NCBI GenBank assembly: GCA_903869825.1
Contig: CAIQAL010000016.1
Location: 34,269-98,268 of the forward strand
DNA from: an uncultured bacterium
GTDB taxonomy: Bacteria; Patescibacteriota; Minisyncoccia; Phycocordibacterales; UBA9973
Direction of reading: 5' to 3'
DNA length: 64,000 bases
The position numbers were made by a program, and so were the translations under genes. Shown here in pieces: positions 1 through 64,000 of the stretch. How positions within the stretch are numbered: the stretch's first letter is position 1; each line of letters starts with the position of its first letter. The notes under the pieces were generated by a model. The model saw nothing but the letters and a program-made list of their open reading frames with translations, searched no databases and had not been told where the DNA came from.

Positions 1-71
1 GAGGTGATTGCCCCTTCAACGCCTACATATAGGATAGCTATATTGGGAGAAAATTGCAAGAAGGAAAATCT

Positions 72-1820
72 TTAGAAAACTTCTTGCTGATAGCATTTAT
101 CACAATAAAAAATAAAATTTTCACTTGGATTAAGGACTGTTTCAATTTCTTTATTGCATTTTACACAGACTGCTTTGTATTTTTTGCCAGTTTTAACAAG
201 ATTCAACCTCCTTCTCATTCGGAGGAGTGGATGGATATTCGGTAAAGGTAATCCGGTTCTTCGGTAAAATTCAAGTTCTGACTGAGTTATTCGAAAAGGT
301 TTTCCGCTTTTTTCACATAATATTGCTTTGCTAACGATATCATCAGTAATCTCATTAATTGTTTTTGGCAAATCCGAGTATTTTACTATTTCCGTGTTGC
401 CAACATTTGTCTCCGGATCTTTGGCGGTATAACCACCAATTTTCTTAACTTCCTCTTCGCTTAACGGATAGCCATTTTGAGCCAAAGAAACATTATAAGC
501 TTGGGCACAAAAATTCAGACCAACTCCATCGCTATACTCTCCTCTTCCAAGCATCTCGAGTTTTATTTCATCAAGCATTCTAAAATATTCATCTTTTTCA
601 TATTGTTTATTTAAAATACAATAGGATTTATTTTGAAGACCAAAACACATGAAACAATTTGTTAAATTTTTCGAATTAAAAACAAAATCACAATCAACAC
701 AATACTTAGAGGACGCGGAAAACCTTATATTACTCGATTGCGAACCAACATTGGTGGTCATGTAAAGTGAACTTGCATGCCCTCCAGAAAACAGAAAATC
801 CATTGAGTCTTTATGGTTAATTGCCGCATCCGCATGTCGAACATTTTCTGAACCATTCGCGTCAATCACATTATATAAATTCCTGGAATTTTTTATATTT
901 ACACCAGAAACATTAGTTGAGGCAATGTTCCTGGTTCCGTTCATGGGAAGACTTCTGACTAATTTCCAGAATTTTTCTTCATAAGTAACCAAGTCATCAT
1001 GCGAGAGCGGATAAATTGAAGCAATAAATTTTTCATAATCCTCTTTCGAATATTGTTCATTCCAAATACAATATTTTGAATTTCTTAAGTTTACACAACC
1101 AAAACAGTTCTGACAATTACGGCAATCAAAAAGAAACATACTCTCGAGACAATTATTGGAAAAAATAAAAAATGATGATTTATAAATGTGATTCGAAGAC
1201 GCCCCCTCATATATAAATTCTGAATCATCTAAAATCATAGAGTCCATAACATTACGTACCCTATGAAGCATGGCAGAGTACCAAACATCTTCAGCATTAT
1301 AGCAACCAAAAGCATAATAAACATTTTTTGTATTACGTCCGCCATTTGAATAATCACTATTTATAGAAGACGGGTCACGATTCAAAAATGACGGCATAGG
1401 AAATTTCTTACGAAGATCAAACAACGTTTCTAGTGGGCTATCTCCTTTTTTATATTCAATCCCAAAAGAAAGTGCATCAAATTCATCACCAATAAAATAC
1501 TTATAATCATAAACGGGAAATGGACACTCCTCTGGAAGAATTGAAATCATCATTTCATTGTGCCCTGGAACATCACACTTGATTTTAAAGAGGTGTGACA
1601 TTGCCATATAAGGCAACCTGCGCATCCTTCTGCAGGTTGGACAAAAGTTTGGCGGTGGCACACGAAGAATTTTTAATAGTTTAATGTCTGTTTCTTCAAG
1701 ATTAAATTCCCCTTCGCAATATTTATGTACTCCCTGCCATTTACATTTTCGGGCATGAGGAACAAGAGTTTCCAAAACCTTATTTAAGGCACTATCAAAT
1801 TTTGGAGTCTTGCTTGTCAT
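72..1820 (-). CDS. Cysteine-rich protein of unknown function (paralog A); carries repeated CxxC zinc-ribbon-like modules including C-x2-C-x2-C-x2-C (CRNCQNCFGC)
   Basis: 582-aa ORF with many CxxC pairs. Two internal about 40-aa modules end in YC(I/M)xN(E/K)QYxK(D/E)(D/E)Y(E/F)(K/R)(F/M). The C-terminus has FRITQSELEFYRRTGLPLP followed by a CxxC...CxxC ribbon. Clearly homologous along its length to the ORF at 33615..35171. No recognised family. Confidence 0.6.
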   Translation of the reverse strand: MTSKTPKFDSALNKVLETLVPHARKCKWQGVHKYCEGEFNLEETDIKLLKILRVPPPNFCPTCRRMRRLPYMAMSHLFKIKCDVPGHNEMMISILPEECPFPVYDYKYFIGDEFDALSFGIEYKKGDSPLETLFDLRKKFPMPSFLNRDPSSINSDYSNGGRNTKNVYYAFGCYNAEDVWYSAMLHRVRNVMDSMILDDSEFIYEGASSNHIYKSSFFIFSNNCLESMFLFDCRNCQNCFGCVNLRNSKYCIWNEQYSKEDYEKFIASIYPLSHDDLVTYEEKFWKLVRSLPMNGTRNIASTNVSGVNIKNSRNLYNVIDANGSENVRHADAAINHKDSMDFLFSGGHASSLYMTTNVGSQSSNIRFSASSKYCVDCDFVFNSKNLTNCFMCFGLQNKSYCILNKQYEKDEYFRMLDEIKLEMLGRGEYSDGVGLNFCAQAYNVSLAQNGYPLSEEEVKKIGGYTAKDPETNVGNTEIVKYSDLPKTINEITDDIVSKAILCEKSGKPFRITQSELEFYRRTGLPLPNIHPLLRMRRRLNLVKTGKKYKAVCVKCNKEIETVLNPSENFIFYCDKCYQQEVF

Positions 1821-1834
1821 TTTATAAATAAAGG

Positions 1835-3526
1835 TTACATTCTTTCTGGTGCCTCAATCCCTAGAAGCTTCAGCCCATTTTTTATTACAATAGAAAAAGC
1901 TTCGGTAAGAGCGATTTTATATCCCGAATCTAAATTATCTTTATCAACGATTTTTGTGCTGCCATAAAAAGCATTAAAGGCTCGAGCAATTTCAGTTAAA
2001 TAAACTGCTATATAGTGAGGTTCAAATTCTTCCGCACTGCGAGAAACTATTTCTGGAAAACGATAGATAATTTTCTCAACTTCAGTTGTTTGCCATTCTT
2101 TAGGAATTAAATTATTAGAAACAATTTTTTCTTCGAGGGCCTTTTCTAAAATAGATTTCGCTCGGGCATACGAATATTGCAAGTATGGACCTGAGTCTCC
2201 TTCAAAAGAAATTGATTTATCGAAATCATAAATAATGTCTCCACCGATGGCGTTTTTCAAAATAGAATATTTGAGGGCTGAGACCGCCACTTGATTTACA
2301 AATACAACTCCCATGTCTCCCCTATTTGTTTCTTTTATTTTTTCAAGCACCCTTTCTGAAATAAGGAAAAGCAATGATTCCGCGGTGACAACGTCCCCCG
2401 TGCGCGATGACATTTTTCCGGTCGGGAGTCGTAACATTCCGTGTGAAATATGTTTTGTTTTTTCTGCTAAGTCAGGGAAAACCTGCTCCATCGCTTCCAA
2501 GAGCACTCGAAAATAATCATTCACTTCGTTTCCCGTAATCACAATTGAATTGGTATATGGATATTCCCCGTATTTAATTTTGGCCAAGCCAAGCTCCTTT
2601 GCTTCATAAGTCGGCAACCCTTCTTTGTTTACAAACACTCTGGTGTGAAGACTTGGATGAAAATTCTCTCCCTTAAACACAATCGCTCCTTCACTTTTTT
2701 CAAAAACATCTCCAATATTTTTTTCAACAATATCTTTTCCGAGTATCCCTGTCTCGCTTTCAAAAAAATAAAAGTCGAACTTCGTGCCAAGCTTTTTGTA
2801 AATCGTTTCAAAATAGTCGAGAGAAACTTTTCTGCCAGGCAAATAAAATTTTTCGCAAATTTCTTGGTCATTTTGATATATTTTTTTGTTTACTTCTTCT
2901 ATTTCCTTTTTTTCTGTTTCACTTTCAAGATATGCTCTTGATCCTTTCGCATACATTTCTCCCAAATATGAAACGGTAAACCTGCCTTCCATTTTATTTT
3001 TCATCATTGCCCAAACGGTCTTTGCGACGTGAAGCCCTATATCGCCTTGATAACAAGCTCTTTTCACTTCCGCTCCACTCGCTTCAACAATTCTTGAAAT
3101 TGATTCCCCAATGGTATTACTCATCAAATGCCCAATGTGCAATTCTTTAAAAGGGTTCGGATCGGTGTATTCCACTATTACTTTTTTCCCCATCAACCAA
3201 TTATTTTTACCAAAATTTTCTTTCTTTTCTAAAATTTCTTCAACACTTTTTGCAAAGAATTCCGTAGATAAATAAAAGTTTATAAAGCCGTTCTTGGTTT
3301 CAATCCTGGAAATTTCTTTTGGAATACCATTATTCATTTTATCAACCAGATTTTCTGCTAATACTCTTGGGTTCTGTTTTTCTTTTTTAGCAAGAACCAT
3401 TGCAACATTGGTCGAGTAGTCTCCCATACTCAAATCTGCCGGGTGCTCAAGTAAAATTTCATTGGTTTCTATACCAAGTTCTTTCAGGCCTTCTTTAATT
3501 AAATTTTTTATTTTTTCTTCGATCAT
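1835..3526 (-). CDS. argS: Arginyl-tRNA synthetase
   Basis: 563 aa with the class I HIGH motif (HIGHLMS) and a KMSK-like motif (KMSSRTG). Length and overall layout are typical of ArgRS. Confidence 0.85.
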   Translation of the reverse strand: MIEEKIKNLIKEGLKELGIETNEILLEHPADLSMGDYSTNVAMVLAKKEKQNPRVLAENLVDKMNNGIPKEISRIETKNGFINFYLSTEFFAKSVEEILEKKENFGKNNWLMGKKVIVEYTDPNPFKELHIGHLMSNTIGESISRIVEASGAEVKRACYQGDIGLHVAKTVWAMMKNKMEGRFTVSYLGEMYAKGSRAYLESETEKKEIEEVNKKIYQNDQEICEKFYLPGRKVSLDYFETIYKKLGTKFDFYFFESETGILGKDIVEKNIGDVFEKSEGAIVFKGENFHPSLHTRVFVNKEGLPTYEAKELGLAKIKYGEYPYTNSIVITGNEVNDYFRVLLEAMEQVFPDLAEKTKHISHGMLRLPTGKMSSRTGDVVTAESLLFLISERVLEKIKETNRGDMGVVFVNQVAVSALKYSILKNAIGGDIIYDFDKSISFEGDSGPYLQYSYARAKSILEKALEEKIVSNNLIPKEWQTTEVEKIIYRFPEIVSRSAEEFEPHYIAVYLTEIARAFNAFYGSTKIVDKDNLDSGYKIALTEAFSIVIKNGLKLLGIEAPERM

Positions 3527-3948
3527 TATTTTTTCCCGGTGGAACCAAAGGCCCCTTCACCTCGAGCCGAATCCGAAAGCTCGGCTACTTCTTCCAAGTC
3601 TACTATTGCCACTGGATAAATTATGAGTTGGGAAACTTTGTCTCCCTCTTCTACAGTATAAGGTTTATCGGATAAATTTACCAAGTGGGTATTGTATTCC
3701 CCCCGATAGCCCGCATCAAAAACTCCCCCCATATGAATAAGACCACTCTTCGAGATACTTGATTTATCTGCAACGATGGCCGCATACCCGGCTGGAAACT
3801 CAAGTGCAAAGCCATGGAAAAATCTGTGGTGTGCCATCGGTGGTATCGTCACTTCTTCCATCGAATACAAATCCATCCCAACGTCACCAGGGTGATAGTA
3901 CTTCGGCAGTTGAGCATCTTCTTTTAATTTTTTAATTTTGATTCTCAT
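3526..3948 (-). CDS. dut: dUTP diphosphatase
   Basis: 140 aa. The N-terminus MRIKIKKL...LPKY..PGDVGMDLY and the later GLIHMGGVFDAGYRGE are canonical dUTPase motifs. Confidence 0.85.
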   Translation of the reverse strand: MRIKIKKLKEDAQLPKYYHPGDVGMDLYSMEEVTIPPMAHHRFFHGFALEFPAGYAAIVADKSSISKSGLIHMGGVFDAGYRGEYNTHLVNLSDKPYTVEEGDKVSQLIIYPVAIVDLEEVAELSDSARGEGAFGSTGKK

Positions 3949-4420
3949 GTTTTTTTAACTCCATAAACTTTTTAAAATCATTTAAAAAAATTTCTGGTTT
4001 CTCTTTCAATAATTCATTTATCTCTTTTTCTGAAAACCATTTTAATTGCCCAACTTCTTCGTTTTGTTTTTTATATTTATAGTCGCTTTCAACAGTCACA
4101 GTAAAAAAATATGCAAAACAATCATCTAATCTTATTTTGGGACCAGGTTTTATCTTCAATCCCCTTAGGCCGATTTCTTCTTCCGCTTCTCTTAGCATAC
4201 AAGTCTCTGGTGTTTCCCCTTCTTCAACAACGCCTCCTGCTGCCGGTCCCCATAAACCCGGGCCATATCTTCGATTCAGAGATCTCTGGGCCAAAAGAAC
4301 ATTGCCATCTTTGTCCGTAACCCATAGCCCAGTTGCCCGAACAAGCTCTTCAATATATCTATCTGTTCTTTCTTTGTGACCTATTATTTCATCTTGTTCA
4401 TTTACGATTGGAATCCTCAT
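3932..4420 (-). CDS. NUDIX hydrolase
   Basis: Nudix box GGVVEEGETPETCMLREAEEEIGL (GX5EX7REUXEEXGU). Overlaps dut by 17 nt, consistent with an operon. Confidence 0.8.
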   Translation of the reverse strand: MRIPIVNEQDEIIGHKERTDRYIEELVRATGLWVTDKDGNVLLAQRSLNRRYGPGLWGPAAGGVVEEGETPETCMLREAEEEIGLRGLKIKPGPKIRLDDCFAYFFTVTVESDYKYKKQNEEVGQLKWFSEKEINELLKEKPEIFLNDFKKFMELKKHENQN

Positions 4421-4423
4421 ATA

Positions 4424-5119
4424 CTATTTAACTATTTTTTTAACTTTTTTATAAATCATTTCATTAATTATTTCCCGGGAAAAAATTTCTCCGTCTTCTG
4501 AACAATTAATCTTTGCCCAATTCTTTTGAGTTTTTGCAAGCCAAAGCGCGCTTTTGATGGAATTTTCCAAGTGCTCACGGTCATTCTCGTGAACATCTTT
4601 GTTCTTTTTTAAATATTTTCTTTTCATTTGACTACTCTCTCTGTGTTTCAAAATTTTTAAAACAACCTCGATTGGTAGACTTAAATAAAAAGTTACATCC
4701 GGTCGTGGAATTCCAAAGACTTCGTACTCCATTTCATTCAACCATTTAATAAAACTATTCCTCTTCCTGGTATCGCTTATTTTCCCTCCTTGGTGAATCT
4801 GGTTTGCGCTTACGTAGCGGTTCGCAATCACTACATATCCATCTTTGAGCCAACTCTCCATTTTCTCTTTTGATTGCCAGCGGTCTGCCGCAAAAGGGAT
4901 TGAGGCAATCTTGGGATGAACTTTTAAAAAGTTATAGTATTGTTCGGAAAGACAGTGCCCAGTAAAAGCTCCAAAGAAATTCTCATAGTACCTTGGAAAA
5001 TCTATCACCTTTACCTTTCGGCCATCTTTTTTGAGACGTTTAATCAGAAGGTCTGTCTGGGTCGCTTTCCCACTGCCGTCCGTGCCGTCTATCACTATTA
5101 ATTTCCCTTTTTTTGTCAT
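4424..5119 (-). CDS. tmk: Thymidylate kinase-like protein
   Basis: P-loop LIVIDGTDGSGKATQ matches the dTMP kinase family. At 231 aa it carries a C-terminal extension. Confidence 0.7.
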   Translation of the reverse strand: MTKKGKLIVIDGTDGSGKATQTDLLIKRLKKDGRKVKVIDFPRYYENFFGAFTGHCLSEQYYNFLKVHPKIASIPFAADRWQSKEKMESWLKDGYVVIANRYVSANQIHQGGKISDTRKRNSFIKWLNEMEYEVFGIPRPDVTFYLSLPIEVVLKILKHRESSQMKRKYLKKNKDVHENDREHLENSIKSALWLAKTQKNWAKINCSEDGEIFSREIINEMIYKKVKKIVK

Positions 5120-5145
5120 ATAGACATAATAGCAAAAATCCTACT

Positions 5146-6051
5146 TTAGGAAAGCTTGTTTTTGTTAAGAAAAAATATTCCGCTAAATTTAACGTTCGTT
5201 AATAAAAATACTCCTATCACTAAAAGTGGGAGGGAAAGAAGTTGAGCAGGACTAGGAGAATCTCCAATTAAAAGCCATGCAAAAATTATGGTAAAAAGAG
5301 GAGACAAACCATTGATTGCGAGGGCTTTAGTGACAGACATCCGGTGGATTCCTTCAACCCAAAGAAGCTTGGACAAACCAAAGATAAGTACCCCGTTCAA
5401 AAGAAGCCACCAAAAGCTATTCCCAACTAACGGCTTGGTCAAAGAAGAGGTTCCGATAAAAAAAGTCAAAAGAAACAAAAAAGGCAAAGTAAGAATGCAT
5501 CTTATCAACATCATGGTTTCGCTCGAAGCAATGTTCCGAGCTTTTTGTTGATACCAGTTTCCCACAGGAGCCGAAAAGGTCGCTAACAAAATAAAAATGT
5601 CTCCACTGTGAAAATGTCCGAACTTGGGAATAAAAATAAGCAAAGCCCCGCAAGTGGCAAAAATAATTCCTAATATATATTTCCTTTGCATCACTTCTTT
5701 GTGAATAATTTGAAAAAATACATAGGAAGTTACAACTTCAAACAAAGCGACAATCGCTCCATTTGCAGAGACAGTTTTCGTTAAGCCATAAAAAAATAGT
5801 CCGTAAAAAATAACCCCAATAAAAATCGATGTCCCTAAAGAGTATTTCCAAATTTGTAAGTTTTTGAATTCGCTCCATTTATTTCTATAAATTATTATAG
5901 CCAAAAAAAATAAAGCAGAAAAAAATGTCGCCCAAAACAAACCGACGATACTTGAGGTCCCTTTTAAACCAAGGATTGTGACTATCGGGAACAAAGACCA
6001 AATCAACCCTTCGGAAATTATTAACGCATTCCCCTTTTGTCCTTCAGTCAT
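5146..6051 (-). CDS. Polytopic membrane protein, probably DMT/EamA-family permease
   Basis: 301 aa with about 10 hydrophobic segments and a duplicated-half architecture. Confidence 0.5.
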   Translation of the reverse strand: MTEGQKGNALIISEGLIWSLFPIVTILGLKGTSSIVGLFWATFFSALFFLAIIIYRNKWSEFKNLQIWKYSLGTSIFIGVIFYGLFFYGLTKTVSANGAIVALFEVVTSYVFFQIIHKEVMQRKYILGIIFATCGALLIFIPKFGHFHSGDIFILLATFSAPVGNWYQQKARNIASSETMMLIRCILTLPFLFLLTFFIGTSSLTKPLVGNSFWWLLLNGVLIFGLSKLLWVEGIHRMSVTKALAINGLSPLFTIIFAWLLIGDSPSPAQLLSLPLLVIGVFLLTNVKFSGIFFLNKNKLS

Positions 6052-6056
6052 AGGAT

Positions 6057-6605
6057 TTATTCTTCTTTCCCTTTAATTTTTTTATAAATTTCTGGCTTAA
6101 ATAGCCTTAAATATTCCATGCGCTTGGCCGGTAATTTTTTTAATTCAAGATTATATTCTTTTGCAAAATTTATAATTTTATTTTGCGCATTTTCTATTTC
6201 TTCTTCTTTTTCTACCATTAACTCAATTTCGCATAATCTGTAACCAAAATCCATTTCGTCAAAATCGATTTTGAACTCACCTTTTTTGTATTCTTTCCGC
6301 TTGTTTGTGTAGTCGGTAACCAGTATCAAATTTTTTTTAACAAATTCTTCCAAATCTTCGGCCTTTAAATATTTTTTTATTTCTTCTTCTTCTTCGATCT
6401 CTATGTGGGCACCGACTGTTTTTTTTATTTTCAATTCAAAAGAGTTGTTTCTTCTTCGAAATCTTGTTTGATTAGTAAAAAATCTAAAATCAGGATAATC
6501 ATAATATATGTCATGGATTATTTTTTCACCTAAAAATTCCGCCCCTTCCAAGAGTTTTTCTAGTTGTTCCTCGGTAGGCTGAAATTTTCTTTCAACTTCA
6601 ATCAT
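6057..6605 (-). CDS. CYTH-domain protein (triphosphate tunnel metalloenzyme)
   Basis: Carries the EVERKF (ExExK) CYTH signature near the N-terminus. The tracked ORF extends to 6647 and would overlap glyA; the internal Met at MIEVERKF (6605) avoids that overlap and is the likelier start. Confidence 0.7.
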   Translation of the reverse strand: MIEVERKFQPTEEQLEKLLEGAEFLGEKIIHDIYYDYPDFRFFTNQTRFRRRNNSFELKIKKTVGAHIEIEEEEEIKKYLKAEDLEEFVKKNLILVTDYTNKRKEYKKGEFKIDFDEMDFGYRLCEIELMVEKEEEIENAQNKIINFAKEYNLELKKLPAKRMEYLRLFKPEIYKKIKGKEE

Positions 6606-6609
6606 TTTT

Positions 6610-7854
6610 TTACACAAACCGCTTTGGTATTGGAAACTTTTTGGCAAGAGATTTGATTTCTTTGTGAGCTGCGTCTTTTATTTTCTTATTGTCTTTGTTT
6701 TTGAGAACTAGGAGCATTAGTTCCGCCACTCGTTTGCATTCTTTCTCTTTAAAACCTCGAGTCGTAATGGCCGGCGTTCCAAAGCGAATCCCTGAAGGAT
6801 CCATCGGTTTTCGGGTATCACCCGCAACCGAATTCATATTGAGAGTTATTCCTACTTCATCAAGCACAGTCTGTGCTTCTTTTCCAGTCACTCCGAGTGA
6901 ACCGAAAACATCAGCCAAAATAAGGTGGTTGTCGGTACCACCACCGATCATCCGGACATTATTTTTTTTGAAAACAGCCTCCATCGCTTTCGCATTTTTC
7001 AAAACCTGAGTCGCGTATTTTTTATATTTCGGTTTCATCGCTTCACCGAAAGCCACCGCTTTCGCAGCAATCGTGTGCATATGCGGACCCCCTTGAATTC
7101 CAGGGAAAACGGACTTATCGATTTTCTTTGCAATTTCTTCGTTGTCCCGAGTTAAAATTATTCCTCCGCGTGGTCCGCGAAGAGTTTTATGGGTAGTGGA
7201 AGTAATGATATCAAAACCATCCTGAAATGGATTCCTGAGTACCCCAGCAGCTATCAATCCGGCAATGTGCGCCATATCTGCCATCGTCACTGCTCCGACT
7301 TCGTGCGCAATCGCGACAAATTTTTTGTAATCCAAGTTACGAGAATAAGCGGAAAAACCGGCTAAAATAATTTTTGGTTTGGTTTCCAAGGCTACTCGGC
7401 GAAGATCTTCATAATCAATTTCGCCAGTTTCAATATTTTTCATTTTGTAACCGACAAATTTATAAATCTTTGCCGGCAGAGTGAGCGGATGCCCGTGAGT
7501 CAAATGTCCTCCGTGAGATAAATCCATTCCGAGAATTGTATCCCCGGGCGCAAGTAAGGCTGCATAGACCGCCAAGTTTGCCGGCGCACCGGAGTGCGGT
7601 TGCACATTCGCAAATTTACATTTAAATAATTTACAAACTCGTTCTATTGCGAGCCTTTCCACTTGGTCGGTAAAATCTTGTCCGCCATAATATCTGCGTC
7701 CCGGATATCCTTCGGAATATTTATTGGTAAAAATAGAACCGTTCGCTTTTAATACATCTTCGGAAACATAGTTTTCAGATGGAATGAGTTCCAGCCCCTC
7801 TGATTGCCTTTTCGCCTCCGCTTTTATAAGTTTTTCTATTTGTTTGTCTTGCAT
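6610..7854 (-). CDS. glyA: Serine hydroxymethyltransferase
   Basis: 414 aa with SHGGHLTHG and the PLP-lysine region TTHKTLRGPRGG. Confidence 0.9.
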   Translation of the reverse strand: MQDKQIEKLIKAEAKRQSEGLELIPSENYVSEDVLKANGSIFTNKYSEGYPGRRYYGGQDFTDQVERLAIERVCKLFKCKFANVQPHSGAPANLAVYAALLAPGDTILGMDLSHGGHLTHGHPLTLPAKIYKFVGYKMKNIETGEIDYEDLRRVALETKPKIILAGFSAYSRNLDYKKFVAIAHEVGAVTMADMAHIAGLIAAGVLRNPFQDGFDIITSTTHKTLRGPRGGIILTRDNEEIAKKIDKSVFPGIQGGPHMHTIAAKAVAFGEAMKPKYKKYATQVLKNAKAMEAVFKKNNVRMIGGGTDNHLILADVFGSLGVTGKEAQTVLDEVGITLNMNSVAGDTRKPMDPSGIRFGTPAITTRGFKEKECKRVAELMLLVLKNKDNKKIKDAAHKEIKSLAKKFPIPKRFV

Positions 7855-8126
7855 AATTCTATCTTATCACATTTTATTATGATTGTACCAAGCTGTTCCG
7901 TTCGGAGTATTTTCACCTTAAATTGGGTAAGTGAACTTAGAATTTCTTCAATCAAATGTCCATATTTATTATCTTCCCCGACCGAAATGAATATGGCCTT
8001 CGGAGAAACAGTCCTGAAAAATTCCGACGAAAATTTCCCCGGGCGAACTGGCATCGATAAGCACTTGCGTTCCGATCGATGGCTCGACAAAAAGCGCATC
8101 ACCTTTCCTTGTATCAGGCATGGCAA
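7836..8126 (-). pseudogene. Remnant of the ComEC/Rec2 C-terminal metallo-beta-lactamase domain
   Basis: 96-aa ORF ending FISVGEDNKYGHLIEEIL...KVKILRTEQLGTIIIK, which matches the extreme C-terminus of ComEC. There is no N-terminal competence or transmembrane portion. It overlaps the glyA start by 19 nt. Confidence 0.45.
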
Positions 8127-8292
8127 AAGTAAACTTACGATGGGAGCTTTACCAATCGAGATAAAGATAGGTTATCCCAATTAGAAGAAAAAAGTGAAAA
8201 CAAATAAATAAAAATTTTTTGCTTTCCCGAGCGTAGAATAATTCTAACACTAAATTCATCAATTCTTAATTGAGTTAGGGTATAATACATTA

Positions 8293-8889
8293 ATGGAAAA
8301 ATTTAAAGAACTAAAATTTAATATTGGGGAATTAAAAGGTCTCTCTGCTAAAAACATAGAAGAGCATCTGAAGCTTTATGCGGGTTATGTAAAAAACATT
8401 AACTCGATATTTGAAAAGTTGAGAGAATATATGATGGACCAGGAAAAAAATGCACAAGTGATAGGTGAGCTCCAACGCCGGATTGGTTTTGAGTTTAACG
8501 GCATGCGCAATCATGAATATTATTTCCGGTCTTTGGAAGGGGGACCAAAACTTCTGCCGGAGGGTTCTCATTTTAAGAAAGCACTCGAAGGTGTAGCTCC
8601 TTCTTTTGCTGCAGCTATCGCCGGATTTAAAACTTTGGCTATTACTAGGGGTATCGGCTGGGCAGTTCTTTGCTGGGACCACGAAACAAAACAGTTACTG
8701 CCAACTTGGATTGACGAGCAACATATGGGCCAATTAAATGGCCTCAAATGGATACTTTGTATTGATATGTGGGAACATGCATATGTCTATGATTATCCAA
8801 CTTCCGAAAAGAAAAAATACATTGATGCTTTTTTTGATAACCTCAATTGGGAGGTGATTGAGAAAAATTTTATAGAGGCTCAAAAGTAA
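8293..8889 (+). CDS. sodA: Fe/Mn superoxide dismutase
   Basis: 198 aa with the DMWEHAYVYDY (DxWEHAYY) motif. Metal ligands are present: His at EEHLKLY, His at NHEYYF, and the Asp/His pair in DMWEH. Confidence 0.8.
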   Translation: MEKFKELKFNIGELKGLSAKNIEEHLKLYAGYVKNINSIFEKLREYMMDQEKNAQVIGELQRRIGFEFNGMRNHEYYFRSLEGGPKLLPEGSHFKKALEGVAPSFAAAIAGFKTLAITRGIGWAVLCWDHETKQLLPTWIDEQHMGQLNGLKWILCIDMWEHAYVYDYPTSEKKKYIDAFFDNLNWEVIEKNFIEAQK

Positions 8890-9235
8890 AAACTTTTTGA
8901 TTTCTCGACCGAGGAGACTGTAGATAAAATACGCATACATAGCGAGAGTGATAAGGAGTGGAAAGTTCGGTATGGAGAATGAAGTAAATGAAAGATTGGA
9001 AAAGAAACTGATTACCGAAAGTTCGTAATGCAAAAATATACCAAAATAAACCGACGAACCCGGTGAGAAACCCGAGTAACATAGTAAACGGGATAAATCG
9101 CAAGGTCAAAACATTCGAGGGGAGAGCAACAAGCGACAGCAAAAGTACCCAAAAAATAAAACCAAAACATATTACATAAAAAGATTTTATCTTTTTATGT
9201 CCTTCAAAATTTAAAGTAATAATTTTAAGGACCAC
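8870..9235 (-). CDS. Hypothetical small membrane protein
   Basis: 121-aa ORF with 2-3 hydrophobic helices, downstream of and co-directional with rnhA. Supported only by its ORF and hydrophobicity. Confidence 0.3.
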   Translation of the reverse strand: MVLKIITLNFEGHKKIKSFYVICFGFIFWVLLLSLVALPSNVLTLRFIPFTMLLGFLTGFVGLFWYIFALRTFGNQFLFQSFIYFILHTELSTPYHSRYVCVFYLQSPRSRNQKVFTFEPL

Positions 9236-9969
9236 TCGGCAACCAAGTCACTTTCTTCTTCTTTTGAAAATACTTTCTTGTATTTGGCACCCGATTTACC
9301 CTTTACCCGCTTTTCACATTCCGCCCAGGTTTTATCCGAATGCACCTTCCCTTCAACTGCCGAAATATAAGCAAAAGCTACTTTCCCGGCATTTTTTGAT
9401 TTTGCTTTCTTGGCAACTCCCGACACTGTTCCAACAGCATGATTGGTAGGAATTTTTCCAAAAAGTTTTTCGTAATCTTTCAAGTTTCCTCTAAAGAGTA
9501 TTGTGGTGTTGTTCCCGGCAAAACTCGTGGCTATCACATCACACCTTTCATTCAAATGAACTCCGGAGTGTCCTGAAATTTTTTCCCAAAGAACTTCATA
9601 TTTTGTTTTCAAACTAAAATCAAGTTTAAAAAGTTCTTCCCAAAGATCTTTGTTTAAAACCGGCTCTTTCGTTTTCGTCAGCCAATTGTTTTTCTGCCAG
9701 GCATATACCCACACTGTAATGCCGTTCAAGAGGTATGATGAATCAGTGTGAAGAATAATTTTTCTTGCTGTTGATTTTCTTTTCGAAATTTCTTTTAATG
9801 CCTCAAGCGCCGCTGTCATTTCCATCCGATTGTTAGTGGATTCTTTTTCTCTTCCGCCAAGCTCAATAACTTTTTCGTCTGGAAACAATACTACACTTCC
9901 CCAGCCTCCCGGACCTGGATTCCCGAGAGATGAACCGTCAGTATAAATTATGACTTCATTCTTTTTCAT
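9211..9969 (-). CDS. rnhA: Ribonuclease HI with a C-terminal hybrid-binding (Cauli_VI-like) domain
   Basis: N-terminal RNase H fold (IYTDGSSLGNPGPGGWG...MEMTAALEAL...HTDSSY). The C-terminal 50 aa FAYISAVEGKVHSDKTWAECEKRVKGKSGAKYKKVFSKEE match the HBD consensus Y.V..G...GIY..W.EC...V.G..GAKYK.F..KEEA. Confidence 0.8.
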   Translation of the reverse strand: MKKNEVIIYTDGSSLGNPGPGGWGSVVLFPDEKVIELGGREKESTNNRMEMTAALEALKEISKRKSTARKIILHTDSSYLLNGITVWVYAWQKNNWLTKTKEPVLNKDLWEELFKLDFSLKTKYEVLWEKISGHSGVHLNERCDVIATSFAGNNTTILFRGNLKDYEKLFGKIPTNHAVGTVSGVAKKAKSKNAGKVAFAYISAVEGKVHSDKTWAECEKRVKGKSGAKYKKVFSKEEESDLVAEWSLKLLL

Positions 9970-9975
9970 AAGTTC

Positions 9976-11640
9976 TTATATTGTACTTGATATTTCAACA
10001 ATCCTCAAACGAAGTTCTTCCCGTCCTCGAAAGTGGGAGAGATCGAATGTTGCCATTAGATTTATCTTTTTTCCTTCGGCGATTACCGTGTTAAATGACT
10101 CACAAGTTGAGAAAAAAGAAACTGCTTTCGCTTTGTTATTCTTTTCGTCTGAAAAAGTAATCTCGAGATGTTCCTCGGAACCATTCTTCCCAAATTTTTT
10201 TATGTTCCCCACTTTAATTTGCGAGAACAGAAAAACAGGCTTCGGGTTACCGATACCAAACGGCGCCAACTTCTCTACTTCCCGGTAGTTTTTCATATTC
10301 ACAAAAGAAAGGTCGGCTACTTGAATGGAGCAAGCACTACTTCCAATTTTTTCTTTTTGCTTCAGCTTATTATAAAAATCAGAAAGCACTTCTTCAAGTT
10401 TGTGTATTTTTTCATCAAGCACTGTAAAACCTCCCGCTCCATCATGTCCACCGTATTCTTTAAAATGTTCCTTAGCCCCCGCCATTAGTTCAACCACCGA
10501 AATTAACCCATCGGAGCGACATGAACCTTTAATGGAATCATTCTCATCTCTGCCCCAAACAAAAACTGGTTTCTGGTACTCGTCGGCAATTTTTCCCGCT
10601 ACAAGCCCGAGCACTCCGACCCGCCACTTTGGATTACCAATAACAATCACTTCCCCCTGCTCTCTGCCTTCAAATTTTTTCTTCACTTCGCGCATCATTC
10701 CTGCCACAATTAATTTTCTTTCATCGTTTATTTTTGTTAAGTGAGCAGCCAAGGTTCCTGCCTCGACTTCGTCTTTGGTTACCAAAAGTTCATATGCCCG
10801 CATTGGATCATCCATCCGGGAGGCGGCATTTAATCTAGGCACTACCATAAACCCAATGTCGTCTTCAGTGATATATCTTTGGTCAATATTCATTTTGGCC
10901 AAAAGTTTTTGAAGTCCGGGACGAGGAGATTTTCTTAAAACCTTCATTCCAAAACTCGCGATTAATCTGTTCTCTCCCAACAGTGGCACCATATCTGAAA
11001 GTGTTGCGAGTCCTGCCATATCAAGTAACCACTTTTCCCAACCTTCGTTTATCTCAAAAAATTCTCCATATTTTTTTACAAAGGCTTGAGCAAGTTTGAA
11101 AACAACCCCGGCGCCACACAACATTTTCTCCGGATAGTTATCTACTTTGGGATTTAAGATTGCATATGCTCGAGGCAAGACCTCCGGTGGCACGTGATGG
11201 TCAGTAATTATTGTTTCAATTCCATCCACTTCCGCCTGGGCAACTTCCGCCACCGCCGTAATTCCAAGATCAATGGTAATCAATAATTTTATTCCTTTAC
11301 CTGCAAATTCTTTTATTGCATCCATGTTGAGTCCATAGCCTTCCGAATTTCTCATCGGAATGTAGACTTCAAAATTTTTATAACCAACTTTTTCAAATAA
11401 ATCCACCAAAATAACCGCCCCAGGAATCCCATCGCAATCATAATCGGAATAAATAATTATTTTTTCTTCTGCCTCCATTGCTTCATATATCCGAACACAG
11501 ACACGCTCCATGTCCCGCATTAAAAATGGGTCATTCATCTCCAAATCATAATTTGGGTTCAAAAATTTTTCAGCTTCGGCTCCATTTTCAATTCCTCGAT
11601 TTTTCAAAAGTGTTTGAAGTAGTTCGGAGTATTTTTCCAT
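9976..11640 (-). CDS. recJ: Single-stranded-DNA-specific exonuclease RecJ
   Basis: 554 aa with DHH family motifs (IIIYSDYDCDGI, ITDHH) and a DHHA1-like C-terminus. Confidence 0.85.
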   Translation of the reverse strand: MEKYSELLQTLLKNRGIENGAEAEKFLNPNYDLEMNDPFLMRDMERVCVRIYEAMEAEEKIIIYSDYDCDGIPGAVILVDLFEKVGYKNFEVYIPMRNSEGYGLNMDAIKEFAGKGIKLLITIDLGITAVAEVAQAEVDGIETIITDHHVPPEVLPRAYAILNPKVDNYPEKMLCGAGVVFKLAQAFVKKYGEFFEINEGWEKWLLDMAGLATLSDMVPLLGENRLIASFGMKVLRKSPRPGLQKLLAKMNIDQRYITEDDIGFMVVPRLNAASRMDDPMRAYELLVTKDEVEAGTLAAHLTKINDERKLIVAGMMREVKKKFEGREQGEVIVIGNPKWRVGVLGLVAGKIADEYQKPVFVWGRDENDSIKGSCRSDGLISVVELMAGAKEHFKEYGGHDGAGGFTVLDEKIHKLEEVLSDFYNKLKQKEKIGSSACSIQVADLSFVNMKNYREVEKLAPFGIGNPKPVFLFSQIKVGNIKKFGKNGSEEHLEITFSDEKNNKAKAVSFFSTCESFNTVIAEGKKINLMATFDLSHFRGREELRLRIVEISSTI

Positions 11641-11675
11641 AAAAAAAGTATAGCATACTTGAATTTATGTCTCCT

Positions 11676-11703
11676 TTGACATATGCAAGATATTTGGTAT
11701 AAT
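11676..11703 (+). promoter_or_regulatory. Sigma70-type promoter
   Basis: TTGACA (11676-81), a 16-nt spacer, then TATAAT (11698-703) with an upstream TG. It sits about 70 nt upstream of the 11773 ORF. Confidence 0.55.
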
Positions 11704-11746
11704 GAATTTGAAGTCAAAGTTTGTTCTTTGATTCGTTTATCCACAG

Positions 11747-11755
11747 AGTATTAAT
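11747..11755 (+). promoter_or_regulatory. DnaA box 9-mer TTATCCACA
   Basis: Exact consensus 9-mer in the leader of the 11773 ORF. Confidence 0.4.
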
Positions 11756-11772
11756 TTTTAAAAAAAACCAGT

Positions 11773-12123
11773 ATGAGTAAGCCTTTGGTTGATTCGGTTG
11801 ATTCAACAAAAAAACCTGCTGAAAAAGCAATCCTCGGGATTCATGTTCCTGCTACTCTGCCCGCAAATGGGCCACTCGAAAAAGGAATTCTTTACAGACT
11901 TCCAAGAAAAGAGTCAGTAAAGATAACCGTTACGCCCGCAAAGGGAAAATCATTTGAAAAAACTATTGAAGTAGAGGTGGCCAGGGTACAAAGAATAATT
12001 CCTGGAGGATATCTACTTTGTGGACCAAAAGCAGGAGATGGAAAATGCAACAAAAGGCATTCGTTCACTCTCACCAGGAGGGAAGTGCAAGAACTCCAGG
12101 CACTTGTGTCTTCTGAAAACTGA
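11773..12123 (+). CDS. Hypothetical protein (116 aa)
   Basis: ORF bracketed by a strong promoter and a canonical terminator. No recognisable motif. Confidence 0.5.
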   Translation: MSKPLVDSVDSTKKPAEKAILGIHVPATLPANGPLEKGILYRLPRKESVKITVTPAKGKSFEKTIEVEVARVQRIIPGGYLLCGPKAGDGKCNKRHSFTLTRREVQELQALVSSEN

Positions 12124-12154
12124 TAATAATAAATATAATTTTAATAATGACATG

Positions 12155-12182
12155 AGGATGTAAGGACATCCTCTTTTTTTAT
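12155..12182 (+). terminator. Rho-independent terminator
   Basis: Stem AGGATGT / ACATCCT with loop AAGG, followed by CTTTTTTTTATT. Confidence 0.7.
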
Positions 12183-12208
12183 TCCCAAATTTTTGCTATA
12201 TTTGAGAT

Positions 12209-12601
12209 ATGGAAAACTGTATTTTTTGTAAAATCGCGAGCGGTGAAATTCCTTCAAGTAAAATTTATGAAGATAAAGATTTTTTTGTATTTCTCGATAT
12301 TCACCCGGTTTCCGACGGACACCTTTTGATAATTCCTAAAAAACATTCTGTCTGGATGTGGGAAACTGATGATACGACTGTTGCCAATATTTTTGTCTTG
12401 GCAAAAAAAATTATGTTAGCTTTAAAAAAGGGGTTACCTTGCGACTATGTTCAACTCTCTGTTGTCGGCAATGAAGTTCCTCACTTTCACGTGCATTTGA
12501 TTCCGAGACATGAAGGAGATAATTTTAAAAATTTCCCAACCAAAGAATACCAAGAAGGCCAAACAACCGAACTAATAGAAAAAATTACTCGAGCGCTTTA
12601 A
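12209..12601 (+). CDS. HIT-family (histidine triad) hydrolase
   Basis: 130 aa with the HFHVHLIP histidine triad. Confidence 0.8.
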   Translation: MENCIFCKIASGEIPSSKIYEDKDFFVFLDIHPVSDGHLLIIPKKHSVWMWETDDTTVANIFVLAKKIMLALKKGLPCDYVQLSVVGNEVPHFHVHLIPRHEGDNFKNFPTKEYQEGQTTELIEKITRAL

Positions 12602-13799
12602 GAGCGGGTAATTCTTTCCCAGCTAAAAACTCAAGAGTAGCTCCTCCGGCCAAACTAATATGAGAATAATTTTCTAAATTTCCATTTTTTCGAAAAGTAT
12701 CTATCGTATCTCCTCCAGCAATAATTGTTTCTCCAACAACCTCTTTCATTGCATCAATTACTGTTTGGGAACCTGGTAAAAATCTTGAGTCTCCAGCTTT
12801 GCCCATCGGGCCATTTATAAAAACTGTTTTCGACTTCAAAATAATATCGTAGAATTTTTTTCTTGTTTCCGGACCAATATCAAGAGCCATCCATTCGCTT
12901 GGTACTCCCTCCTTCGTAATATCAATTATTTTTGTTTCCTTCCCATCAGAAATAACTACATCAGTAGGAATAATCACTTCTTTACCAAGGGATTCCGCCA
13001 ACGACAGAATGGACTTGGCTTCCTCTACCCAATCTTTTTTTTCGCGTTTTACTTTGTCGACAAAAACATCTTCAACAAAAGAACTTCCAAGTTCTCTACC
13101 TTGTGCTTTCAAAAAAACATTCGCCACTGCTCCCCCAACCAAAATCGTGTCCGCCATTTTTAGCAAATTACGAATTGCTTCAACCTTATCGGAAATTTTT
13201 GCCCCCCCAATTATCACCGTAAATGGCCTCCCGGGATTTTCCAACAAACCCGAGAGCATCGCCACTTCTTTTTCCAAATATAGTCCTGCGACTGCCGGCA
13301 GATGTCTTTCAATTCCTGTAGTTGAAGAATGCATCCGGTGTGCTTGGGGAAAACCATCAAAAACAATCAAATCTTTTCCTTCGCAAAGTTCTTTCGAGAA
13401 AGCATCGTCATCCGTCATTTCTTCGGCATGAAACCGCACGTTTTCAAGCATTAAAATATCACCCGACTTCATTTCTGAAATCTTCTCAGCAATTACAGAG
13501 CCAATACAATCATCAACTTTTTCTACCGGCTTGTTTAACAATTCAGAAAGTCTCTTTGCGTGAGGATTGGTTTTAAATTTTTCCACTATTTTCCCGTCAG
13601 GCCGACCCACATAAAATAAGATTACGATTTTACAATTTTCTTTTAATAAATATTCCAAGGTTGGTAAAGTCGCCCGGATACGCATATCATCGGAAACTTC
13701 CAAGACCCCATTTTTTTCTATCACATCAATATCATAAGGAGCACGGTAAAGAATCGTTTTTTCTGTAACCTCCATCTCCTTTAAATTTCTTAATTTCAT
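12585..13799 (-). CDS. pgk: Phosphoglycerate kinase
   Basis: 404 aa. The N-terminal substrate-binding region (RIRATLPTLEYL, YVGRPDG) and the Gly-rich nucleotide loop are typical of PGK. Confidence 0.85.
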   Translation of the reverse strand: MKLRNLKEMEVTEKTILYRAPYDIDVIEKNGVLEVSDDMRIRATLPTLEYLLKENCKIVILFYVGRPDGKIVEKFKTNPHAKRLSELLNKPVEKVDDCIGSVIAEKISEMKSGDILMLENVRFHAEEMTDDDAFSKELCEGKDLIVFDGFPQAHRMHSSTTGIERHLPAVAGLYLEKEVAMLSGLLENPGRPFTVIIGGAKISDKVEAIRNLLKMADTILVGGAVANVFLKAQGRELGSSFVEDVFVDKVKREKKDWVEEAKSILSLAESLGKEVIIPTDVVISDGKETKIIDITKEGVPSEWMALDIGPETRKKFYDIILKSKTVFINGPMGKAGDSRFLPGSQTVIDAMKEVVGETIIAGGDTIDTFRKNGNLENYSHISLAGGATLEFLAGKELPALKALE

Positions 13800-13802
13800 A
13801 TA

Positions 13803-14558
13803 TTACAAACTTTCCGCTATTTTAATAATTTCTGAAAACTTCTCAGGGTTCAAGCTCGCCGCACCGGTTAATACCCCCTCCGCTCCCCCGTCCTTCAGGA
13901 ATCCTAAAACACTTTTTTCATTTACGGAACCACCGTAAATAATTCTAGGCATTTTTGTTTTGACACCAAACTTATCAGATAAAATCTTTTTGATAAAAAT
14001 CACCATTTCGTGCGAATCAGCCGGAGTTGCATCTCTTCGTTCTAGGGTAGTAGAGAGGGCCCACACTGGCTCATAAGCAATCACCAATTTTCCAAGCGAC
14101 TCTTTATTTATCCCGTTCAAGCATTCTTTAACCTGTGTTTTCACCACTTCAAAATACTCGTGGTTTTCATCCCGCTCCGTTTCTCCCACGCAGACTATTG
14201 GCTTCAGCCCAAAAAAGAGTGCTGCTTTAATTTTTTTATTTATCTCAGCATTTGTTTCCCCAAGCTTCCGTCTTTCCGAGTGTCCAATAATCACATACTC
14301 TGCTTTGAGATTGACCAACATTGGGGCGGAAATTTCTCCAGTAAAAGCCCCTCGCTCTTCATAAAAAACATCTTGAGCACCGAGTTTAAATTTCTTAGAA
14401 ATTTTATTCAATTTCTCCAAGTACAAAAAAGGCGGGCAAACTACTACTTCGATTTTTTTGAAATTACTTTTATTTGCAACCTTGGTGAGTAGTGCTTCCG
14501 CTTCTTTGAGAGATACCGGATTCATTTTCCAATTAGCAACAATAATTTTTTTAGACAT
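13803..14558 (-). CDS. tpiA: Triosephosphate isomerase
   Basis: 251 aa with IVANWKMN, IIGHSERR and AYEPVWA motifs. Confidence 0.9.
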   Translation of the reverse strand: MSKKIIVANWKMNPVSLKEAEALLTKVANKSNFKKIEVVVCPPFLYLEKLNKISKKFKLGAQDVFYEERGAFTGEISAPMLVNLKAEYVIIGHSERRKLGETNAEINKKIKAALFFGLKPIVCVGETERDENHEYFEVVKTQVKECLNGINKESLGKLVIAYEPVWALSTTLERRDATPADSHEMVIFIKKILSDKFGVKTKMPRIIYGGSVNEKSVLGFLKDGGAEGVLTGAASLNPEKFSEIIKIAESL

Positions 14559-14577
14559 ATTTATATCTTAGCATATC

Positions 14578-15903
14578 CTAATTTGTTTCTTTCCAGCCTG
14601 CCAAACCCCAGCCACCTGATGGACCACTTTGGAATTCCGGGCTCGCCAATCCTTGGTCATAACTTACCGTACTTCCCCCTGTTACCGAGATAGTTTTCCC
14701 GGTCGCAGAATTTATTGTGATTCCTCCGCTTAGGGCAACCTTTCCTGATTGAGCACACACTGCGATTGCTCCAGATCCTGCAGTAACAGTTAGCGCATTA
14801 TTGTTGCTACCAGACAAACCACAACCTGAACTACTTCCAGAACAAGTATTCGTGGTGACCACAAAAAGATAACTCCCTGGTGCTCCGGAACCAGTGTAAC
14901 TGCCTCCACTTAAGACAACTTGGCCATCAGTAACAATGGTTGCGCTGTATTGGTTAAAATTTGATGGCAATTTGATTGAGCCTCCTCCTGAAACCGTTAT
15001 CGTCCCCATTACATAGATAGTCCCCGTCAAAGTAAGAGTTCCCCCACCGTCAACAACCAGGTTCCCGGTTATTTTACCTGGACCGAAAGTGGCATTCGCC
15101 CAATCAACGTGACAATTACCACCACTGTATCCGCCGTGACAATTTGTAGCACCAGTAATTATCCCACCGGCTGTTCCTTCCGCTTTCCATTCATTAATAT
15201 TTTCATCAGTAAAAGGCATATCAATCGCTGGTGGAATTCCTTTCGAGGTATTACAAACTTTATTTGTGTTAGCTTTTACTTGGCAATACAAATTACCAGC
15301 CACATTTGCCCCGACCACTTTGTATGCCCAGGCATCACCCACCCCCGATGTCCCAATCGTTACCGGATCATTTGGATTCGCATTATCTCCGATAAAGGAA
15401 GCGCCTCCGGCAGCAATCGCCGTGCCGGTTATTTTGTTGTTAGCTTGAATGTTCCCGTTTGAATAGACATTTCCAATAATTTTAGATCCTCCGTCAAGAA
15501 TAAACCCACCATTCCCGGATTGAATTCCGTAATTGAATCCAACCCCGGCTCCTTCTTGGAGAATCATATCTACCTTTCTTTGAAAATTTTTAACACTTCC
15601 GAGAGAAATTATTTCTTTCTGATTAACGGTAGTAGTAATGTTAGTGGTAGTAGTATTTGAATCAAGCGTAATCGTTTCACTAGTTCCAATATTTTTACCA
15701 GCTAAAATACGATACATCGCATCTTCCGCCCCAGACTCAGACAAAAAGTACGATTTTTTTGAATTTAAATTTTCTGCAACAGATTGTACTTCTCGTACTG
15801 AAGGAGAGACTAATCCTGAAATAATTGCCAAAGAAATGAAAAGAAAAAAGACTACCATTATCAACATCGCTGCCCCGCCATTTGTTTTTATTTTTTGTTT
15901 CAT
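14578..15903 (-). CDS. Gly/Thr-rich secreted protein with an N-terminal transmembrane anchor, associated with the pilus operon
   Basis: 441 aa. The N-terminal hydrophobic segment KTNGGAAMLIMVVFFLF resembles a degenerate prepilin leader lacking Glu at +5. The remainder is Gly/Thr/Asn-rich (beta-rich, adhesin-like). It is the last gene of the pilB-pilC-pilin array. Confidence 0.5.
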   Translation of the reverse strand: MKQKIKTNGGAAMLIMVVFFLFISLAIISGLVSPSVREVQSVAENLNSKKSYFLSESGAEDAMYRILAGKNIGTSETITLDSNTTTTNITTTVNQKEIISLGSVKNFQRKVDMILQEGAGVGFNYGIQSGNGGFILDGGSKIIGNVYSNGNIQANNKITGTAIAAGGASFIGDNANPNDPVTIGTSGVGDAWAYKVVGANVAGNLYCQVKANTNKVCNTSKGIPPAIDMPFTDENINEWKAEGTAGGIITGATNCHGGYSGGNCHVDWANATFGPGKITGNLVVDGGGTLTLTGTIYVMGTITVSGGGSIKLPSNFNQYSATIVTDGQVVLSGGSYTGSGAPGSYLFVVTTNTCSGSSSGCGLSGSNNNALTVTAGSGAIAVCAQSGKVALSGGITINSATGKTISVTGGSTVSYDQGLASPEFQSGPSGGWGLAGWKETN

Positions 15904-15912
15904 TTTTTTTAA

Positions 15913-16419
15913 TTAATAACTTCCCCGTAAAACAACAGTATCATAAAAATCAAAATTCCTCGTCTGAACGTCATCTGCCGCCTGAATAGTAAGAACAATC
16001 TTCAATGCTTGCCCGTTTGGGTCCGTCAATTGAGTAAAGGTAAGACTTTGCACTTTTATGTTCGGGCCATTCAAATTACCGGCAACGGTACTATTTTCAA
16101 GTAGACTGATGTTATTTCCCGTGAAGTTAAACTCAACGGTTTTATTTGCTCCAGCATCATCTTTTGTGTCGAGCTTCAAATAGTTCGTGCCCGTAAGAGT
16201 CTCAATATGGTATGCCCCTCTTATTTCACGGGAAATTCTTTCCAATATTTCTGAGGCCTGTGCAATTTCTCTTTGCACTTTTGTTTCTTTAAAAGATTTA
16301 GTCATCACAATCATCGCATTAATTACCGCAATCGAAACTATGACAAAAATAACAACATAAAAAAGAGTTTCAATAATCGAGGCTCCCTTATTCAATTGTT
16401 TATTTTTTTTACTAGTCAT
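15913..16419 (-). CDS. Type IV minor pilin / pseudopilin
   Basis: Prepilin leader ...KG|ASIIETLFYVVIFVIV with Glu at +5. Confidence 0.7.
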   Translation of the reverse strand: MTSKKNKQLNKGASIIETLFYVVIFVIVSIAVINAMIVMTKSFKETKVQREIAQASEILERISREIRGAYHIETLTGTNYLKLDTKDDAGANKTVEFNFTGNNISLLENSTVAGNLNGPNIKVQSLTFTQLTDPNGQALKIVLTIQAADDVQTRNFDFYDTVVLRGSY

Positions 16420-16898
16420 TAAAAAATATTTAATATGTAAAACTTCAAGTATTTAGACATCGTTTGGCCACCTTCGACCCAAGAAACAGTCACCGTTATA
16501 AGTTTTGTCCCTGGGTCATCTGTACCACTCCCTGAAATATCATCAGTCCCAGCGACTCGATTCACTGCTGCAATATTTATTTTCCTTGTAAAAATACCAA
16601 CCTGCGAACTGGTCGTGGGTAAAGTCCAAGCCCCAGCGGAATAAGTTGGATAATAGGAAGTAGCCGTATTTAAGCTTGAAATATTTGTCCAGTTTGTATC
16701 TCGAATAATTCTAACTGCTTCCGCTCCTTCCTCTAAAAGAAAATTCGCTTGAGTCATATGGAGCGCTTGTTTAGACACGCTGATTGCTCGGTTTGAAACC
16801 GCCATGCAAGCAAAAATGGATGTGGTAATAATCGCAATCGCTACTACCACTTCGACCATCATAAATCCATTATTCTTTTTTTTAAATAAATTTTTCAC
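16419..16898 (-). CDS. Type IV minor pilin / pseudopilin
   Basis: Prepilin leader ...NG|FMMVEVVVAIAII with Glu at +5. Confidence 0.7.
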   Translation of the reverse strand: MKNLFKKKNNGFMMVEVVVAIAIITTSIFACMAVSNRAISVSKQALHMTQANFLLEEGAEAVRIIRDTNWTNISSLNTATSYYPTYSAGAWTLPTTSSQVGIFTRKINIAAVNRVAGTDDISGSGTDDPGTKLITVTVSWVEGGQTMSKYLKFYILNIF

Positions 16899-16900
16899 TT

Positions 16901-17368
16901 TTAATTTACACTAAGCGACCCGGTAGCTGAAATAGTAATCGTCTTTGTTAAATTGGAATCTCCGGCAATCGAAACCACTACTGAGCCATTTTTATTGGGC
17001 GTGCCACTTTGCCGATTAAAGTAAAAATCAGTGCCCCCTCCTGATAAGCTTATGGTTGAAATACTTGCAGGAGAAATAATGTCTATTATTTCATTATTTG
17101 CATCATTAGACACATAAGAAGTCCCTCTAAAAATTATAATCTTATCAACCTGAAAATGAATACCGTAATTGTATGAATCAAGCGAAGCCAGAGTTTCAGA
17201 CTTCGCTTTATTTGAAGCAGAGATAATATCTTCTGAAGCATTTTTTAAAACTTGAGTTTGTTTTATCTTGACCAGCTGCGGGTACACAACCCTTGCCAGA
17301 ATTCCAACGACTGCGATTACAATTATAATTTCCAAAATCGTTATTCCTTTTTTGTAAAAATTTTTCAT
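16901..17368 (-). CDS. Type IV pilin (probable major pilin)
   Basis: Prepilin leader MKNFYKKG|ITILEIIIVIAVVGILA. It is the first pilin after pilC. Confidence 0.7.
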   Translation of the reverse strand: MKNFYKKGITILEIIIVIAVVGILARVVYPQLVKIKQTQVLKNASEDIISASNKAKSETLASLDSYNYGIHFQVDKIIIFRGTSYVSNDANNEIIDIISPASISTISLSGGGTDFYFNRQSGTPNKNGSVVVSIAGDSNLTKTITISATGSLSVN

Positions 17369-18585
17369 TATTTTATATTATTCATCACCGAGTAAAGCGG
17401 AGTAATTATAGAAAGTGCAAAAAAGCCAACCGCACTTCCAATTATAATCATCAAAAATGGTTCAATAATTGTCGAAAGATTTTTGGTTCTACTCTCGATT
17501 TCTTCTTCATAAAACAATGCAACTTGCAGAAGCATGTCTGAAAGCTTTCCTGTTTCTTCTCCTACCTGTACCATCTCCGCCATCATTACCGGGTACAATT
17601 TAGGGCTAGAAATAAAAACTTCGGAAAAAGGAGCCCCTTTCTCAATCGCGGTTTTTGCTTCCTTCAAAACATTTTTGTAGTAAACATTCTGAACCACATT
17701 TTCGGTAATTTCAATTGATCTGACAATCGGAACTCCAGATAAAAGAAGTGAAGAAATCGTGCGAGCAGTCCTGGCAGTGTTCAATTCTTTTGCCATATTG
17801 CCGATTGCCGGAATTTGAAGAACGATATAGTCAACATACTTCGCCAAAAAACTAGCTCTTGCCAAACACCACATTCCCCCAACAAATATGATAATGAAAG
17901 TTAGTGCCAAGATTAAATGATGAGAAAAAAAATCTCCTAAAAAAATAATAAATTTTGTCGAAGCAGGCAAAGCGGCTCCCACGTCTTTAAATGTCTTGGC
18001 AAGCGTCGGCACCACGAATGCAAGCATCAATATTCCAATCAATACCATGGCCGAAAGAATGACCGCTGGATAAATCAGCGCTCCTTTTACTTTTTTTGTT
18101 AAAGCATGGGATTTTTCCAAGTTTGCCCCTACTTCCGATAGCGCTCCAGCTAAATTTCCTGATTCTTCTCCTGCTTGAACCATCGATACGAATAATTTTG
18201 AAAAAATATTTGGATATTTTGCCAGTCCCGACGACAACGTTCCTCCAGAATTTATTTCATCCCCAAAAGCAGTTAAGACTTCGTTAAATTTTTGATTTTT
18301 TGTTTGTTTTTTTAAAACGGATATTGCTCTAGAGAGAGAAAGACCGGCTTTTATCATTCCGCTTAAATTTTTTGTGAAAATAATTTGGTCTTGCACCCCA
18401 ACTTTTCCAAAAATTTTCTGAAACACTTTGTCTACACTAAAAATATTTTCCTTTTGTTCCCAAATATGAGTAGGAACACTCCCTCGTGAACGAAGTTCCC
18501 GAGAAAGGGCAAACTTATCGACTGATTCGAGAACTCCTTCAATTACTTTCCCTTCCTTTGTTTTTGCTTTGTAAAAAAAATTCAT
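17368..18585 (-). CDS. pilC: Type IV pilus assembly platform protein PilC (GspF family)
   Basis: 405 aa with two GspF-type repeats and three transmembrane segments. Sits between pilB and the pilins. Confidence 0.8.
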   Translation of the reverse strand: MNFFYKAKTKEGKVIEGVLESVDKFALSRELRSRGSVPTHIWEQKENIFSVDKVFQKIFGKVGVQDQIIFTKNLSGMIKAGLSLSRAISVLKKQTKNQKFNEVLTAFGDEINSGGTLSSGLAKYPNIFSKLFVSMVQAGEESGNLAGALSEVGANLEKSHALTKKVKGALIYPAVILSAMVLIGILMLAFVVPTLAKTFKDVGAALPASTKFIIFLGDFFSHHLILALTFIIIFVGGMWCLARASFLAKYVDYIVLQIPAIGNMAKELNTARTARTISSLLLSGVPIVRSIEITENVVQNVYYKNVLKEAKTAIEKGAPFSEVFISSPKLYPVMMAEMVQVGEETGKLSDMLLQVALFYEEEIESRTKNLSTIIEPFLMIIIGSAVGFFALSIITPLYSVMNNIK

Positions 18586-18599
18586 ATTTTTTAAAACCT

Positions 18600-20348
18600 T
18601 TACTCCGAAACTACTCGCAATACTTCTTCCAAGGAAGTATATCCTTCCACCGCTTTTAGGATACCATCTTCGAGCATTGTAGACATTCCTTCTTTCTTTG
18701 CTTGTTCTTCTATTTGGTCTTGAGAACTACCCCGAATAATTAACTCTTTAATACTGGAAGTCACCTTTAGTACTTCATGAATTCCAATGCGACCCGAATA
18801 TCCCAAATTATTGTCACTCCCTTTAACCGGCTTATAAAAAGGAACTTCTGCCCAAGTATCTTTTGGACCAATTGCTTTTTCAGTTTTAAGGAGAGCTAGC
18901 ACTCTTTCTAGATTAACAATTTTCTCCAAATTTTTTAACTCCGCATCGATTAAAAAATATTTTTCTTTCTCAGCAGTAAGTTTTCGAACAAGTCTCTGAG
19001 CGATAATAGTTTTGACGGTTGAAATTAATAAAAATGGTTCCACTTTCATATCAATCAATCTTGGGATAGCCCCAGCGGCCGAGTTCGTATGAATGGTCGA
19101 AAGTACCAAGTGCCCGGTTAGTGATGCATTCACCGCGAGGGCTGCTGTTTCGGTATCCCGGATTTCTCCAACCATTATTATATCGGGGTCTTGTCGAAGA
19201 AGAGTACGTAAGCCGTTGGCAAAAGTCATCCCGATTTCTGAGCGAACCTGAGTTTGATTTACTCTTGGCATCTGATACTCGATTGGGTCTTCAATGGTTG
19301 AAATATTTACTTCCGGACGATTTAAAATATCAAGCATCGTATATAGCGTAGTGGTTTTACCTGAACCAGTTGGACCAGTTGCTAAAATCATACCAATTTT
19401 TTGTTTCAAAGATTCATGAATTCTTTCCAAACCTTCACCGTGAAAACCAATCGTTTCAAGAGAAAGGCCATGAGAATTTTCTTTCAAAATTCTTATAACC
19501 GTTTTTTCTCCATAATAAGTCGGTAAGGTTGAAACACGAAAAGAAATTTTTTCACCATTCTGCTCTATTTTAAATCTTCCGTCCTGGGGCAATCTTTTTT
19601 CGTCCAATTTTAAATTTGAAAGAACTTTGATACGGGCAGTGATCCCTGGCGCAGCATTCTTATCCAAAATCATCGCGTCGTGCAATATTCCATCGATTCG
19701 ATACCGAACAGTCAATTCTGTTTCTCCCGGTTCGATATGAATATCGGAAGCATTTTGCAAAATTGCATGGAAGACAAGTGAGTCAACAATCTTCACCACC
19801 GGCAAATCTTCCGCCATTTCTTTTAACTCTTCTTCCGATTTTTCTCCTTCATCTTTTGAAACTGTTTTTATTGAAGAAGTCTCTTTTTGGATAATGTTAT
19901 CGAACTCCGCTTGTAAGCTTTTCCTATATAGCACCAGGGCTGACTTGATAGAATTTGAGTCAGTAAGGCGTGGTAAAATTTTTAAACCGGATCTTTTTTT
20001 AATAAAATCAGTTACTGCAATATCATCTACGTCGAGCATTGCAACTTCAAGTCCTGTATCACTTTTTTTATATGCAATAATATTATGATTTCGTGCAATT
20101 GGTTCCGGTATTAGCGAAAGAATCGCAATATCTATTTTTTGATTGGCTAAGTTTACAAAAGGAATCCCAAGAACGAATGCTTCCATTCTCCTTAAGTCTG
20201 CTTCGGAAATTTTTCCACTCGAAAGCAAGACGTCTCCGAACTTTTGTTTTTTTTCTTTGGCTATTTTTACCGCTTCTTCCAAATCATCCCGAGAAATAAG
20301 TTTTGACTCAAGGATAAATTTTTTTAATTGATCTTCGTCAATTTCCAT
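18600..20348 (-). CDS. pilB: Type IV pilus assembly ATPase PilB (GspE family)
   Basis: 582 aa with Walker A LATGPTGSGKTTTLY, Asp/His boxes and an N-terminal GSPII-type domain. Confidence 0.85.
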   Translation of the reverse strand: MEIDEDQLKKFILESKLISRDDLEEAVKIAKEKKQKFGDVLLSSGKISEADLRRMEAFVLGIPFVNLANQKIDIAILSLIPEPIARNHNIIAYKKSDTGLEVAMLDVDDIAVTDFIKKRSGLKILPRLTDSNSIKSALVLYRKSLQAEFDNIIQKETSSIKTVSKDEGEKSEEELKEMAEDLPVVKIVDSLVFHAILQNASDIHIEPGETELTVRYRIDGILHDAMILDKNAAPGITARIKVLSNLKLDEKRLPQDGRFKIEQNGEKISFRVSTLPTYYGEKTVIRILKENSHGLSLETIGFHGEGLERIHESLKQKIGMILATGPTGSGKTTTLYTMLDILNRPEVNISTIEDPIEYQMPRVNQTQVRSEIGMTFANGLRTLLRQDPDIIMVGEIRDTETAALAVNASLTGHLVLSTIHTNSAAGAIPRLIDMKVEPFLLISTVKTIIAQRLVRKLTAEKEKYFLIDAELKNLEKIVNLERVLALLKTEKAIGPKDTWAEVPFYKPVKGSDNNLGYSGRIGIHEVLKVTSSIKELIIRGSSQDQIEEQAKKEGMSTMLEDGILKAVEGYTSLEEVLRVVSE

Positions 20349-20413
20349 ATATACAGTATACCAAAAAATTCCCTAGTTAGGGAATTTTTTGGTACGTAAA
20401 TTATAAATAATTT

Positions 20414-23400
20414 TTATCTTTCAAACCATTTTATAACTTTTTTGTAGATGCAAGGAGCTGGTTCCCCGTTGTTCGTCGCTTTCGGGTCAATACAGTTTCC
20501 TCCGCCATCAACATTGCACTGTGGCGGATTAACGGCACCATTTATACATTGATCACAAGTTGGGTAAGGAGTTAGGCCGGCTGGGCAGTGCCCTCCCAAA
20601 CCAGGTTGGGTACCAGGTTGGGTACATGATGCATTTGACCCGGTAGGTGAACCAAGACATTCCCAAGTCCAGCCATTTGTTGAATCTCCTGTTCCCTTCG
20701 CGCTATTTCCTTTTACGCAACCATAGTGACCTTGAGCACATTCGGCATTAACCTTTTTATCAGTACAAATCCTTTCATCCCAGAAAGTTTTATTCTCACA
20801 ACTTGAAGTTATAGTCTTTAAATCAAGTGTCACATTATTGTTGAGAAGTCTAAACGTCGAAGTATCATGCGGAATAGTTAATTTCCCTTGTCCTGGATTT
20901 CCCGTTCCGACTACCCCTACCATTTCTTGGACAACTTCCGTGGTAGCTCCTTGTGGATTAATTACACTCCAGACAAAATGCATCAAGCAATCGCTTCCAT
21001 TGAGGGGGATAATGCAAGACAGTGCATCAGGAGTCAAAATTCCGGTCATTCCTCCGATTACATTAAACGATGCCCAGTTACTACAGTTATTTGTTTCATT
21101 TGACTCAGGAACCATCGCCGGTGGAATAGTATTTCGATTAGTTTTGTCAGCACAGACCCGACCATAGTACGTTCCTGGCACGCTAAAGGTATAAGTTGTT
21201 GACATGGTATCACTTCCGCCGGCAGCAAGAGCCAGCATCGAGACTGCTGGAAGGTCCACTAGTCTCCCTGTTCCGTTTACTCCAGTTGAAAATTGAGCAA
21301 AGTTTTTAAAGATTGTTCCAGCTGCTCCAGTTCCCACCGGCCCGAGGTTGGTGATGGTTGAGACAAAAGAAGTAGGGCTATTGATAGCAATAGGAAGTTT
21401 TTTTGCTGATGGAACGCTTGCAATAAGATCGGGTAGTTTCGTTGGAGCGGTTACCGTTATCGGGGTCCAAGGACTAGCACAATTGTTTCCTTCGTTTGAT
21501 TCTGTTACTTCTGCTGGAAGGACAGTACTCGGGCTAGTTTTGTCAGCACAAGCCCGTGCATAGTAAGTTCCTGGAGAAGTGAAGGTACATAGGTAACTTA
21601 GAGTACCACTCGCGCCTGCCGCAAGAGTAATCATTGATGTCCCCGGAAAAGTCGCGTAACAAGATGGAAGGCTTCCTCCTCCTGTTCCACCAGAAGCAAT
21701 CGCTTCTCCCGGGAAGAAAATGGTAGCCAGCATTTTTTTATACTTTTCCAAGAAACCTGTATTTCCATTCCCATTTCCAGGATTGTAATTTAGAACTTGA
21801 ATAAAATTATGAAATGAATTACCAGTCGTATTATTCCCGATATTTGTGATTTGAGCGGCAAGAGTAACCGAATCGTTGGCCGCAACTGTAGTTGGAGTTA
21901 CTTGGCCTGCTACTAAGTCTGGTTTCGGCCCAGAAGGAGTGACAGTAACGGTTGTCCAGTCGCCACAGTTATTTCCCTCGTTTGTTAATTCATTTACTTC
22001 GTCTGGTGGAGTGGAAACGTGACTGGTATTACGATTGTATTTATCGGCACAAGCTCGTACCCACCACATTCCAGCTGTCGTAAATGTATATTTTGGATAA
22101 GTTATGCTGATAGTTTCTCCAGCCGCAAGTGCTGACGTAACGGGAATAGCAGGAGAAAGATCCTGGATTCCTGTTAAGGCATACGCCTTATTAAATATTT
22201 TATCAAAAATATTTTTTGGAGAATTGTAACCAAGTAGTGGAGGAGTTGGGTCAGTGTCGGTAACTTGGAAAAAGTTATGGAACCCGTTTCCAGTTGGCAG
22301 AGTTCCAACATTTCTGATCGTTGCAATCAGATCAGTCTTGACACCAAATATTACTGAACTCGGAGTGGACGGATCAGCCGTCAAGTCCGGGGCGTTCGGA
22401 ACGGTCACAGCAACAGTCGCATGATCAGTACCACTCCCTACGGGATTTGAATCAGTAGCGGTAAAAGTAAAGTTTCCAGCGCTTTGGAAAGGGCCAGCGA
22501 CAAATATAAAAGGATTTTGTGATTGACAATTTAGGGTGGAAAACCCTGGAAAACTAGAAACCACTTGGCAAGTATCACTATCGGGGTGCTCTACAGAAAA
22601 TTGAAGTGTCATGCCAGTCTTAATGTTATTATTTTGGGGTGTGATAATAACTGTCGGCGGATAGATATCATTAAAATTAATGTTAATTGTCCCATACGAC
22701 CACAATTCAGTAACCTGACTGGCTTGTGCTCCATTAGTCAAAGAAGAAATAAATTGCCCCAACCTACCAAAAAGACCATCCGACTTTGCAAGGTTATTTT
22801 TTTTGGGCAAAGCACTGAGATACTTAACACATGCTGCATTGTATGTGTGTATTCCTGCCTGTGAGGAGTTCTCATATTGAATTGCGACAGAACCCGAAGC
22901 TGTCCCATCTGACAAAATTGTATTTCCTTCTTTAATAGTACAGTTATCTGCTGTCAGATTTGTATCCCAGCTTATATTTGTCGTCTGGTTCAGAGAAACA
23001 GGATTTAAGTCCGCTGACATACTCACTATTGGAGGATTTGCCCCATTTCCCCCGCCACCGCCACCGCCACCGCCACAACCTGCCCCTACTGTGTAAGGAA
23101 TAGTAAGTGAACCATCATAACCTCCGTAGTCTGGTGACCACTTAAAATAGACGGTCATATTATAGCAGCCATCAATCGATGGAGCCAAAAAATTAGAATC
23201 TGTTGTTGTTGTCCAGGCTACATCACAACCACCAGAATTACACGCTGTATTATATTCTCCTTCTAGTCCGTTAAATGTGACTTTCACAGGAGGACCAATT
23301 ATTCCAAGGTAACCACTCGCGGTTTGTCGCAATCTTACATCCATTTGCTCTCCTGCAGTATAATTACTCTTATTCATTAAGACATAACCGGAACAATGAG

Positions 23401-23620
23401 CTACAGTGTACCCTTGGGATGCAAAATAGCCACATTCAGCGTCAGTGTAATTAGTTTGAGATGCTTTGGCTAAATTGATTGGAACACCAAACCCAAATAA
23501 AGCGAGAAAGAAAACGACGGAGAAAATTTTTATTAAAAAAAGAGCACCATTTGAATTTGAATTTTTTGTTTCAGATTCTTTTTTTAAAACAGTACCAAAA
23601 AAGATTGATAGTTTCTTCAT
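20414..23620 (-). CDS. Giant secreted surface protein with three CARDB-like domains, a poly-Gly linker and a Cys-rich C-terminal module
   Basis: 1068 aa with an N-terminal signal/transmembrane segment. Three repeats end ...ACADKTNRNT..P.EV.ESNEGNNC, matching the CARDB C-terminal EsnEtNN signature. Contains GGGGGGGGGNG. The C-terminal 100 aa are Cys-rich. Confidence 0.65.
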   Translation of the reverse strand: MKKLSIFFGTVLKKESETKNSNSNGALFLIKIFSVVFFLALFGFGVPINLAKASQTNYTDAECGYFASQGYTVAHCSGYVLMNKSNYTAGEQMDVRLRQTASGYLGIIGPPVKVTFNGLEGEYNTACNSGGCDVAWTTTTDSNFLAPSIDGCYNMTVYFKWSPDYGGYDGSLTIPYTVGAGCGGGGGGGGGNGANPPIVSMSADLNPVSLNQTTNISWDTNLTADNCTIKEGNTILSDGTASGSVAIQYENSSQAGIHTYNAACVKYLSALPKKNNLAKSDGLFGRLGQFISSLTNGAQASQVTELWSYGTININFNDIYPPTVIITPQNNNIKTGMTLQFSVEHPDSDTCQVVSSFPGFSTLNCQSQNPFIFVAGPFQSAGNFTFTATDSNPVGSGTDHATVAVTVPNAPDLTADPSTPSSVIFGVKTDLIATIRNVGTLPTGNGFHNFFQVTDTDPTPPLLGYNSPKNIFDKIFNKAYALTGIQDLSPAIPVTSALAAGETISITYPKYTFTTAGMWWVRACADKYNRNTSHVSTPPDEVNELTNEGNNCGDWTTVTVTPSGPKPDLVAGQVTPTTVAANDSVTLAAQITNIGNNTTGNSFHNFIQVLNYNPGNGNGNTGFLEKYKKMLATIFFPGEAIASGGTGGGSLPSCYATFPGTSMITLAAGASGTLSYLCTFTSPGTYYARACADKTSPSTVLPAEVTESNEGNNCASPWTPITVTAPTKLPDLIASVPSAKKLPIAINSPTSFVSTITNLGPVGTGAAGTIFKNFAQFSTGVNGTGRLVDLPAVSMLALAAGGSDTMSTTYTFSVPGTYYGRVCADKTNRNTIPPAMVPESNETNNCSNWASFNVIGGMTGILTPDALSCIIPLNGSDCLMHFVWSVINPQGATTEVVQEMVGVVGTGNPGQGKLTIPHDTSTFRLLNNNVTLDLKTITSSCENKTFWDERICTDKKVNAECAQGHYGCVKGNSAKGTGDSTNGWTWECLGSPTGSNASCTQPGTQPGLGGHCPAGLTPYPTCDQCINGAVNPPQCNVDGGGNCIDPKATNNGEPAPCIYKKVIKWFER

Positions 23621-23770
23621 AAGAGATAAATTAATAAATATTAATAATAATGTTTTTAAAACACACTCCTTTAAATAATAACATATTCTATCGAAGTTGA
23701 TAAAGAAGTGTTAATAACTAAATAAAAAAATAGGCCTCTTCTGTAAAAGAAGGGCCTAGATATTTTAGAA

Positions 23771-24790
23771 TCACTTTTTAAGATTAAGAACGGCTGGTCC
23801 GAAGGTCATTTTAATGTAACCTAGGTTACCAGGACATCCAAATGAAGGGCAGAGTAACTTCAACATCATAGATGCGGAGTTCATTACCATAATTCGGTAC
23901 ACTCCTCCTCCCCAATCAATGGTATCACCATTGATAGTGTAATTGCCCCAATTTGTGTGAACACCGTATCGGTAAGAGTCAAATGTTCCATTAGAATTGA
24001 ATACCGTTTTGGTATCCAGGTCTTTTTGCTGAACAGTCGTAGGTGTCCAATAACCACCTTCGTCTCCAGAACAACTGGAAACAGCACTGGTTTCGCTCCA
24101 TGGATGGCTGTGAATGGTGTCGTTATAGTTAGATGGCGGCGGTGGAACAACAGTCACCTTCGTGCTATCTTCATCAGTACCAACACTGTTTCCTGCAAAA
24201 ACATGGAAGGTGGTGGTCTGATTGACAGATCTTTGGTATTGTCCGGGCTTGTTTACGTCGGAAATTTCAGGTGATGAGACAAAAGTATAGTCTCCTTCAA
24301 CAAGGATTATCACTGTAACGGTGTTACCAGAATCAGTGCGATCCGGAGTTACCGTTATTGTAACTTTTGGTTTAACCATATCAATAATGTCGGCATGCTT
24401 TGCAATAATGCTGGCTGTCTTTTTAAGATTTTCATTACCTTTTTTAATAAAGGTAAGAGAAATATCAGTGTTGGCAGCAATCGGCATGGAAACGAAATTA
24501 CCGCTCCCTGTCTTCTTGAAGGTTTCTGACCCAATAATCAGAAGAAGGGTGTCCGCATTTGAATTCCATTTCAAATGGAAAGATGTTCCAACTTTCATTG
24601 TGTCAATCATGTTTTCAGTGAAAGTCTTTCCATTGAGAGTTACCGAACTAACGGTAAGTGGGTCGACCACGGATGGTCCAATCGGGTCTTCTTTCTTGCA
24701 TCCGAAAAAAATCATCAGGACGCAAAGGGCAAGATACTTACTCAGGTCACGCCTGAGCGTTTCTTTCCTGTGCAACTTCTTGCTATTCAT
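23771..24790 (-). CDS. Putative lipoprotein
   Basis: 339 aa. Signal peptide with lipobox ...LMIFFGC|KKED. Predicted beta-rich. Sits directly upstream of and co-directional with the CARDB protein gene. Confidence 0.5.
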   Translation of the reverse strand: MNSKKLHRKETLRRDLSKYLALCVLMIFFGCKKEDPIGPSVVDPLTVSSVTLNGKTFTENMIDTMKVGTSFHLKWNSNADTLLLIIGSETFKKTGSGNFVSMPIAANTDISLTFIKKGNENLKKTASIIAKHADIIDMVKPKVTITVTPDRTDSGNTVTVIILVEGDYTFVSSPEISDVNKPGQYQRSVNQTTTFHVFAGNSVGTDEDSTKVTVVPPPPSNYNDTIHSHPWSETSAVSSCSGDEGGYWTPTTVQQKDLDTKTVFNSNGTFDSYRYGVHTNWGNYTINGDTIDWGGGVYRIMVMNSASMMLKLLCPSFGCPGNLGYIKMTFGPAVLNLKK

Positions 24791-24949
24791 ATTTTTTCAG
24801 TTTATTTGGTTTTTCAAAAAGGTTAATTGCTTTATTTAACAGCCTTTAATAGCTAAGGTAACCAAATAAAGCAATTCACCTTGACAAGACACACTATTCG
24901 TATTGAATTATAGGACTTTATACAATTATTGTCAATAAAGTTATCCCCT

Positions 24950-24958
24950 TTATCCACA
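24950..24958 (+). promoter_or_regulatory. DnaA box TTATCCACA, preceded by near-box TTATCCCC
   Basis: Exact 9-mer about 45 nt upstream of the putative nusA -35 element. Confidence 0.4.
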
Positions 24959-24996
24959 GAACAAAGGATATTGTTAAATAAGGCCATTTTTTGCTC

Positions 24997-25025
24997 TTGC
25001 CTTCCAAATAATCTAGTGCTATACT
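24997..25025 (+). promoter_or_regulatory. Sigma70-type promoter for nusA
   Basis: TTGCCT, a 17-nt spacer, then TATACT. Confidence 0.45.
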
Positions 25026-25080
25026 TTATTCATATTAGTCCTGTCGCAACAGGGCTTTAATTTTTGCCAAATGACCGGAA

Positions 25081-26379
25081 ATGGAGTTGGTAAGAAAAAA
25101 TTTAATAGTTTTAACAATTAAATATATGTTGGACATAAAAACATTCAAATCAGCATTGGAGCAGTTGGAAGAAGAAAGAAAAATTCCAAAAGAAAAAATC
25201 TTGGACGCAATCGAACAAGCGATGGCGGCCGCTTATAAAAAAGATTATGGGAAAAAAGGACAAATCATCCGAGCGAAGTTTGATTTGGAAACAGGCAAGA
25301 CGGATTTTTTCCAAATTAAAATCGTAGTTGATGAATCAATCGTAAAACTAGAAGAAAACAATGAAGGAGAAAAAGAATATTCGGTAAAAACCGATGGAGA
25401 TGAACGAACTCACTTCAATCCGGAGCATCACATAATGATTGAAGATGCAAAAATAATAAAAAAAGACGTGGCCTTAAACGACGAGGTGGTTTTTCCGCTT
25501 GAAGCAAAAGATGATTACGGACGCATCGCCGCCCAAACCGCCAAGCAAGTAATCGTGCAACGTATCCGAGAAGCGGAACGAACATCGATTATTGACGAGT
25601 ACGGAACCAAGGAAGGAGAAATAATCGGGGGCATCGTGCAAAAAATCGAGCGTGGAAATGTTTACATCGATTTTAACCGAGCAACCGGAGTCCTCCCGGC
25701 CGAAGAACAAATCCCGGGAGAATATTTGCAACGGGGTCAACGAATCCGAGCTTACTTGTATTCGGTAGAAGATTCACCACGCGGTATCAACCTGCGTCTT
25801 TCTCGTACTCATCCTAAATTTATTGAAAAACTTTTTTCAATTGAGGCACCGGAAATTCAAAGCGGCGTAGTTGAAATAAAATCAATCGCCCGAGAAGCTG
25901 GCGCTCGCTCAAAAATAGCTGTCGCTTCAAACGACGAACACATTGACCCAGTTGGTTCTTGTGTCGGACAAAAAGGAACGAGAGTAAACACAATCACGAG
26001 TGAACTCGGCGGAGAAAAGATCGATATTATCCCTTGGTCCGAAGATCCGAAAATCTTTGTGGCAAACTCTCTTTCCCCGGCCAAAGTTCTTTCAATCGTT
26101 GTTGATGAAAAAGAACACAAATCCGTCGTAGAAGTTTCCGATGACCAATTATCTCTTGCTATCGGCAAGGGTGGACAAAATGTCCGTTTGGCCGCAAAGC
26201 TTACCGGTTGGAGAATCGATATTAAAGGAAACGGCGGAAATGAAGTTACCTCCACTGACGGAGATAAAATAGAAATAAAAGAAGAAGTTGAAGAGAAAAA
26301 ATCCGAAGGCCCTGAGCTTGTCGAAGGGAAAGAGACTGAAGAAAAAAAAGTAACTAAAAAAACAAAAAAAACAAAATAA
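25081..26379 (+). CDS. nusA: Transcription termination/antitermination factor NusA
   Basis: NusA N-terminal domain, S1 domain, and two KH domains (GSCVGQKGTRVNTI and AIGKGGQNVRLAAKLTGWRIDI). The true start may be the Met at 25126 (MLDIKTF...). Confidence 0.85.
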   Translation: MELVRKNLIVLTIKYMLDIKTFKSALEQLEEERKIPKEKILDAIEQAMAAAYKKDYGKKGQIIRAKFDLETGKTDFFQIKIVVDESIVKLEENNEGEKEYSVKTDGDERTHFNPEHHIMIEDAKIIKKDVALNDEVVFPLEAKDDYGRIAAQTAKQVIVQRIREAERTSIIDEYGTKEGEIIGGIVQKIERGNVYIDFNRATGVLPAEEQIPGEYLQRGQRIRAYLYSVEDSPRGINLRLSRTHPKFIEKLFSIEAPEIQSGVVEIKSIAREAGARSKIAVASNDEHIDPVGSCVGQKGTRVNTITSELGGEKIDIIPWSEDPKIFVANSLSPAKVLSIVVDEKEHKSVVEVSDDQLSLAIGKGGQNVRLAAKLTGWRIDIKGNGGNEVTSTDGDKIEIKEEVEEKKSEGPELVEGKETEEKKVTKKTKKTK

Positions 26380-26404
26380 ATATTATTAATTAACAAAATT
26401 TAAC

Positions 26405-28405
26405 ATGAGTATATATTTATTGTTTGCTATTATTAGTGCATTAGTCGCAATCGTCTATGGTTTGTTTTTGGCAAAAAATATTTTAAATAAAAGTGCCGGA
26501 AACGAAAAAATGCAAAATATTGCTTCCGCTATTGCCGAGGGGGCAAAAGCATACTTAAACAGACAATACAAAACGATAGGAATCATCGCAGTAGTATTAT
26601 TTTTTATTTTGTGGTACGGGCTTGGAATAAAGTCCGCCATTGGTTTTATTGTCGGCGCTTTACTTTCAGCCTTGGCTGGATACATCGGGATGAATGTTTC
26701 GGTTCGAGCAAATGTTCGAACTACCGAAGCCGCTCGAGGAGGACTTTCTCAAGCACTCTCGGTTGCTTTTAAGGGAGGTACTGTCACCGGGTTACTAGTT
26801 GTCGGTCTCGCCCTTCTTGGAGTCTCGGGACTTTACGCGATTACTGGAGATGTGAAAGCTCTCATCGGTCTTGGTTTTGGCGCCTCACTCATTTCTGTTT
26901 TTGCCAGACTCGGCGGTGGAATTTTTACCAAAGCAGCAGATGTCGGTGCAGACCTAGTTGGAAAAATCGAAGCGGGAATTCCGGAAGACGATCCAAGGAA
27001 CCCGGCGGTTATTGCGGATAACGTCGGAGATAATGTCGGCGACTGCGCTGGAATGGCGGCAGATCTTTTTGAGACCTATGCCGTTACCTCAGTTGCTACG
27101 ATGCTTCTCGGTTCTCTTCTTTTTTTGAATTTTAAAGGAGCAATTTTATACCCTCTCGCAATCGGCGGAGTTGCAATTATTTGTTCCATCATCGGAACTT
27201 GGTTTGTAAAACTAGGAAAAGGGAATAATATCATGGGCGCTCTTTACAAAGGATTGATTGCCGCAGGTATTTTGGCTGCTATCGCCTTTTATCCAATCAC
27301 AAAACTTTTAATGAGCAATAACCCAGGAGGATATTCCGTGATGGATTTGTTTATCTGCGCAATCACTGGACTCCTTGTCACAGGAGCACTGGTTGTTATT
27401 ACCGAATATTTTACTTCAACCAAATATGCCCCAGTCCAATCAATCGCAAAGGCTTCAGTTTCAGGACACGGAACAAATGTCATTCAAGGATTAGCAATCT
27501 CAATGAAATCAACCGCTCTACCCCTTCTCGCAATCGTGCTTGGAATTTTAGTTACTTATAATTTTGGCGGACTTTATGGAATCGCAGTTGCTGCTATGGC
27601 CATGCTTTCAATGACAGGAATTATTGTGGCTATCGACGCCTATGGACCAATCACTGATAACGCCGGAGGAATTGCCGAAATGGCAGAACTTCCGGAGAGT
27701 GTTCGAGCAGTTACTGACCCTCTGGATGCCGTTGGAAACACTACCAAAGCAGTTACCAAGGGTTACGCCATCGGCTCAGCTGGACTCGCCGCTCTCGTTT
27801 TGTTCTCTGCTTACACCGAAGAAATTCACGCTATCACGGGGAAAATTATGGCTTTTGATCTAAGTAATCCAAAAGTTATTGTCGGATTATTTATTGGAGG
27901 ACTTTTGCCATATTACTTCGGAGCTCTGTGTATGGAAGCCGTCGGAAAAACTGCCGGAAAAGTTGTTGAAGAAGTTCGCCGACAATTTCGAGATATCAAA
28001 GGAATTATGGATGGCTCCGGAAAACCGGAGTACGGTAAGTGTGTAGACATCGTAACCACAAGCGCCATTAAACAAATGATTGTGCCTGCTCTTATTCCCG
28101 TATTTACTCCAATCATCGTAGGATTTATTCTCGGACCCGAAGCCCTCGGAGGACTTCTGGTTGGGGCAATCGTTACCGGACTCTTCGTCGCAATCTCAAT
28201 GACGAGCGGTGGAGGTGCTTGGGACAATGCCAAGAAATATATTGAAAGTGGAAACTTCGGTGGAAAAGGTGGCGAAGCTCACAAAGCTGCCGTCACTGGT
28301 GACACTGTTGGAGACCCATACAAAGATACTGCCGGGCCAGCGATTAACCCAATGATTAAGATTTTAAACATTGTGGCTCTTCTAATTATCGCTTTTATTT
28401 TGTAA
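26405..28405 (+). CDS. hppA: Membrane-bound proton/sodium-translocating pyrophosphatase
   Basis: 666 aa with 15-16 transmembrane segments and the signature [18 protein letters not shown]. Confidence 0.9.
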
Positions 28406-28424
28406 AAGTATTTACCAAAAAAAA

Positions 28425-28452
28425 CACCAAGCAGTGCTTGGTGTTTTTTTTA
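28425..28452 (+). terminator. Rho-independent terminator
   Basis: Stem CACCAAGC / GCTTGGTG with loop AGT, then T8. An A-run upstream makes it bidirectionally plausible. Confidence 0.75.
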
Positions 28453-28534
28453 TTCTTGTTCCATAGAATATTTTGTGATACGATTAAAAGATAGTTTTCG
28501 AGTATTATTAAATATAATTTATTGATCCATTAAT

Positions 28535-29200
28535 ATGAAAAAATATTTAACATCGTTATCCATTAGTATCTTGGCTCTTCTCTCTTTTGCTTATATTGTC
28601 CAAGCACAAAATCCCCTTCCGCCGGGAGATGAAAATTCGTCTCAGGCAACAACAAATTTTAATTCTCAAAAACAAGATCTAGAAAATACCAAGGAAACAA
28701 CAGAGAATCAAAAAATTCAGCTGATTGCAGAAATAGACAAAACAAGAAGCGAAGCAAAACAGAAAATAGAAAGTCTAAAGGCGAACGTCGGAAAAATTAA
28801 AAATAAAGCGAAAGCGGTAACTGCTCAAGCTAGAATTTTAGGCAGAGAAGATGCGTTACAAAGATTTGACTTGGCTATCGCCAAAGTAACAGATTTGTCT
28901 GAAAAAATATCTGCTCAAACCTCCAAAATGGAAGCCAAAGGACAAAACGTGGTAACTGCTAAAGATCAAATTGCTTCCGCTCAAGAAAAAATTCTAACAG
29001 CCCAAGAAAAAATAGCCGCTGCCAGCAGTCTCCTTGCTCAATCAACCGACGAACTTACAAAAGACACTAAAGAACAGCTAAAACAATTGACCGAAGATGC
29101 TCAGAGTTCAATAAAGGACGCCCACCAAACGCTCTCTCTTACTGTTCAATATTTAAAGACATTGAATATCGCTCAGGTTGACCCAGAAGTGAAGGATTAA
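28535..29200 (+). CDS. Secreted coiled-coil protein
   Basis: 221 aa with signal peptide MKKYLTSLSISILALLSFAYIVQA. The rest is Q/K/E-rich heptad-like sequence. Confidence 0.5.
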   Translation: MKKYLTSLSISILALLSFAYIVQAQNPLPPGDENSSQATTNFNSQKQDLENTKETTENQKIQLIAEIDKTRSEAKQKIESLKANVGKIKNKAKAVTAQARILGREDALQRFDLAIAKVTDLSEKISAQTSKMEAKGQNVVTAKDQIASAQEKILTAQEKIAAASSLLAQSTDELTKDTKEQLKQLTEDAQSSIKDAHQTLSLTVQYLKTLNIAQVDPEVKD

Positions 29201-29230
29201 ATTATTATTAACTTCGATAAAAATCAAAAA

Positions 29231-29473
29231 ATGGAACCAGAAAAAAAATCACATGGTGCGCTTATCGGGTCAATAATAATAATCATTATTTTGATTATTG
29301 GTGGCATCTACGTCTGGCAAAGCAAAATTAAAGAGATCCAACTCGAGAGAAAAAATGTGGAAATGCAAGCGACTGCAATGCAAGCGGCTAGCGATCTAGA
29401 ATTAAAAGCATTGGAAGCGGAGTTAAACTCGACCGACACTACAGTAAATGTAAATGTTGATAATCTAAAATAA
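29231..29473 (+). CDS. Small single-pass membrane protein
   Basis: 80 aa. One transmembrane segment (IGSIIIIIILIIGGIYVW). Followed by a terminator. Confidence 0.4.
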   Translation: MEPEKKSHGALIGSIIIIIILIIGGIYVWQSKIKEIQLERKNVEMQATAMQAASDLELKALEAELNSTDTTVNVNVDNLK

Positions 29474-29485
29474 TAAAACCTAGCC

Positions 29486-29515
29486 AAAAATCCCCGACCT
29501 TGGGGATTTTTGGTA
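29486..29515 (+). terminator. Rho-independent terminator
   Basis: Stem AAAAATCCCC / GGGGATTTTT with loop GACCTT. Confidence 0.7.
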
Positions 29516-29557
29516 ATATTTGAAAATAAATCTTATTTAGTATAAGATACCAATACT

Positions 29558-30637
29558 ATGAAAATAACCACAAAAAAATTACCAAAAAGTGAAATGGAAA
29601 TCGAAGGAGAACTTGAAGCGGAAGTTTTTGAAACATATTACGGAAAGGCCCTTAAGAAAATCGGAGAAAATGTTGAAATCGATGGTTTCCGAAAAGGCAA
29701 AATACCAGAAAATATTTTGACCACCAAAGTCCCGGAAATCCATGTTTTAGAGGAGATGGCAGAAATGGCCTTGTCCGAACTTTATCCAAAAATTATCGAA
29801 GATGAAAAAATAGAAGCAATTTCCCGACCTGACATTTCTATCACAAAACTTGCCCGAAACAATCCCCTCGGATTTAAAATCAAAACAGCTATTCTGCCAG
29901 AAACAAAATTACCAGATTACAAAGAAATCTCAAAAAAAATAATTACAGGGTTAACCGAAGAGGAAAAAAGTACTGAAGTCACCGAAAAAGAAGTTGAAGA
30001 TACCATAATGGATATCAGGAAATCCCGAGCTCCAAAAGTTCATATGGCTGAACCAATTGAACCACACGTCCACAAAGAAGGAGAAGAACACTCTCACGAA
30101 GAAGAAATTCCGGCCGAATTACCGGAACTAAATGATGAATTCGTACAAGCCCTTGGCCCATTTAAAGATGTCGCTGACTTCAAAGAAAAATTGAAAGAAA
30201 ACATCAAACTCGAAAAAGGCAACCAAGCAAAAGAAAAGACCAGACTAAAAATCGTTGAAGGCATAATCGAAAAAACCGAAACTGAGATGCCAGAAATTTT
30301 AATCGAAGTTGAACTGGACAAAATACTTTACCGGATGGAGTCCGACATTACCGCGATGGGCCTCAAATTCGAAGATTATTTGAAACACTTAAACAAAACA
30401 GTGGTGGATATCAGAAAAGAGTTCCGAAACGATGCTAAAAAGAAAGCGAAACTTGGACTTGTAATAAATAAGATAGCTCAAACGGAAAAAATTACTGCTG
30501 ACCCAGAACAAGTTGCAAGCGAAGTTGCGATGATCTTGGAACAGTACAAAGAGGCTGACCCAGAGCGCGCCCAAATGCATGCCGAAAACGTCCTAACGAA
30601 CGAAAAAGTTTTTCAATTCCTGGAGAATCAGCAGTAG
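29558..30637 (+). CDS. tig: Trigger factor lacking the central PPIase domain
   Basis: N-terminal ribosome-binding domain with GFRKGKIP, and a C-terminal chaperone domain (DEFVQALG...). The approximately 100-aa FKBP segment is replaced by a short His/Glu-rich linker. Classic position upstream of clpP. Confidence 0.75.
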   Translation: MKITTKKLPKSEMEIEGELEAEVFETYYGKALKKIGENVEIDGFRKGKIPENILTTKVPEIHVLEEMAEMALSELYPKIIEDEKIEAISRPDISITKLARNNPLGFKIKTAILPETKLPDYKEISKKIITGLTEEEKSTEVTEKEVEDTIMDIRKSRAPKVHMAEPIEPHVHKEGEEHSHEEEIPAELPELNDEFVQALGPFKDVADFKEKLKENIKLEKGNQAKEKTRLKIVEGIIEKTETEMPEILIEVELDKILYRMESDITAMGLKFEDYLKHLNKTVVDIRKEFRNDAKKKAKLGLVINKIAQTEKITADPEQVASEVAMILEQYKEADPERAQMHAENVLTNEKVFQFLENQQ

Positions 30638-30714
30638 TGTTATAATTAATTATAGAATTTTTTTACCAAAAACTTCATCAAAGGTTAATATTATTAGTTT
30701 AATATATAAACATT

Positions 30715-31308
30715 ATGTTAATACCAACCGTTATTGAAAAATCACAATTTGGGGAAAGAGCTTATGATATTTATTCTCGTCTCTTGCGTGAGCGAATAGT
30801 TTTTTTAGCCGGACCGATTGATGACAATGTGGCAAACATCGTTATCGCCCAACTTCTTTTCTTGGAGTCAGAGGATCCAAAGAAAGATATTTTCTTTTAT
30901 ATCAATTCTCCAGGAGGATCGGTTACTTCAACTATGGCCATCGTTGATACGATGAACCACATTCGACCAGACGTTTCCACTTTTTGCGTCGGCCTGGCTG
31001 CTTCTGGTGCTGCCATTATTTTGTCCGCCGGGAAAAAAGGAAAGAGGTATGTTTTGCCAAATGCCGAAATTATGATTCACCAACCACTCGGTGGCGTTGA
31101 AGGCCAAGCAACCGATATTGCAATAACCGCAAAACATATTTTGAAAACAAAAGATAACCTAAACAAACTATTGGCAAAAAATACCGGAAAGCCGCTCTCC
31201 CAAATAGAAAAGGACGCTGAACGCGATTTCTTTATGGATGCTGACGAAGCTCAAAAATACGGCATCGTTGACGAAATTGTAACCAAGTCAAAAGCAATAG
31301 TTAAATAA
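30715..31308 (+). CDS. clpP: ATP-dependent Clp protease proteolytic subunit
   Basis: 197 aa with ClpP core motifs ([10 protein letters not shown], catalytic Ser in GLAASGAA, His in MIHQP). Confidence 0.9.
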
Positions 31309-31317
31309 TCGTTAAAA

Positions 31318-31345
31318 AGAGGACGAATCGTCCTCTTTTTTGATT
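31318..31345 (+). terminator. Rho-independent terminator
   Basis: Stem AGAGGACGA / TCGTCCTCT followed by TTTTTTG. Confidence 0.7.
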
Positions 31346-31530
31346 CCCTAGACAAAACTGATAGCTTTTGGTATATTGAGTAAGTCAGATTTAAAAATTT
31401 ATTTAAATTGGTTTATAGGAATATTCCATATATGAGAAGCATCTTTAACGGAAATTTTCACATCTTTAAGAATAAGAAGAAAATCGAACCGCAAATATAG
31501 TGGCGTGTTTTTGTAGGCCAAAATAGGCTT

Positions 31531-33063
31531 ATGAGTACAACATTAACGATACTACTAATCGGAGCGATCGCGCTCCTCTTGGGCGTTCTAATAGGATATT
31601 ATTTGAGAGTAATTGTTGCCTTGGGGAAAAGGCGCTCTATCGAAATCGACATCAAACAAATGATGGTCGGAGCGAAAGAAGAATCCCAGAGAATTTTGGA
31701 CGAGGCAAAAAGCAAGTCAGAAAAAACACTCGCTGAATTAAAGGGTGAAGAAAAAAAGAAAGAAATCGAGTTCAAAGACACCGAAAAGAGACTCATTAAG
31801 AAAGATGAGCTTTTGGACGCACGCCAGGCTGAGATGAACAAAGAGGTAGAAGGAATCAAACTCAAGGTCGAAGAAGTAAAAAAAATTCAAGAACGGGTCT
31901 CAAAGATTGAGGAAGACAAGCGGCTCGAACTTGAAAGGGTAGCTCGTCTTTCCGAAAAAGACGCAAAAGAAGAACTTTTGAAAGATATTGAAAAAAGATA
32001 TGAGGAAGATATCCTAGCAAAAATCCAAAAATTAGAAAACAACAACGAAGAGAAGCTCGAAGAAAGAGCAAAAGAAATTTTGGCTACTTCTATTCAACGT
32101 TTGGCTGTTTCAACTGCATCAGACTTGATGACCACGACCGTGGCTATCCCAAATAATGAAATTAAAGGGAAAATCATTGGAAAAGAAGGTAGAAATATCC
32201 GCGCTTTTGAACGAGTAGCCGGTGTTGAATTGATTGTGGATGATACCCCGGGCTCGATTGTTATTTCTTCGTTTGACCCGGTTCGAAGACAAGTAGCAAG
32301 AGTCGCCCTTGAGAATTTAATCTTGGACGGACGTATCCAGCCGGCTAAAATTGAAGAAATCGTAGATAAAGCTAAAGAAGAAATCAATAAAATCATCAAA
32401 GAAAAAGGAGAACAAGCAGTATACGAGTGCGGAATCTTTAATTTTGACCCTCGAATTGTTGCAATCATTGGGCGTTTGTATTTCCGAACTAGTTACGGGC
32501 AAAATGTTCTGCAACACTCGATTGAAATGTCTCACATTGCCGGAATGTTGGCAGAAGAACTGCATGCTGATGTCGCTATCGCTAAAGCGGGAGCCCTTGT
32601 ACACGATATCGGGAAAGCACTCGACCATGAAGTCCAAGGAACTCATATTGATATTGGAATGAGAATTCTGCAGAAGTTTGGGGCTGATGAGCGCATCATT
32701 ACTGCAATGAAATCCCATCACGAAGACTATCCTTATGAAACCATTGAAGCGATTATCGTCCAAACAGCGGACGCCATATCAGGCGGACGACCTGGCGCAA
32801 GACGAGATTCGGTAGAAAACTACTTGAAACGCTTACAAGAACTTGAAGCTTTGGTAAATGGCTTCCCGGCAGTTGAAAAATCCTATGCTCTCCAAGCAGG
32901 CCGTGAAATAAGGATATTTGTGACCCCAGAAAAAATTTCAGACGCCGAAGCAAAACTAATGGCCCGAGATATTGCCACCAAAATCGAACAAGAACTAAAA
33001 TACCCTGGTGAAATCAAGGTGACAATGATCCGTGAAACCAGAATCATCGAATACGCAAGATAG
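31531..33063 (+). CDS. rny: Ribonuclease Y
   Basis: N-terminal transmembrane helix, coiled coil, a KH domain, and an HD domain (HSIEMSHIAG...HDIGK). Confidence 0.85.
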   Translation: MSTTLTILLIGAIALLLGVLIGYYLRVIVALGKRRSIEIDIKQMMVGAKEESQRILDEAKSKSEKTLAELKGEEKKKEIEFKDTEKRLIKKDELLDARQAEMNKEVEGIKLKVEEVKKIQERVSKIEEDKRLELERVARLSEKDAKEELLKDIEKRYEEDILAKIQKLENNNEEKLEERAKEILATSIQRLAVSTASDLMTTTVAIPNNEIKGKIIGKEGRNIRAFERVAGVELIVDDTPGSIVISSFDPVRRQVARVALENLILDGRIQPAKIEEIVDKAKEEINKIIKEKGEQAVYECGIFNFDPRIVAIIGRLYFRTSYGQNVLQHSIEMSHIAGMLAEELHADVAIAKAGALVHDIGKALDHEVQGTHIDIGMRILQKFGADERIITAMKSHHEDYPYETIEAIIVQTADAISGGRPGARRDSVENYLKRLQELEALVNGFPAVEKSYALQAGREIRIFVTPEKISDAEAKLMARDIATKIEQELKYPGEIKVTMIRETRIIEYAR

Positions 33064-33074
33064 ATTTTTTGCGC

Positions 33075-33102
33075 TTGCGTCAAAAAACCCTTAGTATATA
33101 AT
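33075..33102 (+). promoter_or_regulatory. Sigma70-type promoter for hup
   Basis: TTGCGT, a 16-nt spacer, then TATAAT. Confidence 0.45.
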
Positions 33103-33183
33103 ATATAAGTAGTAATTGTTTGCTAATTGGCTACGAATATAAGTAGCCGGTCGAGAAATTATAAGAAAAAAACTTAAAATATT

Positions 33184-33456
33184 ATGAATAAACAAGGATT
33201 AGTAGAATGGGTACACGGAAAGTTAGGTGGCACCAAAGTACAGGCAGAAGAAATCGTTGATGGATTGTTTGATACGATCATCTCCACCATGAAAAAGGGA
33301 GACGAAGTATCAGTCGCTGGCTTCGGAATCTTCTCAACCAAAGCACGTGCTGCAAGAATGGCTCGTAATCCAAAAACTGGAGAACAAGTTAAAGTAGCTG
33401 CAACCACTGTTCCAAAATTCAGAGCGGCAAAGGCTTTGAAGGACGCTGTAAAATAA
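33184..33456 (+). CDS. hup: DNA-binding protein HU
   Basis: 90 aa of the HU/IHF family (GFGIFSTKARAARMARNPKTGE). Confidence 0.9.
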   Translation: MNKQGLVEWVHGKLGGTKVQAEEIVDGLFDTIISTMKKGDEVSVAGFGIFSTKARAARMARNPKTGEQVKVAATTVPKFRAAKALKDAVK

Positions 33457-33480
33457 TTTTATCTCGAGATAAAAACAAAA

Positions 33481-33515
33481 GCACCCTGAGATTGTCGAAG
33501 GGTGTTTTTGTTTTT
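33481..33515. terminator. Bidirectional rho-independent terminator between convergent hup and Cys-rich gene B
   Basis: Stem GCACCCT / AGGGTGT flanked by A-run and T-run. Confidence 0.6.
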
Positions 33516-33614
33516 AAAATTAATATATCTCTTGATTATAACAATAATCACAATATACAATTTCTAGTCTGTCTGGAGCATAAGCTGTTTCAAATTCATT
33601 CGGACAACCTTCTT

Positions 33615-35171
33615 TCATGCATTTTCGGTGCCAGAGCTTACGAGGATTTCGTTTTGCCATTCTCTCTCCTTATGTCGACATTCAAAATCTTTATGGGGCA
33701 GAGGCAAATTCATTCTCTTATAAAATGACAACTCTGCTTGGGTAATTCGAAAGTTTTTCTTGCACTCCTCACAAACAAATATTTCTTTCAAAATATCTTC
33801 GGAAATATCAAAAATACTACTTGGTATCTCTTTTAAGGTTTCCAACCCGTATGTTCCAGTTGTTTTCTCTTGCCAACGAAAGCCTCTTTTCAATGATTCT
33901 TCTTTTGTTAAAGGAAAATAATCGTGAGCTAGAGTTTCATTATAGCAAAAAGGTGCAAGATTAGCAGGAAAATATTGTCCAAAGACACTGTTTTGTTTTA
34001 ACTCTACCTCAATTTTTTCTTTTAGTTTAAAATATTCTTCTTTGGAATATGTCTTATTAAGAATCATACACTCACCTTTTCGAATGGCATTACACCCGAG
34101 CCCATTTACTAGATGATGGCAGTTTTCACAATATTCAACCCCACTACAATAGAAAACGAAAGCGGAATTTTTTAACTGGCTACCTTCCAAAGCTCCCATA
34201 ATGTTATACCCAAACTGGGACTTGTAATAATAATTGTTACAATCCCAACTATCAATTGGACTTTCTGTGTCTGTCATATAAGAACAATTTTTGGCATCAT
34301 AAGTGTCATAGAGTAGTACTCCTTGGTGACAATTGTACAAATAATCTCCAGTGACGTTGTTACATTTGTTTTGAGAAGCGAATTTTCGGATAGTTTTTTC
34401 TTTTAATCGTTCGAATTCTTTTTTAGCTTTTTCAATACTTTCGTAATTTTTTAGAATTTCGGCTTTTTTCTTTTCATATTCTTCTTTCTCGTATTTCACA
34501 TTGAAAATGGCATTGGTTAAGTGCCTGCCATTGGTGCAAAAGATACAATTACTCGAATCACGCATGTTATAGCAAAACAAAAGATCGCTGGAAGATTGGC
34601 ACTGCTCACAGAACATGCATTTGAAACATTTTCGGGAATCTAGACACTCGTAACAAAGTTCCGATTCGTGTAGAAATGCACAGTCGACACAAAATTTATC
34701 CCGTTGCAAAAGTCTGCTATACATACAATCCTCATTGTAGTCAGCCGCAAAAATCATGTAGCAATCCTTGTTTTCGGCTGAGCCATTTGTGTAATCACTT
34801 CGAACATTATTTACAGCAGCCATGCTTTGTCTTGGCACTTTCTTTTGCAATTCTTTGTATTGTTCAAAAAATGTTTTAGTTCGGTCATAATCCACGCCAA
34901 AACTTTTTGGGTCCCAGCCGTCACTCCACCAACAATCATGACAGTAAACTTGGAAATCCGACTCTGGAGAATAAACCGTTATTATGTCTTTTCTACAGAG
35001 ATCACATTGTCTTTTGTAAAGAGTCCGTTCATTTCGAAAAACTAAACGTCTAGCCATCCGACAATCGGAACAGTAAAGTGGAGGAGCAGTTTTCATCTGC
35101 TCGTAAAAAATCATATCCGCGTCCCGGATTTCAAACTCTTGATTACATGTCTTACAAATTTCTTTTGTCAT
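33615..35171 (-). CDS. Cysteine-rich protein of unknown function (paralog B); carries repeated CxxC zinc-ribbon-like modules including C-x2-C-x2-C-x2-C (CFKCMFCEQC)
   Basis: 518 aa. Colinear with ORF 72..1820: it shares the N-terminal ribbon C..CR..RRL, two internal modules ending YSKEEYFKLK, and the C-terminal FRITQAELSFYKRMNLPLP. Confidence 0.6.
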   Translation of the reverse strand: MTKEICKTCNQEFEIRDADMIFYEQMKTAPPLYCSDCRMARRLVFRNERTLYKRQCDLCRKDIITVYSPESDFQVYCHDCWWSDGWDPKSFGVDYDRTKTFFEQYKELQKKVPRQSMAAVNNVRSDYTNGSAENKDCYMIFAADYNEDCMYSRLLQRDKFCVDCAFLHESELCYECLDSRKCFKCMFCEQCQSSSDLLFCYNMRDSSNCIFCTNGRHLTNAIFNVKYEKEEYEKKKAEILKNYESIEKAKKEFERLKEKTIRKFASQNKCNNVTGDYLYNCHQGVLLYDTYDAKNCSYMTDTESPIDSWDCNNYYYKSQFGYNIMGALEGSQLKNSAFVFYCSGVEYCENCHHLVNGLGCNAIRKGECMILNKTYSKEEYFKLKEKIEVELKQNSVFGQYFPANLAPFCYNETLAHDYFPLTKEESLKRGFRWQEKTTGTYGLETLKEIPSSIFDISEDILKEIFVCEECKKNFRITQAELSFYKRMNLPLPHKDFECRHKEREWQNEILVSSGTENA

Positions 35172-35226
35172 TTGTTATTAGAATACAAAGTAATCAACTA
35201 TTTGTCAAAAATTTATTAGTTTCACA

Positions 35227-35754
35227 TTAAACTTCAAGTGTAGTAACTCCTTTAAGGTGCTCGGAGATGAAGTATCCTTGGAATTTTTCAAGGGAGGGAA
35301 GCTCAATTTTTGGCAGAGGAGAAAAAAAGATTTTTGTATTAAAAGGTTCAGTTAAAATTTTATCTTTTATAACACATTTATTAAAATCTCCCGATAGAAT
35401 GAATTTTTCTTTCTTTAATACTGCTTGAATTACTTCTTCAGAGAAAAGTTCAATATTTTTTAGTAATATTATTCGATTATCTAGTCCATGGCTCAAATTA
35501 TCTAAAAACTTTTTTTCATTTTCCTTGGTAAAAAAAGTAGCATCGCCTTTTGTCTCACCAATTTGATTTTTGAATTGTTCCTCAGCCATCGGGTAACCGC
35601 AAAGAACAATGATTTTATTCCCTTCCAAAAACAAATTACCAATGGTTGAAATTGTATAAAAAGAGGCTCCCGCATGATCTTCTCCGTGAATTAGTGCTGG
35701 AAAATCTGCTTGGGTAAATTTAAATTCCTTTTGATTAACAAATATTTTTTTCAT
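35227..35754 (-). CDS. Hypothetical protein (175 aa)
   Basis: ORF co-directional with and downstream of lexA. No recognisable motif. Confidence 0.4.
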   Translation of the reverse strand: MKKIFVNQKEFKFTQADFPALIHGEDHAGASFYTISTIGNLFLEGNKIIVLCGYPMAEEQFKNQIGETKGDATFFTKENEKKFLDNLSHGLDNRIILLKNIELFSEEVIQAVLKKEKFILSGDFNKCVIKDKILTEPFNTKIFFSPLPKIELPSLEKFQGYFISEHLKGVTTLEV

Positions 35755-35894
35755 TCTTAAATAATAACACAGGAGTTTTTATTATTGTTCTAATTTTTTT
35801 TTATTCTTTTCAAAGTCTATTTGATATTCAGGGATGCCGAGAGCAAGCCATATTTAGTAACTTCAGCGTATTCTTTTTTACTAGCTCTATCTAT

Positions 35895-36143
35895 TTAAAA
35901 AATTTTATCTCTATAAATAACAAAATGGATCTGTTCATTTTTATAATCTGCATACCATCCGTGGAGATGATTGCCGTTTTGTGATTTACTAATCTGCTCT
36001 GTTACTTCTGAGGATAGGCTTGGCTCAACCTCAACTTTGTGCAAGGTCCATATTTTTACCCATAGTGTCTGGTATCTGTCCGTTACTTCTTCCACTTTAG
36101 TAGAAATAATTTTTACTCTACTTAATACAGATTTGTCTCCCAA
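35895..36143 (-). CDS. Hypothetical small protein (82 aa)
   Basis: ORF between lexA and the 175-aa ORF on the same strand. ORF-level support only. Confidence 0.25.
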   Translation of the reverse strand: MGDKSVLSRVKIISTKVEEVTDRYQTLWVKIWTLHKVEVEPSLSSEVTEQISKSQNGNHLHGWYADYKNEQIHFVIYRDKIF

Positions 36144-36195
36144 ACTTTCTTCAATTATTTTGCCTTTAAATGCTTCTATGATTTATACTTTTATA

Positions 36196-36762
36196 CTAAT
36201 ATTTTCGGATAACTGCTTTTACTACGGCGGCGATGTTGAAACTGTGCTTCGGGTAAATTGGTTTTAAATTTTTATTGGCCGGTTCGAGCCAGACTTTCGC
36301 TCCAGACTGTCTAAAATATTTCAAAGTAAACTCGCCATCAACTTCGGCAATGACAATTTCTCTGTCTTTTGCCTGATTCGTTTTTTCTACAAGAATGCTA
36401 TCCCCTTTTTCAATATGCGCGTCAATCATCGAATCCCCGTCTACTTCAAGCATATAAGTAAGTGCTTTATTCTTGATTAAAAAATCATCCAGATTAATAG
36501 TGGTATCCGGAATTTCATCCACTTCGGATGGGAAACCAGCTTTGACAAGCCCTAGTTTTGGAATTTCACCAAATGTTTCTGATGGAATAAGTCTTCCTAA
36601 ATGATCTTTTGCCACTAAACCAGCTTCCATTAGTTTTTCAACGATTCGGAAAACAGCATTTTTTGATTTGAAGCTAAAAAGTTTCATCATCTCCGAATAG
36701 GTAGGCATTCTTTTGTTCCCCTGGTAGAAAGATTCAATTTTTGTTTGATAAATATTTTTCAT
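36196..36762 (-). CDS. lexA: LexA repressor
   Basis: N-terminal winged HTH. Ala-Gly cleavage site (LVKAGFP). S24 peptidase Ser (GDSM) and Lys (EFTLKYF). Confidence 0.85.
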   Translation of the reverse strand: MKNIYQTKIESFYQGNKRMPTYSEMMKLFSFKSKNAVFRIVEKLMEAGLVAKDHLGRLIPSETFGEIPKLGLVKAGFPSEVDEIPDTTINLDDFLIKNKALTYMLEVDGDSMIDAHIEKGDSILVEKTNQAKDREIVIAEVDGEFTLKYFRQSGAKVWLEPANKNLKPIYPKHSFNIAAVVKAVIRKY

Positions 36763-36783
36763 TTCCTTAATCCAAAATTACTC

Positions 36784-36975
36784 TTAGAATTGAAATATCG
36801 GAAAAAGTTTCCGAAAAATATTTTGCCTGGTGAGATAGCGCATTCTTCGAAGCATCAGCTTGTGATCTCGAGCTTCTTTTTTGTATTCTTCCCCTCGCAT
36901 AATTTTGATATCAATGGCCTTGTTTACCTTTTGAATCTCTTTTTCTAGCATTTTTAAATATTGTTTTTGTGACAT
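36784..36975 (-). CDS. Small basic coiled-coil protein, first gene of the lexA operon
   Basis: 63-aa ORF between the LexA box and lexA. A GC hairpin (36984-36999) overlaps its putative SD. Confidence 0.35.
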   Translation of the reverse strand: MSQKQYLKMLEKEIQKVNKAIDIKIMRGEEYKKEARDHKLMLRRMRYLTRQNIFRKLFPIFQF

Positions 36976-37048
36976 ATTACTTGTCCCGCAGCGGCGGGAT
37001 TAAATTTTATTTGTTAAAACGACCTATTTATTTATATAAATAGTATAT

Positions 37049-37064
37049 GTGAACGCTCGTTCAC
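37049..37064 (-). promoter_or_regulatory. LexA operator (GAAC-N4-GTTC, Cheo-box type)
   Basis: gtGAACgctcGTTCac is a perfect palindrome. It lies about 75 nt upstream of the small ORF and lexA. Confidence 0.65.
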
Positions 37065-37078
37065 TGTCAACAAACTCC

Positions 37079-37087
37079 TGTGGATAA
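37079..37087 (-). promoter_or_regulatory. DnaA box (TGTGGATAA, reverse complement of TTATCCACA)
   Basis: Exact 9-mer, 15 nt from the LexA box. Confidence 0.4.
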
Positions 37088-37089
37088 CT

Positions 37090-37112
37090 AAAAAAACCCC
37101 AGTGCCTTGGGG
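37090..37112 (-). terminator. Rho-independent terminator for the DksA/TraR-like gene
   Basis: On the minus strand: stem CCCCA / TGGGG followed by T7. Confidence 0.55.
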
Positions 37113-37255
37113 CATTTTAGGTATTTACTTTCGGCCGATACTGGATTACCTCCAGGATATGATCCTTCTATTTCGATTGTGACGATTGTTCCCGAAAGTA
37201 GGTTTACTTGTGCCGAATAAACTCTTTCAAACGCTATTCTGCTTTAATTAAATTA

Positions 37256-37621
37256 CTAATTACCTCCGTTCATGTGCTTTTTGCACGTTCGGGCAGATGG
37301 ATTCGCTTCCATTCTGGCAAGTTCAATATCTTTTTTACAAACTTCACATTTCCCAAAAGACTCTTTTCCGATTCCCTTCAAGGCCAAAAGTACGTGAGAA
37401 AGTTTTGATTCCAAAACTCTTAGCATGGAACTTTTTGCTTCAAAATCTTCAAACCGGTCGGCCATATCATTTTGGTCAGTGGCAACAGAGTTCATTTCTT
37501 CCGGAGTCGCTTCCCACTCACTTGTTTGTGGATTAAATTTCCCCATTCCTTTTAATCCTTCAACTAGGGTATCCCTTTCTTTTTCTAATTTTTCTTTGAT
37601 TTTATTTTTATCTAATGGCAT
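37256..37621 (-). CDS. DksA/TraR-family zinc-finger protein (YteA-like)
   Basis: 121 aa. Coiled-coil N-terminus. C-terminal CEVCKKDIELARMEANPSARTCKKH zinc finger, typical of DksA/TraR. Confidence 0.65.
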   Translation of the reverse strand: MPLDKNKIKEKLEKERDTLVEGLKGMGKFNPQTSEWEATPEEMNSVATDQNDMADRFEDFEAKSSMLRVLESKLSHVLLALKGIGKESFGKCEVCKKDIELARMEANPSARTCKKHMNGGN

Positions 37622-37655
37622 AGGCAGATAATAGCATTAAATTTCTAAATTGCAA

Positions 37656-38516
37656 CTACTTTTGGACTTGAGCCGAGGCTAATCTGAGGATTATTTCTGT
37701 GGCGGCTGTCTCACTATCTGTAATAATGAGCGAACTATTTTCAGCATAGATATACATCATCACGATTTTCCCATTATTATCCCTGAGGATTCGGGCATTT
37801 CTGTTTTGGATGATTCCATCCTCGAAATTTTTTTCTAGCAGATAATTTGTATCTGTATTTAGTTCAATCCCAAAATACCCATGCAGGTCGTAAAACATTT
37901 TCTTTTCCCAACCTCTCATTGCGTCAAATATATCTGCTGCTGATCGCATTTGAATCAAAAAAAACAGGTTTTTGGTGGGCTCGGCAGACTCTTCTTCGTT
38001 CACTGCCCCAAGTAGAAAATTATCACTGATAAACTCGATTTTTGATTGGTCTAATTTTGCTTCAATTAATTTGAAAAAATCTCGAAGCCCTATTATTTTT
38101 TTATCTTTGGTTAGATAGATTCCTTCCACTCCTCCCTGTTTAACTTCCACCGTCTTTGCCTCACTTGAAATTGTTTGAGCAACCTCTTCTTTAGTTAACC
38201 CAGAGAGTTCATTAAAGATGGTTTTATCGGTGAAGATTATCGGAACATAAGCCGGTTTCACTTCCACACTAAAAATCTGTTGACGAAAAATAAAGACAAG
38301 TGATACTAAGAGAAAAGTGAGCAAAACTAGGGCAATTCCTGCATAGAGGAATATTTTATTCCACTTGTGTTCGGGAGATTTTTTCTCTACTTCCGCGTCG
38401 TGTTCTTCTTGCTCTTGAATTATTTTTTTTATTACTCCGTTCTTGTTGTCCCCGATGATTTTTGCCATATCGTCAGCATAGGTTTCAACTTCTATGTTTT
38501 TCTTTGGTTCTTCCAT
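37656..38516 (-). CDS. Hypothetical membrane-anchored protein
   Basis: 286 aa. Acidic N-terminus, one transmembrane segment (FLYAGIALVLLTFLLVSLVFIF), and a C-terminal extracytoplasmic domain. Confidence 0.45.
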   Translation of the reverse strand: MEEPKKNIEVETYADDMAKIIGDNKNGVIKKIIQEQEEHDAEVEKKSPEHKWNKIFLYAGIALVLLTFLLVSLVFIFRQQIFSVEVKPAYVPIIFTDKTIFNELSGLTKEEVAQTISSEAKTVEVKQGGVEGIYLTKDKKIIGLRDFFKLIEAKLDQSKIEFISDNFLLGAVNEEESAEPTKNLFFLIQMRSAADIFDAMRGWEKKMFYDLHGYFGIELNTDTNYLLEKNFEDGIIQNRNARILRDNNGKIVMMYIYAENSSLIITDSETAATEIILRLASAQVQK

Positions 38517-38568
38517 TTGCTATATCATAACACAACGACAGAATATACGAAAAACAGGGAATAATTTT

Positions 38569-40683
38569 TTAGCTTTTTGGTTTAAAGAAATCTTTATCTG
38601 CAGCTTTAATGGAAAGCGAGATTTTACCACTTTCCATATCAACTTTGAGTACTCGGACAGGCACAATCATCCCTTCTTTTACTACGTCTCGAACATCGTT
38701 CACTCGAAATGGTGCAAGTTCTGAAACATGCACCAACCCATCGGTAAAAGGATTCAGTCGGACAAAGGCTCCAAAGTCAGCGATTTTTACTACTTCACCT
38801 TGAAGAGTTTCACCAGGTTTATATTCGTGAGTCATTTCTTCCACCATTTTCTTGGCAATGCCGGCTGACTCTCCTACTCCGGTAAAGTAAACAGTTCCAT
38901 CATCTTCGACGGTAATTTCCGCTCCCGATTGAGCTTTAATGTCTTTAATTGTCTTTCCACCGGAACCGATCACCATTCCGATTTGATCCGGTTTGATTTT
39001 AATAATTAATATTTTTGGTGCATTCGGTGAGATGTCGGCACGAGGTTTGGCAATTTCTTTTTCAATTCTGTCCAAAATTGCAGTCCGAGCTTTGATGGAT
39101 TGAACCATCGCTTCGCCTAATATTTTTATTGGCACTCCTTCCACTTTTACGTCGAGCTGGATTGCAGTTATCCCTTCCCTCGTTCCGGCTACTTTGAAAT
39201 CCATATCTCCGTGATGATCTTCAGGTCCTTGAATGTCGGTTAGTATTTTATATTTTGCTTCACTCTCATACATTAGCCCCATCGCAATTCCGGCCACTGG
39301 TGCTTTAATAGGCACACCCGCGTCCATAAGAGCAAGCGAACTTGCACAGATAGATGCTTGAGAAGTGGAACCGTTCGATGCCATCGATTCAGAAACAATT
39401 CGGATAGTATACGGAAAATCTGCAATTTTTGGTAAGACCATCGCGAGTGCTTTTTCCGCCAAGGCCCCATGTCCAACTTCTCTCCGATTTGTAAATCCGG
39501 AACGTCCGGTTTCCCCGGCTGAGTATGGAGGGAAATTGTAATGGTGCATAAATCTTTTTTCAACTTTTAATTGAAGTCCATCCACCAAGTTTCTGTCTTC
39601 AGGTCCTCCGAGAGTTAGAACGGAAAGTACGTGAGTTCCTCCACGATAAAAAATTCCGGAACCATGCAAGATGCTGGAAATTCCTCCTGCTTGAGCAAAC
39701 AAATCACGCAAGCCATCCATCGCTCGGCCGTCGGCTCTTTTATTTTCATTGATTGCTTTTTCGTGCAACATTTTATTTTCAGTTCCGTCGAATAAATCAT
39801 CTTCGAGAGCAAAGTCTTCCCGGTCCGGATAGGTATCCTCCACCAATTTATTCCAAACATTATGAAGCTCATCGATTTTCTTTTTTCCAACACCAGCAAA
39901 AATAGCTGCTTCCATTTTTGGCAATATTTGTTCGTTAAAAAGTTTCACTGAATCAGCAGAAACTGTATCGATCTCTATCACTCTTTTTTCTTTCCCAATT
40001 TCTTTCGCAATTGCTTTTTGGAAATTTTCAAATTTTGTGATTTCTTCACTTGCTCGTTTTAAAGCTTCTTCTATTTCCTCTTCTTTTGTTTCATGGGCAG
40101 AAGCTTCAATCATATTAATGTTTCCGTCTTTCCCGCAAACCGTCAGGTCAAATTTATATTGCTCGTCCATTTCACGCAATTTCTGGGATGGATTGATTGT
40201 CAAATTGTCGGCGTCGTATTTTCCGATTCGAACACATCCGATTGGTCCCGCCCAAGGAATATTTGAAACCATAAGAGCGAGAGAGGCAGCGTTTACCGCC
40301 AAGATTGTCGGGTCATTATCATCGACTGAAATTACCGTTACAATTATCTGTACCGCGTGGCGCATTTTTTGGTCAAAAAGTGGACGCAAGGTTCGGTCAA
40401 TAACTCGACTAGCTAGAATCGCTGTCTCAGAAGGTCTTCCTTCTCGGCGAACAAAACGAGAACCCAAAATTTTTCCGGCAGCATAAAACTTCTCGGCATA
40501 GTCAACGGTCAAGTTGAAAAAGCCAAGTCCTTTTTGTTTGTCGTGAGACATGCAAGCCGTCGCCAACACTATCGTCTCCCCATATTTTAACATCACCGAT
40601 CCTTGAGCTTGTTCCGCCAAGTCAGTGAACATCGCGGTCAAAGTTTTGCCGCCGATTTCTACACTATATTCTTTTTTTTCCAT
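38569..40683 (-). CDS. pnp: Polynucleotide phosphorylase
   Basis: 704 aa with two RNase PH domains, a KH domain (GSGGKTIKDI) and an S1 domain (GEVVKIADFGAFVRL). Confidence 0.9.
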   Translation of the reverse strand: MEKKEYSVEIGGKTLTAMFTDLAEQAQGSVMLKYGETIVLATACMSHDKQKGLGFFNLTVDYAEKFYAAGKILGSRFVRREGRPSETAILASRVIDRTLRPLFDQKMRHAVQIIVTVISVDDNDPTILAVNAASLALMVSNIPWAGPIGCVRIGKYDADNLTINPSQKLREMDEQYKFDLTVCGKDGNINMIEASAHETKEEEIEEALKRASEEITKFENFQKAIAKEIGKEKRVIEIDTVSADSVKLFNEQILPKMEAAIFAGVGKKKIDELHNVWNKLVEDTYPDREDFALEDDLFDGTENKMLHEKAINENKRADGRAMDGLRDLFAQAGGISSILHGSGIFYRGGTHVLSVLTLGGPEDRNLVDGLQLKVEKRFMHHYNFPPYSAGETGRSGFTNRREVGHGALAEKALAMVLPKIADFPYTIRIVSESMASNGSTSQASICASSLALMDAGVPIKAPVAGIAMGLMYESEAKYKILTDIQGPEDHHGDMDFKVAGTREGITAIQLDVKVEGVPIKILGEAMVQSIKARTAILDRIEKEIAKPRADISPNAPKILIIKIKPDQIGMVIGSGGKTIKDIKAQSGAEITVEDDGTVYFTGVGESAGIAKKMVEEMTHEYKPGETLQGEVVKIADFGAFVRLNPFTDGLVHVSELAPFRVNDVRDVVKEGMIVPVRVLKVDMESGKISLSIKAADKDFFKPKS

Positions 40684-40874
40684 AATTTTTTACTCCGAGT
40701 GTAGTCGGGTTTTACCGAACACAATCGTGAGGGTTAGTTCATATTCAGACTGTAATATTGTTCCTGTCTTTATTGATTAACACTGTTAATCTGCATATAA
40801 AGATGAACACTACTATCTGTCTGAACACGAACAGATTAACTAATAAATTACTTGATAATATTAGCACTTTTAGG

Positions 40875-40915
40875 GGATAAGTAAAGCCGAAAGTTTTTTC
40901 CAACTTTACTTATCC
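40875..40915 (-). promoter_or_regulatory. 12-bp perfect stem-loop in the pnp upstream region (candidate RNase III / autoregulatory hairpin)
   Basis: GGATAAGTAAAG ... CTTTACTTATCC with a 17-nt loop. No flanking U-tract on either strand. Confidence 0.4.
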
Positions 40916-40935
40916 GTTAACCAAAATCAGACTAA

Positions 40936-41460
40936 CTATGTCCTTGGAGTAACTGCTGGAACTCCGATTAAAAACTTTCTTGGGTTTTCACAGAGGTCGA
41001 TAAAATCATCGGCAGCTTCACGCAGTTTTGAAGAAGTAGACTTCCCGAAAGAAATAACTTCGACTTGAGTCATTGTCTGCAAATATTGAACGAGCGGAAC
41101 AAAGTCCCCATCCCCAGAAACAATTACAATCGTATCGAGTCGCGGTGCGGTTTTAATCGCATCCACGGCAAGTCCTACATCCCAGTCCCCTTTTTTGGTT
41201 CCGGTATGAAAGATTTGCAAGTCTTTAGTTTTGGTTTCTATTCCAAGTTTTGTAAGTGCTTCAAAAAAATGTTTTTCATCGCCTGCTTCGGTCGTGATAA
41301 CGTACGCCACAGCGTGAACTAATTTTCTTCCGGCCACCGCTTCTTTAAGCACGGCGCCAAAATTTACTCTTGCTTTGTATAAATTACGAGCGGAGTGATA
41401 TAGATTTTGAGTATCAATAAAAACTCCGACTCTTTGTTCTTTATGTTTAATTACTGTCAT
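40936..41460 (-). CDS. NYN-domain (LabA/PIN-like) protein
   Basis: 174 aa with VGVFIDTQNLY ... DVGLAVDAI ... IVIVSGDGDFVPLV, matching the NYN/LabA family. Confidence 0.7.
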   Translation of the reverse strand: MTVIKHKEQRVGVFIDTQNLYHSARNLYKARVNFGAVLKEAVAGRKLVHAVAYVITTEAGDEKHFFEALTKLGIETKTKDLQIFHTGTKKGDWDVGLAVDAIKTAPRLDTIVIVSGDGDFVPLVQYLQTMTQVEVISFGKSTSSKLREAADDFIDLCENPRKFLIGVPAVTPRT

Positions 41461-41553
41461 AAAAATAAAAATATTAAGTTAATAAAATCGACCAATGCTA
41501 ATTATAGCATGCGGTTCTTTGGAATGTTTTACTAAGAGATAAGTCAAAAAATC

Positions 41554-41817
41554 TTAATCAAGATTCATTTTCTTCATGAGGGCATTGTAGCGAGCTTTGT
41601 CTTTTCGTTCCAAATATTTCAAGTGAGTCCTTCTGTCGGCCACCATCTTGATGAGCCCTCGACGGGAATGATTGTCTTTTTTGTGTTTCTTTAAGTGTTT
41701 GGTAAGTTCTGTAATCTGGACGGACAAAACTGCCACCTGAACCTCGGTCGAGCCTGTGTCTTTGTCGTGAACCTGATTTTTCTTGATAATTACCTGTTTT
41801 TTCTTAGTAGCTAACAT
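41554..41817 (-). CDS. rpsO: 30S ribosomal protein S15
   Basis: 87 aa with [13 protein letters not shown]...[18 protein letters not shown]. Confidence 0.9.
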
Positions 41818-41912
41818 ATTTATATCTTAGCATAAACCCATTAAAATTGCAAGCTGCCCACTTTCGGACCTATGTCGCACAATATTTTAATTAATTATGT
41901 TAAAATTAAAAA

Positions 41913-42842
41913 ATGGCAACCGAGATAGACACCTTAAAAAGAGAATTTTTGGAATACTTGGAAATCGAAAAAGGTTCAAGTTTAAATACTGTCGAAAATT
42001 ACGAAAGGTATCTTACTCGTTTTTTTGAATTTGCCCAAGAAAAAAATCAGCTAAAAAACGCAGACGGAATTACTGATTCTCTTGTCCGAGAATTTCGACT
42101 CTACTTAAATCGTCAATCAGCCGGCAACAACCGGGCAACTGGAAAAACCTTATCAAAAAAAACCCAAAACTATTACTTGATTGCCCTTCGGATGTTTTTA
42201 AAATATTTGACCAAACGAAATATCAAATCCATGCACGCTGATCAGATCGACCTGGCAAAAGTTTCCGAACGCTCGCTTGACCTCATTACCGGAATGGAAC
42301 TCTCGAAACTTTTGAAGGCACCCGATGGCTCAGATATTAAATCTGTCCGCGACAAAGCAATCCTAGAACTTTTATTCTCAACTGGTTTGCGAGTGTCAGA
42401 ACTTTGCTCCCTTACGAATGATTTAGATTTGTCCGCAGATGAATTTTCAATCCGCGGAAAAGGTGGAAAGGTCCGAGTTGTTTTTATGTCAGAAGAAGCT
42501 CGCAGTGCAATAAAAAAATATCTGGTTCTCCGAAAAGATATGGCTGATGCTCTTTTTGTTCAAGTCGGAAACGAAGTATTAAAAAAAGAAAGCAAGCCTC
42601 TAACTCGAAGATCAATTGAGAGAATTGTGAAACAATATGCCATCAAGGCTGGAATTTCAAAAAAAGTTACCCCGCACATTATCCGACACTGTTTTGCCAC
42701 TGACTTACTTTCAAATGGCGCCGACATCCGAAGCGTCCAAATGATGCTCGGCCACTCTAACATCGCCACCACCCAGATTTATACCCACGTGACAGACAAG
42801 CAATTATTAGATGTCCACAAAAAGTTTCACTCAAAAAAATAG
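41913..42842 (+). CDS. Tyrosine recombinase, XerC/XerD family
   Basis: 309 aa. N-terminal core-binding domain (FLEYLEIEKGSSLNTVENYERYL). C-terminal catalytic R..HxxR..Y (HIIRHCFAT...LGHSNIATTQIYTHV). Confidence 0.75.
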   Translation: MATEIDTLKREFLEYLEIEKGSSLNTVENYERYLTRFFEFAQEKNQLKNADGITDSLVREFRLYLNRQSAGNNRATGKTLSKKTQNYYLIALRMFLKYLTKRNIKSMHADQIDLAKVSERSLDLITGMELSKLLKAPDGSDIKSVRDKAILELLFSTGLRVSELCSLTNDLDLSADEFSIRGKGGKVRVVFMSEEARSAIKKYLVLRKDMADALFVQVGNEVLKKESKPLTRRSIERIVKQYAIKAGISKKVTPHIIRHCFATDLLSNGADIRSVQMMLGHSNIATTQIYTHVTDKQLLDVHKKFHSKK

Positions 42843-42848
42843 CCATGT

Positions 42849-44528
42849 TTAATAGTTGGGAAGATTAATGTCTTTTCCACCAACAGAAAGACTGTAGGCT
42901 AATGGCTCACCTCCAGACTTTATTTGGTCAGTTTTACTGAAACCGAAACTTATTTGTTCGGTATCGTCTACGTGAATTTTTTTTACATCCACTTCTTCGT
43001 TGTTGATATCGTCATATCTTTGGACGTAGGCCTTTGAACTTGCTGCCAATTTTTCAAATTTTTTCTTTAATGAATAAAATGCTCCACCATCTTTTGTAAA
43101 GTTTTTTACCAAACCATCTAAGCTAAGTTCCGCTACGCCGGTTTTTCCATTTTCACCGTGGTAGTAAAGTAAGAAAACTACATCTACCCCTTTTGTTTTA
43201 GAGAGTTCTTTCATTTCCACCAACTTGTTATAGGAAACATCGTGCAAAGATTCATCTGTATTTACCAATATGAGTCTTTTGTCATCCGGGCTCTTCTGGG
43301 AATTATATTTTTTTAAAACTTCAATAGTGCAACTGATTGGTTTTTCTCTATTGCCACCGTTGTTAGGTATTTTTTGAAGGCTAACCGCTCCTTTTTTCAT
43401 ATCTTCCGCCTTACTGTAATGACTGACTTGGTCAGAGTATGCGGCACTTGAAACTATTGTCCCCTCTGAATAACGATCTATCATATTTTTTGCCATTTCT
43501 TGTTTTGCCACTGCCATAGAAGGACTATTGTCCATTAAAATAAAAATATCTTTATATTTTTCGAATACTGGTATATTACTTTTCTCAATGATTATAGGCG
43601 GTGTCCCGGGAATAAGCACGACTGGTTTGCTTGGAACTGGTTTTATGTCTTCCTCTTCCGCCATAAGATTAACTTTTACATATCGACAACTTTCAAGCAA
43701 CTTAAGGTATTTTTCTGAATCTTCTTTTTTCATTTTTTCTATTTCTGATTCGGTATAGTTTTCTCCGGTCGTAGGATTTTTTAAATCCGTTAGGTAGGTC
43801 ACCCCTTTCTCCGAACCATTTTTACTCTCCGCAATAATATGTTTAAAATTTTTATTTTTTAGGGTCTTTATTTGTTCTTCGGTAAGTCCTGAATGGGAAA
43901 AATCATGTTCACTAATTTCCTGTTTTATTATTTTTTCGCCCATTTCAACTCTGGCATTACTCAATTCATAATTTCCTCCCGACCATTTATTGGTCAGTCT
44001 TTCATCGCTAGAAGCATATATTTCCCAAGGATGCTGCATTAAATCATCAAAGTTTACTGGATTGATGTGACTAAGAAAATCACTTACCATTTGCTTAATC
44101 CCTTCCGCGTGGGCATCAGAAATATCAGCTTTGTCAGTTTCATAGCTGTTGCTCAAGTCCAACTTGGCGATATTAGCCATTTGTTCCGGACTAGCCTCCG
44201 CCGGATTATATGGCTCTAGATTGAAAGTTTTTTCATCACCCCCCTTCAACTTTTTTTCGATACCCACTTCCGTATTAAATTTTTTTGTATCCGAAACAGG
44301 CTTACTTGGTCCAGCGGCCTGAGCTTGTGACGCAAATTTTAAAAACAATATCACAGCAACAAATATTACCCTCCCTTTTTTGCTCCGAACCCAATTTATA
44401 TACCGGTTATTGCTTCTATAGCTTGCTGCTTCTTTCTCCCCCAAAAATCCGTCAATGGTATCGTTAAACTCCTTAATTTCCTGTGGAGAATTCTCTATAT
44501 CTTCTACATTATTTGAATAAAATTCCAT
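42849..44528 (-). CDS. Membrane-anchored protein with a C-terminal von Willebrand factor A-like domain
   Basis: 559 aa. N-terminal transmembrane segment. MIDAS-like DNSPSM (DxSxS) followed by ...LILVNTDES. Confidence 0.45.
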   Translation of the reverse strand: MEFYSNNVEDIENSPQEIKEFNDTIDGFLGEKEAASYRSNNRYINWVRSKKGRVIFVAVILFLKFASQAQAAGPSKPVSDTKKFNTEVGIEKKLKGGDEKTFNLEPYNPAEASPEQMANIAKLDLSNSYETDKADISDAHAEGIKQMVSDFLSHINPVNFDDLMQHPWEIYASSDERLTNKWSGGNYELSNARVEMGEKIIKQEISEHDFSHSGLTEEQIKTLKNKNFKHIIAESKNGSEKGVTYLTDLKNPTTGENYTESEIEKMKKEDSEKYLKLLESCRYVKVNLMAEEEDIKPVPSKPVVLIPGTPPIIIEKSNIPVFEKYKDIFILMDNSPSMAVAKQEMAKNMIDRYSEGTIVSSAAYSDQVSHYSKAEDMKKGAVSLQKIPNNGGNREKPISCTIEVLKKYNSQKSPDDKRLILVNTDESLHDVSYNKLVEMKELSKTKGVDVVFLLYYHGENGKTGVAELSLDGLVKNFTKDGGAFYSLKKKFEKLAASSKAYVQRYDDINNEEVDVKKIHVDDTEQISFGFSKTDQIKSGGEPLAYSLSVGGKDINLPNY

Positions 44529-44599
44529 CTATTTATTATACCACCCATTAGAATAAGTATTAAAATGGTTGTTTAAGGACATTGTGATATTATTATTAT

Positions 44600-45364
44600 A
44601 TGAAAATCATTTCTTGGAACGTAAATGGCCTAAGGGCAGTAGTCAAAAGAGGAGACTTTTTACCTTTATTCAAAGGTAGTCCTGATATTGTCTGCCTACA
44701 AGAAACCAAAGCCGAACCGGAACAATTGCCTGAAGATGTTCGAAACTTGCCTGGCTACTATTGTTATTTTTCGCATCCAAAAATCAAGAAAGGTTACAGC
44801 GGTGTAGCGATTTATTCAAAAGAAAAACCCAAAGAAATCCTCTATGGGATGGGAGTGAAAAAACTAGACGACGAAGGAAGGCTCTTAGTTGTTAAATTTA
44901 AAAACTTTACTTTAATAAACGGCTATTACCCGAACGGCGGACAAGGACCGGAGCGTTTGAAATATAAATTGGAATTCTATGAGGCATTCTTAAAATTTAT
45001 TAAAAAACTTCGCAAGAATGGCGAACACGTTATCTTTTGCGGTGACATAAATACAGCTCACACAGAAATAGACCTTGCCCGACCAAAAGAAAATGCAGAA
45101 AACACTGGTTTCCTGCCGATTGAACGTGCTTGGCTTGATAAAGTAGTCAAAAATGATTTCGTGGATACTTTTCGAAAATTTTATCCAGAGAAAGTTGATG
45201 CTTATACTTATTGGGACCAAAAATCCCGTGCCCGAGACCGAAACGTCGGCTGGCGTATTGATTATTTTTTTGTAAGTAAAGAAATAATCCCAAAAATTAA
45301 AAACACCGGAATACTCTCCGACTATTACGGGAGCGACCATTGCCCTATTTGGTTGGAAATGTAG
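44600..45364 (+). CDS. xth: Exodeoxyribonuclease III (AP endonuclease)
   Basis: 254 aa. Begins [13 protein letters not shown]. Carries EEP-family motifs (GDINTAH, SDHCP). Confidence 0.85.
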
Positions 45365-45375
45365 AATAGGAGGAT

Positions 45376-45457
45376 GCCGTGGTGGCGGAATTGGTATACG
45401 CGTACGCTTCAGGAGCGTATGGAGTAATCCTTGGGAGTTCAAGTCTCCCCCACGGCA
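45376..45457 (+). tRNA. tRNA-Leu (anticodon CAG)
   Basis: Manual fold: acceptor GCCGTGG/CCACGGC, 3-bp D stem, anticodon stem TACGC/GCGTA with loop TTCAGGA, 13-nt variable arm, T arm GGGAG-TTCAAGT-CTCCC, discriminator A. No encoded CCA. Confidence 0.75.
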
Positions 45458-45485
45458 CAAAAAAAGTTCGTGTTATACTACTTAG

Positions 45486-46160
45486 ATGAATATCAAAAAA
45501 AGTAAAGCGATATTTTTTATCATTATTCTAATTTTTATTATTGTTGGTCTCGGGAAAAATATTTTTGCCGCTGCACTTCCAAATATCTATCCTCCATATA
45601 ACAACAACAGTAACTATTACCCTAGCAGTTATCCTTTGGTTATAACCCAAAATGCGCTAACTGTATTGAAAACTGGGGCCACCTTGGTGGCTTCAATAAA
45701 TCCAAACAACTCTTACACTATCGGATGGTTTGAGTACAGCACTTCCCCAAATTTTTACCCGACAATTCGAACAGATGACACTTCTGCTGGTGCGACAAAT
45801 TATTATTCAACTATTTCTCAAAGCCTAAACAATCTATTATCAAATACCACTTATTACTTTCGGGCGGTAGCCCGAAATAATTCGGGCACAGCCAGAGGAA
45901 ATATCTATTCCTTTACAACGCAAAAACAAGATACCTTAACAACGACCACTCCGACAACCACAAATCTTCCCACAGTGGAACCTCAAACTACAACAAAACA
46001 ACCTGAAGCAGTTAAGCCAGCGACCACAAAAAAACCAACCCCAAGCCTAAATATTCCCAAAATAAATATTTCTAAAAATACTCTTCTTGTTTTTTTGGGA
46101 ATAATAGTATTTATTATTCTAATCGGCTACCTTTTTGCCAAAAATCGAGGAAGGCATTAA
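45486..46160 (+). CDS. Cell-surface protein with an FN3-like domain, Thr-rich stalk and C-terminal transmembrane anchor
   Basis: 224 aa. Signal/transmembrane N-terminus. Beta-sandwich signature ...TTYYFRAVARNNSGTARGNIYSFTT. A TTTPTTT linker. Terminal hydrophobic helix plus KNRGRH. Confidence 0.5.
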   Translation: MNIKKSKAIFFIIILIFIIVGLGKNIFAAALPNIYPPYNNNSNYYPSSYPLVITQNALTVLKTGATLVASINPNNSYTIGWFEYSTSPNFYPTIRTDDTSAGATNYYSTISQSLNNLLSNTTYYFRAVARNNSGTARGNIYSFTTQKQDTLTTTTPTTTNLPTVEPQTTTKQPEAVKPATTKKPTPSLNIPKINISKNTLLVFLGIIVFIILIGYLFAKNRGRH

Positions 46161-46166
46161 AATAAT

Positions 46167-46934
46167 TTATTTTTGAAATTGTCTGGCGCCAAGCCAGGCA
46201 AGCTCAAAGACTTTTTTTTGTGCGTCGGCAATTTCTTTACTCTCCACGAGTACCGCAAACTTTTCTTTCCAGGAAACAATCAAAACTTTGTCGTTATATA
46301 TATTCGTCTCAGTGGTAAAATAAAATTTATCTCTCGGAACTACGTAAGATTCTCGTAATTCTTCTCTATCACGAGCCGTAACCTTTAAAGTGTCAGGATC
46401 ATCTGGGGCAATCACCCGCACTTTGATATTTTTTGCCACACGCCTTTTAAAATAATCTCTCAAATATTCCTCCCCCACCGCAGTAAAAGCATCTGCCCCA
46501 ACCGCGTAGCCCACAATTTCTATTTTGGCAGAGAGCGTATCATTAAATGCCTCCTTTACTCTTTCAACTCCCTCAAAAAATTTTATTTTTGGTTTTTCTT
46601 TTTCATTAAATACTGAAAAAAGCTCTGGCAAAAGATCATATGCTTTTTTTAATTTCTCCTTGCCTTGTTTTATTTTATTTTCCAAAAAAACTATCACTTT
46701 GTCCGGGTTTTCAGCTACATATTTTTGTATTTTTGCGTCTCCGAGTGGATTTACTAGCCCATCATTTACCAAAGACTCCAAAATGTCATACCCGGTTGTA
46801 CGATTTATTTTTGCCACCCGTGAAATCTCAGAGGTAGTAGCAGGTCCAAGCTCAAGCAAGGCCAAATACACACTCGCCTCTTTGTCACTAAAACCTAATT
46901 CAGTTAATTGATTTTTCGCTATGATATACCCCAA
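46167..46934 (-). CDS. TrmB-family transcriptional regulator
   Basis: 255 aa. N-terminal TrmB winged HTH (LGFSDKEASVYLALLELGPATTSEISRVAKINRTTGYDILESLVNDGLV). Confidence 0.65.
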   Translation of the reverse strand: MGYIIAKNQLTELGFSDKEASVYLALLELGPATTSEISRVAKINRTTGYDILESLVNDGLVNPLGDAKIQKYVAENPDKVIVFLENKIKQGKEKLKKAYDLLPELFSVFNEKEKPKIKFFEGVERVKEAFNDTLSAKIEIVGYAVGADAFTAVGEEYLRDYFKRRVAKNIKVRVIAPDDPDTLKVTARDREELRESYVVPRDKFYFTTETNIYNDKVLIVSWKEKFAVLVESKEIADAQKKVFELAWLGARQFQK

Positions 46935-47053
46935 TTATACTCTTTTTTGTGTTTGTGTCAATCTTTTTCCACATTTTTTATCCAAAATATATTTATATAT
47001 TAAGGCCTGCATTTGAAATAGCAAGATTTATAAGTATTTTTTGTGGAACTAAA

Positions 47054-47082
47054 TTGACAAGCCCTTTACATTTTGCTATAAT
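47054..47082 (+). promoter_or_regulatory. Consensus sigma70 promoter for the radical SAM gene
   Basis: TTGACA, an exact 17-nt spacer, then TATAAT. Confidence 0.6.
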
Positions 47083-47125
47083 GTTGTCAGATAAATAAAG
47101 TTATTCACAACCAAACAAAAGAAAT

Positions 47126-47971
47126 ATGGAAACCATGCAATTAGTCAGTTCGATGTACCCGTGTCAAGATGTACCGGTCTTGGTGTTTCGACAAAGATGC
47201 ACTCACCCATGTTTATATTGCGGACTTTATAAATATCAATTCCCCGAGGATAAAATCATTACTTCAGGAAGAGATAACATCGTCCGTGAGATGAGCAAAT
47301 ACAAAGGAGCATACTTTTCTCCTGTAACTGATTGTTTCTTGCCAGAAAATTGTGAACTCACACATTATCTCTTGGAAGAAACATGGAAAATGAGTCCCAG
47401 ATGGGTCCCCTTGGTTAATACAAAGCAGATGATTCCTGAAAAAACAATCGAGTTGTTTGCACGTAAAAGTCACGAATTGGTTTTGCAAATCTCAATTCCA
47501 TCTTCTGATGAAGAACTTGTTTCTATCTTGGAGCCTGGATCTGCATTTGTTTCTAAAAGATTGGGAATGATAAAGGAACTAACGACAGCAGGAATCCCTG
47601 TAATTGTAACCATCATGCCTTGGTTTGATTTTGGCAAACCAGAAGAGCTAGCAAAAAAATTATCCAATGCTGGAGTAAAAAGAACACTCATCTTGAATGG
47701 AATTCTCACTGAAACACAACGGAAGAGGATGATTAATTCAGTTAATATGCAGATAAAATCTGTCGCTGAATCTGTCTGTTTTGTAAAAGAGGCAACCGAA
47801 AACGGATACGTACTGTCCAGGGAAAGAAGAATCAAGTCTCTAACACAATTAATTGACACCCTTACCCGATTTGGGATACTTGCCAGGGTTTGCATTTGCG
47901 ACAATCATGACTTGGGTGATACTAAATTACCATTATGCGGAAAATTCAAACATCATAACTTTGAAAACTAA
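47126..47971 (+). CDS. Radical SAM protein, SplB/DNA-photolyase-like family (tentative)
   Basis: 281 aa. CTHPCLYCGLY equals the C-x3-C-x-Y-C cluster, resembling the CTHxCxYCY motif of spore-photoproduct-lyase-like proteins. Confidence 0.5.
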   Translation: METMQLVSSMYPCQDVPVLVFRQRCTHPCLYCGLYKYQFPEDKIITSGRDNIVREMSKYKGAYFSPVTDCFLPENCELTHYLLEETWKMSPRWVPLVNTKQMIPEKTIELFARKSHELVLQISIPSSDEELVSILEPGSAFVSKRLGMIKELTTAGIPVIVTIMPWFDFGKPEELAKKLSNAGVKRTLILNGILTETQRKRMINSVNMQIKSVAESVCFVKEATENGYVLSRERRIKSLTQLIDTLTRFGILARVCICDNHDLGDTKLPLCGKFKHHNFEN

Positions 47972-47976
47972 AACTT

Positions 47977-48303
47977 ATGGCAACATTTTTTATTTTTTAC
48001 GGATTAATTGAAGCAGCAAACTCTTGGTACATTTATGTTTGCAGAAAGAAAAATATGTACAATCTTTATGTAACATTTATTTGGGGCATGAGCTTCGTAT
48101 TGGTTGGCTTAATCGAGATACATCACTTACACCGACCTTGGAACATTCTGGCTTATACATTGTTTGGACTAACTTGGTTCCCAATGATGTTTACTCCTTG
48201 TGGGGTATCAATCTTTCGGATAGACAAAACAACAATGTTTATCCGAAAAATTATATTCCTTATTATCGGAGTTTCTCAATTTCTTTATGTTTATTTTATG
48301 TAA
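47977..48303 (+). CDS. Small hypothetical membrane protein
   Basis: 108 aa with 3 transmembrane segments. Immediately follows the radical SAM gene. Confidence 0.4.
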   Translation: MATFFIFYGLIEAANSWYIYVCRKKNMYNLYVTFIWGMSFVLVGLIEIHHLHRPWNILAYTLFGLTWFPMMFTPCGVSIFRIDKTTMFIRKIIFLIIGVSQFLYVYFM

Positions 48304-48310
48304 TTCAAAA

Positions 48311-48345
48311 AGAGAAGATCCCGTAAGATCTCTTCTCTTTTTTTA
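48311..48345. terminator. Bidirectional terminator between convergent genes
   Basis: Imperfect stem AGAAGATC ... GATCTCTTCT followed by T7. Confidence 0.5.
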
Positions 48346-48349
48346 TTTC

Positions 48350-49165
48350 CTATAGTTTCACCAATTCTGGTCTCACGTCTCTGCCGAACCACTGACTCGT
48401 GAGCTTTTCTACGTTTTTGGTTATGTCCGTGACTAAAATTCTTGCCATTTTATTTTTCGCTAATTTTTTAGTAATTTCTGGATGTCTTTCAAAATATTCT
48501 TTCAACTTTTTCGGCACGATTTCATCTTGAGAAATAATTTTTACTTTTTTCCCAACAATTTTTCTTATTTCACTCTTGAAAAAGGGATAATGAGTGCACC
48601 CAAGGGCGATTGCATCTGGTTTTTGAGCCAAAAGTGGTTTCAGATATTTCACTAAAAACGGTTTCGCGAGAAGCTTCTCACCTTCTTCGGCAAGTGGAAC
48701 AAGTATTGGAGCCGAATTTTGAGAAATTTTTATTTTACTATTTAATTTTTTTATTTCAACCGAAAAGGTATTTGATAAAATCGTTCCAGTGGTGCCGATT
48801 ATTCCAACTTTTTTATATTTCGCACATTCTTCGGCTGTTGGAATCAAAACTCCTAAAACATTTCTGTCTGGCTCGTCCCGTCCTTGGCGGGGGAAATTAT
48901 TTGGCAAATACTTCTGTTGAATCTCTCGCAAAGCACGGGCAGATGCAGTATTACAAGCAATAATCACAATCGCGCAATTTTCTTTTTTAAATAAATAATC
49001 CACCCCTTCCTTGGTAAATTCGTAAACAGTCTCGTGGGATCGGTTGCCATAAGGCACTCTTTTGGTATCCCCAAGATAGACATAATCATATTTCGGCATA
49101 GCCCTCCTAATTGTTTTTGCGATAAGAAGTCCACCTACTCCCGAATCAAAAATTCCAATCTTCAT
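48350..49165 (-). CDS. murI: Glutamate racemase
   Basis: 271 aa. Begins MKIGIFDSGVGGL. Both catalytic Cys regions are present (IACNTAS, LGCTHYP). Confidence 0.9.
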   Translation of the reverse strand: MKIGIFDSGVGGLLIAKTIRRAMPKYDYVYLGDTKRVPYGNRSHETVYEFTKEGVDYLFKKENCAIVIIACNTASARALREIQQKYLPNNFPRQGRDEPDRNVLGVLIPTAEECAKYKKVGIIGTTGTILSNTFSVEIKKLNSKIKISQNSAPILVPLAEEGEKLLAKPFLVKYLKPLLAQKPDAIALGCTHYPFFKSEIRKIVGKKVKIISQDEIVPKKLKEYFERHPEITKKLAKNKMARILVTDITKNVEKLTSQWFGRDVRPELVKL

Positions 49166-49275
49166 ATAAATTTATCTTAGCATGGTTTTCTTCTCCTTTT
49201 CCCGTTGCATTTTTTTTGAATATGTGCTATAATAGAGGCATTATTTACTAGTATAATTATGTTTAAATTATTTTC

Positions 49276-49572
49276 ATGATTAAACGAATTGAGTGCTCGG
49301 TTTCAGCCGAAAGAGTCGGATACAACTACCTACTTTGGATTTCCAAATTAGCCATAAATTTAGGCATAAAAGGAAATGCCTGTATCCGCAACGATGGAAG
49401 CATCGGAATTATCGCGGAAGCTGATGATGAAGTTTTGGCTAGTTTTATCGAAAAAGTTAAACGAGGTCACCCTATTTTTCATATGTTTGTAACCATTGAC
49501 AATTTTTTCGTAAAATGGCACGAGCCAAAAAACGACTACACTGATTTTTCAGTCACATTAAAAGAAGCTTAA
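49276..49572 (+). CDS. Acylphosphatase-like protein (divergent)
   Basis: 98 aa. The pattern V.....G..Y.......A...G..G...N..DGS..I.AE fits the acylphosphatase fold, but the canonical VxGxVQGVxFR motif is degenerate. Confidence 0.4.
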   Translation: MIKRIECSVSAERVGYNYLLWISKLAINLGIKGNACIRNDGSIGIIAEADDEVLASFIEKVKRGHPIFHMFVTIDNFFVKWHEPKNDYTDFSVTLKEA

Positions 49573-49576
49573 ATTC

Positions 49577-50209
49577 CTATTTCAAAATTTTGACACTAGT
49601 TTGATTGTTGTCACAAACTTTTCTCTTTTTAAACATTGCCCAAAAAATTGGGACCAAGGTTATCAAGAAAAGAAATCCAGTCACTGGCATTACGTATTTA
49701 TGTATCGTTGGAAATTGACTACCAAAAAAGTATCCAACAGACATTACGACACTAGGCCACAAAATCGCTCCTAAAATATTAAATCTCAAGAAAGGACTCC
49801 ATTTCATATTTCCCACACCTGCAAGTATTGGCACAAAAGTTCGAACTACTGGGACAAAGCGACCAAAGGCCACCGCCCAAGCGCCATATTTTTTATAAAA
49901 TTTTTTTGTCCGTTCCAAATTACTCGGGTCAAATAAAAACGAACCCTCTTTAAAGAAAATCTTCTCTCCGACTTTTTTGCCAAACAAATACCCGACAAGT
50001 CCACCCAAAAATGTCGCAATGACAAGCACTGGCCACGCTATCCCGATACTCAAAATCCGAGCAGAGGCTAAAAAACCAACAGTAAAAATCAAAGTATCTC
50101 CCGGTAAAAAAAACGCAAAGAAAAATCCCGACTCTAAAAAAATAACCGAAAAAATTCCGAGATACCCAAAACTATTTATCAAAAATTCAGGATTTAAAAT
50201 ATTATGCAT
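49577..50209 (-). CDS. DedA/TVP38-family membrane protein
   Basis: 210 aa with FLESGFFFAFFLPGDTLIF and RFVPVVRTFVPILAGV motifs. Confidence 0.75.
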   Translation of the reverse strand: MHNILNPEFLINSFGYLGIFSVIFLESGFFFAFFLPGDTLIFTVGFLASARILSIGIAWPVLVIATFLGGLVGYLFGKKVGEKIFFKEGSFLFDPSNLERTKKFYKKYGAWAVAFGRFVPVVRTFVPILAGVGNMKWSPFLRFNILGAILWPSVVMSVGYFFGSQFPTIHKYVMPVTGFLFLITLVPIFWAMFKKRKVCDNNQTSVKILK

Positions 50210-50259
50210 TCGTTATCTTTTCAACTATAGAAAAACCTTAAAATTAAGCTAAGCTTGAA

Positions 50260-50997
50260 TTATCTGAAAAAACTTTCGTAAAGACGGAATGACATGGGGA
50301 GAACAATCTGAAGAACTAAATAAGCCAACAAGAGCCAGACCCAAATACTTAATCTTTTTTCCTTTCCTTCTGGGATCTGAACCTGGAGAGGATTTTCTAT
50401 TTCAGGATGTTTGTTGCTGAACAATCTGTAAAAGATGGCAGTTAAAACACTTAATGTTCCATTAATTATTGCTATCGCCCCTAATACTCTGTAAAACATT
50501 TCTCCAAAATATTCTTTTAAATTGTCTAAGTAAATTATTGGCATTAACATTAAGGCAACTAAGATTATAAAAATATAATTTGCGTAAATAACCATGTCCA
50601 TATATTTTTCTTTTCCTGAAGCCTTAGACAAAATGTTTCCATGAAGAGAAGCAAATGCTATGACAAAATATGTTTGATATAAATGCCAGACCATGTCTCC
50701 AGGAATAACTTTCCAAATACCAAAGAGCGAAGTAAGAAAACTGACAACAATAAGAGCAAATACCACATTTATAAAAAAAGAAAGTCTTTCAAAAATATTT
50801 TCTCTTTGGTCATTCCAGACAAAGCCCAGACTAACCAAAGAATGAATTACGACCATAAAAAGGGTCGCGAAAACCCTAGCAGTAACCTCGTTAAACTCAC
50901 CAACTAAAACGGTTACAACTGCGACCAACGCTGACACTATTAAGCTCCCAATCAAACTGACAATAAAAAACTTTTTAAAACTTGCAAAGTTTGTCAT
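50260..50997 (-). CDS. Hypothetical polytopic membrane protein
   Basis: 245 aa with about 7 hydrophobic segments. Confidence 0.4.
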   Translation of the reverse strand: MTNFASFKKFFIVSLIGSLIVSALVAVVTVLVGEFNEVTARVFATLFMVVIHSLVSLGFVWNDQRENIFERLSFFINVVFALIVVSFLTSLFGIWKVIPGDMVWHLYQTYFVIAFASLHGNILSKASGKEKYMDMVIYANYIFIILVALMLMPIIYLDNLKEYFGEMFYRVLGAIAIINGTLSVLTAIFYRLFSNKHPEIENPLQVQIPEGKEKRLSIWVWLLLAYLVLQIVLPMSFRLYESFFR

Positions 50998-51070
50998 AAA
51001 ATGATTTTTACTTTATTAATAATAATTATTACAATACGGCTATCATAACATCTTCCTTCCCAAAATGTTT

Positions 51071-52618
51071 TTACTTTTTCACTCCGTGCTTCTTGTGCAA
51101 CTTCATTACTTCCTCTTCTTCCCTTTCTTCTTTTTTTTCTTTGCCTCTTTCTCCCAATGTCCTTAAGGTATTGTCCGGCAAAATGTTCAAGGACTTTGCT
51201 AGTTCGATTAGGTGCTCTTCTTTGTTTTTGCTCGGGTCATCAAGGACTTCTTCCAATAATGCATTTAAAATCCAGCCTATTCTAGGTCCGGGATTTATCC
51301 CAATGTCCTTTATTAAAATATTCCCATCAATCCTCAATTGGGCAACCGAAATCGGATCACGCAGAGCTTCCTCTATCATAGCAAAATATTTACGCAGACG
51401 ATACGGTGCCTCTTTTTTCTTCATTCCAACTCTGTCACATTCTCTCACCTTCATTAAATCCCAAATATTTTCTTTTCCAACTCTTGCAACAATTCTTCGA
51501 ACAGCGGATAAAGTTATCTGTTCCGTGTCGGAAAAAAACATGTGGGTGTGGATAAGTTTTTCCACCATTTCAATATTTTTTTTTGGAAATTTTAATCGCT
51601 CCAAAATTATTTTTGTCATCCGTGCACCGACAACTTCATGACCATAGAAAGTATATTTCTTTTTCCCCGGGGTAACAGAAAGACGTCGGGACCTTGGTTT
51701 CCCGATATCGTGCATTAGGGCTGCGAGCCTTATCTCTAAAGACCAATCCTTGTCAGCCGCATGTTGTAGGGCGTGCAACAAATGATTCCAAACATCAAAG
51801 AGATGAGCCCCTCCTTGCTCGCACCCTATCCCCTCTTCGAGTTCCGGAATAATATTTTTTAATAAATTAAATTTTTGCAGCAACAAAATTCCAGCACTTG
51901 AATTTTCGGACATAATTATTTTTACAAATTCATCACGTATTCTTTCTTCCGATATTTTTTTTATCAACAAAGAATTTTTTAAAATACTTTCTGTGGTTTC
52001 GTGAGAAATTGAAAAACCAAGTTGCACAGAAAATCGTACTGCTCGTAACATCCTTAGCGCGTCTTCCCGAAATCGGTCGTCGGGTTTCCCTACTGTCCTT
52101 AAAACTTTATTTTCAATGTCCTTTAGCCCATCAAACATGTCCGTTAGACTGTACATGTCCTTTATCTTTCTAACTGCCATGGCATTAACGGTAAAATCCC
52201 GTCTCTTAAGGTCATCCTCAAGCTTGTCACTGAATTTGACCTCATCTGGATGCCTAAAATCACTATATTTTTCCTCAGTTCGGTATGGAGTGACTTCAAT
52301 GATGTTATATTCGGGCTGCCCCTGCCTGTCGGCAGGTACGTCGCGAATAACATCACCCGCTGACGTTTCACGAATAACACACACTCCAACCGTTCCAAAG
52401 TTATTTTCATAGACAGTCTTTTCAAAAAGTTTGATGATTTGTTCCGGCCTAGCATTAGTTGTGACATCCCAATCCTTCGGTTCTCTATTAAGAATTAGAT
52501 CCCTGACACAGCCACCGACCAGGTAAGCTTCAAAACCGGCGCGCTCAAGAGTGTCGGTTACATGTGAAACTTCTTTAGGAATTTTGTGCAGAAAATTTTT
52601 GTTGTTAATCGAGTTCAC
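51071..52618 (-). CDS. cca: CCA-adding tRNA nucleotidyltransferase with HD domain
   Basis: 515 aa. PolyA_pol head (YLVGGCVRDLIL...DWDVTT) plus an HD domain (LMHDIGK). The stop is 9 nt from a tRNA gene. Confidence 0.8.
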   Translation of the reverse strand: MNSINNKNFLHKIPKEVSHVTDTLERAGFEAYLVGGCVRDLILNREPKDWDVTTNARPEQIIKLFEKTVYENNFGTVGVCVIRETSAGDVIRDVPADRQGQPEYNIIEVTPYRTEEKYSDFRHPDEVKFSDKLEDDLKRRDFTVNAMAVRKIKDMYSLTDMFDGLKDIENKVLRTVGKPDDRFREDALRMLRAVRFSVQLGFSISHETTESILKNSLLIKKISEERIRDEFVKIIMSENSSAGILLLQKFNLLKNIIPELEEGIGCEQGGAHLFDVWNHLLHALQHAADKDWSLEIRLAALMHDIGKPRSRRLSVTPGKKKYTFYGHEVVGARMTKIILERLKFPKKNIEMVEKLIHTHMFFSDTEQITLSAVRRIVARVGKENIWDLMKVRECDRVGMKKKEAPYRLRKYFAMIEEALRDPISVAQLRIDGNILIKDIGINPGPRIGWILNALLEEVLDDPSKNKEEHLIELAKSLNILPDNTLRTLGERGKEKKEEREEEEVMKLHKKHGVKK

Positions 52619-52626
52619 TTACGTTG

Positions 52627-52697
52627 TGCGGCTAGGGAGAATCGAACTCCCGTCTCATCCTTGGCAAGGACGTGTTCTACCACTAAACCATAACCGC
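52627..52697 (-). tRNA. tRNA-Gly (anticodon GCC)
   Basis: Manual fold of the reverse complement: GCGGTTA acceptor, D stem GTTT/GAAC, anticodon loop TTGCCAA, T arm GGGAG-TTCGATT-CTCCC. 71 nt. No encoded CCA. Confidence 0.8.
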
Positions 52698-52824
52698 AGG
52701 TTACTTTTTAATGCATTTATTATATTATTATTTATGACATATTGCAATTGATAAAAATATCCGTGAGACTAAAGGCTAAATCTGTAATATACAAGTTTTC
52801 TCAATTATAGTATAATAGTTTTAC

Positions 52825-52896
52825 GCACCCGTAGTGAAATGGATATCATGCCTGCCTTCGAAGCAGTTGTTGGGGGTTCGAATCCCTCCGGGTGCA
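52825..52896 (+). tRNA. tRNA-Arg (anticodon TCG)
   Basis: Manual fold: acceptor GCACCCG/CGGGTGC, anticodon loop CTTCGAA, T arm GGGGG-TTCGAAT-CCCTC. 72 nt. No CCA. Confidence 0.7.
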
Positions 52897-53104
52897 CAAA
52901 CGAAAAGACAAACTTTATAAAAATTCTTGTCCTTTAATTTTTCAAAACGTTATCAATTATACCTATTTTTGACTCAATCTGGGGATAACTATGTTAGTAA
53001 TGTTTATAAAGGACACCTATTATTTTTGTCTTTTAAATCATTTTTTGTTATTATACATTGTTAAATATAGATATTTTGTAAAAGACAGATAATTTATCAA
53101 TTTA

Positions 53105-53118
53105 GTTTCACGTGAAAC
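53105..53118. promoter_or_regulatory. Perfect 14-bp palindrome GTTTCACGTGAAAC (one of three related sites)
   Basis: Related sites are AAACGTGAAACGT at 53136-53148 and GTGTTTCACGAGAAACAC at 53294-53311. Confidence 0.35.
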
Positions 53119-53316
53119 GTGAGTGATGATGGTTAAACGTGAAACGTAACTATTTATGCCTTGAGTTTTACTTCTAGGACTCAACAAATAGGAGAAATAG
53201 GTAAAAACATATTAGAACAAAATCACACAAAAAACGGGAAGAGCTAAATATTAACCGAAAAAACTAGTAGAATTTATTTTGTTTAAGTAAAGAGTGTTTC
53301 ACGAGAAACACTGAAT

Positions 53317-53526
53317 TTGGTTTCTTGTGTAACAAACAACGAATACCATCCCGAGGAAAATATTCACCCTTCAAAGATGAAAAGGATGTCACGGACAATT
53401 CAAACCTATCTTTTGTCCAAGAAAATTACTGACGAGAACGAATGGAAAGTAGATCTCCTTGTCATATATTTAGGTTTAAAGAATAAAAAAGCGCGAATAA
53501 AAGTTGTGGAAGATCTAATTTTATAA
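53317..53526 (+). CDS. Hypothetical small protein (69 aa)
   Basis: ORF only. It starts immediately after the third palindromic site. Confidence 0.2.
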   Translation: MVSCVTNNEYHPEENIHPSKMKRMSRTIQTYLLSKKITDENEWKVDLLVIYLGLKNKKARIKVVEDLIL

Positions 53527-53581
53527 TATACTAAAAATGCTTAAGTTAAACGGGCTTGCCCGCCGAAGCTTTTAAGCATCA

Positions 53582-53652
53582 CGGGCTGTAGTATACCGGT
53601 AGTACAAGCGCTTTGGGAGCGTTTAGACTGGGTTCGATTCCCAGCAGCCCGA
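53582..53652 (+). tRNA. tRNA-Pro (anticodon TGG)
   Basis: Manual fold: acceptor CGGGCTG/CAGCCCG, D stem GTAT/GTAC, anticodon loop TTTGGGA, T arm CTGGG-TTCGATT-CCCAG. 71 nt. No CCA. Confidence 0.75.
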
Positions 53653-53656
53653 CATT

Positions 53657-53727
53657 GCGGGATTAGTTTAATGGTAAAACGTCAGTTTTCCAAACTGAGG
53701 TTGGGAGTTCGATTCTCCCATCCCGCA
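53657..53727 (+). tRNA. tRNA-Gly (anticodon TCC)
   Basis: Manual fold: acceptor GCGGGAT/ATCCCGC, anticodon stem TCAGT/ACTGA with loop TTTCCAA, T arm GGGAG-TTCGATT-CTCCC. 71 nt. No CCA. Only 4 nt after tRNA-Pro. Confidence 0.8.
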
Positions 53728-53773
53728 CATAAAGTTTTGTATATATCTCCTTTTTTCCTGTATAATAGTCCTT

Positions 53774-54517
53774 ATGATATACATCATATTAATAAGTTTT
53801 GGGGCGTTAGTGGCAACTTTTTTAGGTGGCATTTTTGCTTTACAATTTAAAGACAAACTTCACCTAATTTTAGGTTTTTCAGCTGGAGCAGTTATCGGCG
53901 TAGCATTTTTTGATTTACTTCCGGAAGCACTAAGCTTAGCAAGTAAAACTTATAGTATTCCATTTATTACTTCCATTACCGCTCTCGGATTTATTGTTTA
54001 TGTTGTGCTCGACCGATTTGTATTTTTTCATTCTCACGGCCACCACGAAGGAGAAGATAATGCTCGAGAGCAAAAAAATATTGAGCGAGGAATCCTTGGG
54101 GCGGGGAGCCTTTCTATTCATAGTTTCCTTGATGGAATGGCAATCGGGCTTGCATTTCAAGTCTCTGTGGCGGTTGGCGTTATCGTGGCAGTAGCTGTAC
54201 TTGTCCATGATTTTTCTGATGGAATAAACACAGTCAATATGATTTTAAAAAACAATGGCTCTCGGGTGCTTGCTTTTAAATGGCTCCTGGCTGATGCAAT
54301 TGCACCGGTATTTGGAATAATTTCCACTTTATTTTTCTCAGTAAAAGAGTCAACTTTGGGAATTATTTTGGCTATTTTTTCTGGGTTTTTTCTATATATC
54401 GGTGCCTCTGATTTGTTGCCAGAAAGTCATCATAATCACCCAACTATTTGGACCACCGCTTTAACCGTTCTTGGTTTTGGAATTTTATTCGGAGCTATTA
54501 AACTTGCTGGGATATAA
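53774..54517 (+). CDS. zupT: ZIP-family zinc transporter
   Basis: 247 aa with 8 transmembrane segments. Has a His-rich loop (HSHGHHEGEDNA) and the motifs HSFLDGMAIG and HDFSDG. Confidence 0.8.
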   Translation: MIYIILISFGALVATFLGGIFALQFKDKLHLILGFSAGAVIGVAFFDLLPEALSLASKTYSIPFITSITALGFIVYVVLDRFVFFHSHGHHEGEDNAREQKNIERGILGAGSLSIHSFLDGMAIGLAFQVSVAVGVIVAVAVLVHDFSDGINTVNMILKNNGSRVLAFKWLLADAIAPVFGIISTLFFSVKESTLGIILAIFSGFFLYIGASDLLPESHHNHPTIWTTALTVLGFGILFGAIKLAGI

Positions 54518-54539
54518 ATCTAAACAAATATTTGAAATT

Positions 54540-54567
54540 AAAAAAACCCCTAATTCGGGGGTTTTTA
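54540..54567. terminator. Bidirectional terminator
   Basis: A7, then CCCC-TAATTC-GGGGG, then T5, between convergent genes. Confidence 0.6.
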
Positions 54568-54581
54568 ATATTTAAAAGTAT

Positions 54582-55646
54582 TTATTTCCAGTTAGCACTA
54601 ATTATTGAGCCAATTTGAAGGAACGCCCCTGGATTTTGGGCTCCGGTTACTTTGAAATGTAAATGTGGTCCAGTGGAGTGTCCAGTTGATCCTTCATATC
54701 CTATTACATCTCCCTGAGAAACCCTCGCTCCAACGGTAGTGGCAATTTTTGACTGATGGCCGTATAAAGTTTGAGTGCCGTTTGAATGAGAAATTACAAC
54801 CATGTTTCCGTAACCACCATTAGAACCATTGCGGGCAAAGATTACTGTACCATCGGCGGCAGCCAAGATTGGTGTCCCTTGGGAAGCAGCGAGATCAATC
54901 CCTCCTCGATCATGTAATCCTTGAGTCAACCGGGCTCCCGGCATCGGATTCATAAAATAACCAGAAATACTTGCAATCTTGTGAGTGTCATAATAGTTAC
55001 TTTTCTTGGTATTCGAACTTTTAACAGGTTTATCTCCTCCTTCGTCAGTCATAGTGCCATCAGGAATAATGAGCTCGTCGCCAATTACCAACTTGGCATC
55101 AGAAGTAAGACTATTAAAGTCCGCAATATCACTAGGGTCTACTTTATATTTTAGTCCTAAGCTTTTTAAAGTTTGCCCCTTGGTTACTGTTACTTTAACT
55201 CCAGAAACCGGCAAAATGATCAAAACCGTGTCTTTCACGAGTTTGTCTCCCTTTTTTAAATCATTCGCCCAAAGAATCGTATTGGCAGAAACATCATACA
55301 TATCAGCAATTTTTGCTACCGTATCACCATCTCTTACAACATAGATACTAATATCTTCGGAGGATGCGTCGATATTGTCTGTCCCATCTGAAACTCCAGC
55401 CGGCCCCGTAACAGCCGCAAGAACATTCCCAGACAGGGTGTTAGAGTCTAGACTGTCAATGACACTGATATCTTTAGTTTTTCTTTTTTTGTCTGCGATA
55501 ATAGATGCAAAAGAAACATTTGGCTGCTGAAGCTCCATGCTTTGTGAATTAAAAGCTTCATCAGGTTGTTTTCCTGTATTGGTATTGGCCGAAGCGTTGT
55601 TGCCAAACAAATCTCCAAAAAAGTCTGCTTTTGAGTCCCGGGGCAC
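54582..55646 (-). CDS. LysM-domain M23 family peptidase
   Basis: LysM motif (YVVRDGDTVAKIADMYDVSANTILWANDL). M23 motifs (HDRGGIDLAA, GSTGHSTGPHLHFKV). The annotated start is GTG. The reading frame stays open another 105 nt upstream and encodes a hydrophobic signal-like segment, so the true start is probably a non-ATG codon upstream. Confidence 0.75.
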   Translation of the reverse strand: MPRDSKADFFGDLFGNNASANTNTGKQPDEAFNSQSMELQQPNVSFASIIADKKRKTKDISVIDSLDSNTLSGNVLAAVTGPAGVSDGTDNIDASSEDISIYVVRDGDTVAKIADMYDVSANTILWANDLKKGDKLVKDTVLIILPVSGVKVTVTKGQTLKSLGLKYKVDPSDIADFNSLTSDAKLVIGDELIIPDGTMTDEGGDKPVKSSNTKKSNYYDTHKIASISGYFMNPMPGARLTQGLHDRGGIDLAASQGTPILAAADGTVIFARNGSNGGYGNMVVISHSNGTQTLYGHQSKIATTVGARVSQGDVIGYEGSTGHSTGPHLHFKVTGAQNPGAFLQIGSIISANWK

Positions 55647-55903
55647 AAAAACTCCTCCGAGAACTAGGGAAGTGACCAGTAAAAAGTTAAATATTTTAAA
55701 TTGAGGTTTAATAAATAAAACAAAATATCGCGGGAATTCCTTTTTTGCCTATATGATATAAGGCAAAATACAGGACGACCAAAAAGTACTGCACAAATAG
55801 GTTCCTACGATGGTTAATATCCTTCAGTTCTTCGGTCAACTAAATCTTGCTCCTGTTGCTGATACTTATATGGTAGCAAACTAGTGGGGGGAGTCAACCG
55901 AAC

Positions 55904-55912
55904 TGTGGATAA
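55904..55912 (-). promoter_or_regulatory. DnaA box (TGTGGATAA)
   Basis: Exact 9-mer in the divergent intergenic region. Confidence 0.35.
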
Positions 55913-55985
55913 TCTCCAAAAAACCTAGTAATTTGGACTATTTTTGATGTTTATGAAAGAAATTATTAAATTGTCAATACGAGGC

Positions 55986-56014
55986 TTGACTTTTTATCTT
56001 GAATATGCTAATAT
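55986..56014 (+). promoter_or_regulatory. Sigma70 promoter with extended -10
   Basis: TTGACT, a 17-nt spacer, then TGcTAATAT. Confidence 0.55.
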
Positions 56015-56072
56015 GTAAGAGAATTTTATGCACTTTGAAATCTGGATTTGGTAGTAAATGGATAAATTTTTG

Positions 56073-56116
56073 ATCGGTTATTTTAGTTTCCTTTTCAGGG
56101 GATTGGAATAACCGAT
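56073..56116 (+). promoter_or_regulatory. 10-bp perfect stem-loop in the 5-prime leader of the LysM membrane protein gene
   Basis: ATCGGTTATT ... AATAACCGAT enclosing a 24-nt loop. Lies about 50 nt upstream of the start codon. Confidence 0.4.
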
Positions 56117-56164
56117 TAAATAATTTTCTTAATTCAAATTTTTACTAACCCTAAATCCTTAAAA

Positions 56165-57223
56165 ATGAAAAAAACAATTCTTGCAGTACTGTTGGCTGTT
56201 GTAATGACGGCCTTTGGTCAAATCAAGGAACCTGTTGTTCCTCAAATCCATGTTGCAAAACATGGGGAAAGTGCCTGGAAAATTTCCCGTCTTTATTATG
56301 GGAAAGGAACCTTCTGGCGTGATAGCGTTTTCGCTCAGAATGAATTCCTCCAACAAAGAGGGATCCAATCTGGAACTCACCCAGGATGGGATTATGTAAA
56401 CATCAAGACCGGTGAGTTAGTGCAGGTGGGGGTGGGGGCAATAAAAAAACGGGTAGCTCCTATTCAAAACAACCAAGGAGGCATGGGGGAACCTGCAAAC
56501 AGTGATCTATGGTGGGGTCTTGACCCCTGGACATGGTTATTCATGATTATGGCTTTAATATTTTTCATTCTTTTTATTATCTCTTCGCTAAAAAGAGAAA
56601 GATTGAAAGATAATGAAAAAGAAAAAGACATCCTCTTTTCAAGGGAAAAGGCATCCCTCAAAAAGGAGCTGGAAGAAACAAAAAACAAGCTCCCCATTGA
56701 AGCCCCCGTGTTGGCAGATGCAGAATGGTTAGGAAGTCACTCTCCGGTAGGTGCCCCAATCCCACAAGATGACCCCGTCGCAGCATCTGATGCAATTGCA
56801 AAAGTATATGGAAAAAAACCAGACCTGATAGCTCAGGCTAAGGTTTCAACCGTAGAAAATGCAACCAAGATGAAATTTTCTCATGAACGTACCGCAACTA
56901 CCGGGTTAGACAATGTTAATGTTTACCTTGGTTGGGATTGGAGTACTAAAAAAAGAAGATGGGTTCAGGTTGGTATGTGGGCTGGTGCATGCACAAACGG
57001 ATTTGAAAGCAACCCGGACAAAGTCAAGAAGAATCAGGTTTTTTCAAAAATCGAACCAATTGACAAAAACCATCACCCAATTATCTCAACAGGGAAAAAT
57101 GTTCCCGCAGGGGTACAATACCCAATGATTGTAAAGTCCTTGGTGTTTAAGTACCACAAGGACAACATCGTCGACCTAAAAAAAATCGGCGTGCTGGTAG
57201 AAATACCTCAAAATCTCAATTAA
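56165..57223 (+). CDS. LysM-like domain membrane protein
   Basis: 352 aa. Signal peptide, LysM-like segment (IHVAKHGESAWKISRLYYGKGTFWRDSVFAQNEF), a transmembrane helix, coiled coil, and a C-terminal globular domain. Confidence 0.5.
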   Translation: MKKTILAVLLAVVMTAFGQIKEPVVPQIHVAKHGESAWKISRLYYGKGTFWRDSVFAQNEFLQQRGIQSGTHPGWDYVNIKTGELVQVGVGAIKKRVAPIQNNQGGMGEPANSDLWWGLDPWTWLFMIMALIFFILFIISSLKRERLKDNEKEKDILFSREKASLKKELEETKNKLPIEAPVLADAEWLGSHSPVGAPIPQDDPVAASDAIAKVYGKKPDLIAQAKVSTVENATKMKFSHERTATTGLDNVNVYLGWDWSTKKRRWVQVGMWAGACTNGFESNPDKVKKNQVFSKIEPIDKNHHPIISTGKNVPAGVQYPMIVKSLVFKYHKDNIVDLKKIGVLVEIPQNLN

Positions 57224-57248
57224 TGTGGCAAGTCGTCACTGAATGTTT

Positions 57249-57283
57249 ACAGGCTATCGCAAATCGATAGCCTGTTTTTTTTA
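57249..57283 (+). terminator. Rho-independent terminator
   Basis: Stem CAGGCTATCG / CGATAGCCTG with loop CAAAT, then T8. Confidence 0.8.
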
Positions 57284-57354
57284 TTTTAAAATTAGTCATA
57301 AACATCGGTCTGAAAATACTTGATAATAAAGACAAACAGACTTTTAATAAAAAA

Positions 57355-57382
57355 TTGACAAATTTATAAATAGTGATATAAT
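57355..57382 (+). promoter_or_regulatory. Sigma70 promoter
   Basis: TTGACA, a 16-nt spacer, then TATAAT. Confidence 0.55.
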
Positions 57383-57456
57383 ATAAAAGTTAATCCTACA
57401 TTTTTTTTCACAAAAAATGGACAGTGTTATTAATATAAGATAAAATATATTTAATT

Positions 57457-60348
57457 ATGAAAATAGAACAAACTAATAATTTTGAAGGGAAAAAAGGGTT
57501 TGAAGATTTTTCTGGTCTATTAGAAGATGAAAACAAGGGATTTTTTAGTAAGATGTCCGGAGGAGCTAAGAGTATTTTTAATAAAGCATATGAGGGCATT
57601 AAAAAAGTTCCTGTCGCCGAAAGAATGATTGGGAAAATGGGAATCGCTTATAATCAGCATTGGATAGATTCGCATGAAAAAGTTGCCACAAAAAAACAAG
57701 TGGCCCTTGAAAATACTGAAACTGAGATTAATACCCTTTCTTCGGTAAGGTCAGAAATGGTTGATGCCATCCAAACCCTAGAGCAAGAAGGGGTTTCTAC
57801 CACTCCGCTTCAGAGAGGCTTGAAAAATATTGACAAAAAGACTCTGAAAAAAATGGGTGAGAGTGACAAGCATCAAAGCAAACTTGAAGCTAGAGTTGAC
57901 CTGATGACAATCTATACAAACAAAAGAGACCATATCGCCGATCAAGCGATAAGTAAATATGACCAAAAAATAGAACCATTGAATTTAGAAATGCAAAGAC
58001 TCGCTCTTCTGCGAGAAAAAGTAAAAATGGTAATTGAGGAAACAAAGAGAAAAAACGAAGCACAAAGGAAAGTGTTAAGTCAATTGTTAGACAAAAAATT
58101 AAGAATCGAAGAAGCTTACCGAAAAGGCGGAATTAAAGACGGCGCTGGAGGGATCACTGGAGGAAGAATATCAAAGATTTCTGCCGTAAAAGAACTTCAA
58201 AAAGTCATAGAACAAGGGTATGACAAGTTGCACAATGAGGAAGATAAACTTTTTTCAAAAAAATTAGAAATTGATATAAAAATAGCAAAACTTGAAAGGA
58301 AGGCAAACCCCTATCGGGACAGAAGAGAAAATCTTATTCGAGTGAAAGAGAATAGACCAATCGAATTTGGTATCGCCCAAAGAGAAAGAAGTGAAAACCG
58401 TGATTACGAACTAGATACCGTAGCCCACTTAAAAAATAATTTGGAAAATTTGTACAATAAAGATTCAGAAGACACAAGTGAGCCCGAAAATATGCCAGAT
58501 GAATTAGACACTCAGAAACCTGAAAACGGACCAAGGTTTTTGTCTGAAGAGGAAAAGGGGATGATGTCAGGATTCTCGGAACAGGATATCGGTAAAAAAT
58601 TTGGAGAAAATATAAAATGGAACGAGTCAGGAGATTTTGGAGTAAATATCTATAAAGAGGGAAAACTATTTTGGAAAAAATATCATGTAAAAATGTATAA
58701 TAGGCAAGGAGAGGATGGATATGAATATGTTGACTATAAGATTTTAAATAAGGAAATAATAAAAAAAGAAAAAGAGGCCATCCTGGAAGCAAATCGCGCA
58801 ATGTCAATCCTTTCGGACAAAGAAAATGATTCATTTGAATTAGTAATAAATGAAAAAGAAGGGAAAGTATACGAGATAAATTCAGTACCGAAAGCAGAAG
58901 AACTACCTGCAGAATCACCTGAATTGCCTGCAGCCTCAATTCCAGAAGTTCCAGCACCAAGCACCAGTGAAGCATCAAATGTGGCTACGGTCGAAAAAAA
59001 GAAAAAATCGCTCAGAGAAAGAATAAGTAGTTGGTTCAGCTCAAAGAAGAAGGAAACGAAATCGCCAGAAACAAAAATTGACAATAAAGATGAAGCTGCC
59101 GCTCAAGAGAAAATTTCTCTCGAAGAACAAGAAAAAAAAGAAGCGGAACGTAAATTAAGAGAAGAGCAAGAAAAATCAGGTGCTTTACGGGCTTCAGAAA
59201 TGGATGCAGAATATAAATTAAAGAAAGAACAAGAAGAATCGGATGCTTTACGGGCTTCATTAATGGACGTAGAAAAATTAAATTTAAAATATCCATTTGA
59301 GTGGAAAATTTACAAATCAACAGACGACGATGGTACTCCTTTTAATTCCCGAGAAGGGACATTTAATTTAGAAACCATAACAGGAAAAGTGGAAATAATC
59401 ATACTAGAAGAGCAAACTGAGTGGAAAAAATCAAAATCAGCAGGATTAAAAAAAGTGTTAACGCTAGGATTAAAAGATTTTGGTAAATTTTTAGTGAAAG
59501 AAAAACCAACATGGAAAGTTTCCATTGAAACAAATGGTAAAGACTCATATCCTCACGAATTTGCCACAATAGAAGAAGCGGCTGCCTATGCAGAAAAAAT
59601 TATTGACGACGAAACTAAGATTAAAGATGAAGCTGCCGCTCAAGAGAAAATTTCTCTCGAAGAACAAGAAAAAAAAGAAGCGGAACGTAAATTAAGAGAA
59701 GAGCAAGAAAAATCAGGTGCTTTACGGGCTTCAGAAATGGATGCAGAAGATAAATTAAGAGAAGAACAAGAAAGATCTGGTTCAATTCGGGCCAAAAAAA
59801 TGGAAAAAGAATTAAGAAAAAATGCACCTAAAAAATCCTTTAGTGAAAGATTTCCTAGAATAGCAGAAATCTTCATGCAAAGAGAATTAACAGAAGAAGA
59901 ATCTAGGGCTAAAGATGAAAAGGATCTGAATATTATTATTGAAAAAGAAATCAAGAATGATAATTCCGAACGAGGAAAAATTGCAACAGAACTAAGTCCT
60001 AAGACACTAAGATCATTTATTGACATAAGAAGAGACCAAACAGCTGAAGAAATTGACTTAAATCTTAAATTTCTATCTAAAAAAACTGCTAGGCAAATTG
60101 CAAAATCATATGAGGCTTCCTTCCGTTTTAACAACCCTAGCTTGAAATTCTCAGAAGAAGCGGCAAAAGAACTTATAAAGGGCAATGTAAATATTGTTTT
60201 TGGAGGTCATGCAAATGAAGAGGTGATACTTCCTGATGAGATTATAAAAATACTTGCTAAAAGTAAGGGTAAAATCGAGTTTTCTTCTGACTCGTGTCAA
60301 CATAAACTTGATAACTTTAGAGAGGAACTTACTAAAAGTACTGATTAA
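57457..60348 (+). CDS. Large (963 aa) highly charged coiled-coil protein with an internal 45-aa duplication
   Basis: Lys/Glu-rich heptad sequence throughout. The segment KDEAAAQEKISLEEQEKKEAERKLREEQEKSGALRASEMDAE occurs twice; 135 nt are identical at the DNA level. Confidence 0.55.
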   Translation: MKIEQTNNFEGKKGFEDFSGLLEDENKGFFSKMSGGAKSIFNKAYEGIKKVPVAERMIGKMGIAYNQHWIDSHEKVATKKQVALENTETEINTLSSVRSEMVDAIQTLEQEGVSTTPLQRGLKNIDKKTLKKMGESDKHQSKLEARVDLMTIYTNKRDHIADQAISKYDQKIEPLNLEMQRLALLREKVKMVIEETKRKNEAQRKVLSQLLDKKLRIEEAYRKGGIKDGAGGITGGRISKISAVKELQKVIEQGYDKLHNEEDKLFSKKLEIDIKIAKLERKANPYRDRRENLIRVKENRPIEFGIAQRERSENRDYELDTVAHLKNNLENLYNKDSEDTSEPENMPDELDTQKPENGPRFLSEEEKGMMSGFSEQDIGKKFGENIKWNESGDFGVNIYKEGKLFWKKYHVKMYNRQGEDGYEYVDYKILNKEIIKKEKEAILEANRAMSILSDKENDSFELVINEKEGKVYEINSVPKAEELPAESPELPAASIPEVPAPSTSEASNVATVEKKKKSLRERISSWFSSKKKETKSPETKIDNKDEAAAQEKISLEEQEKKEAERKLREEQEKSGALRASEMDAEYKLKKEQEESDALRASLMDVEKLNLKYPFEWKIYKSTDDDGTPFNSREGTFNLETITGKVEIIILEEQTEWKKSKSAGLKKVLTLGLKDFGKFLVKEKPTWKVSIETNGKDSYPHEFATIEEAAAYAEKIIDDETKIKDEAAAQEKISLEEQEKKEAERKLREEQEKSGALRASEMDAEDKLREEQERSGSIRAKKMEKELRKNAPKKSFSERFPRIAEIFMQRELTEEESRAKDEKDLNIIIEKEIKNDNSERGKIATELSPKTLRSFIDIRRDQTAEEIDLNLKFLSKKTARQIAKSYEASFRFNNPSLKFSEEAAKELIKGNVNIVFGGHANEEVILPDEIIKILAKSKGKIEFSSDSCQHKLDNFREELTKSTD
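59086..59240 (+). repeat. Direct repeat copy 1 (135 bp identical, then degenerate)
   Basis: Matches 59623..59777. Lies inside the 963-aa ORF. Confidence 0.8.
59623..59777 (+). repeat. Direct repeat copy 2
   Basis: Matches 59086..59240. Confidence 0.8.
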
Positions 60349-60377
60349 TAAAATCTAAACCTAAAATAAATAAATTT

Positions 60378-60665
60378 ATGAAAACAGATCAAAACACACA
60401 AACTAGTGAAGAAAAAGATTTATCAAAAGAACTAGACGGACTTTTAAAGGAAGCCGGGGATATAAATAAAACAATAGATGAAACAAACGCAGATTCAACA
60501 GAAAAAATGAATGAAATTGAAAAGAAAGTTGATGAATCAGAAAAAAAAATTAATGCCGTATGTTCTGATATGGATATAATTGAAAAAGAAGCAGGAAAAG
60601 ACATAGAAAGACTTATGATGGAAGAAGCAGAATTATTGGCAGAAGAAGACAAAAAAGAACAATAA
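60378..60665 (+). CDS. Small acidic coiled-coil protein
   Basis: 95 aa, E/K/D-rich. Sits 30 nt after the 963-aa gene, on the same strand. Confidence 0.4.
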   Translation: MKTDQNTQTSEEKDLSKELDGLLKEAGDINKTIDETNADSTEKMNEIEKKVDESEKKINAVCSDMDIIEKEAGKDIERLMMEEAELLAEEDKKEQ

Positions 60666-60702
60666 TAAAATTTTCAACCTATTCTATGCTATATTAATCT
60701 GC

Positions 60703-62640
60703 ATGGAAGACCACTTAAAAGGCTTAAATCCAGCTCAAAAAGAAGCGGCAGAACATATGGATGGTCCAATTTTAATTGTGGCCGGAGCCGGAGCCGGAAA
60801 AACAAAGACAATCACTCACCGAATAGTAAATTTGATAAAAAAAGGGGTAGCGCCGGAGAAAATCCTGGCGGTAACTTTTACCAACAAAGCCGCAAAAGAA
60901 ATGCGGGAGAGAATCGTGGCTGAAATAGAAAAAAATGCCAAAGGTCAAAATACTTTGCCTTTTGTTTCTACTTTTCACTCGCTTGGAGTTTACATAATTA
61001 AAGAAAATGCCCGAATTTTAGGCCTGACAAAATATTTTACAATCTTGGACGAAAGCGATACAACGAATTTGGTAAAAGATGCCATCAAAGAACTTGGACT
61101 TGATCCAAAACAATATGACCCAAGAAGAATAAAAAATATTATCAGCCGAGAAAAAGGAAAATTCACTAACTTGTCGGATTACGAGGAAAAAGAATCAAGC
61201 GCGCTTGGAAGAATCGTTGGGGCTGTGTGGAATATTTATGAAAAGAAAAAAAGCAAAGAAAACTCACTCGACTTTGATGACTTACTTTTAAAAGCGGTAA
61301 AACTTTTGAAAGAAAATGAAATGATAAGAAAAATTTACCAGGAACGCTGGGAGTATATTCACATCGATGAGTATCAGGATACAAACGAAGTACAATATCT
61401 AATGACCCGGATTCTTTCGGAAAAGAATAAAAACATCTGCGTAGTAGGGGATGCGGACCAAAACATTTACTCCTGGCGCGGAGCAAACTTGAAAAACATT
61501 TTGTCTTTCGAAAAAGATTATCCAAACGCAAAAATAATTTTACTGGAAGAAAACTATCGATCGACCAAAAACATTTTGGAAGCGGCAAACGAAATAATTA
61601 AAAAAAATATTTACCGCCCGGACAAAAACTTATTTACCAAAAATGAAACCGGGGAAAAAATTTCTCTCTACGAAGCCATCGATGAAGGAGACGAAGCCGA
61701 ACACGTCGCAACAAAAATTTTAACCCTGCTCGACAAAGAATCGACTACCTTCCCCGAAGTCGCAGTTCTTTACCGTGCAAACTTTCAGTCGCGCGCCATG
61801 GAAGAAGCGATGCTCAGGTACAATATTCCGTATCAAGTGTTAGGAGTAAAATTTTTTGAAAGGAAAGAAATCAAAGATACCCTCGCTTACTTGCGAGCGG
61901 CACTGAACCCAGAAAGTCTTTCGGATATAAAAAGAATTATCAATTTCCCGGCACGCGGAATCGGCAAAACAACTTTGCTAAAACTTTTTTCTGGAGAGAA
62001 AGAAAGTTTGCCGATAAAAATGAAACTAAAAATCGATAATTTTTATGCCGCGCTCGGAGAAATAAGCGAAAAAATTAAAACAGAAAAAGCATCAGAGGTG
62101 GTAAAGTTTACCGTAAAGAAATCTGGCATTGAACTTGAGTTGCAATCGGGAGTGGAGGAAGACCTAGAAAGGCTTGAAAACATTAAAGAATTAGCGACCT
62201 TAGCTGTTAAGTACGACAACCTAAAAGAGGGCGGTGGAATAGAAAAACTTTTGGAAGATGCCTCACTTGCAAGCGACCAAGATTCGATAATGCATCGAGA
62301 AGAAAAAAAAGAAAATAAAAACGCAATTAAACTAATGACTGTTCACGCTTCAAAGGGTCTCGAATTCGAATATGTTTTTATTACCGGGCTCGAAGACGGT
62401 CTCTTCCCACATCAAAAACAAGGAGAGAGGGAAACAGCCGAAGACCGGGAAGAAGAACGCAGACTATTTTACGTAGCGCTAACTAGAGCAAAGAGAAAAT
62501 TATTTCTATCATATGCTGACTTCCGAACAATTTTCGGATCTCGCCAGATAAATGCTCCTTCGGAATTTTTGGCCGACATCCCGAAAGATTTAATCGAGAA
62601 AGGGGATGAAGACCCTGGAATCAAAACCATCTATATATGA
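60703..62640 (+). CDS. uvrD: ATP-dependent DNA helicase, UvrD/PcrA/Rep family
   Basis: 645 aa. Begins NPAQKEAAEH...LIVAGAGAGKTKTITHR. Has the DEYQDTN motif and helicase motifs through to the C-terminal TVHASKGLEF. Confidence 0.85.
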   Translation: MEDHLKGLNPAQKEAAEHMDGPILIVAGAGAGKTKTITHRIVNLIKKGVAPEKILAVTFTNKAAKEMRERIVAEIEKNAKGQNTLPFVSTFHSLGVYIIKENARILGLTKYFTILDESDTTNLVKDAIKELGLDPKQYDPRRIKNIISREKGKFTNLSDYEEKESSALGRIVGAVWNIYEKKKSKENSLDFDDLLLKAVKLLKENEMIRKIYQERWEYIHIDEYQDTNEVQYLMTRILSEKNKNICVVGDADQNIYSWRGANLKNILSFEKDYPNAKIILLEENYRSTKNILEAANEIIKKNIYRPDKNLFTKNETGEKISLYEAIDEGDEAEHVATKILTLLDKESTTFPEVAVLYRANFQSRAMEEAMLRYNIPYQVLGVKFFERKEIKDTLAYLRAALNPESLSDIKRIINFPARGIGKTTLLKLFSGEKESLPIKMKLKIDNFYAALGEISEKIKTEKASEVVKFTVKKSGIELELQSGVEEDLERLENIKELATLAVKYDNLKEGGGIEKLLEDASLASDQDSIMHREEKKENKNAIKLMTVHASKGLEFEYVFITGLEDGLFPHQKQGERETAEDREEERRLFYVALTRAKRKLFLSYADFRTIFGSRQINAPSEFLADIPKDLIEKGDEDPGIKTIYI

Positions 62641-63398
62641 AACACATCCCAAAAAAATCATTAGGCCAAAACTTTTTAAAGTCCAAAATCGCTTTGGATA
62701 AAATTGTTGCAGCTGGCGAAATTTTTCCTGAAGATACTATTTTGGAAATCGGGCCCGGAAAAGGAGCGCTGACTGAAAAACTTTTAGCAGTGGCTGGAAA
62801 GGTATTGGCGGTAGAAAAAGATAGAAACCTTTTTATTTTTTTGCAAGAAAAATTTGCAAAAGAAATCTCTTCTGGAAAATTAATTCTAACTGAAGATGAT
62901 ATTTTAAATTTTTCAATCAAAGGTGATTACAAAATCATTGCAAATATTCCCTACAACATCACCGGGGCAATACTGAAAAAATTTCTAGGGGGAGAGAGCC
63001 AGCCCAAGATGATGGTTCTGATGGTACAGCACGAAGTTGCCAAAAGGATTATGGCTCGAGACGGAAAAGAAAGTATCCTTTCAATTTCGGTCAAAGCCTA
63101 CGGAGCACCAAAACTAGAAATGAAAGTCCCAGCCCGTTACTTTGCTCCATCTCCAAAAGTTGATTCTGCGGTAATTTCAATAAAAAATATCTCAAGAAAA
63201 TTTTTTCAAGAAAACAATATTAGTGAAATAGCTTTTTGGAAAATAGTCCACGCTGGATTTGCTCATAAAAGAAAAAAATTGTCGGGGAACCTTCAAAACG
63301 TCGTTTCACAAGAAAAAATTTCTGCCTCGGGGGTAGAAAACAAAAGAGCAGAAGATTTAACCTTGTCCGATTGGACCAAGATAATCCACAATTTTTGA
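62637..63398 (+). CDS. rsmA: 16S rRNA (adenine1518/1519-N6)-dimethyltransferase
   Basis: 253 aa. Begins KKSLGQNFL. SAM motif EIGPGKGALT. Overlaps the helicase stop by 4 nt. Confidence 0.85.
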   Translation: MKHIPKKSLGQNFLKSKIALDKIVAAGEIFPEDTILEIGPGKGALTEKLLAVAGKVLAVEKDRNLFIFLQEKFAKEISSGKLILTEDDILNFSIKGDYKIIANIPYNITGAILKKFLGGESQPKMMVLMVQHEVAKRIMARDGKESILSISVKAYGAPKLEMKVPARYFAPSPKVDSAVISIKNISRKFFQENNISEIAFWKIVHAGFAHKRKKLSGNLQNVVSQEKISASGVENKRAEDLTLSDWTKIIHNF

Positions 63399-63441
63399 TT
63401 TATCTTTAGTTTTAAAAATTGGAATGTGATATAATCATAGA

Positions 63442-63927
63442 ATGAGGAAAAGTTTTTCTGCTTTAGGAATAATTTTGCTAGCTGTTTTTTTGTTACCAAA
63501 AACATCTTTTGCTTTGAGTATGGGTTTTGGGGGAAAAATAATGGCCACGACAATTTCAGGAGTCACTTGCACCGGAGGTGGAACCTTGGTAATTCTTGAC
63601 ACTAACGCATCTGGGGCTGTAAGTGCCGTATCCTCTGCTGCTTCTAAAGGAAGTACTACTTCAAAAGTATACGGAACAATAAGTAGTATTTATAAAATGA
63701 TTCCTTTTTACGCAACCGATTTAAGTAAAAAACCTCAAAAAGGTGGTCACATTATTGGAAAAGCGGACTCAATCATCGACACTGGAACTTGTAAATATAA
63801 ATCAGGAGACAGTTATGTCCCAGTCCCGGTACGAAAAACAAGCAAATATGCTATTTCTCCCGATTTGTCAAAATCTACTTCTAATTATGGAACAACTTCG
63901 TCGGCAGGAATATATAATTACGAATAA
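63442..63927 (+). CDS. Secreted hypothetical protein
   Basis: 161 aa with signal peptide MRKSFSALGIILLAVFLLPKTSFA. Gly/Ser/Thr-rich. Confidence 0.45.
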   Translation: MRKSFSALGIILLAVFLLPKTSFALSMGFGGKIMATTISGVTCTGGGTLVILDTNASGAVSAVSSAASKGSTTSKVYGTISSIYKMIPFYATDLSKKPQKGGHIIGKADSIIDTGTCKYKSGDSYVPVPVRKTSKYAISPDLSKSTSNYGTTSSAGIYNYE

Positions 63928-63933
63928 AATATT

Positions 63934-64000
63934 ATGAAAAAATATCTACCAAGCAAAAAATTCATCTATCTTATCGTCTCATTTATTGTAGTGGGAGGAA
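63934..64000 (+). CDS. Partial ORF (N-terminus only) of a membrane or secreted protein
   Basis: Encodes MKKYLPSKKFIYLIVSFIVVGG... and runs off the window end. Confidence 0.25.
   Translation, partial: MKKYLPSKKFIYLIVSFIVVGG

Follow-up and report, generated by a model that had tools for sequence, protein, structure and literature searches.

The described systems closest to the proteins reported here each resemble one part of them. Those curated models that match recognise nothing beyond the terminal modules and leave the central ~370 residues uncovered. These models are zf_Tbcl (PF13451) and zf_Tbcl_2 (PF23477), both described as a "probable treble clef", and the NCBIfam model TIGR04272, a CxxC-x17-CxxC domain. 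In Methanosarcina, small proteins that carry the TIGR04272 domain were found by ICP-MS to bind zinc (PMC12704099). The present family shares with these models the four Cys ligands per finger, and the last ribbon of one of its members is exactly C-x2-C-x17-C-x2-C. Unlike the models, which are single domains of 37-48 residues with no known function, the family fuses two fingers in each module and has a module at both ends of a protein of 550-580 aa. LIM proteins (CRP1/CRP2, PDB 1ctl and 1b8t) also have a double zinc finger, LIM being a eukaryotic protein-interaction module. The last finger of the family is similar to the second LIM finger (W-H-x2-C...C-x2-C...Y-C-x2-C-Y; E 0.004-0.017); however, this finger alone matches, and marginally, the spacing between fingers differs, and the first finger of the family has an insert of ~24 residues (F.I...D..FY.....P.P) with no counterpart in LIM domains. 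Pfam LIM matches 4 of 88 members at E <=0.1.

The central region recalls the Tenebrio molitor antifreeze protein TmAFP (PDB 1ezg), with its 12 residues per turn and period-3 pattern of inward core positions. TmAFP binds ice, is small and secreted, and has disulfide bonds and a TxT face, whereas the family appears cytoplasmic, lacks a TxT face, and has its solenoids between zinc modules. Its preferred Cys spacings are 3, 9, and 12, as opposed to the 6 required for disulfides of the TmAFP C2-C8 type; the likeness is best regarded as structural analogy, not homology. Other close beta-solenoids include curli CsgA (8c50), the ryegrass ice-binding protein (3ult), and the left-handed beta-helix acyltransferases. 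A fourth likeness lies in the gene neighborhood, which often contains an ATPase related to type IV coupling proteins (TrwB, VirD4, DotL). DotL of Legionella cooperates with several small adaptors, a possible parallel for arrays of family genes. Among solved structures the array-adjacent ATPase is closest to TrwB (E 2e-4) and DotL, and in NCBIfam to the VirD4/TraD families; it also weakly matches CedD. In contrast to coupling proteins, no membrane segment was found in the ATPases beside arrays, the patescibacterial ATPases have two unusual architectures, and their scores are far under the family cut-offs. Patescibacteria encode 5,713 VirD4-like coupling-protein homologs, just 148 of them near virB4, and most lie away from a type IV secretion system (PMC12102498).

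The window, the whole stretch of DNA analysed, comprises 64,000 nucleotides of contig CAIQAL010000016.1 from an uncultured bacterium. It carries two family members, paralogs A and B, about 32 kb apart; neither tblastn nor hmmsearch found a third copy in the window. The two predicted open reading frames exist (A, 582 aa; B, 33615..35171 on the minus strand, 518 aa), as do the motifs quoted from them (FCPTCRRMRRL, YCSDCRMARRL, CRNCQNCFGC, CFKCMFCEQC) the endings YC(I/M)xN..YSKE(D/E)Y, and the motif FRITQ(S/A)EL(E/S)FY(R/K)R..LPLP. Their paralogy was recognised correctly, for A and B align end to end with 30% identity over 517 aa (E 4e-61), far beyond chance, and so was the likeness of the A C-terminus to the B N-terminus (E 6e-9). 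The features of the two genes are as follows.

72..1820, minus strand: paralog A, complete ORF of 582 aa
1485..1745, minus strand: A N-terminal module, residues 26-112 (Cys conservation by column)
1035..1358, minus strand: A solenoid 1, residues ~155-262, ~8 turns (12 residues each) with CRNCQNCFGC..YCIWNEQYSKEDY and a helix at the end (12-residue register, periodicity, secondary structure, pLDDT, hhalign)
585..935, minus strand: A solenoid 2, residues ~296-412, with YCILNKQYEKDEY and a helix at the end (register, model, hhalign, periodicity)
330..542, minus strand: A acidic conserved region X, residues ~427-497 (near-invariant columns, charge, conservation)
75..329, minus strand: A C-terminal module, residues 498-582 (Pfam, Cys conservation, hhalign)
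33520..35171, minus strand: paralog B at full extent with its frameshift repaired, 549 aa with 38 Cys
34893..35171, minus strand: B N-terminal module, residues 1-93 (sub-threshold Pfam, Cys columns)
34455..34793, minus strand: B solenoid 1 and helix, residues ~127-239, holding CFKCMFCEQC (12-residue register in ortholog P0002, model, hhalign, periodicity)
33990..34394, minus strand: B solenoid 2 and helix, residues ~260-394, ending in CMILNKTYSKEEY (model, hhalign, periodicity)
33783..33989, minus strand: B acidic conserved region X, with YFPANLAPFCYNETLAHDYFPL (near-invariant columns, conservation, charge)
33661..33669, minus strand: frameshift site in B, a (GA)n run with two more bases than in every ortholog
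33520..33660, minus strand: out-of-frame C-terminal ribbon of B, 46 codons and a stop
33470..33516, no strand assigned: hairpin with A- and U-tracts on both sides, between the convergent B and HU (33184..33456) genes
35180..35208, minus strand: promoter-like site TTGACA-17-TATTCT in the 55-nt gap upstream of B

Paralog A lies 14 nt downstream of argS (1835..3526; identified by Pfam). Its orthologous group has a fixed length of 582 aa and occurs in Nomurabacteria/Paceibacterota; A-type orthologs are 56-86% identical, and almost all have 580-585 aa. A 2-nt GA insertion in the (GA)n run truncates the uninterrupted B frame, at a site where orthologs read HK(D/E)RM(S/L/A)KRNPRKLWHRKC, and deletion of one GA restores the 549-aa frame. 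The ribbon MAKRNPRKLWHRKCMKEGCPNEFETAYAPDRLEIVYCDYCYNQEIY is encoded out of frame, with its stop at 33520-33522, and a tblastn search of the window with A matches this lost ribbon at 33606..33523. The "further ribbon" earlier ascribed to A alone is therefore not A-specific. Orthologs of B have ~550 aa and 69-84% identity. Whole-chain models have a pLDDT of 87.8 and a pTM of 0.89 for A (AlphaFold), and of 88.6 and 0.88 for P0002. The strong hairpin lies directly 3' of the repaired B stop; the segment 33468-33522 folds at -18.4 kcal/mol (z -6.7; 0 of 200 shuffles equally stable), and the hairpin looks like a bidirectional intrinsic terminator between B and HU. The promoter-like site comes from a consensus scan alone (10 of 12 matches), which says nothing of function.

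Clustering at 50% identity divides the family into no fewer than 3,502 clusters, and where matches are named they come essentially all from Patescibacteria (CPR). Judged by these matches, it would be a very large family confined to these ultra-small bacteria and without prior characterisation, as expected from the proposal of lineage-specific, divergent paralogs assignable to no known family; no curated Pfam or NCBIfam family matched over the whole protein. Its architecture, M-S-S-X-M, is the well-supported part of the explanation offered here. M is a module of ~90 residues that occurs at either end of the chain and holds two consecutive treble-clef (LIM-like) zinc fingers, each with a conserved basic helix after it. 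S is a beta-solenoid that makes 8-9 turns of 12 residues and is capped by a YCILNKQYSKEEY strand and a helix, and X is acidic and highly conserved, with the pattern FFP..SPFAYNET. Zinc is predicted to be structural and restricted to the terminal fingers, with four sites in B-type proteins and two in A-type proteins, which have lost the inner site of each module. No transmembrane or hydrophobic N-terminal segment was found in family proteins, and hence a classical signal peptide is absent; they are probably soluble and cytoplasmic.

Family genes commonly form arrays. Of 245 family ORFs in 79 related loci, 244 are co-oriented; they are separated by 162 gaps, of which 80 measure <=50 nt, and some ORFs overlap. 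Arrays reach 10 copies per 21 kb, and two overlapping loci (L039 and L052) on contig JBAZWO010000002 jointly hold 14 copies in ~30 kb. For 92% of cases, the best match from another genome is closer than the best paralog of the same locus (identities of 54% and 43%), so the paralogs are old, and sequence comparison indicates that A and B are ancient and separately conserved. A VirD4/TraD/HerA-like ATPase is absent from all 26 single-copy loci and present in 9 of the 29 with two or three copies and in 13 of the 27 with at least four; these counts, like the DnaK and TrmB associations, come from 79 loci picked by similarity to B-type proteins and are non-independent, many of the genomes being related. 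The ATPase mostly adjoins family genes on the same strand, in both Paceibacteria-type and Gracilibacteria-type loci. Arrays are often near a TrmB-like regulator and grpE-dnaK-dnaJ, with the recurrent order grpE-FAM-FAM-(paaX-like)-dnaK-ATPase-FAM...-dnaJ. Neither ATPase nor dnaK adjoins A or B in the window. A TrmB-like gene (46167..46934) lies ~11 kb from B. Since single-copy loci lack the ATPase, A and B may act without it. The tentatively favored explanation as a whole is an M-S-S-X-M family with structural zinc that would serve as a scaffold or adaptor with the ATPase; its functional part is a hypothesis drawn from gene neighborhood.

The evidence for zinc is concentrated in the terminal modules, which are homologous to one another (hhalign probability 99.9%, E 3e-31). 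Of 81 diverse representatives, 75 have a complete site 1 and 79 a complete site 4; for sites 2 and 3 the count is 48 each, and these two tend to be lost jointly (odds ratio 4.1, p 0.003, phylogeny ignored). The predicted ligands in A are C26, C35, C60, and C63 at intact site 1 and C552-x2-C555-x17-C573-x2-C576 at intact site 4, the last ribbon. Site 2 is degenerate, with C82 the sole remaining ligand of four and the other three Cys missing from all A-type orthologs, as is site 3 (FRITQSELEFYRR..LPLP), where C502 alone remains. All four sites are predicted to be intact in repaired B, site 1 consisting of C6, C9, C34, and C37 and site 2 of C56, C59, C77, and C80. Across the family, zf_Tbcl_2 matches 54 of 88 members and zf_Tbcl 36 of 88. 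Both are sub-threshold on B (residues 49-81 and 4-42, respectively), zf_Tbcl_2 reaches E 0.006 and 16.7 bits on A residues 547-580, under its cut-off of 27, and TIGR04272 is sub-threshold on the A C-terminal module; overall, A and B score 15-17 bits against curated zinc-finger cut-offs of 24-36. The termini and region X are better conserved than the solenoids, region X, with a net charge of ~-7 across the family, being among the best-conserved stretches; near-invariant in A are Y442-N443 of the AYN(E/V) motif, P452, and G463.

Treble clefs are common among nucleic-acid-binding proteins, and a possible, rather doubtful, alternative, in line with the nucleic-acid-binding role named in the original prediction, is that the terminal modules clamp DNA or RNA through their Arg-rich helices, with the solenoid pair as a spacer and the ATPase, as a member of the FtsK/HerA/VirD4 superfamily, moving the nucleic acid. 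This partly overlaps the scaffold explanation. Basic residues after the second CxxC of each module are near-invariant (R37, R41, R45, and N46 in the N-module; R498 and R502 in the C-module), the C-module has a net charge of ~+5, and the ATPase belongs to a DNA-pumping superfamily. However, the whole protein is acidic (net charge ~-7, median pI ~6), and A-type proteins have lost two of four fingers. Among solved structures, profile searches matched only LIM fingers, which are protein-binding modules. The genes next to A and B in the window, and those flanking the family in related loci, have varied housekeeping roles, and DNA or RNA is not a recurrent theme among them.

The array organisation raises the unlikely alternative that co-translated paralogs join through their N- and C-modules into a hetero-oligomeric filament, tube, or cage, which the ATPase and Hsp70 may build or remodel. 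The tight, co-oriented packing of array genes, the ancient paralogs conserved across genomes, the constrained lengths of both types, and the partly conserved paralog order (B-A and M-B-A in several loci) fit such an assembly, and a head-to-tail pairing is conceivable for the homologous modules at the two ends. Against it, copies per locus vary from 1 to at least 14, and A and B are isolated from one another here.

The internal modules, originally read as further zinc ribbons, are instead predicted to be the beta-solenoids. Solenoids 1 and 2 are an internal duplication (hhalign E 5e-35), with small or hydrophobic residues at every third position; core-type residues recur with period 3, most strongly at lag 12, a signal absent from control regions. 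The inward orientation of these positions is inferred from the periodicity and the TmAFP precedent. The solenoid pLDDT of ~70-85 is below that of the termini in both models. The Fe-S or redox function suggested earlier, or one in metal storage, in which the C-x2-C-x2-C-x2-C runs and stacked Cys ladders would hold clusters or metal chains, appears improbable. Family members carry between 9 and 35 Cys in the central region (median 23), 32 core columns have Cys as their most frequent residue (56%), and Cys pairs are enriched at 3, 9, and 12, such that four thiols could meet across two adjacent turns; the lower solenoid pLDDT is compatible with a missing cofactor, and a ZIP zinc transporter lies <=10 kb away in six loci. 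Yet the transporter association is confined to single-copy loci and has the look of local synteny. Enriched Cys-Cys spacings are multiples of 3 only, the columns vary freely (18% Ser and ~15% Val, Leu, or Ile beside Cys), and just four central positions have Cys in >70% of sequences. The two quoted motifs do not occupy homologous positions: B CFKCMFCEQC lies opposite A IYKSSFFIFS, and A CRNCQNCFGC opposite B MRDSSNCIFC. Solenoid 1 of A-type proteins has a Val/Ile/Ser ladder where B has Cys. Of the "dozens" of conserved cysteines (A has 24), just 13 positions are common to A and repaired B, 9 of them in the terminal modules. Fe-S models of Pfam or NCBIfam, ferredoxin included, match 0 of the 88 members scanned, and the ferredoxin signature CxxCxxCxxxCP was not found. 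The original prediction is thus partly confirmed in its observations and partly supported in its interpretation: a metal-binding role stands for the terminal ribbons, with their near-invariant Cys and treble-clef matches, and is not supported for the internal Cys, which most likely pack the solenoid core and form no conserved ligand set. Because 56% Cys at 32 core columns exceeds the needs of packing, Cys-rich paralogs such as B may bind metal or carry out thiol chemistry in their solenoid core; Fe-S chemistry is unlikely. Least probable are secreted effectors, substrates of a VirD4-like coupling protein delivered into the episymbiont's host cell: a multi-copy, diversified family beside a coupling-protein homolog, with the positively charged C-terminus seen in many type IV substrates, would suit them, but the ATPases lack membrane segments and their kin rarely lie near virB4, identities between genomes reach 84% (B-type) and 86% (A-type), unlike in fast-evolving effectors, no classical signal peptide is present, and folded, zinc-bound solenoids would be hard to translocate.

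According to the favored scaffold explanation, family proteins would be rigid, paralog-specific binding scaffolds or adaptors. Their conserved termini would dock onto a common partner, and each paralog would owe its specificity to its solenoid surfaces, which are more variable. As that partner, the soluble VirD4/TraD-like pumping ATPase encoded beside multi-copy arrays in two CPR classes, often within a grpE-dnaK-dnaJ operon, would be the best candidate.

Paralogs A and B are homologous along their full length, aligning by BLASTP at 30% identity over 517 residues (E 4e-61) as the original prediction held, and the positions, lengths (582 and 518 aa) and quoted motifs of the two reading frames are borne out as well. 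The C-terminus of A, which had been likened to the N-terminus of B, does match it (A 501-577 against B 5-81, BLASTP E 6e-9). Neither tblastn nor the family HMM, each run over the whole window, finds a third family copy. The two genes and the elements at the 3' end of B are:

72..1820, minus strand, paralog A, open reading frame of 582 aa
33615..35171, minus strand, paralog B, uninterrupted open reading frame of 518 aa
33661-33669, minus strand, (GA)n run of B with a 2-nt GA insertion that is extra relative to orthologs
33520-33660, minus strand, missing tail of B: a complete zinc ribbon of 46 out-of-frame codons, with its stop at 33520-33522
33470-33516, hairpin with flanking A- and U-tracts between the convergent B and HU genes (-18.4 kcal/mol, z -6.7)

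Orthologs of B are about 550 aa long and all continue through ...HK(D/E)RM.KRNPRKLWHRKC...YC.xCYQQEVY, whereas the B reading frame stops short. Removal of the GA dinucleotide restores a B protein of 549 aa with 38 cysteines. The 518-aa product is also present in public databases (record P0001), and the insertion could reflect a true truncation of the gene or else an error of assembly or slippage. The hairpin, whose long loop caused it to be overlooked by a simple terminator scan, lies directly 3' of the repaired stop and from its sequence looks like a bidirectional terminator; this placement fits the longer gene model.

Two internal duplications, recovered in profile-profile comparisons, give a predicted architecture of M-linker-S1-S2-X-M, in which M is a terminal double zinc-finger module, S1 and S2 are beta-solenoid units, and X is an acidic conserved region. 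Homology links the first ~90 residues to the last ~87 (probability 99.9%, E 3e-31, from sub-alignments) and S1 to S2 (E 5e-35). AlphaFold models built from two 140-sequence alignments (A1 and A2) are confident for both A (pLDDT 87.8, pTM 0.89) and P0002, a database ortholog of B (pLDDT 88.6, pTM 0.88).

The consensus of M is C..C...F.I...D..FY.....P.P..C..CR..RR...RNER.LYKR.C..C....T.Y.P.....VYC..CY, with two four-cysteine sites per module (sites 1 and 2 in the N-terminal module, 3 and 4 in the C-terminal one). The outer sites carry all four Cys/His ligands in nearly every one of 81 diverse representatives (site 1 in 75, site 4 in 79). Sites 2 and 3, the inner pair, are each intact in only 48 of the 81 and tend to be kept or lost jointly (odds ratio 4.1, p 0.003, a statistic that ignores phylogeny). 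A-type proteins have lost both inner sites and kept sites 1 and 4; repaired B and the B-type proteins have all four. Structural zinc would be expected at two sites in A and at four in B. The metal-binding role originally proposed is well founded for the terminal fingers and less likely for the internal cysteines, which form no conserved ligand set.

At the family level, M is related to the Pfam 'probable treble clef' fingers zf_Tbcl_2 (PF23477) and zf_Tbcl (PF13451), whose two CxxC-type knuckles and four ligands are also found in the family fingers. Among 88 members, zf_Tbcl_2 matches 54 and zf_Tbcl 36 at E <=0.1 (best E 8.8e-10 and 4e-8), and several database members bear precomputed PF23477 or PF13451 matches. 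Individually, however, A (16.7 bits) and B (15.6 and 14.8 bits) fall below the gathering cut-offs of 27 and 24 bits; P0002 scores 24.5 and 17.7 bits. The NCBIfam model TIGR04272 (cut-off 36 bits) likewise scores A and P0002 under threshold (15.2 and 16.6 bits). Its C-x2-C-x17-C-x2-C spacing is exact in A (C552, C555, C573, C576), whereas B has C-x4-C-x17-C-x2-C. The last family finger resembles the second LIM finger (E 0.004), the sole match of the family profile against all PDB sequences, but the two-finger spacing of LIM domains is absent and Pfam LIM matches only 4 of the 88 members, weakly. The CxxCxGxG repeats and HPD-bearing J domain of DnaJ are lacking, and no DnaJ Pfam model matches any of the 88.

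The original description of proteins built from repeated zinc-ribbon-like modules does not extend to the centre, which register, periodicity and models show to consist of two solenoids with 12 residues per turn. Rows of 12 put the solenoid sequences in register, and in S1 and S2 the residues C, V, I, L, F, M, S and A autocorrelate at all multiples of 3, with a maximum at lag 12; this pattern is absent from control regions. Pairs of cysteines are over-represented 2.2- to 3.2-fold at spacings that are multiples of 3 and under-represented at others, and the models of A and P0002 both place short strands every 12 residues. The beta-helix of the Tenebrio molitor antifreeze protein (TmAFP) completes a turn every 12 residues and points each third residue into its core (PMC8038014), and S1 and S2 follow the same period-3-within-12 rule, a likeness of structural class and not of homologous family. 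The cross-turn C2-C8 disulfides of TmAFP differ from the family pattern, in which spacing 6 is the least enriched of the short multiples of 3, and the TmAFP secretion signal and TxT ice-binding face also have no counterpart: the family lacks a hydrophobic N-terminal segment, and no TCT repeat occurs in A or B. Nor do the solenoids have the 18-residue turn and [LIV]-G-x4 pattern of the hexapeptide-repeat acyltransferases (Pfam Hexapep). The 12-residue-per-turn beta-helix is rare, the beetle antifreeze protein being the only described example found.

This core rule explains the C-x2-C-x2-C-x2-C motifs as core-pattern positions that happen to be cysteine. The two strings quoted from A and B are non-homologous, CFKCMFCEQC of B pairing with IYKSSFFIFS of A, and the supposed dozens of conserved cysteines reduce to 13 positions common to both proteins, 9 of them in the terminal modules. 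In the family as a whole, 32 central columns reach 30% Cys or more, and their residues are 56% Cys, 18% Ser and ~15% Val, Leu or Ile; only four central positions exceed 70% Cys, and the central count per protein ranges from 9 to 35. Solenoid 1 of A-type proteins has Val/Val/Val/Ile/Ser/Ser where the B ladder has Cys. There is good support for the view that the internal cysteines do not make up a conserved set of ligands, and most likely they pack the solenoid core.

Conservation is greatest in the termini and in X, which has a net charge of about -7 and a near-invariant FFP...SPFAYNET..A...FPL motif; it is lowest in the solenoids, above all in the helical hairpin between them. Hydrophobic segments are absent from the family proteins, whose pI is ~6 and whose C-module carries a charge of about +5. 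The picture of A and B as soluble cytoplasmic proteins, capped at each end by zinc fingers that enclose two solenoids of 12 residues per turn, is well supported.

The view that no characterised family accounts for these proteins has held up, as no curated family or solved structure covers the whole protein and only the terminal fingers match existing models. The sequences of A and B match none of solved structure, and Foldseek comparison of the models with the PDB gives nothing at E <1. PADLOC models include none matching A, and P0002 has two unrelated partial matches (E 4e-4 and 7e-4, ~17 bits). Literature searches on the Pfam and TIGRFAM names, and on Patescibacteria (CPR) with zinc ribbon, solenoid, tandem array and T4CP, returned no description of the family.

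The family is large and, as first supposed, lineage-specific: its named matches are essentially all patescibacterial and it comprises thousands of clusters. At 90% identity, homologs form 3,461 clusters for B and 2,770 for A; those named are all 'hypothetical', 'uncharacterized' or 'CxxC-x17-CxxC domain-containing' proteins assigned to Patescibacteria, Paceibacterota or Nomurabacteria. Searched exhaustively with HMMER, 1.84 billion representatives yield 3,502 clusters at 50% identity (E <=1e-3), of which 1,296 reach E <=1e-30, nearly all 545-600 aa long. A scan with one genome per species found more than 583 loci, of which 80 were kept; as it used a B-type alignment, its sampling is biased towards B-like paralogs. 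The kept loci come from Nomurabacteria, Paceibacterota/Minisyncoccia, Peregrinibacteria, Peribacteria, Gracilibacteria, Abawacabacteria, Harrisonbacteria and Staskawiczbacteria, apart from two short contigs under other taxon labels that are probably mis-binned. A-type (almost all 580-585 aa, 56-86% identity) and B-type (~550 aa, 69-84% identity) proteins are each a conserved orthologous group, and the two occur together on one 97,953-bp contig in at least one relative. No tblastn match was found in 50,697 phage and 72,556 plasmid records. A single fusion, P0247 (731 aa, outside the window), joins an N-terminal GNAT acetyltransferase (Pfam E 3e-8) to a family member in which few ribbon cysteines are left. 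The protein is rich in Ala and Arg, a composition that suggests a higher-GC organism; the meaning of this one case is uncertain.

In 79 related loci of up to 22 kb, the family HMM finds 1-10 copies per locus, the most in L052 (10), L033 (9), and L019, L049 and L077 (8 each); L039 and L052 overlap on one contig that holds 14 copies in ~30 kb. The layout is operon-like: 244 of 245 family ORFs are co-oriented, and the 162 gaps between neighbouring family ORFs include 21 overlaps and 59 of 1-50 nt. The paralogs are old, since 92% of the proteins have a nearer match in another genome's locus than in any same-locus paralog (median 54% against 43% identity), and the order of paralog types recurs partly between loci. 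Non-family neighbours, clustered and named with Pfam, include the following:

TrmB-family HTH regulator, 22 of 79 loci, usually divergent and directly upstream
soluble P-loop ATPase of ~730 aa, 22 of 79 loci, usually adjacent on the same strand
DnaK, 13 of 79 loci
GrpE, 7 of 79 loci
PaaX-like regulator, 7 of 79 loci
ZIP zinc transporter, 6 of 79 loci, five of these six single-copy

The ATPase is nearest to VirD4/TraD/TrwB/HerA and has no membrane segment. ATPases of ~700-770 aa lie inside or beside multi-copy arrays in L019, L046, L077, L039 (L039:13896-16076) and others, in two architectures, with Walker A near residue 335 in Gracilibacteria-type loci and near residue 42 in Paceibacteria-type loci. 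The ATPase occurs in 0 of 26 single-copy loci, 9 of 29 with 2-3 copies, and 13 of 27 with at least 4, a pattern seen in both types of loci. These counts point to a link but do not amount to an independent statistical test, as the loci were picked by similarity to B-type proteins and many of the genomes are related. Several Paceibacteria-type loci are ordered grpE-FAM-FAM-(paaX-like)-dnaK-ATPase-FAM-FAM...-dnaJ, where FAM is a family gene. Arrays and ATPase are interleaved with grpE, dnaK and dnaJ in L034, L053, L023, L056, L064, L046, L026 and L036, with the PaaX-like regulator on the opposite strand just ahead of dnaK. Such placement within an Hsp70 operon hints that the family may be co-regulated with protein quality control. 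Some arrays follow dnaK, yet the family is no DnaJ replacement, for true dnaJ ORFs lie downstream in the same loci.

The window itself has a low GC content (34-43%) and a small-genome type of housekeeping set (argS, dut, tmk, RNase Y, HU, PNPase, type IV pilus ATPase, H+-pyrophosphatase, recJ and uvrD). A begins 14 nt past argS and B is flanked by HU and a 175-aa ORF; neither gene has any of the recurrent neighbours listed above beside it. Other genes of the window that bear on the family, or that lack a full annotation, are:

46167-46934, minus strand, TrmB-family regulator, ~11 kb from B
35227-35754, minus strand, 175-aa ORF without family match, directly upstream of B
42849-44528, minus strand, 559-aa ORF with an N-terminal hydrophobic segment and no Pfam match
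57457-60348, plus strand, 963-aa ORF with no Pfam match
20414-23620, minus strand, 1,068-aa ORF with a CARDB domain as its sole Pfam match

In related genomes, TrmB-family regulators are divergent and upstream of B-type orthologs, and the CCA-adding enzyme, UPF0102 and M23 peptidase genes that neighbour B-type genes there lie 16-20 kb off in the window; the distance of these usual neighbours from B suggests a genome rearrangement. Four tRNA genes (Gly-GCC, Arg-TCG, Pro-TGG and Gly-TCC, at 52626-53728) adjoin the CCA-adding enzyme gene, and a fifth, tRNA-Leu-CAG, lies at 45376-45458. The 175-aa ORF has no similarity to the ATPase; its homologs, a small group of 28 hypothetical proteins, adjoin family genes in L003 and L037 but also occur in L084, L086 and L087 without any family gene, which argues against a dedicated partner of B. 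The 559-aa ORF is not a degenerate third copy, as it has no hmmsearch match and no family motifs; its product is probably exported or membrane-anchored. The CARDB ORF, just downstream of and on the same strand as the pilus-type ATPase gene (18600..20348, Pfam T2SSE), may encode a cell-surface protein.

For the function of the family, the conserved termini and X would form a common docking or functional surface, and the variable solenoids would provide paralog-specific binding. The soluble VirD4-like ATPase is the best candidate partner, given its recurrent, cross-class adjacency to multi-copy arrays. The combined proposal, of zinc-capped double-solenoid proteins with a common docking surface and an ATPase partner, has close to an even chance of being right, its functional half being the less certain. 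A nucleic-acid clamp is unlikely as the explanation; it overlaps with this proposal, given a DNA-pumping ATPase superfamily and conserved basic helices in the fingers. That the co-translated paralogs build a hetero-oligomeric assembly is decidedly less probable. An Fe-S or metal core, akin to the initial Fe-S or redox suggestion, is improbable: the CxxCxxCxxxCP signature of 4Fe-4S ferredoxins is absent, no Fe-S model appears among the Pfam matches of the 88 members, A and B, and the C-x2-C runs are not conserved in position, an objection that weighs less for cysteine-rich paralogs such as B. Secreted effectors are a very improbable reading.

A survey of 2,918 Patescibacteria genomes counted 5,713 VirD4-like coupling-protein homologs, only 148 of them near virB4, and its authors leave room for exaptation (PMC12102498). 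A broader reading of the docking and ATPase proposal, tentative and on balance doubtful, is that the family and the soluble orphan VirD4/TraD-like ATPase constitute an unrecognised CPR-wide machinery, often with a divergent TrmB-like regulator and grpE-dnaK-dnaJ. A conjugation-type coupling ATPase would here have been exapted to work with a set of specialised zinc-capped solenoid adaptors or subunits, numbering up to 14 or more.

Patescibacteria genomes are tiny, roughly 1 Mb, and some devote ~24 kb to 14 old, individually conserved copies in one region; the family is therefore probably not dispensable. Thousands of its members were already known as database hypothetical proteins, with their end domains catalogued. 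The analysis supplies an architecture for the family and separates real zinc ligands from cysteines that most likely pack the core; for the window genes, the outcome is a domain-level annotation and a corrected model of B. The family's size, its restriction to CPR, its old multi-copy operons in minimal genomes, the 12-residue helix and the link to an orphan coupling ATPase make it a worthwhile target. The orphan VirD4-like ATPases, whose role in Patescibacteria the literature leaves open (PMC12102498), are a concrete and testable partner proposed for the family. If true, the machinery would explain thousands of patescibacterial coupling-protein genes that have no secretion-system linkage.

What the first reader, a model, noticed from the sequence alone, without database searches (positions are those of the whole stretch)
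14578..24790. Type IV pilus locus coupled to a 1068-aa CARDB-repeat surface protein, a lipoprotein and a 441-aa Gly/Thr-rich anchored protein
Seven co-directional minus-strand genes run lipoprotein, CARDB giant, pilB, pilC, and three prepilins with Glu at +5. The 441-aa Gly/Thr-rich protein follows directly, 9 nt after the last prepilin. Its N-terminus resembles a degenerate prepilin leader without Glu at +5, and it may be a pilus-tip or minor-pilin-like adhesin. The 1068-aa protein carries three CARDB-like repeats (each ending ESNEGNNC), a Gly9 linker and a Cys-rich C-terminal module. No PilD, PilM/N/O or PilT is in the window. The CARDB gene and the 441-aa gene are visibly more GC-rich than their neighbours. 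The tight linkage suggests a pilus-associated adhesion or DNA-uptake apparatus with dedicated surface adhesins.
Basis: partly seen in the sequence, partly recalled or inferred. Interest (0 to 1): 0.6.

Follow-up and report, generated by a model that had tools for sequence, protein, structure and literature searches.

The report
Patescibacterial pilus operon with variable adhesins
This is the conserved type IV pilus operon of an ultrasmall (Paceibacteria) bacterium: its 441-aa gene is predicted to be the pilus-tip cap pilin carrying a beta-solenoid binding module, and the giant CARDB protein and lipoprotein beside it are fast-evolving surface proteins in a variable slot that appear to be transcribed separately.

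Summary
In detail: eight co-directional minus-strand genes sit at the stated coordinates.

- **Pilus genes.** PilB and PilC match their Pfam families strongly. Three prepilins carry Gly(-1) and Glu(+5).
- **441-aa protein (g441).** It belongs to a family of more than 630 proteins. Gly(-1) is conserved and +5 is never Glu. The AlphaFold model (pLDDT 84) shows a pilin fold plus a beta-solenoid. Its best solved-structure match is Thermus ComZ, a GspK-like tip pilin. I read it as the cap of a four-pilin priming/tip complex.
- **Conservation.** pilB-pilC-3 pilins-g441-tpiA-pgk recurs in 23 related loci. Sixteen others hold a different three-gene pilin cassette in the same slot, and the two types are interleaved on a PilB+PilC tree.
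- **CARDB giant and lipoprotein.** They occupy a hypervariable nusA-pilB slot (97 bp to 7 kb). The exact lipoprotein-giant-pilB order recurs only in a subclade. Elsewhere other mosaic giants fill the slot.
- **Transcription.** Predicted terminator hairpins, and a conserved extended -10 promoter 6-8 nt before the pilB ATG, argue for three separate transcription units.
- **GC content.** The extra GC is amino-acid composition (GC2), not foreign DNA.
- **Missing parts.** No PilD, PilT or PilMNO lies in the window.

Verdict: a new member of a known kind, of moderate interest.

The parts
24907..24935 (-). Promoter-like site upstream of lipo339 (TTGACA-17-TATAAT, 12 of 12)
   Evidence: Consensus scan. 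It is a pattern match only.
23771..24790 (-). lipo339: predicted lipoprotein of a small, divergent Patescibacteria family with no Pfam or NCBIfam model
   Evidence: No family hit. Full HMMER finds 44 cluster representatives. Cys31 is invariant and Gly30 nearly invariant. Six of seven informative family contexts lie in the nusA-pilB slot.
23723..23758 (-). Predicted intrinsic terminator after lipo339: GC-rich hairpin followed by U7
   Evidence: Fold of -15.1 kcal/mol, z = -3.6, with 0 of 200 shuffles folding as well. Sequence read.
23685..23714 (-). Promoter-like site upstream of CARDB1068 (TTAACA-18-TAGAAT, 10 of 12)
   Evidence: Consensus scan.
20414..23620 (-). CARDB1068: secreted or anchored mosaic surface protein. 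Signal/TM about residues 26-54; unique N-terminal region 55-400 with Gly9 at 183-191; three CARDB repeats at about 405-856 (nt 21053-22408); module M at 857-1005 (nt 20606-21052); Cys-rich tail at 1006-1068.
   Evidence: Pfam CARDB in three stretches. Only 4 partial relatives among 5.8 billion proteins. Module M occurs in 22 slot proteins from 18 loci, and CARDB repeats in 10 proteins from 8 loci. The N-terminal region is about 40% identical to the giants that follow lipoproteins in L083, L084 and L087. The AF2 model is poor (pLDDT 43), except the CARDB repeats.
20358..20395 (-). 17-bp perfect hairpin flanked by an A-tract and a T-tract, between CARDB1068 and pilB: a predicted terminator/insulator
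   Evidence: Fold of -22.9 kcal/mol, z = -7.95. An equivalent hairpin occurs in at least 18 of 34 related loci, with 15 different stems that all keep pairing.
20355..20363 (-). Extended -10 promoter element TGgTATACT, ending 6 nt before the pilB ATG, which predicts a leaderless or near-leaderless pilB mRNA
   Evidence: Sequence. A TATAAT/TATACT/TACAAT hexamer occurs in 33 of 34 loci, with a TG extension in 28 and a 6-8 nt distance to the ATG in 28. It is also present in L024, which has no slot genes.
18600..20348 (-). pilB: pilus assembly ATPase (MshEN N-terminal domain plus T2SSE ATPase, Walker A GPTGSGKT)
   Evidence: Pfam T2SSE 5e-123 and MshEN 4e-11. NCBIfam PilB scores 519 bits and GspE 512 bits, both below the equivalog cut-offs. 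It is 74-87% identical in close relatives.
17368..18585 (-). pilC: inner-membrane platform protein (two T2SSF domains)
   Evidence: Pfam T2SSF 9e-56 in two stretches. NCBIfam GspF/PilC 1e-95 to 1e-78, below cut-offs.
16901..17368 (-). pil155: prepilin with canonical T4a alpha1 (G-1, E5, G14, P22). Either a FimU/GspH-like minor pilin or, less likely, the major pilin.
   Evidence: TIGR02532 scores 17.2 against a cut-off of 16.3. The GspG and GspH N-terminal hits fall below cut-off. The family profile matches only the alpha1-N of solved pilins, down to 9e-10.
16419..16898 (-). pil159: prepilin, PilV/GspI-like by a weak N-terminal match
   Evidence: G|FMMVE. PilV 2.6e-6 and GspI 0.011, both below cut-offs. 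No informative PDB match.
15913..16419 (-). pil168: prepilin of unresolved class (the PilW/GspJ position by gene order only)
   Evidence: G|ASIIE. Only weak ComGE-type hits. No informative PDB match.
Pilin module residues 1-120 (nt 15544-15903): leader ending in Gly10, alpha1 at 9-67, 4-stranded sheet at 75-117. Beta-solenoid at about 127-414, with a conserved C-terminal strand at 432-440 (nt 14581-15543).
   Evidence: AF2 pLDDT 84. Foldseek best hits are ComZ 6qvi (6e-7, probability 1.0), then DUF3494 ice-binding proteins. 632 homologues were found, some named PilX by JGI. Gly(-1) is present in 56 of 56 and +5 is never Glu. Pfam DUF5649 scores 26.5 bits against a cut-off of 25. Conserved after three prepilins in 23 loci.
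12585..14558 (-). tpiA (13803-14558) and pgk (12585-13799): glycolytic genes directly downstream, probably read through from the pilus operon
   Evidence: Gaps of 19 nt and 3 nt, with no hairpin in the g441-tpiA gap (-1.4 kcal/mol, z = -0.4). The adjacency is conserved in 39 loci.

Best explanation
**Organism and operon.** The region belongs to a Patescibacteria (class Paceibacteria, Nomurabacteria-like) genome. It holds that clade's conserved pilB-pilC-minor-pilin operon.

**How the pilus part works.**
- PilB (ATPase) and PilC (platform) drive pilus assembly (shown by family matches).
- The four pilin-like genes downstream encode the priming/tip complex. This follows established knowledge of GspH-I-J-K, FimU-PilV-W-X and Thermus PilA1-A2-A3-ComZ (inferred from gene order and fold).
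- g441 is the GspK/PilX/ComZ-class subunit. It keeps Gly(-1) for prepilin peptidase but has no Glu5, as expected for the first subunit of a filament, which has no preceding N-terminus to pair with (inferred).
- Its predicted pilin module carries a rigid beta-solenoid of about 290 residues. That is too bulky for the fibre body, so it should sit on the tip as the ligand-binding module (inferred).
- In an episymbiont the ligand is most likely a host-cell surface structure.
- The major pilin, PilD, PilM/N/O and any PilT must be encoded elsewhere. A second, complete locus type of this sort exists in Paceibacteria (L051).

**The flanking genes.**
- CARDB1068 (Sec-type signal) and lipo339 (lipobox) are fast-evolving, modular cell-surface proteins.
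- They sit in a hypervariable slot between nusA and pilB.
- Each has its own predicted promoter and terminator. pilB has its own conserved extended -10, leaderless-type promoter.
- They are therefore positionally linked to the pilus operon but not part of its transcription unit (predicted).
- Their most likely role is host contact or adhesion, co-inherited with the pilus specificity genes.
For: **Machinery.** PilB and PilC match their Pfam families strongly.

**Prepilins.** Three carry G(-1)/E5 and a hydrophobic alpha1.

**g441**
- Confident model: a 59-residue N-terminal helix, a 4-stranded sheet and a beta-solenoid.
- The top three PDB matches are ComZ chains (E 6e-7 to 4e-5). The next are ice-binding proteins, including FfIBP 4nu2. 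This is the same pair of resemblances published for ComZ, whose pilin domain is GspK-like (PMC6561018).
- Gly(-1) is present in 56 of 56 family members and +5 is always I, V, L or T.
- Precedent in Patescibacteria: TM7x PilX1 and PilX2 are large minor pilins with accessory domains and no predicted PilD signal. PilX2 is needed for host binding (PMC11623550).

**Synteny**
- pilB-pilC-pil155-pil159-pil168-g441-tpiA-pgk recurs in 23 loci.
- 16 loci hold an alternative cassette whose last member (485 aa) shares N-terminal motifs with g441.

**Variable slot**
- The nusA-pilB gap runs from 97 bp to 7146 bp, with 0-4 co-directional ORFs.
- 40 slot proteins plus CARDB1068 form one mosaic network. Module M and the CARDB repeats are shuffled among them.
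- CARDB1068 has only 4 partial relatives, while PilB stays 74-87% identical.
- The order lipoprotein-giant-pilB recurs in a subclade.

**Separate transcription units**
- Hairpins of -15.1 and -22.9 kcal/mol (z = -3.6 and -8.0) follow lipo339 and CARDB1068.
- The hairpin plus TGnTATAAT element before pilB is conserved, with compensatory stem changes.
Against: - No sequence-level homology of g441 to ComZ, GspK or Pfam PilX_N was found.
- The ComZ match has a low TM-score (0.27).
- The model coordinates could not be inspected. I could not check that the C-terminal strand rejoins the pilin sheet as it does in ComZ.
- The classes of the three small prepilins are unresolved. pil155 could be the major pilin.
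- Promoters and terminators are predictions. Read-through from the giant into pilB is not excluded.
- Co-occurrence of a complete second T4P locus in the same genome was not shown.
- The N- and C-terminal regions of CARDB1068 remain structurally unknown, so its function is inferred from architecture and context only.
Confidence: 0.68

Rival explanations
1. The operon builds a competence (DNA-uptake) pilus, and g441 is a ComZ-like tip DNA receptor. Patescibacteria lack nucleotide synthesis and depend on DNA scavenging.
For: ComZ, the best structural match, binds DNA and is essential for transformation in Thermus (PMC6561018). The gene order of three small pilins followed by a large solenoid pilin mirrors pilA1-A2-A3-comZ. 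No retraction ATPase is encoded in the locus.
Against: The resemblance is in fold only, with no sequence homology. The same solenoid fold occurs in non-DNA-binding ice-binding proteins. The globular part of g441 is acidic (pI 5.4; family median 4.95). 25 of 63 homologues carry an inserted choice-of-anchor R domain, and the whole cassette is swapped between close relatives. That fits a variable receptor better than DNA as ligand. In TM7x, T4P-2 pilin mutants kept normal competence (PMC11623550).
Confidence: 0.2
2. The CARDB giant, with the lipoprotein, is a functional pilus partner. It would be a PilY1-like non-pilin adhesin that docks on the g441-capped tip, or a cargo displayed or secreted by this machine. 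The slot plus the pilin cassette would together form a host-specificity island.
For: A mosaic giant lies immediately upstream of pilB, co-directional with it, in about 19-24 of 29 informative close-relative loci. The lipoprotein-giant-pilB order is kept in a subclade although the sequences have diverged to 30-40% identity. Within the 64-kb window, these modules occur only here.
Against: There is no PilY1/Neisseria_PilC domain, or any domain other than CARDB. The slot is empty in L024 and in distant Paceibacteria that keep the full operon. A conserved terminator-like hairpin and a separate pilB promoter insulate the units. Mobile elements occur in the slot and near distant lipoprotein paralogues.
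Confidence: 0.12
3. The linkage of the CARDB giant and the lipoprotein to the pilus operon is functionally meaningless. The nusA-pilB intergenic region would simply be a recombination/insertion hot spot that collects fast-evolving surface-protein genes.
For: The slot size ranges from 97 bp to 7 kb with unrelated contents. An IS200-type transposase lies in the slot in L090. Distant lipoprotein paralogues lie in an integrase/R-M island. lipo339 has a raised GC3 of 0.41. The transcription units are predicted to be separate.
Against: The occupants are not random genes. They are overwhelmingly co-directional secreted proteins from one mosaic network (41 of 66 collected ORFs). The lipoprotein-giant pair persists at this exact place through deep sequence divergence.
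Confidence: 0.3
4. g441 is not a pilin. It would be a signal-anchored beta-helix adhesin that merely shares an operon with the pilins.
For: It has no Glu5. No prepilin motif model (N_methyl, PilX_N) matches it. Some sources name homologues as autotransporter adhesin or bactofilin-like.
Against: The predicted fold has a 59-residue alpha1 plus a 4-stranded sheet before the solenoid, and ComZ is the best match. A basic leader ending in an invariant Gly directly precedes the hydrophobic helix. Absence of Glu5 is the known signature of GspK-class cap pseudopilins (established knowledge). In both cassette types the large protein is always the last gene after the prepilins.
Confidence: 0.1

Closest known systems
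ComZ of Thermus thermophilus HB27 (PDB 6QVI), in the pilA1-pilA2-pilA3-comZ-pilA4 locus
   Same: Both have a GspK-like pilin module fused to a large beta-solenoid that resembles DUF3494 ice-binding proteins. Both are encoded after several small minor pilins. Both are too bulky for the fibre body, hence tip-located. ComZ is the best Foldseek match to g441 (E 6e-7; PMC6561018).
   Different: No detectable sequence homology. The TM-score is low (0.27). g441 is shorter than the ComZ chains (441 aa against about 500-520). The organism is presumably a monoderm without a secretin. DNA binding is untested. No major pilin gene follows g441; tpiA-pgk does.
PilX1 and PilX2 of Nanosynbacter lyticus TM7x (Saccharibacteria T4P-1 and T4P-2)
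   Same: These are Patescibacteria minor pilins that are the largest in their loci. They carry accessory domains on a pilin stalk and are not recognised as PilD substrates by predictors. PilX2 is needed for host binding. One TM7x locus lacks PilT and PilD and relies on another (PMC11623550).
   Different: The accessory domains differ: beta-jelly-roll and 7-bladed beta-propeller in TM7x, against a beta-solenoid here. The class and locus organisation also differ: here pilB-pilC-pilins sit between nusA and tpiA, without pilMNO.
GspK / PilX core minor (pseudo)pilins of T2SS and T4aP (GspHIJK, FimU-PilVWX)
   Same: g441 is the fourth and largest gene of a four-pilin cluster. It has a class III-type leader with Gly(-1) but no Glu5, and a proposed cap position that primes assembly.
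   Different: Pfam PilX_N and the GspK models do not match it. The extra domain is a solenoid, not the alpha-helical insertion of GspK. H/I/J assignments for the three small pilins rest on gene order and weak N-terminal hits only.
Modular minor pilins of Streptococcus sanguinis (PilB with a vWA module, PilC with a lectin module)
   Same: The principle is the same: an adhesive module grafted onto a pilin module in a monoderm T4P (PMC8179133, listed). The type-B cassette's 452-aa prepilin with CarboxypepD_reg domains is another example.
   Different: The S. sanguinis modular pilins keep a canonical prepilin motif with Glu5, and their modules are different.
Allelic minor-pilin/pilin islands of Pseudomonas aeruginosa (own knowledge, not checked here)
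   Same: Alternative, non-homologous pilin gene sets occupy the same chromosomal position in close relatives.
   Different: Here the two cassettes differ in gene number and orientation and are interleaved on the PilB+PilC tree. No tRNA-linked island structure was seen.

Membership tests
Type IV pilus / type IV filament assembly system | PilB/GspE-family assembly ATPase | tested here: met
   Pfam T2SSE 5e-123 plus MshEN. NCBIfam PilB scores 519.5 bits and GspE 511.6 bits. Both are below the equivalog cut-offs (675 and 630), so it is a divergent member.
Type IV pilus / type IV filament assembly system | PilC/GspF platform protein with two T2SSF domains | tested here: met
   Pfam T2SSF 9e-56 in two stretches.
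Type IV pilus / type IV filament assembly system | Pilins with a class III signal (short basic leader, Gly-1, Glu+5, hydrophobic alpha1) | tested here: met
   Three ORFs read G|ITILE, G|FMMVE and G|ASIIE. TIGR02532 is above its cut-off for pil155. Pfam N_methyl falls below the gathering score for all three. The pil155 profile matches alpha1-N of solved pilins at 9e-10.
Type IV pilus / type IV filament assembly system | Prepilin peptidase PilD (Peptidase_A24) | tested here: inconclusive
   None was recognised in the 64-kb window. This rests on Pfam for ORFs at 72-11640 and on reading the translations for the rest. The rest of the genome is not available. A different Paceibacteria locus type (L051) encodes PilD.
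Type IV pilus / type IV filament assembly system | PilM/N/O alignment proteins and PilT retraction ATPase (T4aP) | tested here: inconclusive
   The only T2SSE-type ATPase in the window is PilB. None of the loci of this operon type has a second ATPase within 10 kb either side. L051 has PilM, PilO and PilT. Co-occurrence in one genome is not shown.
Type IV pilus / type IV filament assembly system | Identified major pilin | tested here: inconclusive
   pil155 has G14 and P22 like T4a major pilins. However, type-B loci have no small pilin in the slot, which suggests the major pilin lies elsewhere.
GspK / PilX / ComZ-class tip (cap) minor pilin (for g441) | Class III-type leader with Gly(-1) but no Glu5 | tested here: met
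   Gly10 is present in 56 of 56 aligned homologues. Position +5 is I, V, L or T and never E.
GspK / PilX / ComZ-class tip (cap) minor pilin (for g441) | Pilin fold (long N-terminal helix packed on an antiparallel sheet) carrying a large extra domain | tested here: met
   AF2 model with pLDDT 84: helix 9-67, strands 75-117, then a beta-solenoid. Foldseek's best hits are ComZ 6qvi, E 6e-7. This is a prediction, not a solved structure.
GspK / PilX / ComZ-class tip (cap) minor pilin (for g441) | Encoded last in a cluster of minor pilin genes | tested here: met
   The order pil155-pil159-pil168-g441 holds in the window and in 23 loci.
GspK / PilX / ComZ-class tip (cap) minor pilin (for g441) | Sequence membership in Pfam PilX_N, the GspK models, or homology to ComZ | tested here: not met
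   No such Pfam or NCBIfam hit, even at E up to 10 on the pilin module alone. The family profile does not find ComZ or GspK among PDB sequences. g441 is therefore not filed as a member, only as working like one.
GspK / PilX / ComZ-class tip (cap) minor pilin (for g441) | Tip location, complex with partner minor pilins, ligand (DNA or host) binding | not testable with these tools
   This needs biochemistry, cryo-ET or multimer modelling.
CARDB-domain cell-surface proteins (PF07705) (for CARDB1068) | CARDB Ig-like repeats above the Pfam gathering score | tested here: met
   59.4 bits against a cut-off of 22.7, in three stretches. These are the only parts of the AF2 model with pLDDT 60-80.
PilY1-type non-pilin tip adhesin (considered for CARDB1068) | C-terminal PilY1/Neisseria_PilC beta-propeller domain; gene inside the minor-pilin cluster | tested here: not met
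   No such domain in Pfam or NCBIfam. The gene lies upstream of pilB, behind a terminator-like hairpin. The C-terminal region is not modelled.
Bacterial lipoproteins (for lipo339) | Signal peptide ending in a lipobox with an invariant Cys | tested here: met
   The N-terminus reads MNSKKLHRKETLRRDLSKYLALCVLMIFFG|C. Cys31 is invariant, and Gly30 and Lys33 are at least 90% conserved in 22 homologues. The -3 residue (Phe) is atypical. The presence of Lgt/LspA was not tested.

The most novel reading that the evidence does not exclude
The nusA-pilB slot (hypervariable M/CARDB-module giants, with or without a lipoprotein) and the swappable pilC-tpiA minor-pilin cassette (type A with a ComZ-like solenoid cap, or type B with a modular 452-aa pilin and a 485-aa cap) together form a host-range 'specificity island' around an otherwise conserved pilus motor. 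The giants would be physically pilus-associated, either docking on the cap pilin like PilY1 or being displayed by the machine. Exchange of these modules between lineages would then re-target episymbiotic Paceibacteria to new hosts.
Probability: 0.12. Interest if true: 0.7.

Novelty: new member of a known kind. Interest (0 to 1): 0.42.

Why it matters
Paceibacteria are among the most abundant uncultivated ultrasmall bacteria, and how they recognise hosts is unknown. This analysis gives concrete candidates:

- a widespread, uncharacterised family (more than 630 members) of ComZ-like solenoid cap pilins;
- two alternative minor-pilin cassettes that have been swapped repeatedly at one chromosomal position;
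- a hypervariable slot of mosaic surface giants next to the pilus motor.

These are testable determinants of host specificity or DNA capture, and they extend the TM7x PilX paradigm to another class. None of it changes the known logic of type IV pili.

Tried and rejected
**Ideas tested and rejected**
- A second T4P cluster at the left end of the window (a 582-aa ORF plus small ORFs at 72-7854). Pfam shows ArgRS, dUTPase, NUDIX, Tmk, EamA, CYTH and SHMT.
- Foreign origin of g441 and CARDB1068 because of their higher GC. GC3 equals the neighbours' and the excess is in GC2.
- lipo339 as an orphan. tblastn at 1e-5 found nothing in 80 loci, but full HMMER found 44 cluster representatives and syntenic copies. 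The first screen was too insensitive.

**Searches that gave nothing useful**
- The g441 family profile against PDB sequences found no ComZ, GspK or PilX.
- Pfam on the pilin modules alone at E up to 10 gave no PilX_N.
- Profiles of pil159 and pil168 against PDB were uninformative.
- AF2 of CARDB1068 with 5 sequences gave pLDDT 43. The N- and C-terminal regions were not modelled, so I ran no fold search on it.
- A homologue search with CARDB1068 residues 51-400 returned no hits, not even the protein itself.

**Tools or data unavailable**
- Attempts to identify the source contig, or to walk beyond the window, failed.
- Several lipoprotein homologues sit on contigs too short to be informative.

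**Limits of the consensus scan**
- The terminator scan missed both intergenic hairpins. I found them by reading the sequence and folding it.

Full report
**1. What is there**

- PilB (18600-20348) matches Pfam T2SSE at 5e-123 and has an MshEN N-domain. PilC (17368-18585) matches T2SSF at 9e-56. Against NCBI's curated equivalogs both score high but below cut-off, for example PilB at 519 bits against 675. They are divergent members of the type IV filament families.
- Three small ORFs are prepilins: G|ITILE, G|FMMVE and G|ASIIE, each followed by a hydrophobic helix.
- The 1068-aa protein has three Pfam CARDB stretches (59.4 bits, cut-off 22.7). It also has a Gly9 run at residues 183-191, 32 cysteines, and repeat ends ELTNEGNNC, ESNEGNNC and ESNETNNC.
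- The 339-aa protein has no family model. Its family shows an invariant Cys31 after Gly30, which fits a lipoprotein signal.
- The string does not stop at the 441-aa gene. tpiA and pgk follow after 19 and 3 nt.
- Nearest relatives are all Patescibacteria MAGs labelled Nomurabacteria, Paceibacterota or Paceibacteria.

**2. Nothing else of the pilus machinery is in the window**
- The left-end cluster, which superficially resembled a second locus, is housekeeping.
- Across the window, the only T2SSE-type Walker A is PilB's, and only three ORFs have an E5 prepilin N-terminus.
- The remaining translations read as trigger factor, ClpP, RNase Y, LexA, PNPase, XerC and similar (by eye, not HMM-tested).
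- A different Paceibacteria locus type does encode PilM, PilO, PilB, PilT, PilC, pilins and PilD (L051; its PilC is only 31% identical).
- This parallels Saccharibacteria TM7x, where one locus has the full machinery and others lack PilT and PilD (PMC11623550).
- I could not show that both types occur in one genome.

**3. The 441-aa protein (g441)**
- It has 632 homologues at E <= 1e-3. They fall into a short form of about 413-469 aa and a long form of about 577-621 aa. A few are named 'Tfp pilus assembly protein PilX' by JGI, or 'choice-of-anchor R domain' by NCBI.
- In a 63-sequence alignment, the Gly preceding the hydrophobic segment is present in all 56 sequences that cover it. The +5 position is I, V, L or T and never Glu.
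- The AlphaFold2 model is confident (pLDDT 84). It shows a helix at 9-67, a four-stranded sheet at 75-117, a beta-helix at about 127-414, and a conserved C-terminal strand at 432-440.
- Foldseek against the PDB puts the three chains of Thermus thermophilus ComZ (6QVI) first (E 6e-7 to 4e-5, probability 1.0). DUF3494 ice-binding proteins follow, including FfIBP 4NU2.
- The ComZ paper describes the same two resemblances. ComZ has a GspK-like pilin domain with an FfIBP-like beta-solenoid inserted before the last strand. The authors argue on steric grounds that it sits at the pilus tip and acts with PilA2 as a DNA receptor (PMC6561018).
- The similarity is at the fold level only. TM-scores are about 0.27. 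The family profile finds neither ComZ nor GspK among PDB sequences. Pfam PilX_N does not match even at E up to 10.
- I therefore say that g441 works like a GspK/PilX/ComZ-class cap pilin. I do not file it in any of those sequence families.
- Twenty-five of 63 homologues carry an insertion of about 160 residues at position 176/177. In P0054 this matches NCBIfam choice_anch_R at 4e-11. The window's protein is the short form.

**4. Is the operon conserved?**

Anchoring on PilC, I fetched 80 loci from species-representative genomes.
- 39 contain both pilC and tpiA. In 23 of these the order is pilB-pilC-pil155-pil159-pil168-g441-tpiA-pgk.

| Protein | Identity to the window in these loci |
|---|---|
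| PilB | 74-87% |
| PilC | 62-72% |
| Small pilins | about 40-64% |
| g441 | 34-62% |

- The other 16 loci lack all four genes. In the same slot they hold a different three-gene cassette: a 452-aa prepilin with CarboxypepD_reg domains, a 205-aa prepilin, and a 485-aa protein.
- The 485-aa protein's N-terminal 140 residues align weakly with the g441 family (hhalign E 0.002, probability 14%). Shared motifs are AESGxEDAxYR against SAEAGIEYYR, QRK, and GNVYSNGxI against GPIHSNGGI.
- This cassette is inverted in close relatives and forward in more distant ones.
- On a neighbour-joining tree of PilB+PilC the two types are interleaved, for example L008_A with L016_B, L014_A with L017_B, and L038_A with L036_B. 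The cassette has therefore been exchanged repeatedly. The tree has no support values.
- g441 is thus an integral, conserved part of one of two alternative minor-pilin sets.

**5. The CARDB giant and the lipoprotein**

*Evidence for a variable slot*
- A first tblastn screen found no lipo339 homologue in any of the 80 loci, and only partial matches (8-41% coverage, about 30% identity) to CARDB1068 upstream of pilB.
- The nusA-pilB gap ranges from 97 bp with no gene (L024) to 7146 bp with up to four co-directional ORFs. In distant Paceibacteria (L034, L036, L040, L043) nusA abuts pilB.
- CARDB1068 has only four partial relatives among 5.8 billion proteins.

*Evidence that the occupants are not random*
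- 40 slot ORFs from about 27 loci, plus CARDB1068, form one blastp network.
- Module M (residues 857-1005) occurs in 22 slot proteins from 18 loci. CARDB-like repeats occur in 10 proteins from 8 loci.
- Of 29 close-relative loci with enough upstream sequence, 19 have M and/or CARDB modules in the ORF immediately upstream of pilB, and 24 have a network member there.

*Evidence from the protein side*
- The best CARDB1068 relative, P0122, lies in nusA | 253 aa | 1122 aa | pilB | pilC | 160 | 171 | 168 | 619 | tpiA | pgk. Its 253-aa neighbour shares lipo339's lipoprotein N-terminus (E 4e-12).
- Full HMMER finds 44 cluster representatives of the lipoprotein family.
- P0127 (36% identical) lies in nusA | lipoprotein | CARDB giant of 1135 aa | pilB | pilC | 155 | 163 | 169 | 458....
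- In L083 and L084 the order is nusA | lipoprotein | a protein about 40% identical to CARDB1068 residues 31-300. In L087 the same giant N-terminus follows the lipoprotein.
- In L090 the order is nusA | IS200-type transposase | lipoprotein | contig end.
- Only a distant pair of paralogues (26-29% identical) lies elsewhere, in an integrase and restriction-modification island.
- Six of seven informative contexts therefore place the lipoprotein in this slot.

In the wider clade it generalises to 'some mosaic giant upstream of pilB'. It is not universal.

**6. Are they co-expressed?**
- Reading the intergenic DNA shows a GC-rich hairpin plus U7 right after the lipo339 stop (-15.1 kcal/mol, z = -3.6). 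A 17-bp perfect hairpin flanked by A- and T-tracts follows the CARDB1068 stop (-22.9 kcal/mol, z = -7.95).
- The consensus scan finds a perfect TTGACA-17-TATAAT upstream of lipo339 and a 10/12 site upstream of CARDB1068.
- Directly after the second hairpin lies TGgTATACT, ending 6 nt before the pilB ATG.
- Across 34 related loci, a TATAAT/TATACT/TACAAT hexamer is present in 33. It has a TG extension in 28 and lies 6-8 nt from the ATG in 28.
- At least 18 loci have the A-tract/stem/loop/stem'/T-tract hairpin. There are 15 different stems, all retaining perfect pairing.
- L024, which has no slot gene, keeps the -10 element and lacks the hairpin.
- This pattern predicts a leaderless or near-leaderless pilB mRNA from its own promoter, insulated from whatever lies upstream.
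- By contrast, the g441-tpiA gap has no structure (-1.4 kcal/mol).
- The predicted units are lipo339 | CARDB1068 | pilB-pilC-pil155-pil159-pil168-g441(-tpiA-pgk). These are predictions, and read-through is possible.

**7. GC content**

Both g441 and CARDB1068 are 0.428 GC, against 0.35-0.39 for the pil genes. Their GC3 (0.33 and 0.32) equals that of the neighbours (0.30-0.34). The excess is in GC2 (0.50), which reflects 37% Gly+Ala+Pro+Thr. Only lipo339 has a raised GC3 (0.41).

**8. Mechanism (most likely)**
- *Shown:* a PilB/PilC motor, three E5 prepilins, a conserved operon, and family-wide leader features of g441.
- *Inferred from fold, gene order and established GspHIJK, FimU-PilVWX and ComZ biology:* the four pilin-like proteins form the priming/tip complex. 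g441 lacks Glu5 because a first subunit has no partner N-terminus to neutralise, so it caps the fibre. It presents its beta-solenoid along the fibre axis as the binding module.
- *Ligand:* in TM7x the analogous PilX2 is required for efficient host binding (PMC11623550), so I favour a host-surface ligand. The ComZ resemblance keeps DNA capture as the main rival. The acidic ectodomain (pI 5.4; family median 4.95) and the modular variability of the family weigh mildly against it.
- *Flanking proteins:* the giant and the lipoprotein are exported, disulfide-rich, module-shuffled surface proteins. Their persistent position next to the motor suggests a shared role in host contact, but nothing here shows physical or regulatory coupling.

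**9. Comparison and novelty**
- The closest known systems are the Thermus pilA1-3/comZ locus, the TM7x PilX1 and PilX2 minor pilins, GspK/PilX cap pilins, and the modular pilins of Streptococcus sanguinis.
- No paper in the searchable library connects ComZ-like pilins with Patescibacteria. Paceibacteria studies mention pili only generically.
- The g441 family, the A/B cassette dimorphism, and the hypervariable giant slot with its conserved terminator-promoter junction appear undescribed in that library. All are variations on known themes: modular tip pilins, allelic pilin islands, and variable adhesin loci.
- I rate this a new member of a known kind, with interest 0.42.

**10. Limits**
- The CARDB1068 structure could not be predicted usefully.
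- Two fold libraries were unavailable.
- The source contig could not be retrieved.
- The classes of the three small pilins are unresolved.
- All transcription signals are computational.

Noticed in passing
L016:10237-13669 (minus strand); the same slot in L004, L011, L015, L017, L018, L020, L021, L024, L028, L031, L034, L036, L037, L043 and L067: An alternative three-gene minor-pilin cassette replaces the window's four-gene cassette between pilC and tpiA. It holds a 452-aa prepilin with CarboxypepD_reg domains, a 205-aa prepilin and a 485-aa PilX-like protein. The two types are interleaved on a PilB+PilC NJ tree, which implies repeated cassette exchange.
   Followed up: partly
window 20355-20395 (minus strand), and the 75 nt upstream of pilB in 34 related loci: A conserved composite element: an A-tract/GC-stem/loop/stem'/T-tract hairpin (15 distinct compensating stems) fused to an extended -10 box TGnTATAAT 6-8 nt before the pilB ATG. 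It predicts a leaderless pilB mRNA insulated from the upstream gene.
   Followed up: yes
window 12585-14558 (minus strand): tpiA and pgk directly follow the pilus operon (19-nt and 3-nt gaps, no terminator-like structure). This adjacency is kept in 39 Paceibacteria loci, whichever pilin cassette is present.
   Followed up: partly
L051:4052-13849: A second, complete Paceibacteria T4P locus type: PilM, a PilN-like ORF, PilO, PilB, PilT, PilC, two pilins, PilD and another pilin. Its PilC is only 31% identical to the window's. It is a candidate source of the parts missing from the window's locus, by analogy with TM7x T4P-1 and T4P-2. Co-occurrence in one genome is not shown.
   Followed up: partly
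L016:5668-7185, L016:4423-5655 and L016:971-4417; also slot proteins of L018, L022, L026 and L030: Many slot proteins in other loci share an N-terminus of the form TM segment followed by A(W/F)TxPxxxPPxGNxxxPIN. It may be an unrecognised sorting or processing signal. CARDB1068 does not have it.
   Followed up: no
L090:8013-8732; L088:7977-10011: An IS200-type (Y1_Tnp) transposase sits between nusA and the lipoprotein gene in L090. Distant lipoprotein paralogues lie as a tandem pair in an island with integrases, RadC and restriction-modification genes in L088. lipo339 itself has a raised GC3 (0.41). Together these hint at mobility of this gene family.
   Followed up: partly
P0054 residues 200-331, and 25 of 63 g441 homologues: Long-form g441 homologues carry an insertion of about 160 aa at the position of window residues 176/177. 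In P0054 this matches the NCBIfam choice-of-anchor R domain (4e-11). It is a second layer of modular variation in the cap pilin.
   Followed up: partly
window 18600-20348 (PilB N-terminus, residues 12-54): The PilB N-terminus scores 36.2 bits against a cut-off of 38 on the MshE-type c-di-GMP-binding motif model NF053729. This hints at nucleotide second-messenger control of pilus assembly.
   Followed up: no
window 57457-60348 (+): A 963-aa coiled-coil-like protein with a long internal duplication: the block DEAAAQEKISLEEQEKKEAERKLREEQEKSGALRASEMDAE occurs twice. Its function is unknown.
   Followed up: no
window 33615-35171 (-) and 45486-46160 (+): A 518-aa Cys-rich protein with many CxxC pairs and no obvious family. 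Also a 224-aa secreted protein with an FN3-like motif (TYYFRAVARNNSGTARG) and a C-terminal TM anchor. By eye it resembles motifs in slot proteins of other loci, but tblastn of the slot proteins did not hit it.
   Followed up: no

Follow-up and report, generated by a model that had tools for sequence, protein, structure and literature searches.

The lexA gene of the window (the whole stretch of 64,000 nt that was analysed) probably forms, together with a small gene directly upstream (orf63), a self-repressed operon with a DnaA box at its promoter, and the ORFs downstream of lexA probably lie outside this module. The real transcription unit is predicted to be the two genes orf63-lexA, transcribed from the minus strand by a single strong sigma-70-type promoter. 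An autoregulated lexA operon is a known kind of system. The window belongs to a genome of the Nomurabacteria/Paceibacteria (Patescibacteria, CPR). The core of the original prediction, an SOS module in which a LexA operator precedes a small ORF and lexA, is upheld by its conservation across both close and distant loci; the metagenome search used a single distant orf63 protein as query.

The best promoter match of the region, by promoter scan, is TTGACA-17-TATACT, which agrees at 11 of 12 positions and consists of a −35 hexamer, TTGACA (37065..37070, minus strand), and a −10 hexamer, TATACT (37042..37047, minus strand). The spacer is filled by the predicted LexA operator, GTGAACGCTCGTTCAC (37049..37064, no strand assigned), a 16 bp palindrome of the form GTGAACG-NN-CGTTCAC with a Cheo-type GAAC-N4-GTTC core; the perfect operator that had been predicted is present at exactly this position. 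By itself, GAAC-N4-GTTC occurs at chance level, with one copy in 64 kb against 0.86 expected, and at least one copy turned up in 58 of 100 shuffles of the 64 kb. The box is judged to be real because of its position in the promoter spacer and its conservation, not because of the motif count. It is kept in 79 of 80 close loci, as GTGAACG(CT/AG)CGTTCAC, and in 26 of 28 distant loci. The surrounding promoter is similarly stable, the −35 hexamer being TTGACA in 78/80 loci and the −10 hexamer TATACT in 75/80, with a spacer length of 17 in 58 loci and 18 in the remaining 22. Promoter and operator are also kept in loci where LexA is just 39–60% identical.

A LexA dimer seated on the 16 bp palindrome in the spacer would block RNA polymerase, and the operon would therefore repress itself, as we infer from the geometry of the promoter and from the action of LexA elsewhere. 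DNA damage would activate RecA, which in turn would provoke self-cleavage of LexA at Ala75-Gly76 by a Ser111/Lys148 dyad; these residues are present in the protein, and the cleavage would follow from them. With LexA cleaved, the promoter would open, and the small protein and fresh LexA would be made. The binding of LexA and DnaA, the transcription start and the co-transcription of the two genes are all predictions from sequence.

The lexA gene (36196..36762, minus strand) encodes a predicted self-cleaving repressor of 188 aa, and its assignment within the minus-strand array proved sound, as the product is a genuine LexA that aligns over its full length with the structures of LexA from T. maritima and E. 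coli (the alignment to 3K2Z beginning at residue 9). The putative cleavage site, VK-A75-G76-FP, falls on the AG of the LexA structures 3K2Z and 1JHH, while the catalytic Ser and Lys of the two structurally known proteins have their counterparts in GDS(111)M and TLK(148). Peptidase_S24 (PF00717) is matched at 1.5e-25. The match to TIGR00498 covers residues 9–187 and scores 110.7 bits, just below the cut-off of 110.95, while Pfam LexA_DNA_bind gives a weak match (E = 0.24). These last two values would suit a CI-like repressor of the S24 type belonging to a mobile element or prophage, with the array lying inside an integrated element, and so would the variable slot downstream of lexA, where DNA methyltransferases and other accessory genes are frequent. 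Such an origin is nevertheless extremely improbable, given that orf63-lexA sits in a conserved chromosomal backbone (DksA-like, ComM, then HU and RNase Y) across about 80 species, that the AG, Ser and Lys residues match up in the full-length structural alignment, that a palindromic Cheo-type operator lies inside the gene's own promoter, and that its partners show no phage (PHROG) matches.

The promoter of the orf63-lexA operon carries a consensus DnaA box, TTATCCACA (37079..37087, minus strand; an exact 9-mer match), 8 bp upstream of the −35 hexamer. It is 14 nt from the LexA operator, so the DnaA box noted earlier near the operator (at a distance given as 15 nt) is present, and it is also conserved. 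The sequence is exact in 76 of 80 close loci, 7–10 bp upstream of −35, even though neither the flanking sequence nor the upstream gene is constant, and exact in 19 of 28 distant loci, where the others include variants with one or two mismatches. Across 737 kb of related sequence, 75 of the 87 copies of TTATCCACA occupy exactly this spot in the lexA promoter. The other 12 copies, against about 9 expected, are at chance level; ten of them are intergenic, and dnaA and ruvC are among the genes that have one upstream. One genome, L087, carries TTATCCACA together with TTATCAACA 75 nt upstream of dnaA, and its DnaA contains a Bac_DnaA_C domain. The 64 kb window holds 5 copies of TTATCCACA where 0.59 are expected. 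A chance match is rejected by the conservation in 76/80 loci and by the excess of copies at the lexA spot and in the window, a pattern indicating that the box at the lexA promoter is under selection.

DnaA bound upstream of −35 would modulate the lexA promoter, and the amount of the SOS master regulator would therefore also depend on replication status. DnaA is the presumed ligand of the box, and its effect might be either activation or repression; some other factor could instead bind TTATCCACA. A literature search returned no paper joining a DnaA box with a lexA promoter, nor TTATCCACA with CPR.

Upstream of the DnaA box, a terminator scan located an intrinsic terminator (37090..37113, minus strand), consisting of a GC hairpin and a run of seven T, which is predicted to close an upstream unit of a DksA-like gene and a comM relic and to insulate the lexA promoter. 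The relic (37120..37237, minus strand; Mg-chelatase-like ATPase) was found by tblastn with the ComM of L010, and retains the first 24 and last 16 codons of a gene of about 520 aa (residues 1–24 at 37237–37166 and residues 508–523 at 37167–37120). By synteny, a full comM occupies this position in most relatives.

Downstream of the promoter, the early transcribed region contains a conserved motif, (T)A(A/G)GTC(G/A), represented in the window by GGTCG (37020..37024, minus strand). The motif is found in 60 of 79 loci, mostly 6–14 nt after the −10 hexamer, whereas shuffled sequences gave a mean of 9.5 and a maximum of 17 loci. It is followed in the 5′UTR by a GC-rich hairpin of 6 pairs (36984..36999, minus strand; RNAfold −10.1 kcal/mol), the 3′ arm of which holds GGGA, the sole SD-like purines before the orf63 start. 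The overlap of a GC hairpin with the probable SD of the 63 aa ORF had been foreseen and is present. The 5′UTRs of relatives range from 6 to 144 nt and carry several unrelated hairpin families or none, some transcripts being leaderless, so that the hairpin looks like a lineage-specific insert. It was considered as a conserved riboregulator and rejected, because relatives have other hairpins or none and its covariation is weak even within its own subfamily.

The first gene of the operon, orf63 (36784..36975, minus strand), encodes a basic 63 aa protein predicted to form a helical hairpin, and the small ORF proposed upstream of lexA is a real, conserved gene. In 81 of 82 close loci a homologue immediately precedes lexA, and the pairing recurs in all 25 of the distant loci whose downstream sequence is long enough to show lexA. 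The gap between them is mostly −1 to +24 nt, and the overlap seen in many relatives suggests that their translation is coupled. A weak, terminator-like hairpin inside the 3′ end of orf63 (36798–36814, terminator scan) could lower read-through into lexA. At least 240 close relatives of the protein were found, and the family, whose length is stable, comprises 313 clusters at 50% identity. Seventeen residues are invariant among 30 sequences, and a signature of N18, I21, D22, G28, Y31 and H38 is kept at 30–40% identity. The AF2 model consists of two helices (pLDDT 88). The tail is a basic, aromatic/hydrophobic stretch of 10–15 residues, not long enough to cross a membrane. Searches of Pfam, NCBIfam, PHROG and PADLOC gave no match, and a fold search returned generic helical hairpins only, all at E > 1.

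Given its shortness, its place immediately upstream of lexA (often overlapping the lexA start) and its lack of a known family, orf63 might be taken for a mere leader or upstream ORF that controls lexA through its own translation, with no functional protein being produced. This reading is very unlikely, as orf63 is conserved at the protein and not the nucleotide level, its invariant residues and signature persist down to 30–40% identity, its length is stable over the 313 clusters, and its two-helix model is confident. The most likely role of orf63 would be that of a LexA-linked SOS factor, acting either as a partner tuning LexA or RecA, or as a damage-induced effector.

Two further ORFs follow lexA on the same strand. 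The 82 aa ORF (35895–36143) does not stand as a gene: it is part of a larger one, of about 130 codons, that has been disrupted. DNA alignment with the intact copies of L033 and L078 places this pseudogene at 35782..36179 (minus strand) and reveals its lesions, i.e., a start codon changed from ATG to ATA, an in-frame AAA changed to TAA, and a 1 bp deletion. The intact homologue, a protein of about 130 aa and of unknown function, has no match in Pfam, NCBIfam, PHROG or PADLOC, and the same scans gave nothing useful for a 518 aa neighbour.

The second, orf175 (35227..35754, minus strand), encodes a RecA/FtsK-like P-loop domain that stands alone and has atypical motifs. The protein had been described as lacking recognisable motifs, a view that is revised by a degenerate P-loop and a confidently predicted fold (AF2, pLDDT 93.7). 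In the alignment, Walker A reads GxxxxGAS and lacks its lysine, and an invariant Lys-Asn occupies the usual Walker B site. The model has a strand-loop-helix P-loop core in an overall ASCE fold. Foldseek matches are EccC/EssC, RecA, B204, KaiC and viral FtsK-like proteins, although all are weak (TM 0.5–0.7). The domain is thus like the RecA/FtsK/KaiC class in its P-loop core, but differs in its GxxxxGAS and in having Lys-Asn in place of the Walker B acid. No match was obtained in Pfam, NCBIfam or PADLOC, and a profile search of PDB sequences yielded no match below E = 0.78. A role as a defence or phage gene was considered and rejected, there being no PADLOC or PHROG match and the viral fold matches being to generic FtsK-like NTPases. 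The family has at least 143 members, all from Patescibacteria where named.

The original prediction joined all four ORFs into one SOS operon (orf63, lexA and the 82 aa and 175 aa ORFs), with the downstream pair as novel effectors, e.g., a division inhibitor or polymerase accessory factor. The four are indeed co-directional, and a simple scan agrees with the earlier remark that no terminator separates lexA from the downstream ORFs, none being found as far as orf175; as a consequence, damage-induced transcription may run on into the pseudogene and orf175 in this genome. SulA and ImuA are lysine-less P-loop SOS proteins of the RecA-like class, and orf175 recalls them in having a RecA-like fold without the Walker A lysine, a likeness of fold class and no more. 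Homologues of orf175 also occur within 1 kb of lexA in L002 and L007, and some loci have repair-type neighbours (Exo/endo-phosphatase, NUDIX, GIY-YIG).

A four-gene operon is nonetheless unlikely, and synteny largely refutes it. In 78 of the 80 species-level relatives, the region within 5 kb of lexA contains neither the pseudogene nor orf175, and the commonest downstream neighbour of lexA is a convergent HU gene; the two ORFs occupy a variable slot between lexA and that gene. One of the two proposed effectors is the pseudogene. Linkage of orf175 to lexA is confined to 3 genomes, and in L002 the homologue is upstream of lexA, in a different unit. Elsewhere in CPR the neighbours of the orf175 family are variable and their contexts unrelated, with no link to LexA boxes, imuB/dnaE2 or ftsZ. 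In contrast to SulA and ImuA, orf175 has neither an upstream LexA box (none was found before its homologues in 10 loci checked), nor a conserved linkage to lexA or imuB-dnaE2, nor a sequence-family match: Pfam gave no hit to SulA or another family, and the top fold matches include neither SulA nor ImuA. Most homologues instead have TATAAT or TATACT 6–9 nt before the start codon. In the window, an extended −10-like element, TGTTATTAT (35761..35769, minus strand), lies 6 nt before the ATG of orf175 and is a candidate for the gene's own promoter, which would yield a near-leaderless mRNA. The proposal that the downstream ORFs are co-transcribed SOS effectors is accordingly not sustained, and orf175 appears to be a passenger gene outside the conserved lexA module.

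Further LexA boxes were also sought. No second box was found in the 64 kb window, even allowing 3 mismatches, and the recJ and uvrD/pcrA-like genes of the window are without one. The 737 kb of lexA flanks contain 3 extra boxes, every one of them inside a gene, and no extra intergenic box. A lack of additional boxes, combined with a lack of conservation of the flanking ORFs, had been named beforehand as the outcome that would refute the original prediction, and as far as the 64 kb and 737 kb reach, this is the outcome obtained.

If the orf63-lexA operon is controlled as proposed, these cells would couple the level of their DNA-damage repressor to replication status, and LexA would always be accompanied by a small protein of unknown kind. 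The CPR/Patescibacteria are uncultured organisms with minimal genomes, and their regulation has hardly been studied by experiment. A DnaA box, −35 hexamer, LexA operator and −10 hexamer kept nearly base-for-base in about 100 species form a rare and directly testable element. A false lead is also removed, the supposed SOS effectors being a pseudogene and what seems an unrelated passenger gene. A broader scheme is tentative and, taken as a whole, rather doubtful: that throughout Patescibacteria the SOS master regulator is wired to the replication initiator, DnaA and LexA jointly setting transcription of the bicistron, that orf63 is an obligate partner of LexA or RecA or the main SOS effector of these minimal genomes, and that the LexA regulon of the 64 kb is essentially orf63-lexA itself.

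The closest parallel to the operon is the Gram-positive type of autoregulation, as in B. subtilis dinR/lexA, which acts through a Cheo box of consensus GAAC-N4-GTTC. The LexA described here likewise resembles Gram-positive LexA in being a predicted self-cleaving repressor of the S24 type, with its AG site and Ser/Lys dyad, and in having a palindromic GAAC-N4-GTTC operator that overlaps its own promoter. Compared with B. subtilis, the palindrome is extended to 16 bp and placed exactly in the spacer, lexA comes second behind a conserved small ORF, a DnaA box forms part of the promoter, and LexA diverges in its N-terminal domain.

YneA, SosA, SidA, ChiZ and DivS are small SOS division inhibitors encoded beside lexA. 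Like them, orf63 is small, lineage-restricted, adjacent to lexA and under a LexA box. However, those genes are usually separate or divergent units and their products mostly membrane-anchored or LysM proteins, whereas orf63 precedes lexA on what would be the same transcript and has no full-length transmembrane segment or LysM. The gp7 protein of phage GIL01 is a helical protein of about 50 aa that binds LexA and stabilises repression. It is similar to orf63 in being very small, all-helical and tied to LexA, but it is phage-encoded, while orf63 is chromosomal and conserved with lexA; the searches with orf63 gave no sequence or fold match to gp7.

A comparative-genomic analysis of the LexA regulon in Patescibacteria has reportedly been carried out (Sanchez-Osuna, Barbe and Erill, Environ Microbiol 2017, doi 10.1111/1462-2920.13826), dealing with an SOS network of the same phylum and the same regulator as here. 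With that study not weighed in, the orf63 partner protein and the lexA DnaA box appear to be undescribed.

In E. coli, DnaA and LexA co-repress uvrB, recN and dinJ (Wurihan et al. 2018, PMC6015884; review PMC8203912), and the lexA promoter is not listed among the DnaA-controlled SOS promoters in that review (PMC8203912). The arrangement in E. coli is similar in that DnaA and LexA boxes share a promoter region and DnaA modulates SOS expression. In the present case, it is lexA itself whose promoter carries the DnaA box. There is one consensus box, its distance upstream of −35 is fixed, it does not overlap the LexA box, and its conservation spans a phylum-level radiation.

The minus strand of the window (38% G+C), whose nearest relatives are MAGs labelled Candidatus Nomurabacteria, Paceibacterota or Patescibacteria, carries in order a PNPase gene, a 286-aa gene, a DksA/TraR-like gene (37256–37621) and a terminator (37090–37113). 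These are followed by a DnaA-box 9-mer, TTATCCACA (37079–37087), a −35 TTGACA (37065–37070), the palindromic LexA operator GTGAACGAGCGTTCAC (37049–37064), a −10 TATACT (37042–37047) and a 66 nt leader (36976–37041) with a GC hairpin (36984–36999). The leader precedes orf63 (36784–36975), a small ORF of 63 aa, and lexA (36196–36762), after which come an 82-aa ORF and the 175-aa ORF orf175 (35227–35754). A second good minus-strand promoter (35180–35208) lies ahead of a 518-aa zinc-finger-rich gene, beyond which the HU, RNase Y and ClpP genes are convergent to the array. Each feature listed in the original prediction was found. The LexA assignment appears sound: the protein matches Peptidase_S24 (1.5e-25), scores 110.7 bits over residues 9–187 with the equivalog model TIGR00498 (cut-off 110.95), and, in full-length alignments with T. 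maritima LexA (3K2Z) and E. coli LexA (1JHH), has the Ala-Gly site (A75-G76), serine S111 and lysine K148 in register.

By itself, the LexA box is not significant. The window has one GAAC-N4-GTTC where 0.86 would be expected, and at least one occurs in 58 of 100 shuffled sequences; its placement is what counts, as it fills the 17 bp spacer of the top promoter match of the region (11/12). A one-genome-per-species scan gave 238 LexA relatives, and the best 80 of these 238 loci (71–84% identity) were kept as a close set. When these loci are lined up at the LexA box, the promoter proves near-invariant while the sequence farther upstream varies. The operator GTGAACG(CT or AG)CGTTCAC is present in 74 of the 80, with one-base variants in the other six, TTGACA in 78 and TATACT in 75, and the spacer is 17 or 18 bp. 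In locus L009 (region 4560–4790), the one close relative without LexA and DnaA boxes, an inserted gene has replaced the promoter and ends 38 nt ahead of orf63; the C-terminus of its product was read by eye as GIY-YIG-like. A distant set of 28 loci was obtained by searching metagenomes with a distant homologue of orf63, and has LexA identities to that of the window of mostly 39–60% (74–76% in three nearer relatives). A GAAC-N4-GTTC box occupies the same promoter position in 26 of the 28. Several loci of the distant set have no leader.

The DnaA box was the most informative finding. Among the 80 close loci, 76 have TTATCCACA unchanged and four have it with one base different; the box is always on the coding strand, with 7–10 bp (mode 9) between it and the downstream −35. 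It is also exact in 19 of the 28 distant loci, where variants at the same place include CTATCCACA, ATTCCACA, TTTTCCACA and TTATCCCCA. The 737 kb of related loci contain the 9-mer 87 times, 75 of them at the lexA-promoter position and 12 elsewhere (about 9 expected by composition). Ten of these 12 are intergenic. Locus L087 has two (553–561 and 9736–9744): one precedes a canonical dnaA gene by 75 nt, beside a second near-consensus box, TTATCAACA, and only some 4 kb away from lexA; the other is upstream of ruvC. Read most simply, TTATCCACA at the lexA promoter would be a functional DnaA site, with DnaA acting as a transcription factor. The window itself holds five copies against 0.59 expected, a number reached in none of 100 shuffles. 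The other four (11737–11745 and 24950–24958, plus strand; 51547–51555 and 55904–55912, minus strand) comprise one in the divergent intergenic region between recJ and a 116-aa gene, one that precedes nusA and is paired in tandem with TTATCCCCT, one within the gene for the CCA-adding enzyme, and one 6 nt upstream of a TTGACT preceding a LysM/M23 peptidase gene. They suggest a possible DnaA transcriptional regulon of single boxes.

In 81 of 82 close loci that bear lexA, the gene immediately before it is an orf63 homologue, and orf63 is followed by lexA in all 25 distant loci with enough downstream sequence. Close members number at least 240, and the family comprises 313 clusters at 50% identity; all members are of 60–100 aa and none is annotated. 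The first 45 residues are strongly conserved, with the pattern MSxxQYLKxxEKEIQKxNxxIDxKIxRGExYxKEARDHKLLL; N18, I21, D22 and H38 are invariant at 30–40% identity, G28 and Y31 occur in at least 90% of sequences, and the C-terminal 10–15 residues vary, being basic in character and either aromatic or hydrophobic. An AlphaFold model (pLDDT 88) has two antiparallel helices, and a structure search with it gave no meaningful neighbour. In most loci the orf63 stop overlaps the lexA start or lies no more than about 24 nt away; the gap in the window is 21 nt and contains AAGGA. From this conservation, the model and the placement next to lexA, we infer that orf63 is a real protein, co-produced with LexA. 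Since the linkage to lexA is invariant, a role connected with LexA/RecA is favoured on genomic context. A YneA/SosA-type division inhibitor anchored in the membrane was also considered and is unlikely, because orf63 has neither a membrane span nor a LysM domain. At the 3′ end of orf63, the variable stretch that encodes the C-terminus contains a weak terminator-like hairpin (36798–36814, minus strand; 7 pairs with a T-rich tail), which could lower read-through into lexA.

The leader of orf63 ranges from 6 to 144 nt in relatives, being 6 nt (leaderless) in L057 and L064. Short leaders have no hairpin and no Shine-Dalgarno sequence, and among longer leaders GC-rich hairpins of at least four unrelated kinds occur. 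Such hairpin or palindromic inserts recur across species (L008–L087) and look like small mobile palindromic elements. The window-type hairpin occurs in about eight loci, where covariation is weak and GGGA/GAGA closes the 3′ arm, about 8 nt ahead of the ATG; it may have a local effect on translation but does not belong to the conserved module. In 60 of 79 loci a (T)A(A/G)GTC(G/A) motif (37020–37024 in the window, minus strand) is found within the first 40 nt past the −10, mostly 6–14 nt past it (shuffle mean 9.5 loci, maximum 17), and could be a transcription-start mark or a further binding site.

The most frequent order among about 80 species is the 286-aa gene, the DksA-like gene, comM and orf63-lexA, then convergent HU and RNase Y. 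ComM, about 520 aa in most relatives, is lost from the window, where a relic of its first 24 and last 16 codons remains (37120–37237, minus strand). The lexA–HU interval is a variable slot with inserts that differ among lineages: N4/N6 and C5 DNA methyltransferases, a zinc-finger-rich 518–588-aa protein, a 130-aa family and others. The methyltransferases (the N4/N6 type with an SPPY motif) and partner genes are frequent there (L008, L014, L019, L025, L035, L044, L050, L053, L054, L067 and L084–L086), making the slot a hotspot for restriction-modification cassettes. The 518–588-aa protein, with CxxC zinc-finger-like repeats, recurs near the lexA–HU junction in six species (33615–35171, minus strand, in the window; L012, L013, L021, L031 and L051), and gave only weak treble-clef matches and a weak PADLOC match to NsnC (E = 8e-4).

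The 82-aa ORF, orf175 and the 518-aa gene of the window all fall inside this slot. Upstream of its TTG the frame of the 82-aa ORF is open (IIEAFKGK), and past its stop the homology goes on in a different frame. The reconstructed protein of about 133 aa is 62–66% identical to intact 129–132-aa genes of L033 and L078, in which no known domain was found, and DNA alignment revealed three lesions: start ATG to ATA, AAA to TAA, and a 1 bp deletion. The ORF is a pseudogene, and together with the comM relic it points to local gene decay.

The orf175 family has at least 143 members, all stand-alone proteins of about 175–200 aa, and its named sequences are from Patescibacteria in every case. The confident structure model (pLDDT 93.7) is predicted to belong to the RecA/FtsK/KaiC class of P-loop NTPases (TM 0.5–0.73), with matches to EccC, EssC, RecA, the B204 packaging ATPase, KaiC and viral FtsK-like proteins. 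After strand 1, where the P-loop is expected, the protein has G24-x4-G29-A-S31, a P-loop without the lysine, and an invariant K99-N100 occupies the usual position of the Walker B acid. The two downstream ORFs had been described as lacking recognisable motifs, which does not hold for orf175, given its degenerate P-loop and fold class. Its neighbours vary by lineage in every lineage examined, and it is near lexA only in the window, in L002 (ahead of NUDIX and lexA, as a fusion with an Exo/endo-phosphatase gene) and in L007 (lexA, a 161-aa gene, orf175). None of 10 orf175 loci has a LexA box upstream of the gene, and most have TATAAT/TATACT 6–9 nt ahead of the start codon (TGTTATTAT, 6 nt ahead of the ATG, in the window). 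The proposal that the downstream ORFs are novel SOS effectors is not supported, one being a pseudogene and the other having variable neighbours and no upstream LexA box in those 10 loci.

A search for further GAAC-N4-GTTC boxes, suggested at the outset, found none in the 64 kb window besides that of the lexA promoter, even at three mismatches, and three in 737 kb of lexA flanks, all intragenic (about 9 expected). No LexA-box-like sequence was found in the window at recJ (9976–11640, minus strand) or the uvrD/pcrA-like helicase gene (60703–62640, plus strand), a hint that the LexA regulon may be very small.

The conserved functional unit is predicted to consist of the DnaA box, the promoter with its LexA operator, orf63 and lexA; the module of operator, small upstream ORF and lexA put forward originally is kept across close and distant loci. 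In E. coli, uvrB, recN and dinJ are repressed by DnaA and LexA together (PMC6015884; PMC8203912). No published DnaA box at the lexA promoter itself was found in the literature covered, which did not include a 2017 study of the Patescibacteria SOS network. As judged from its sequence, the unit would be an autoregulated lexA operon, of a known kind, and two of its features appear to be undescribed: the constant small partner protein, and a DnaA box at a fixed place in the promoter of the master regulator itself.
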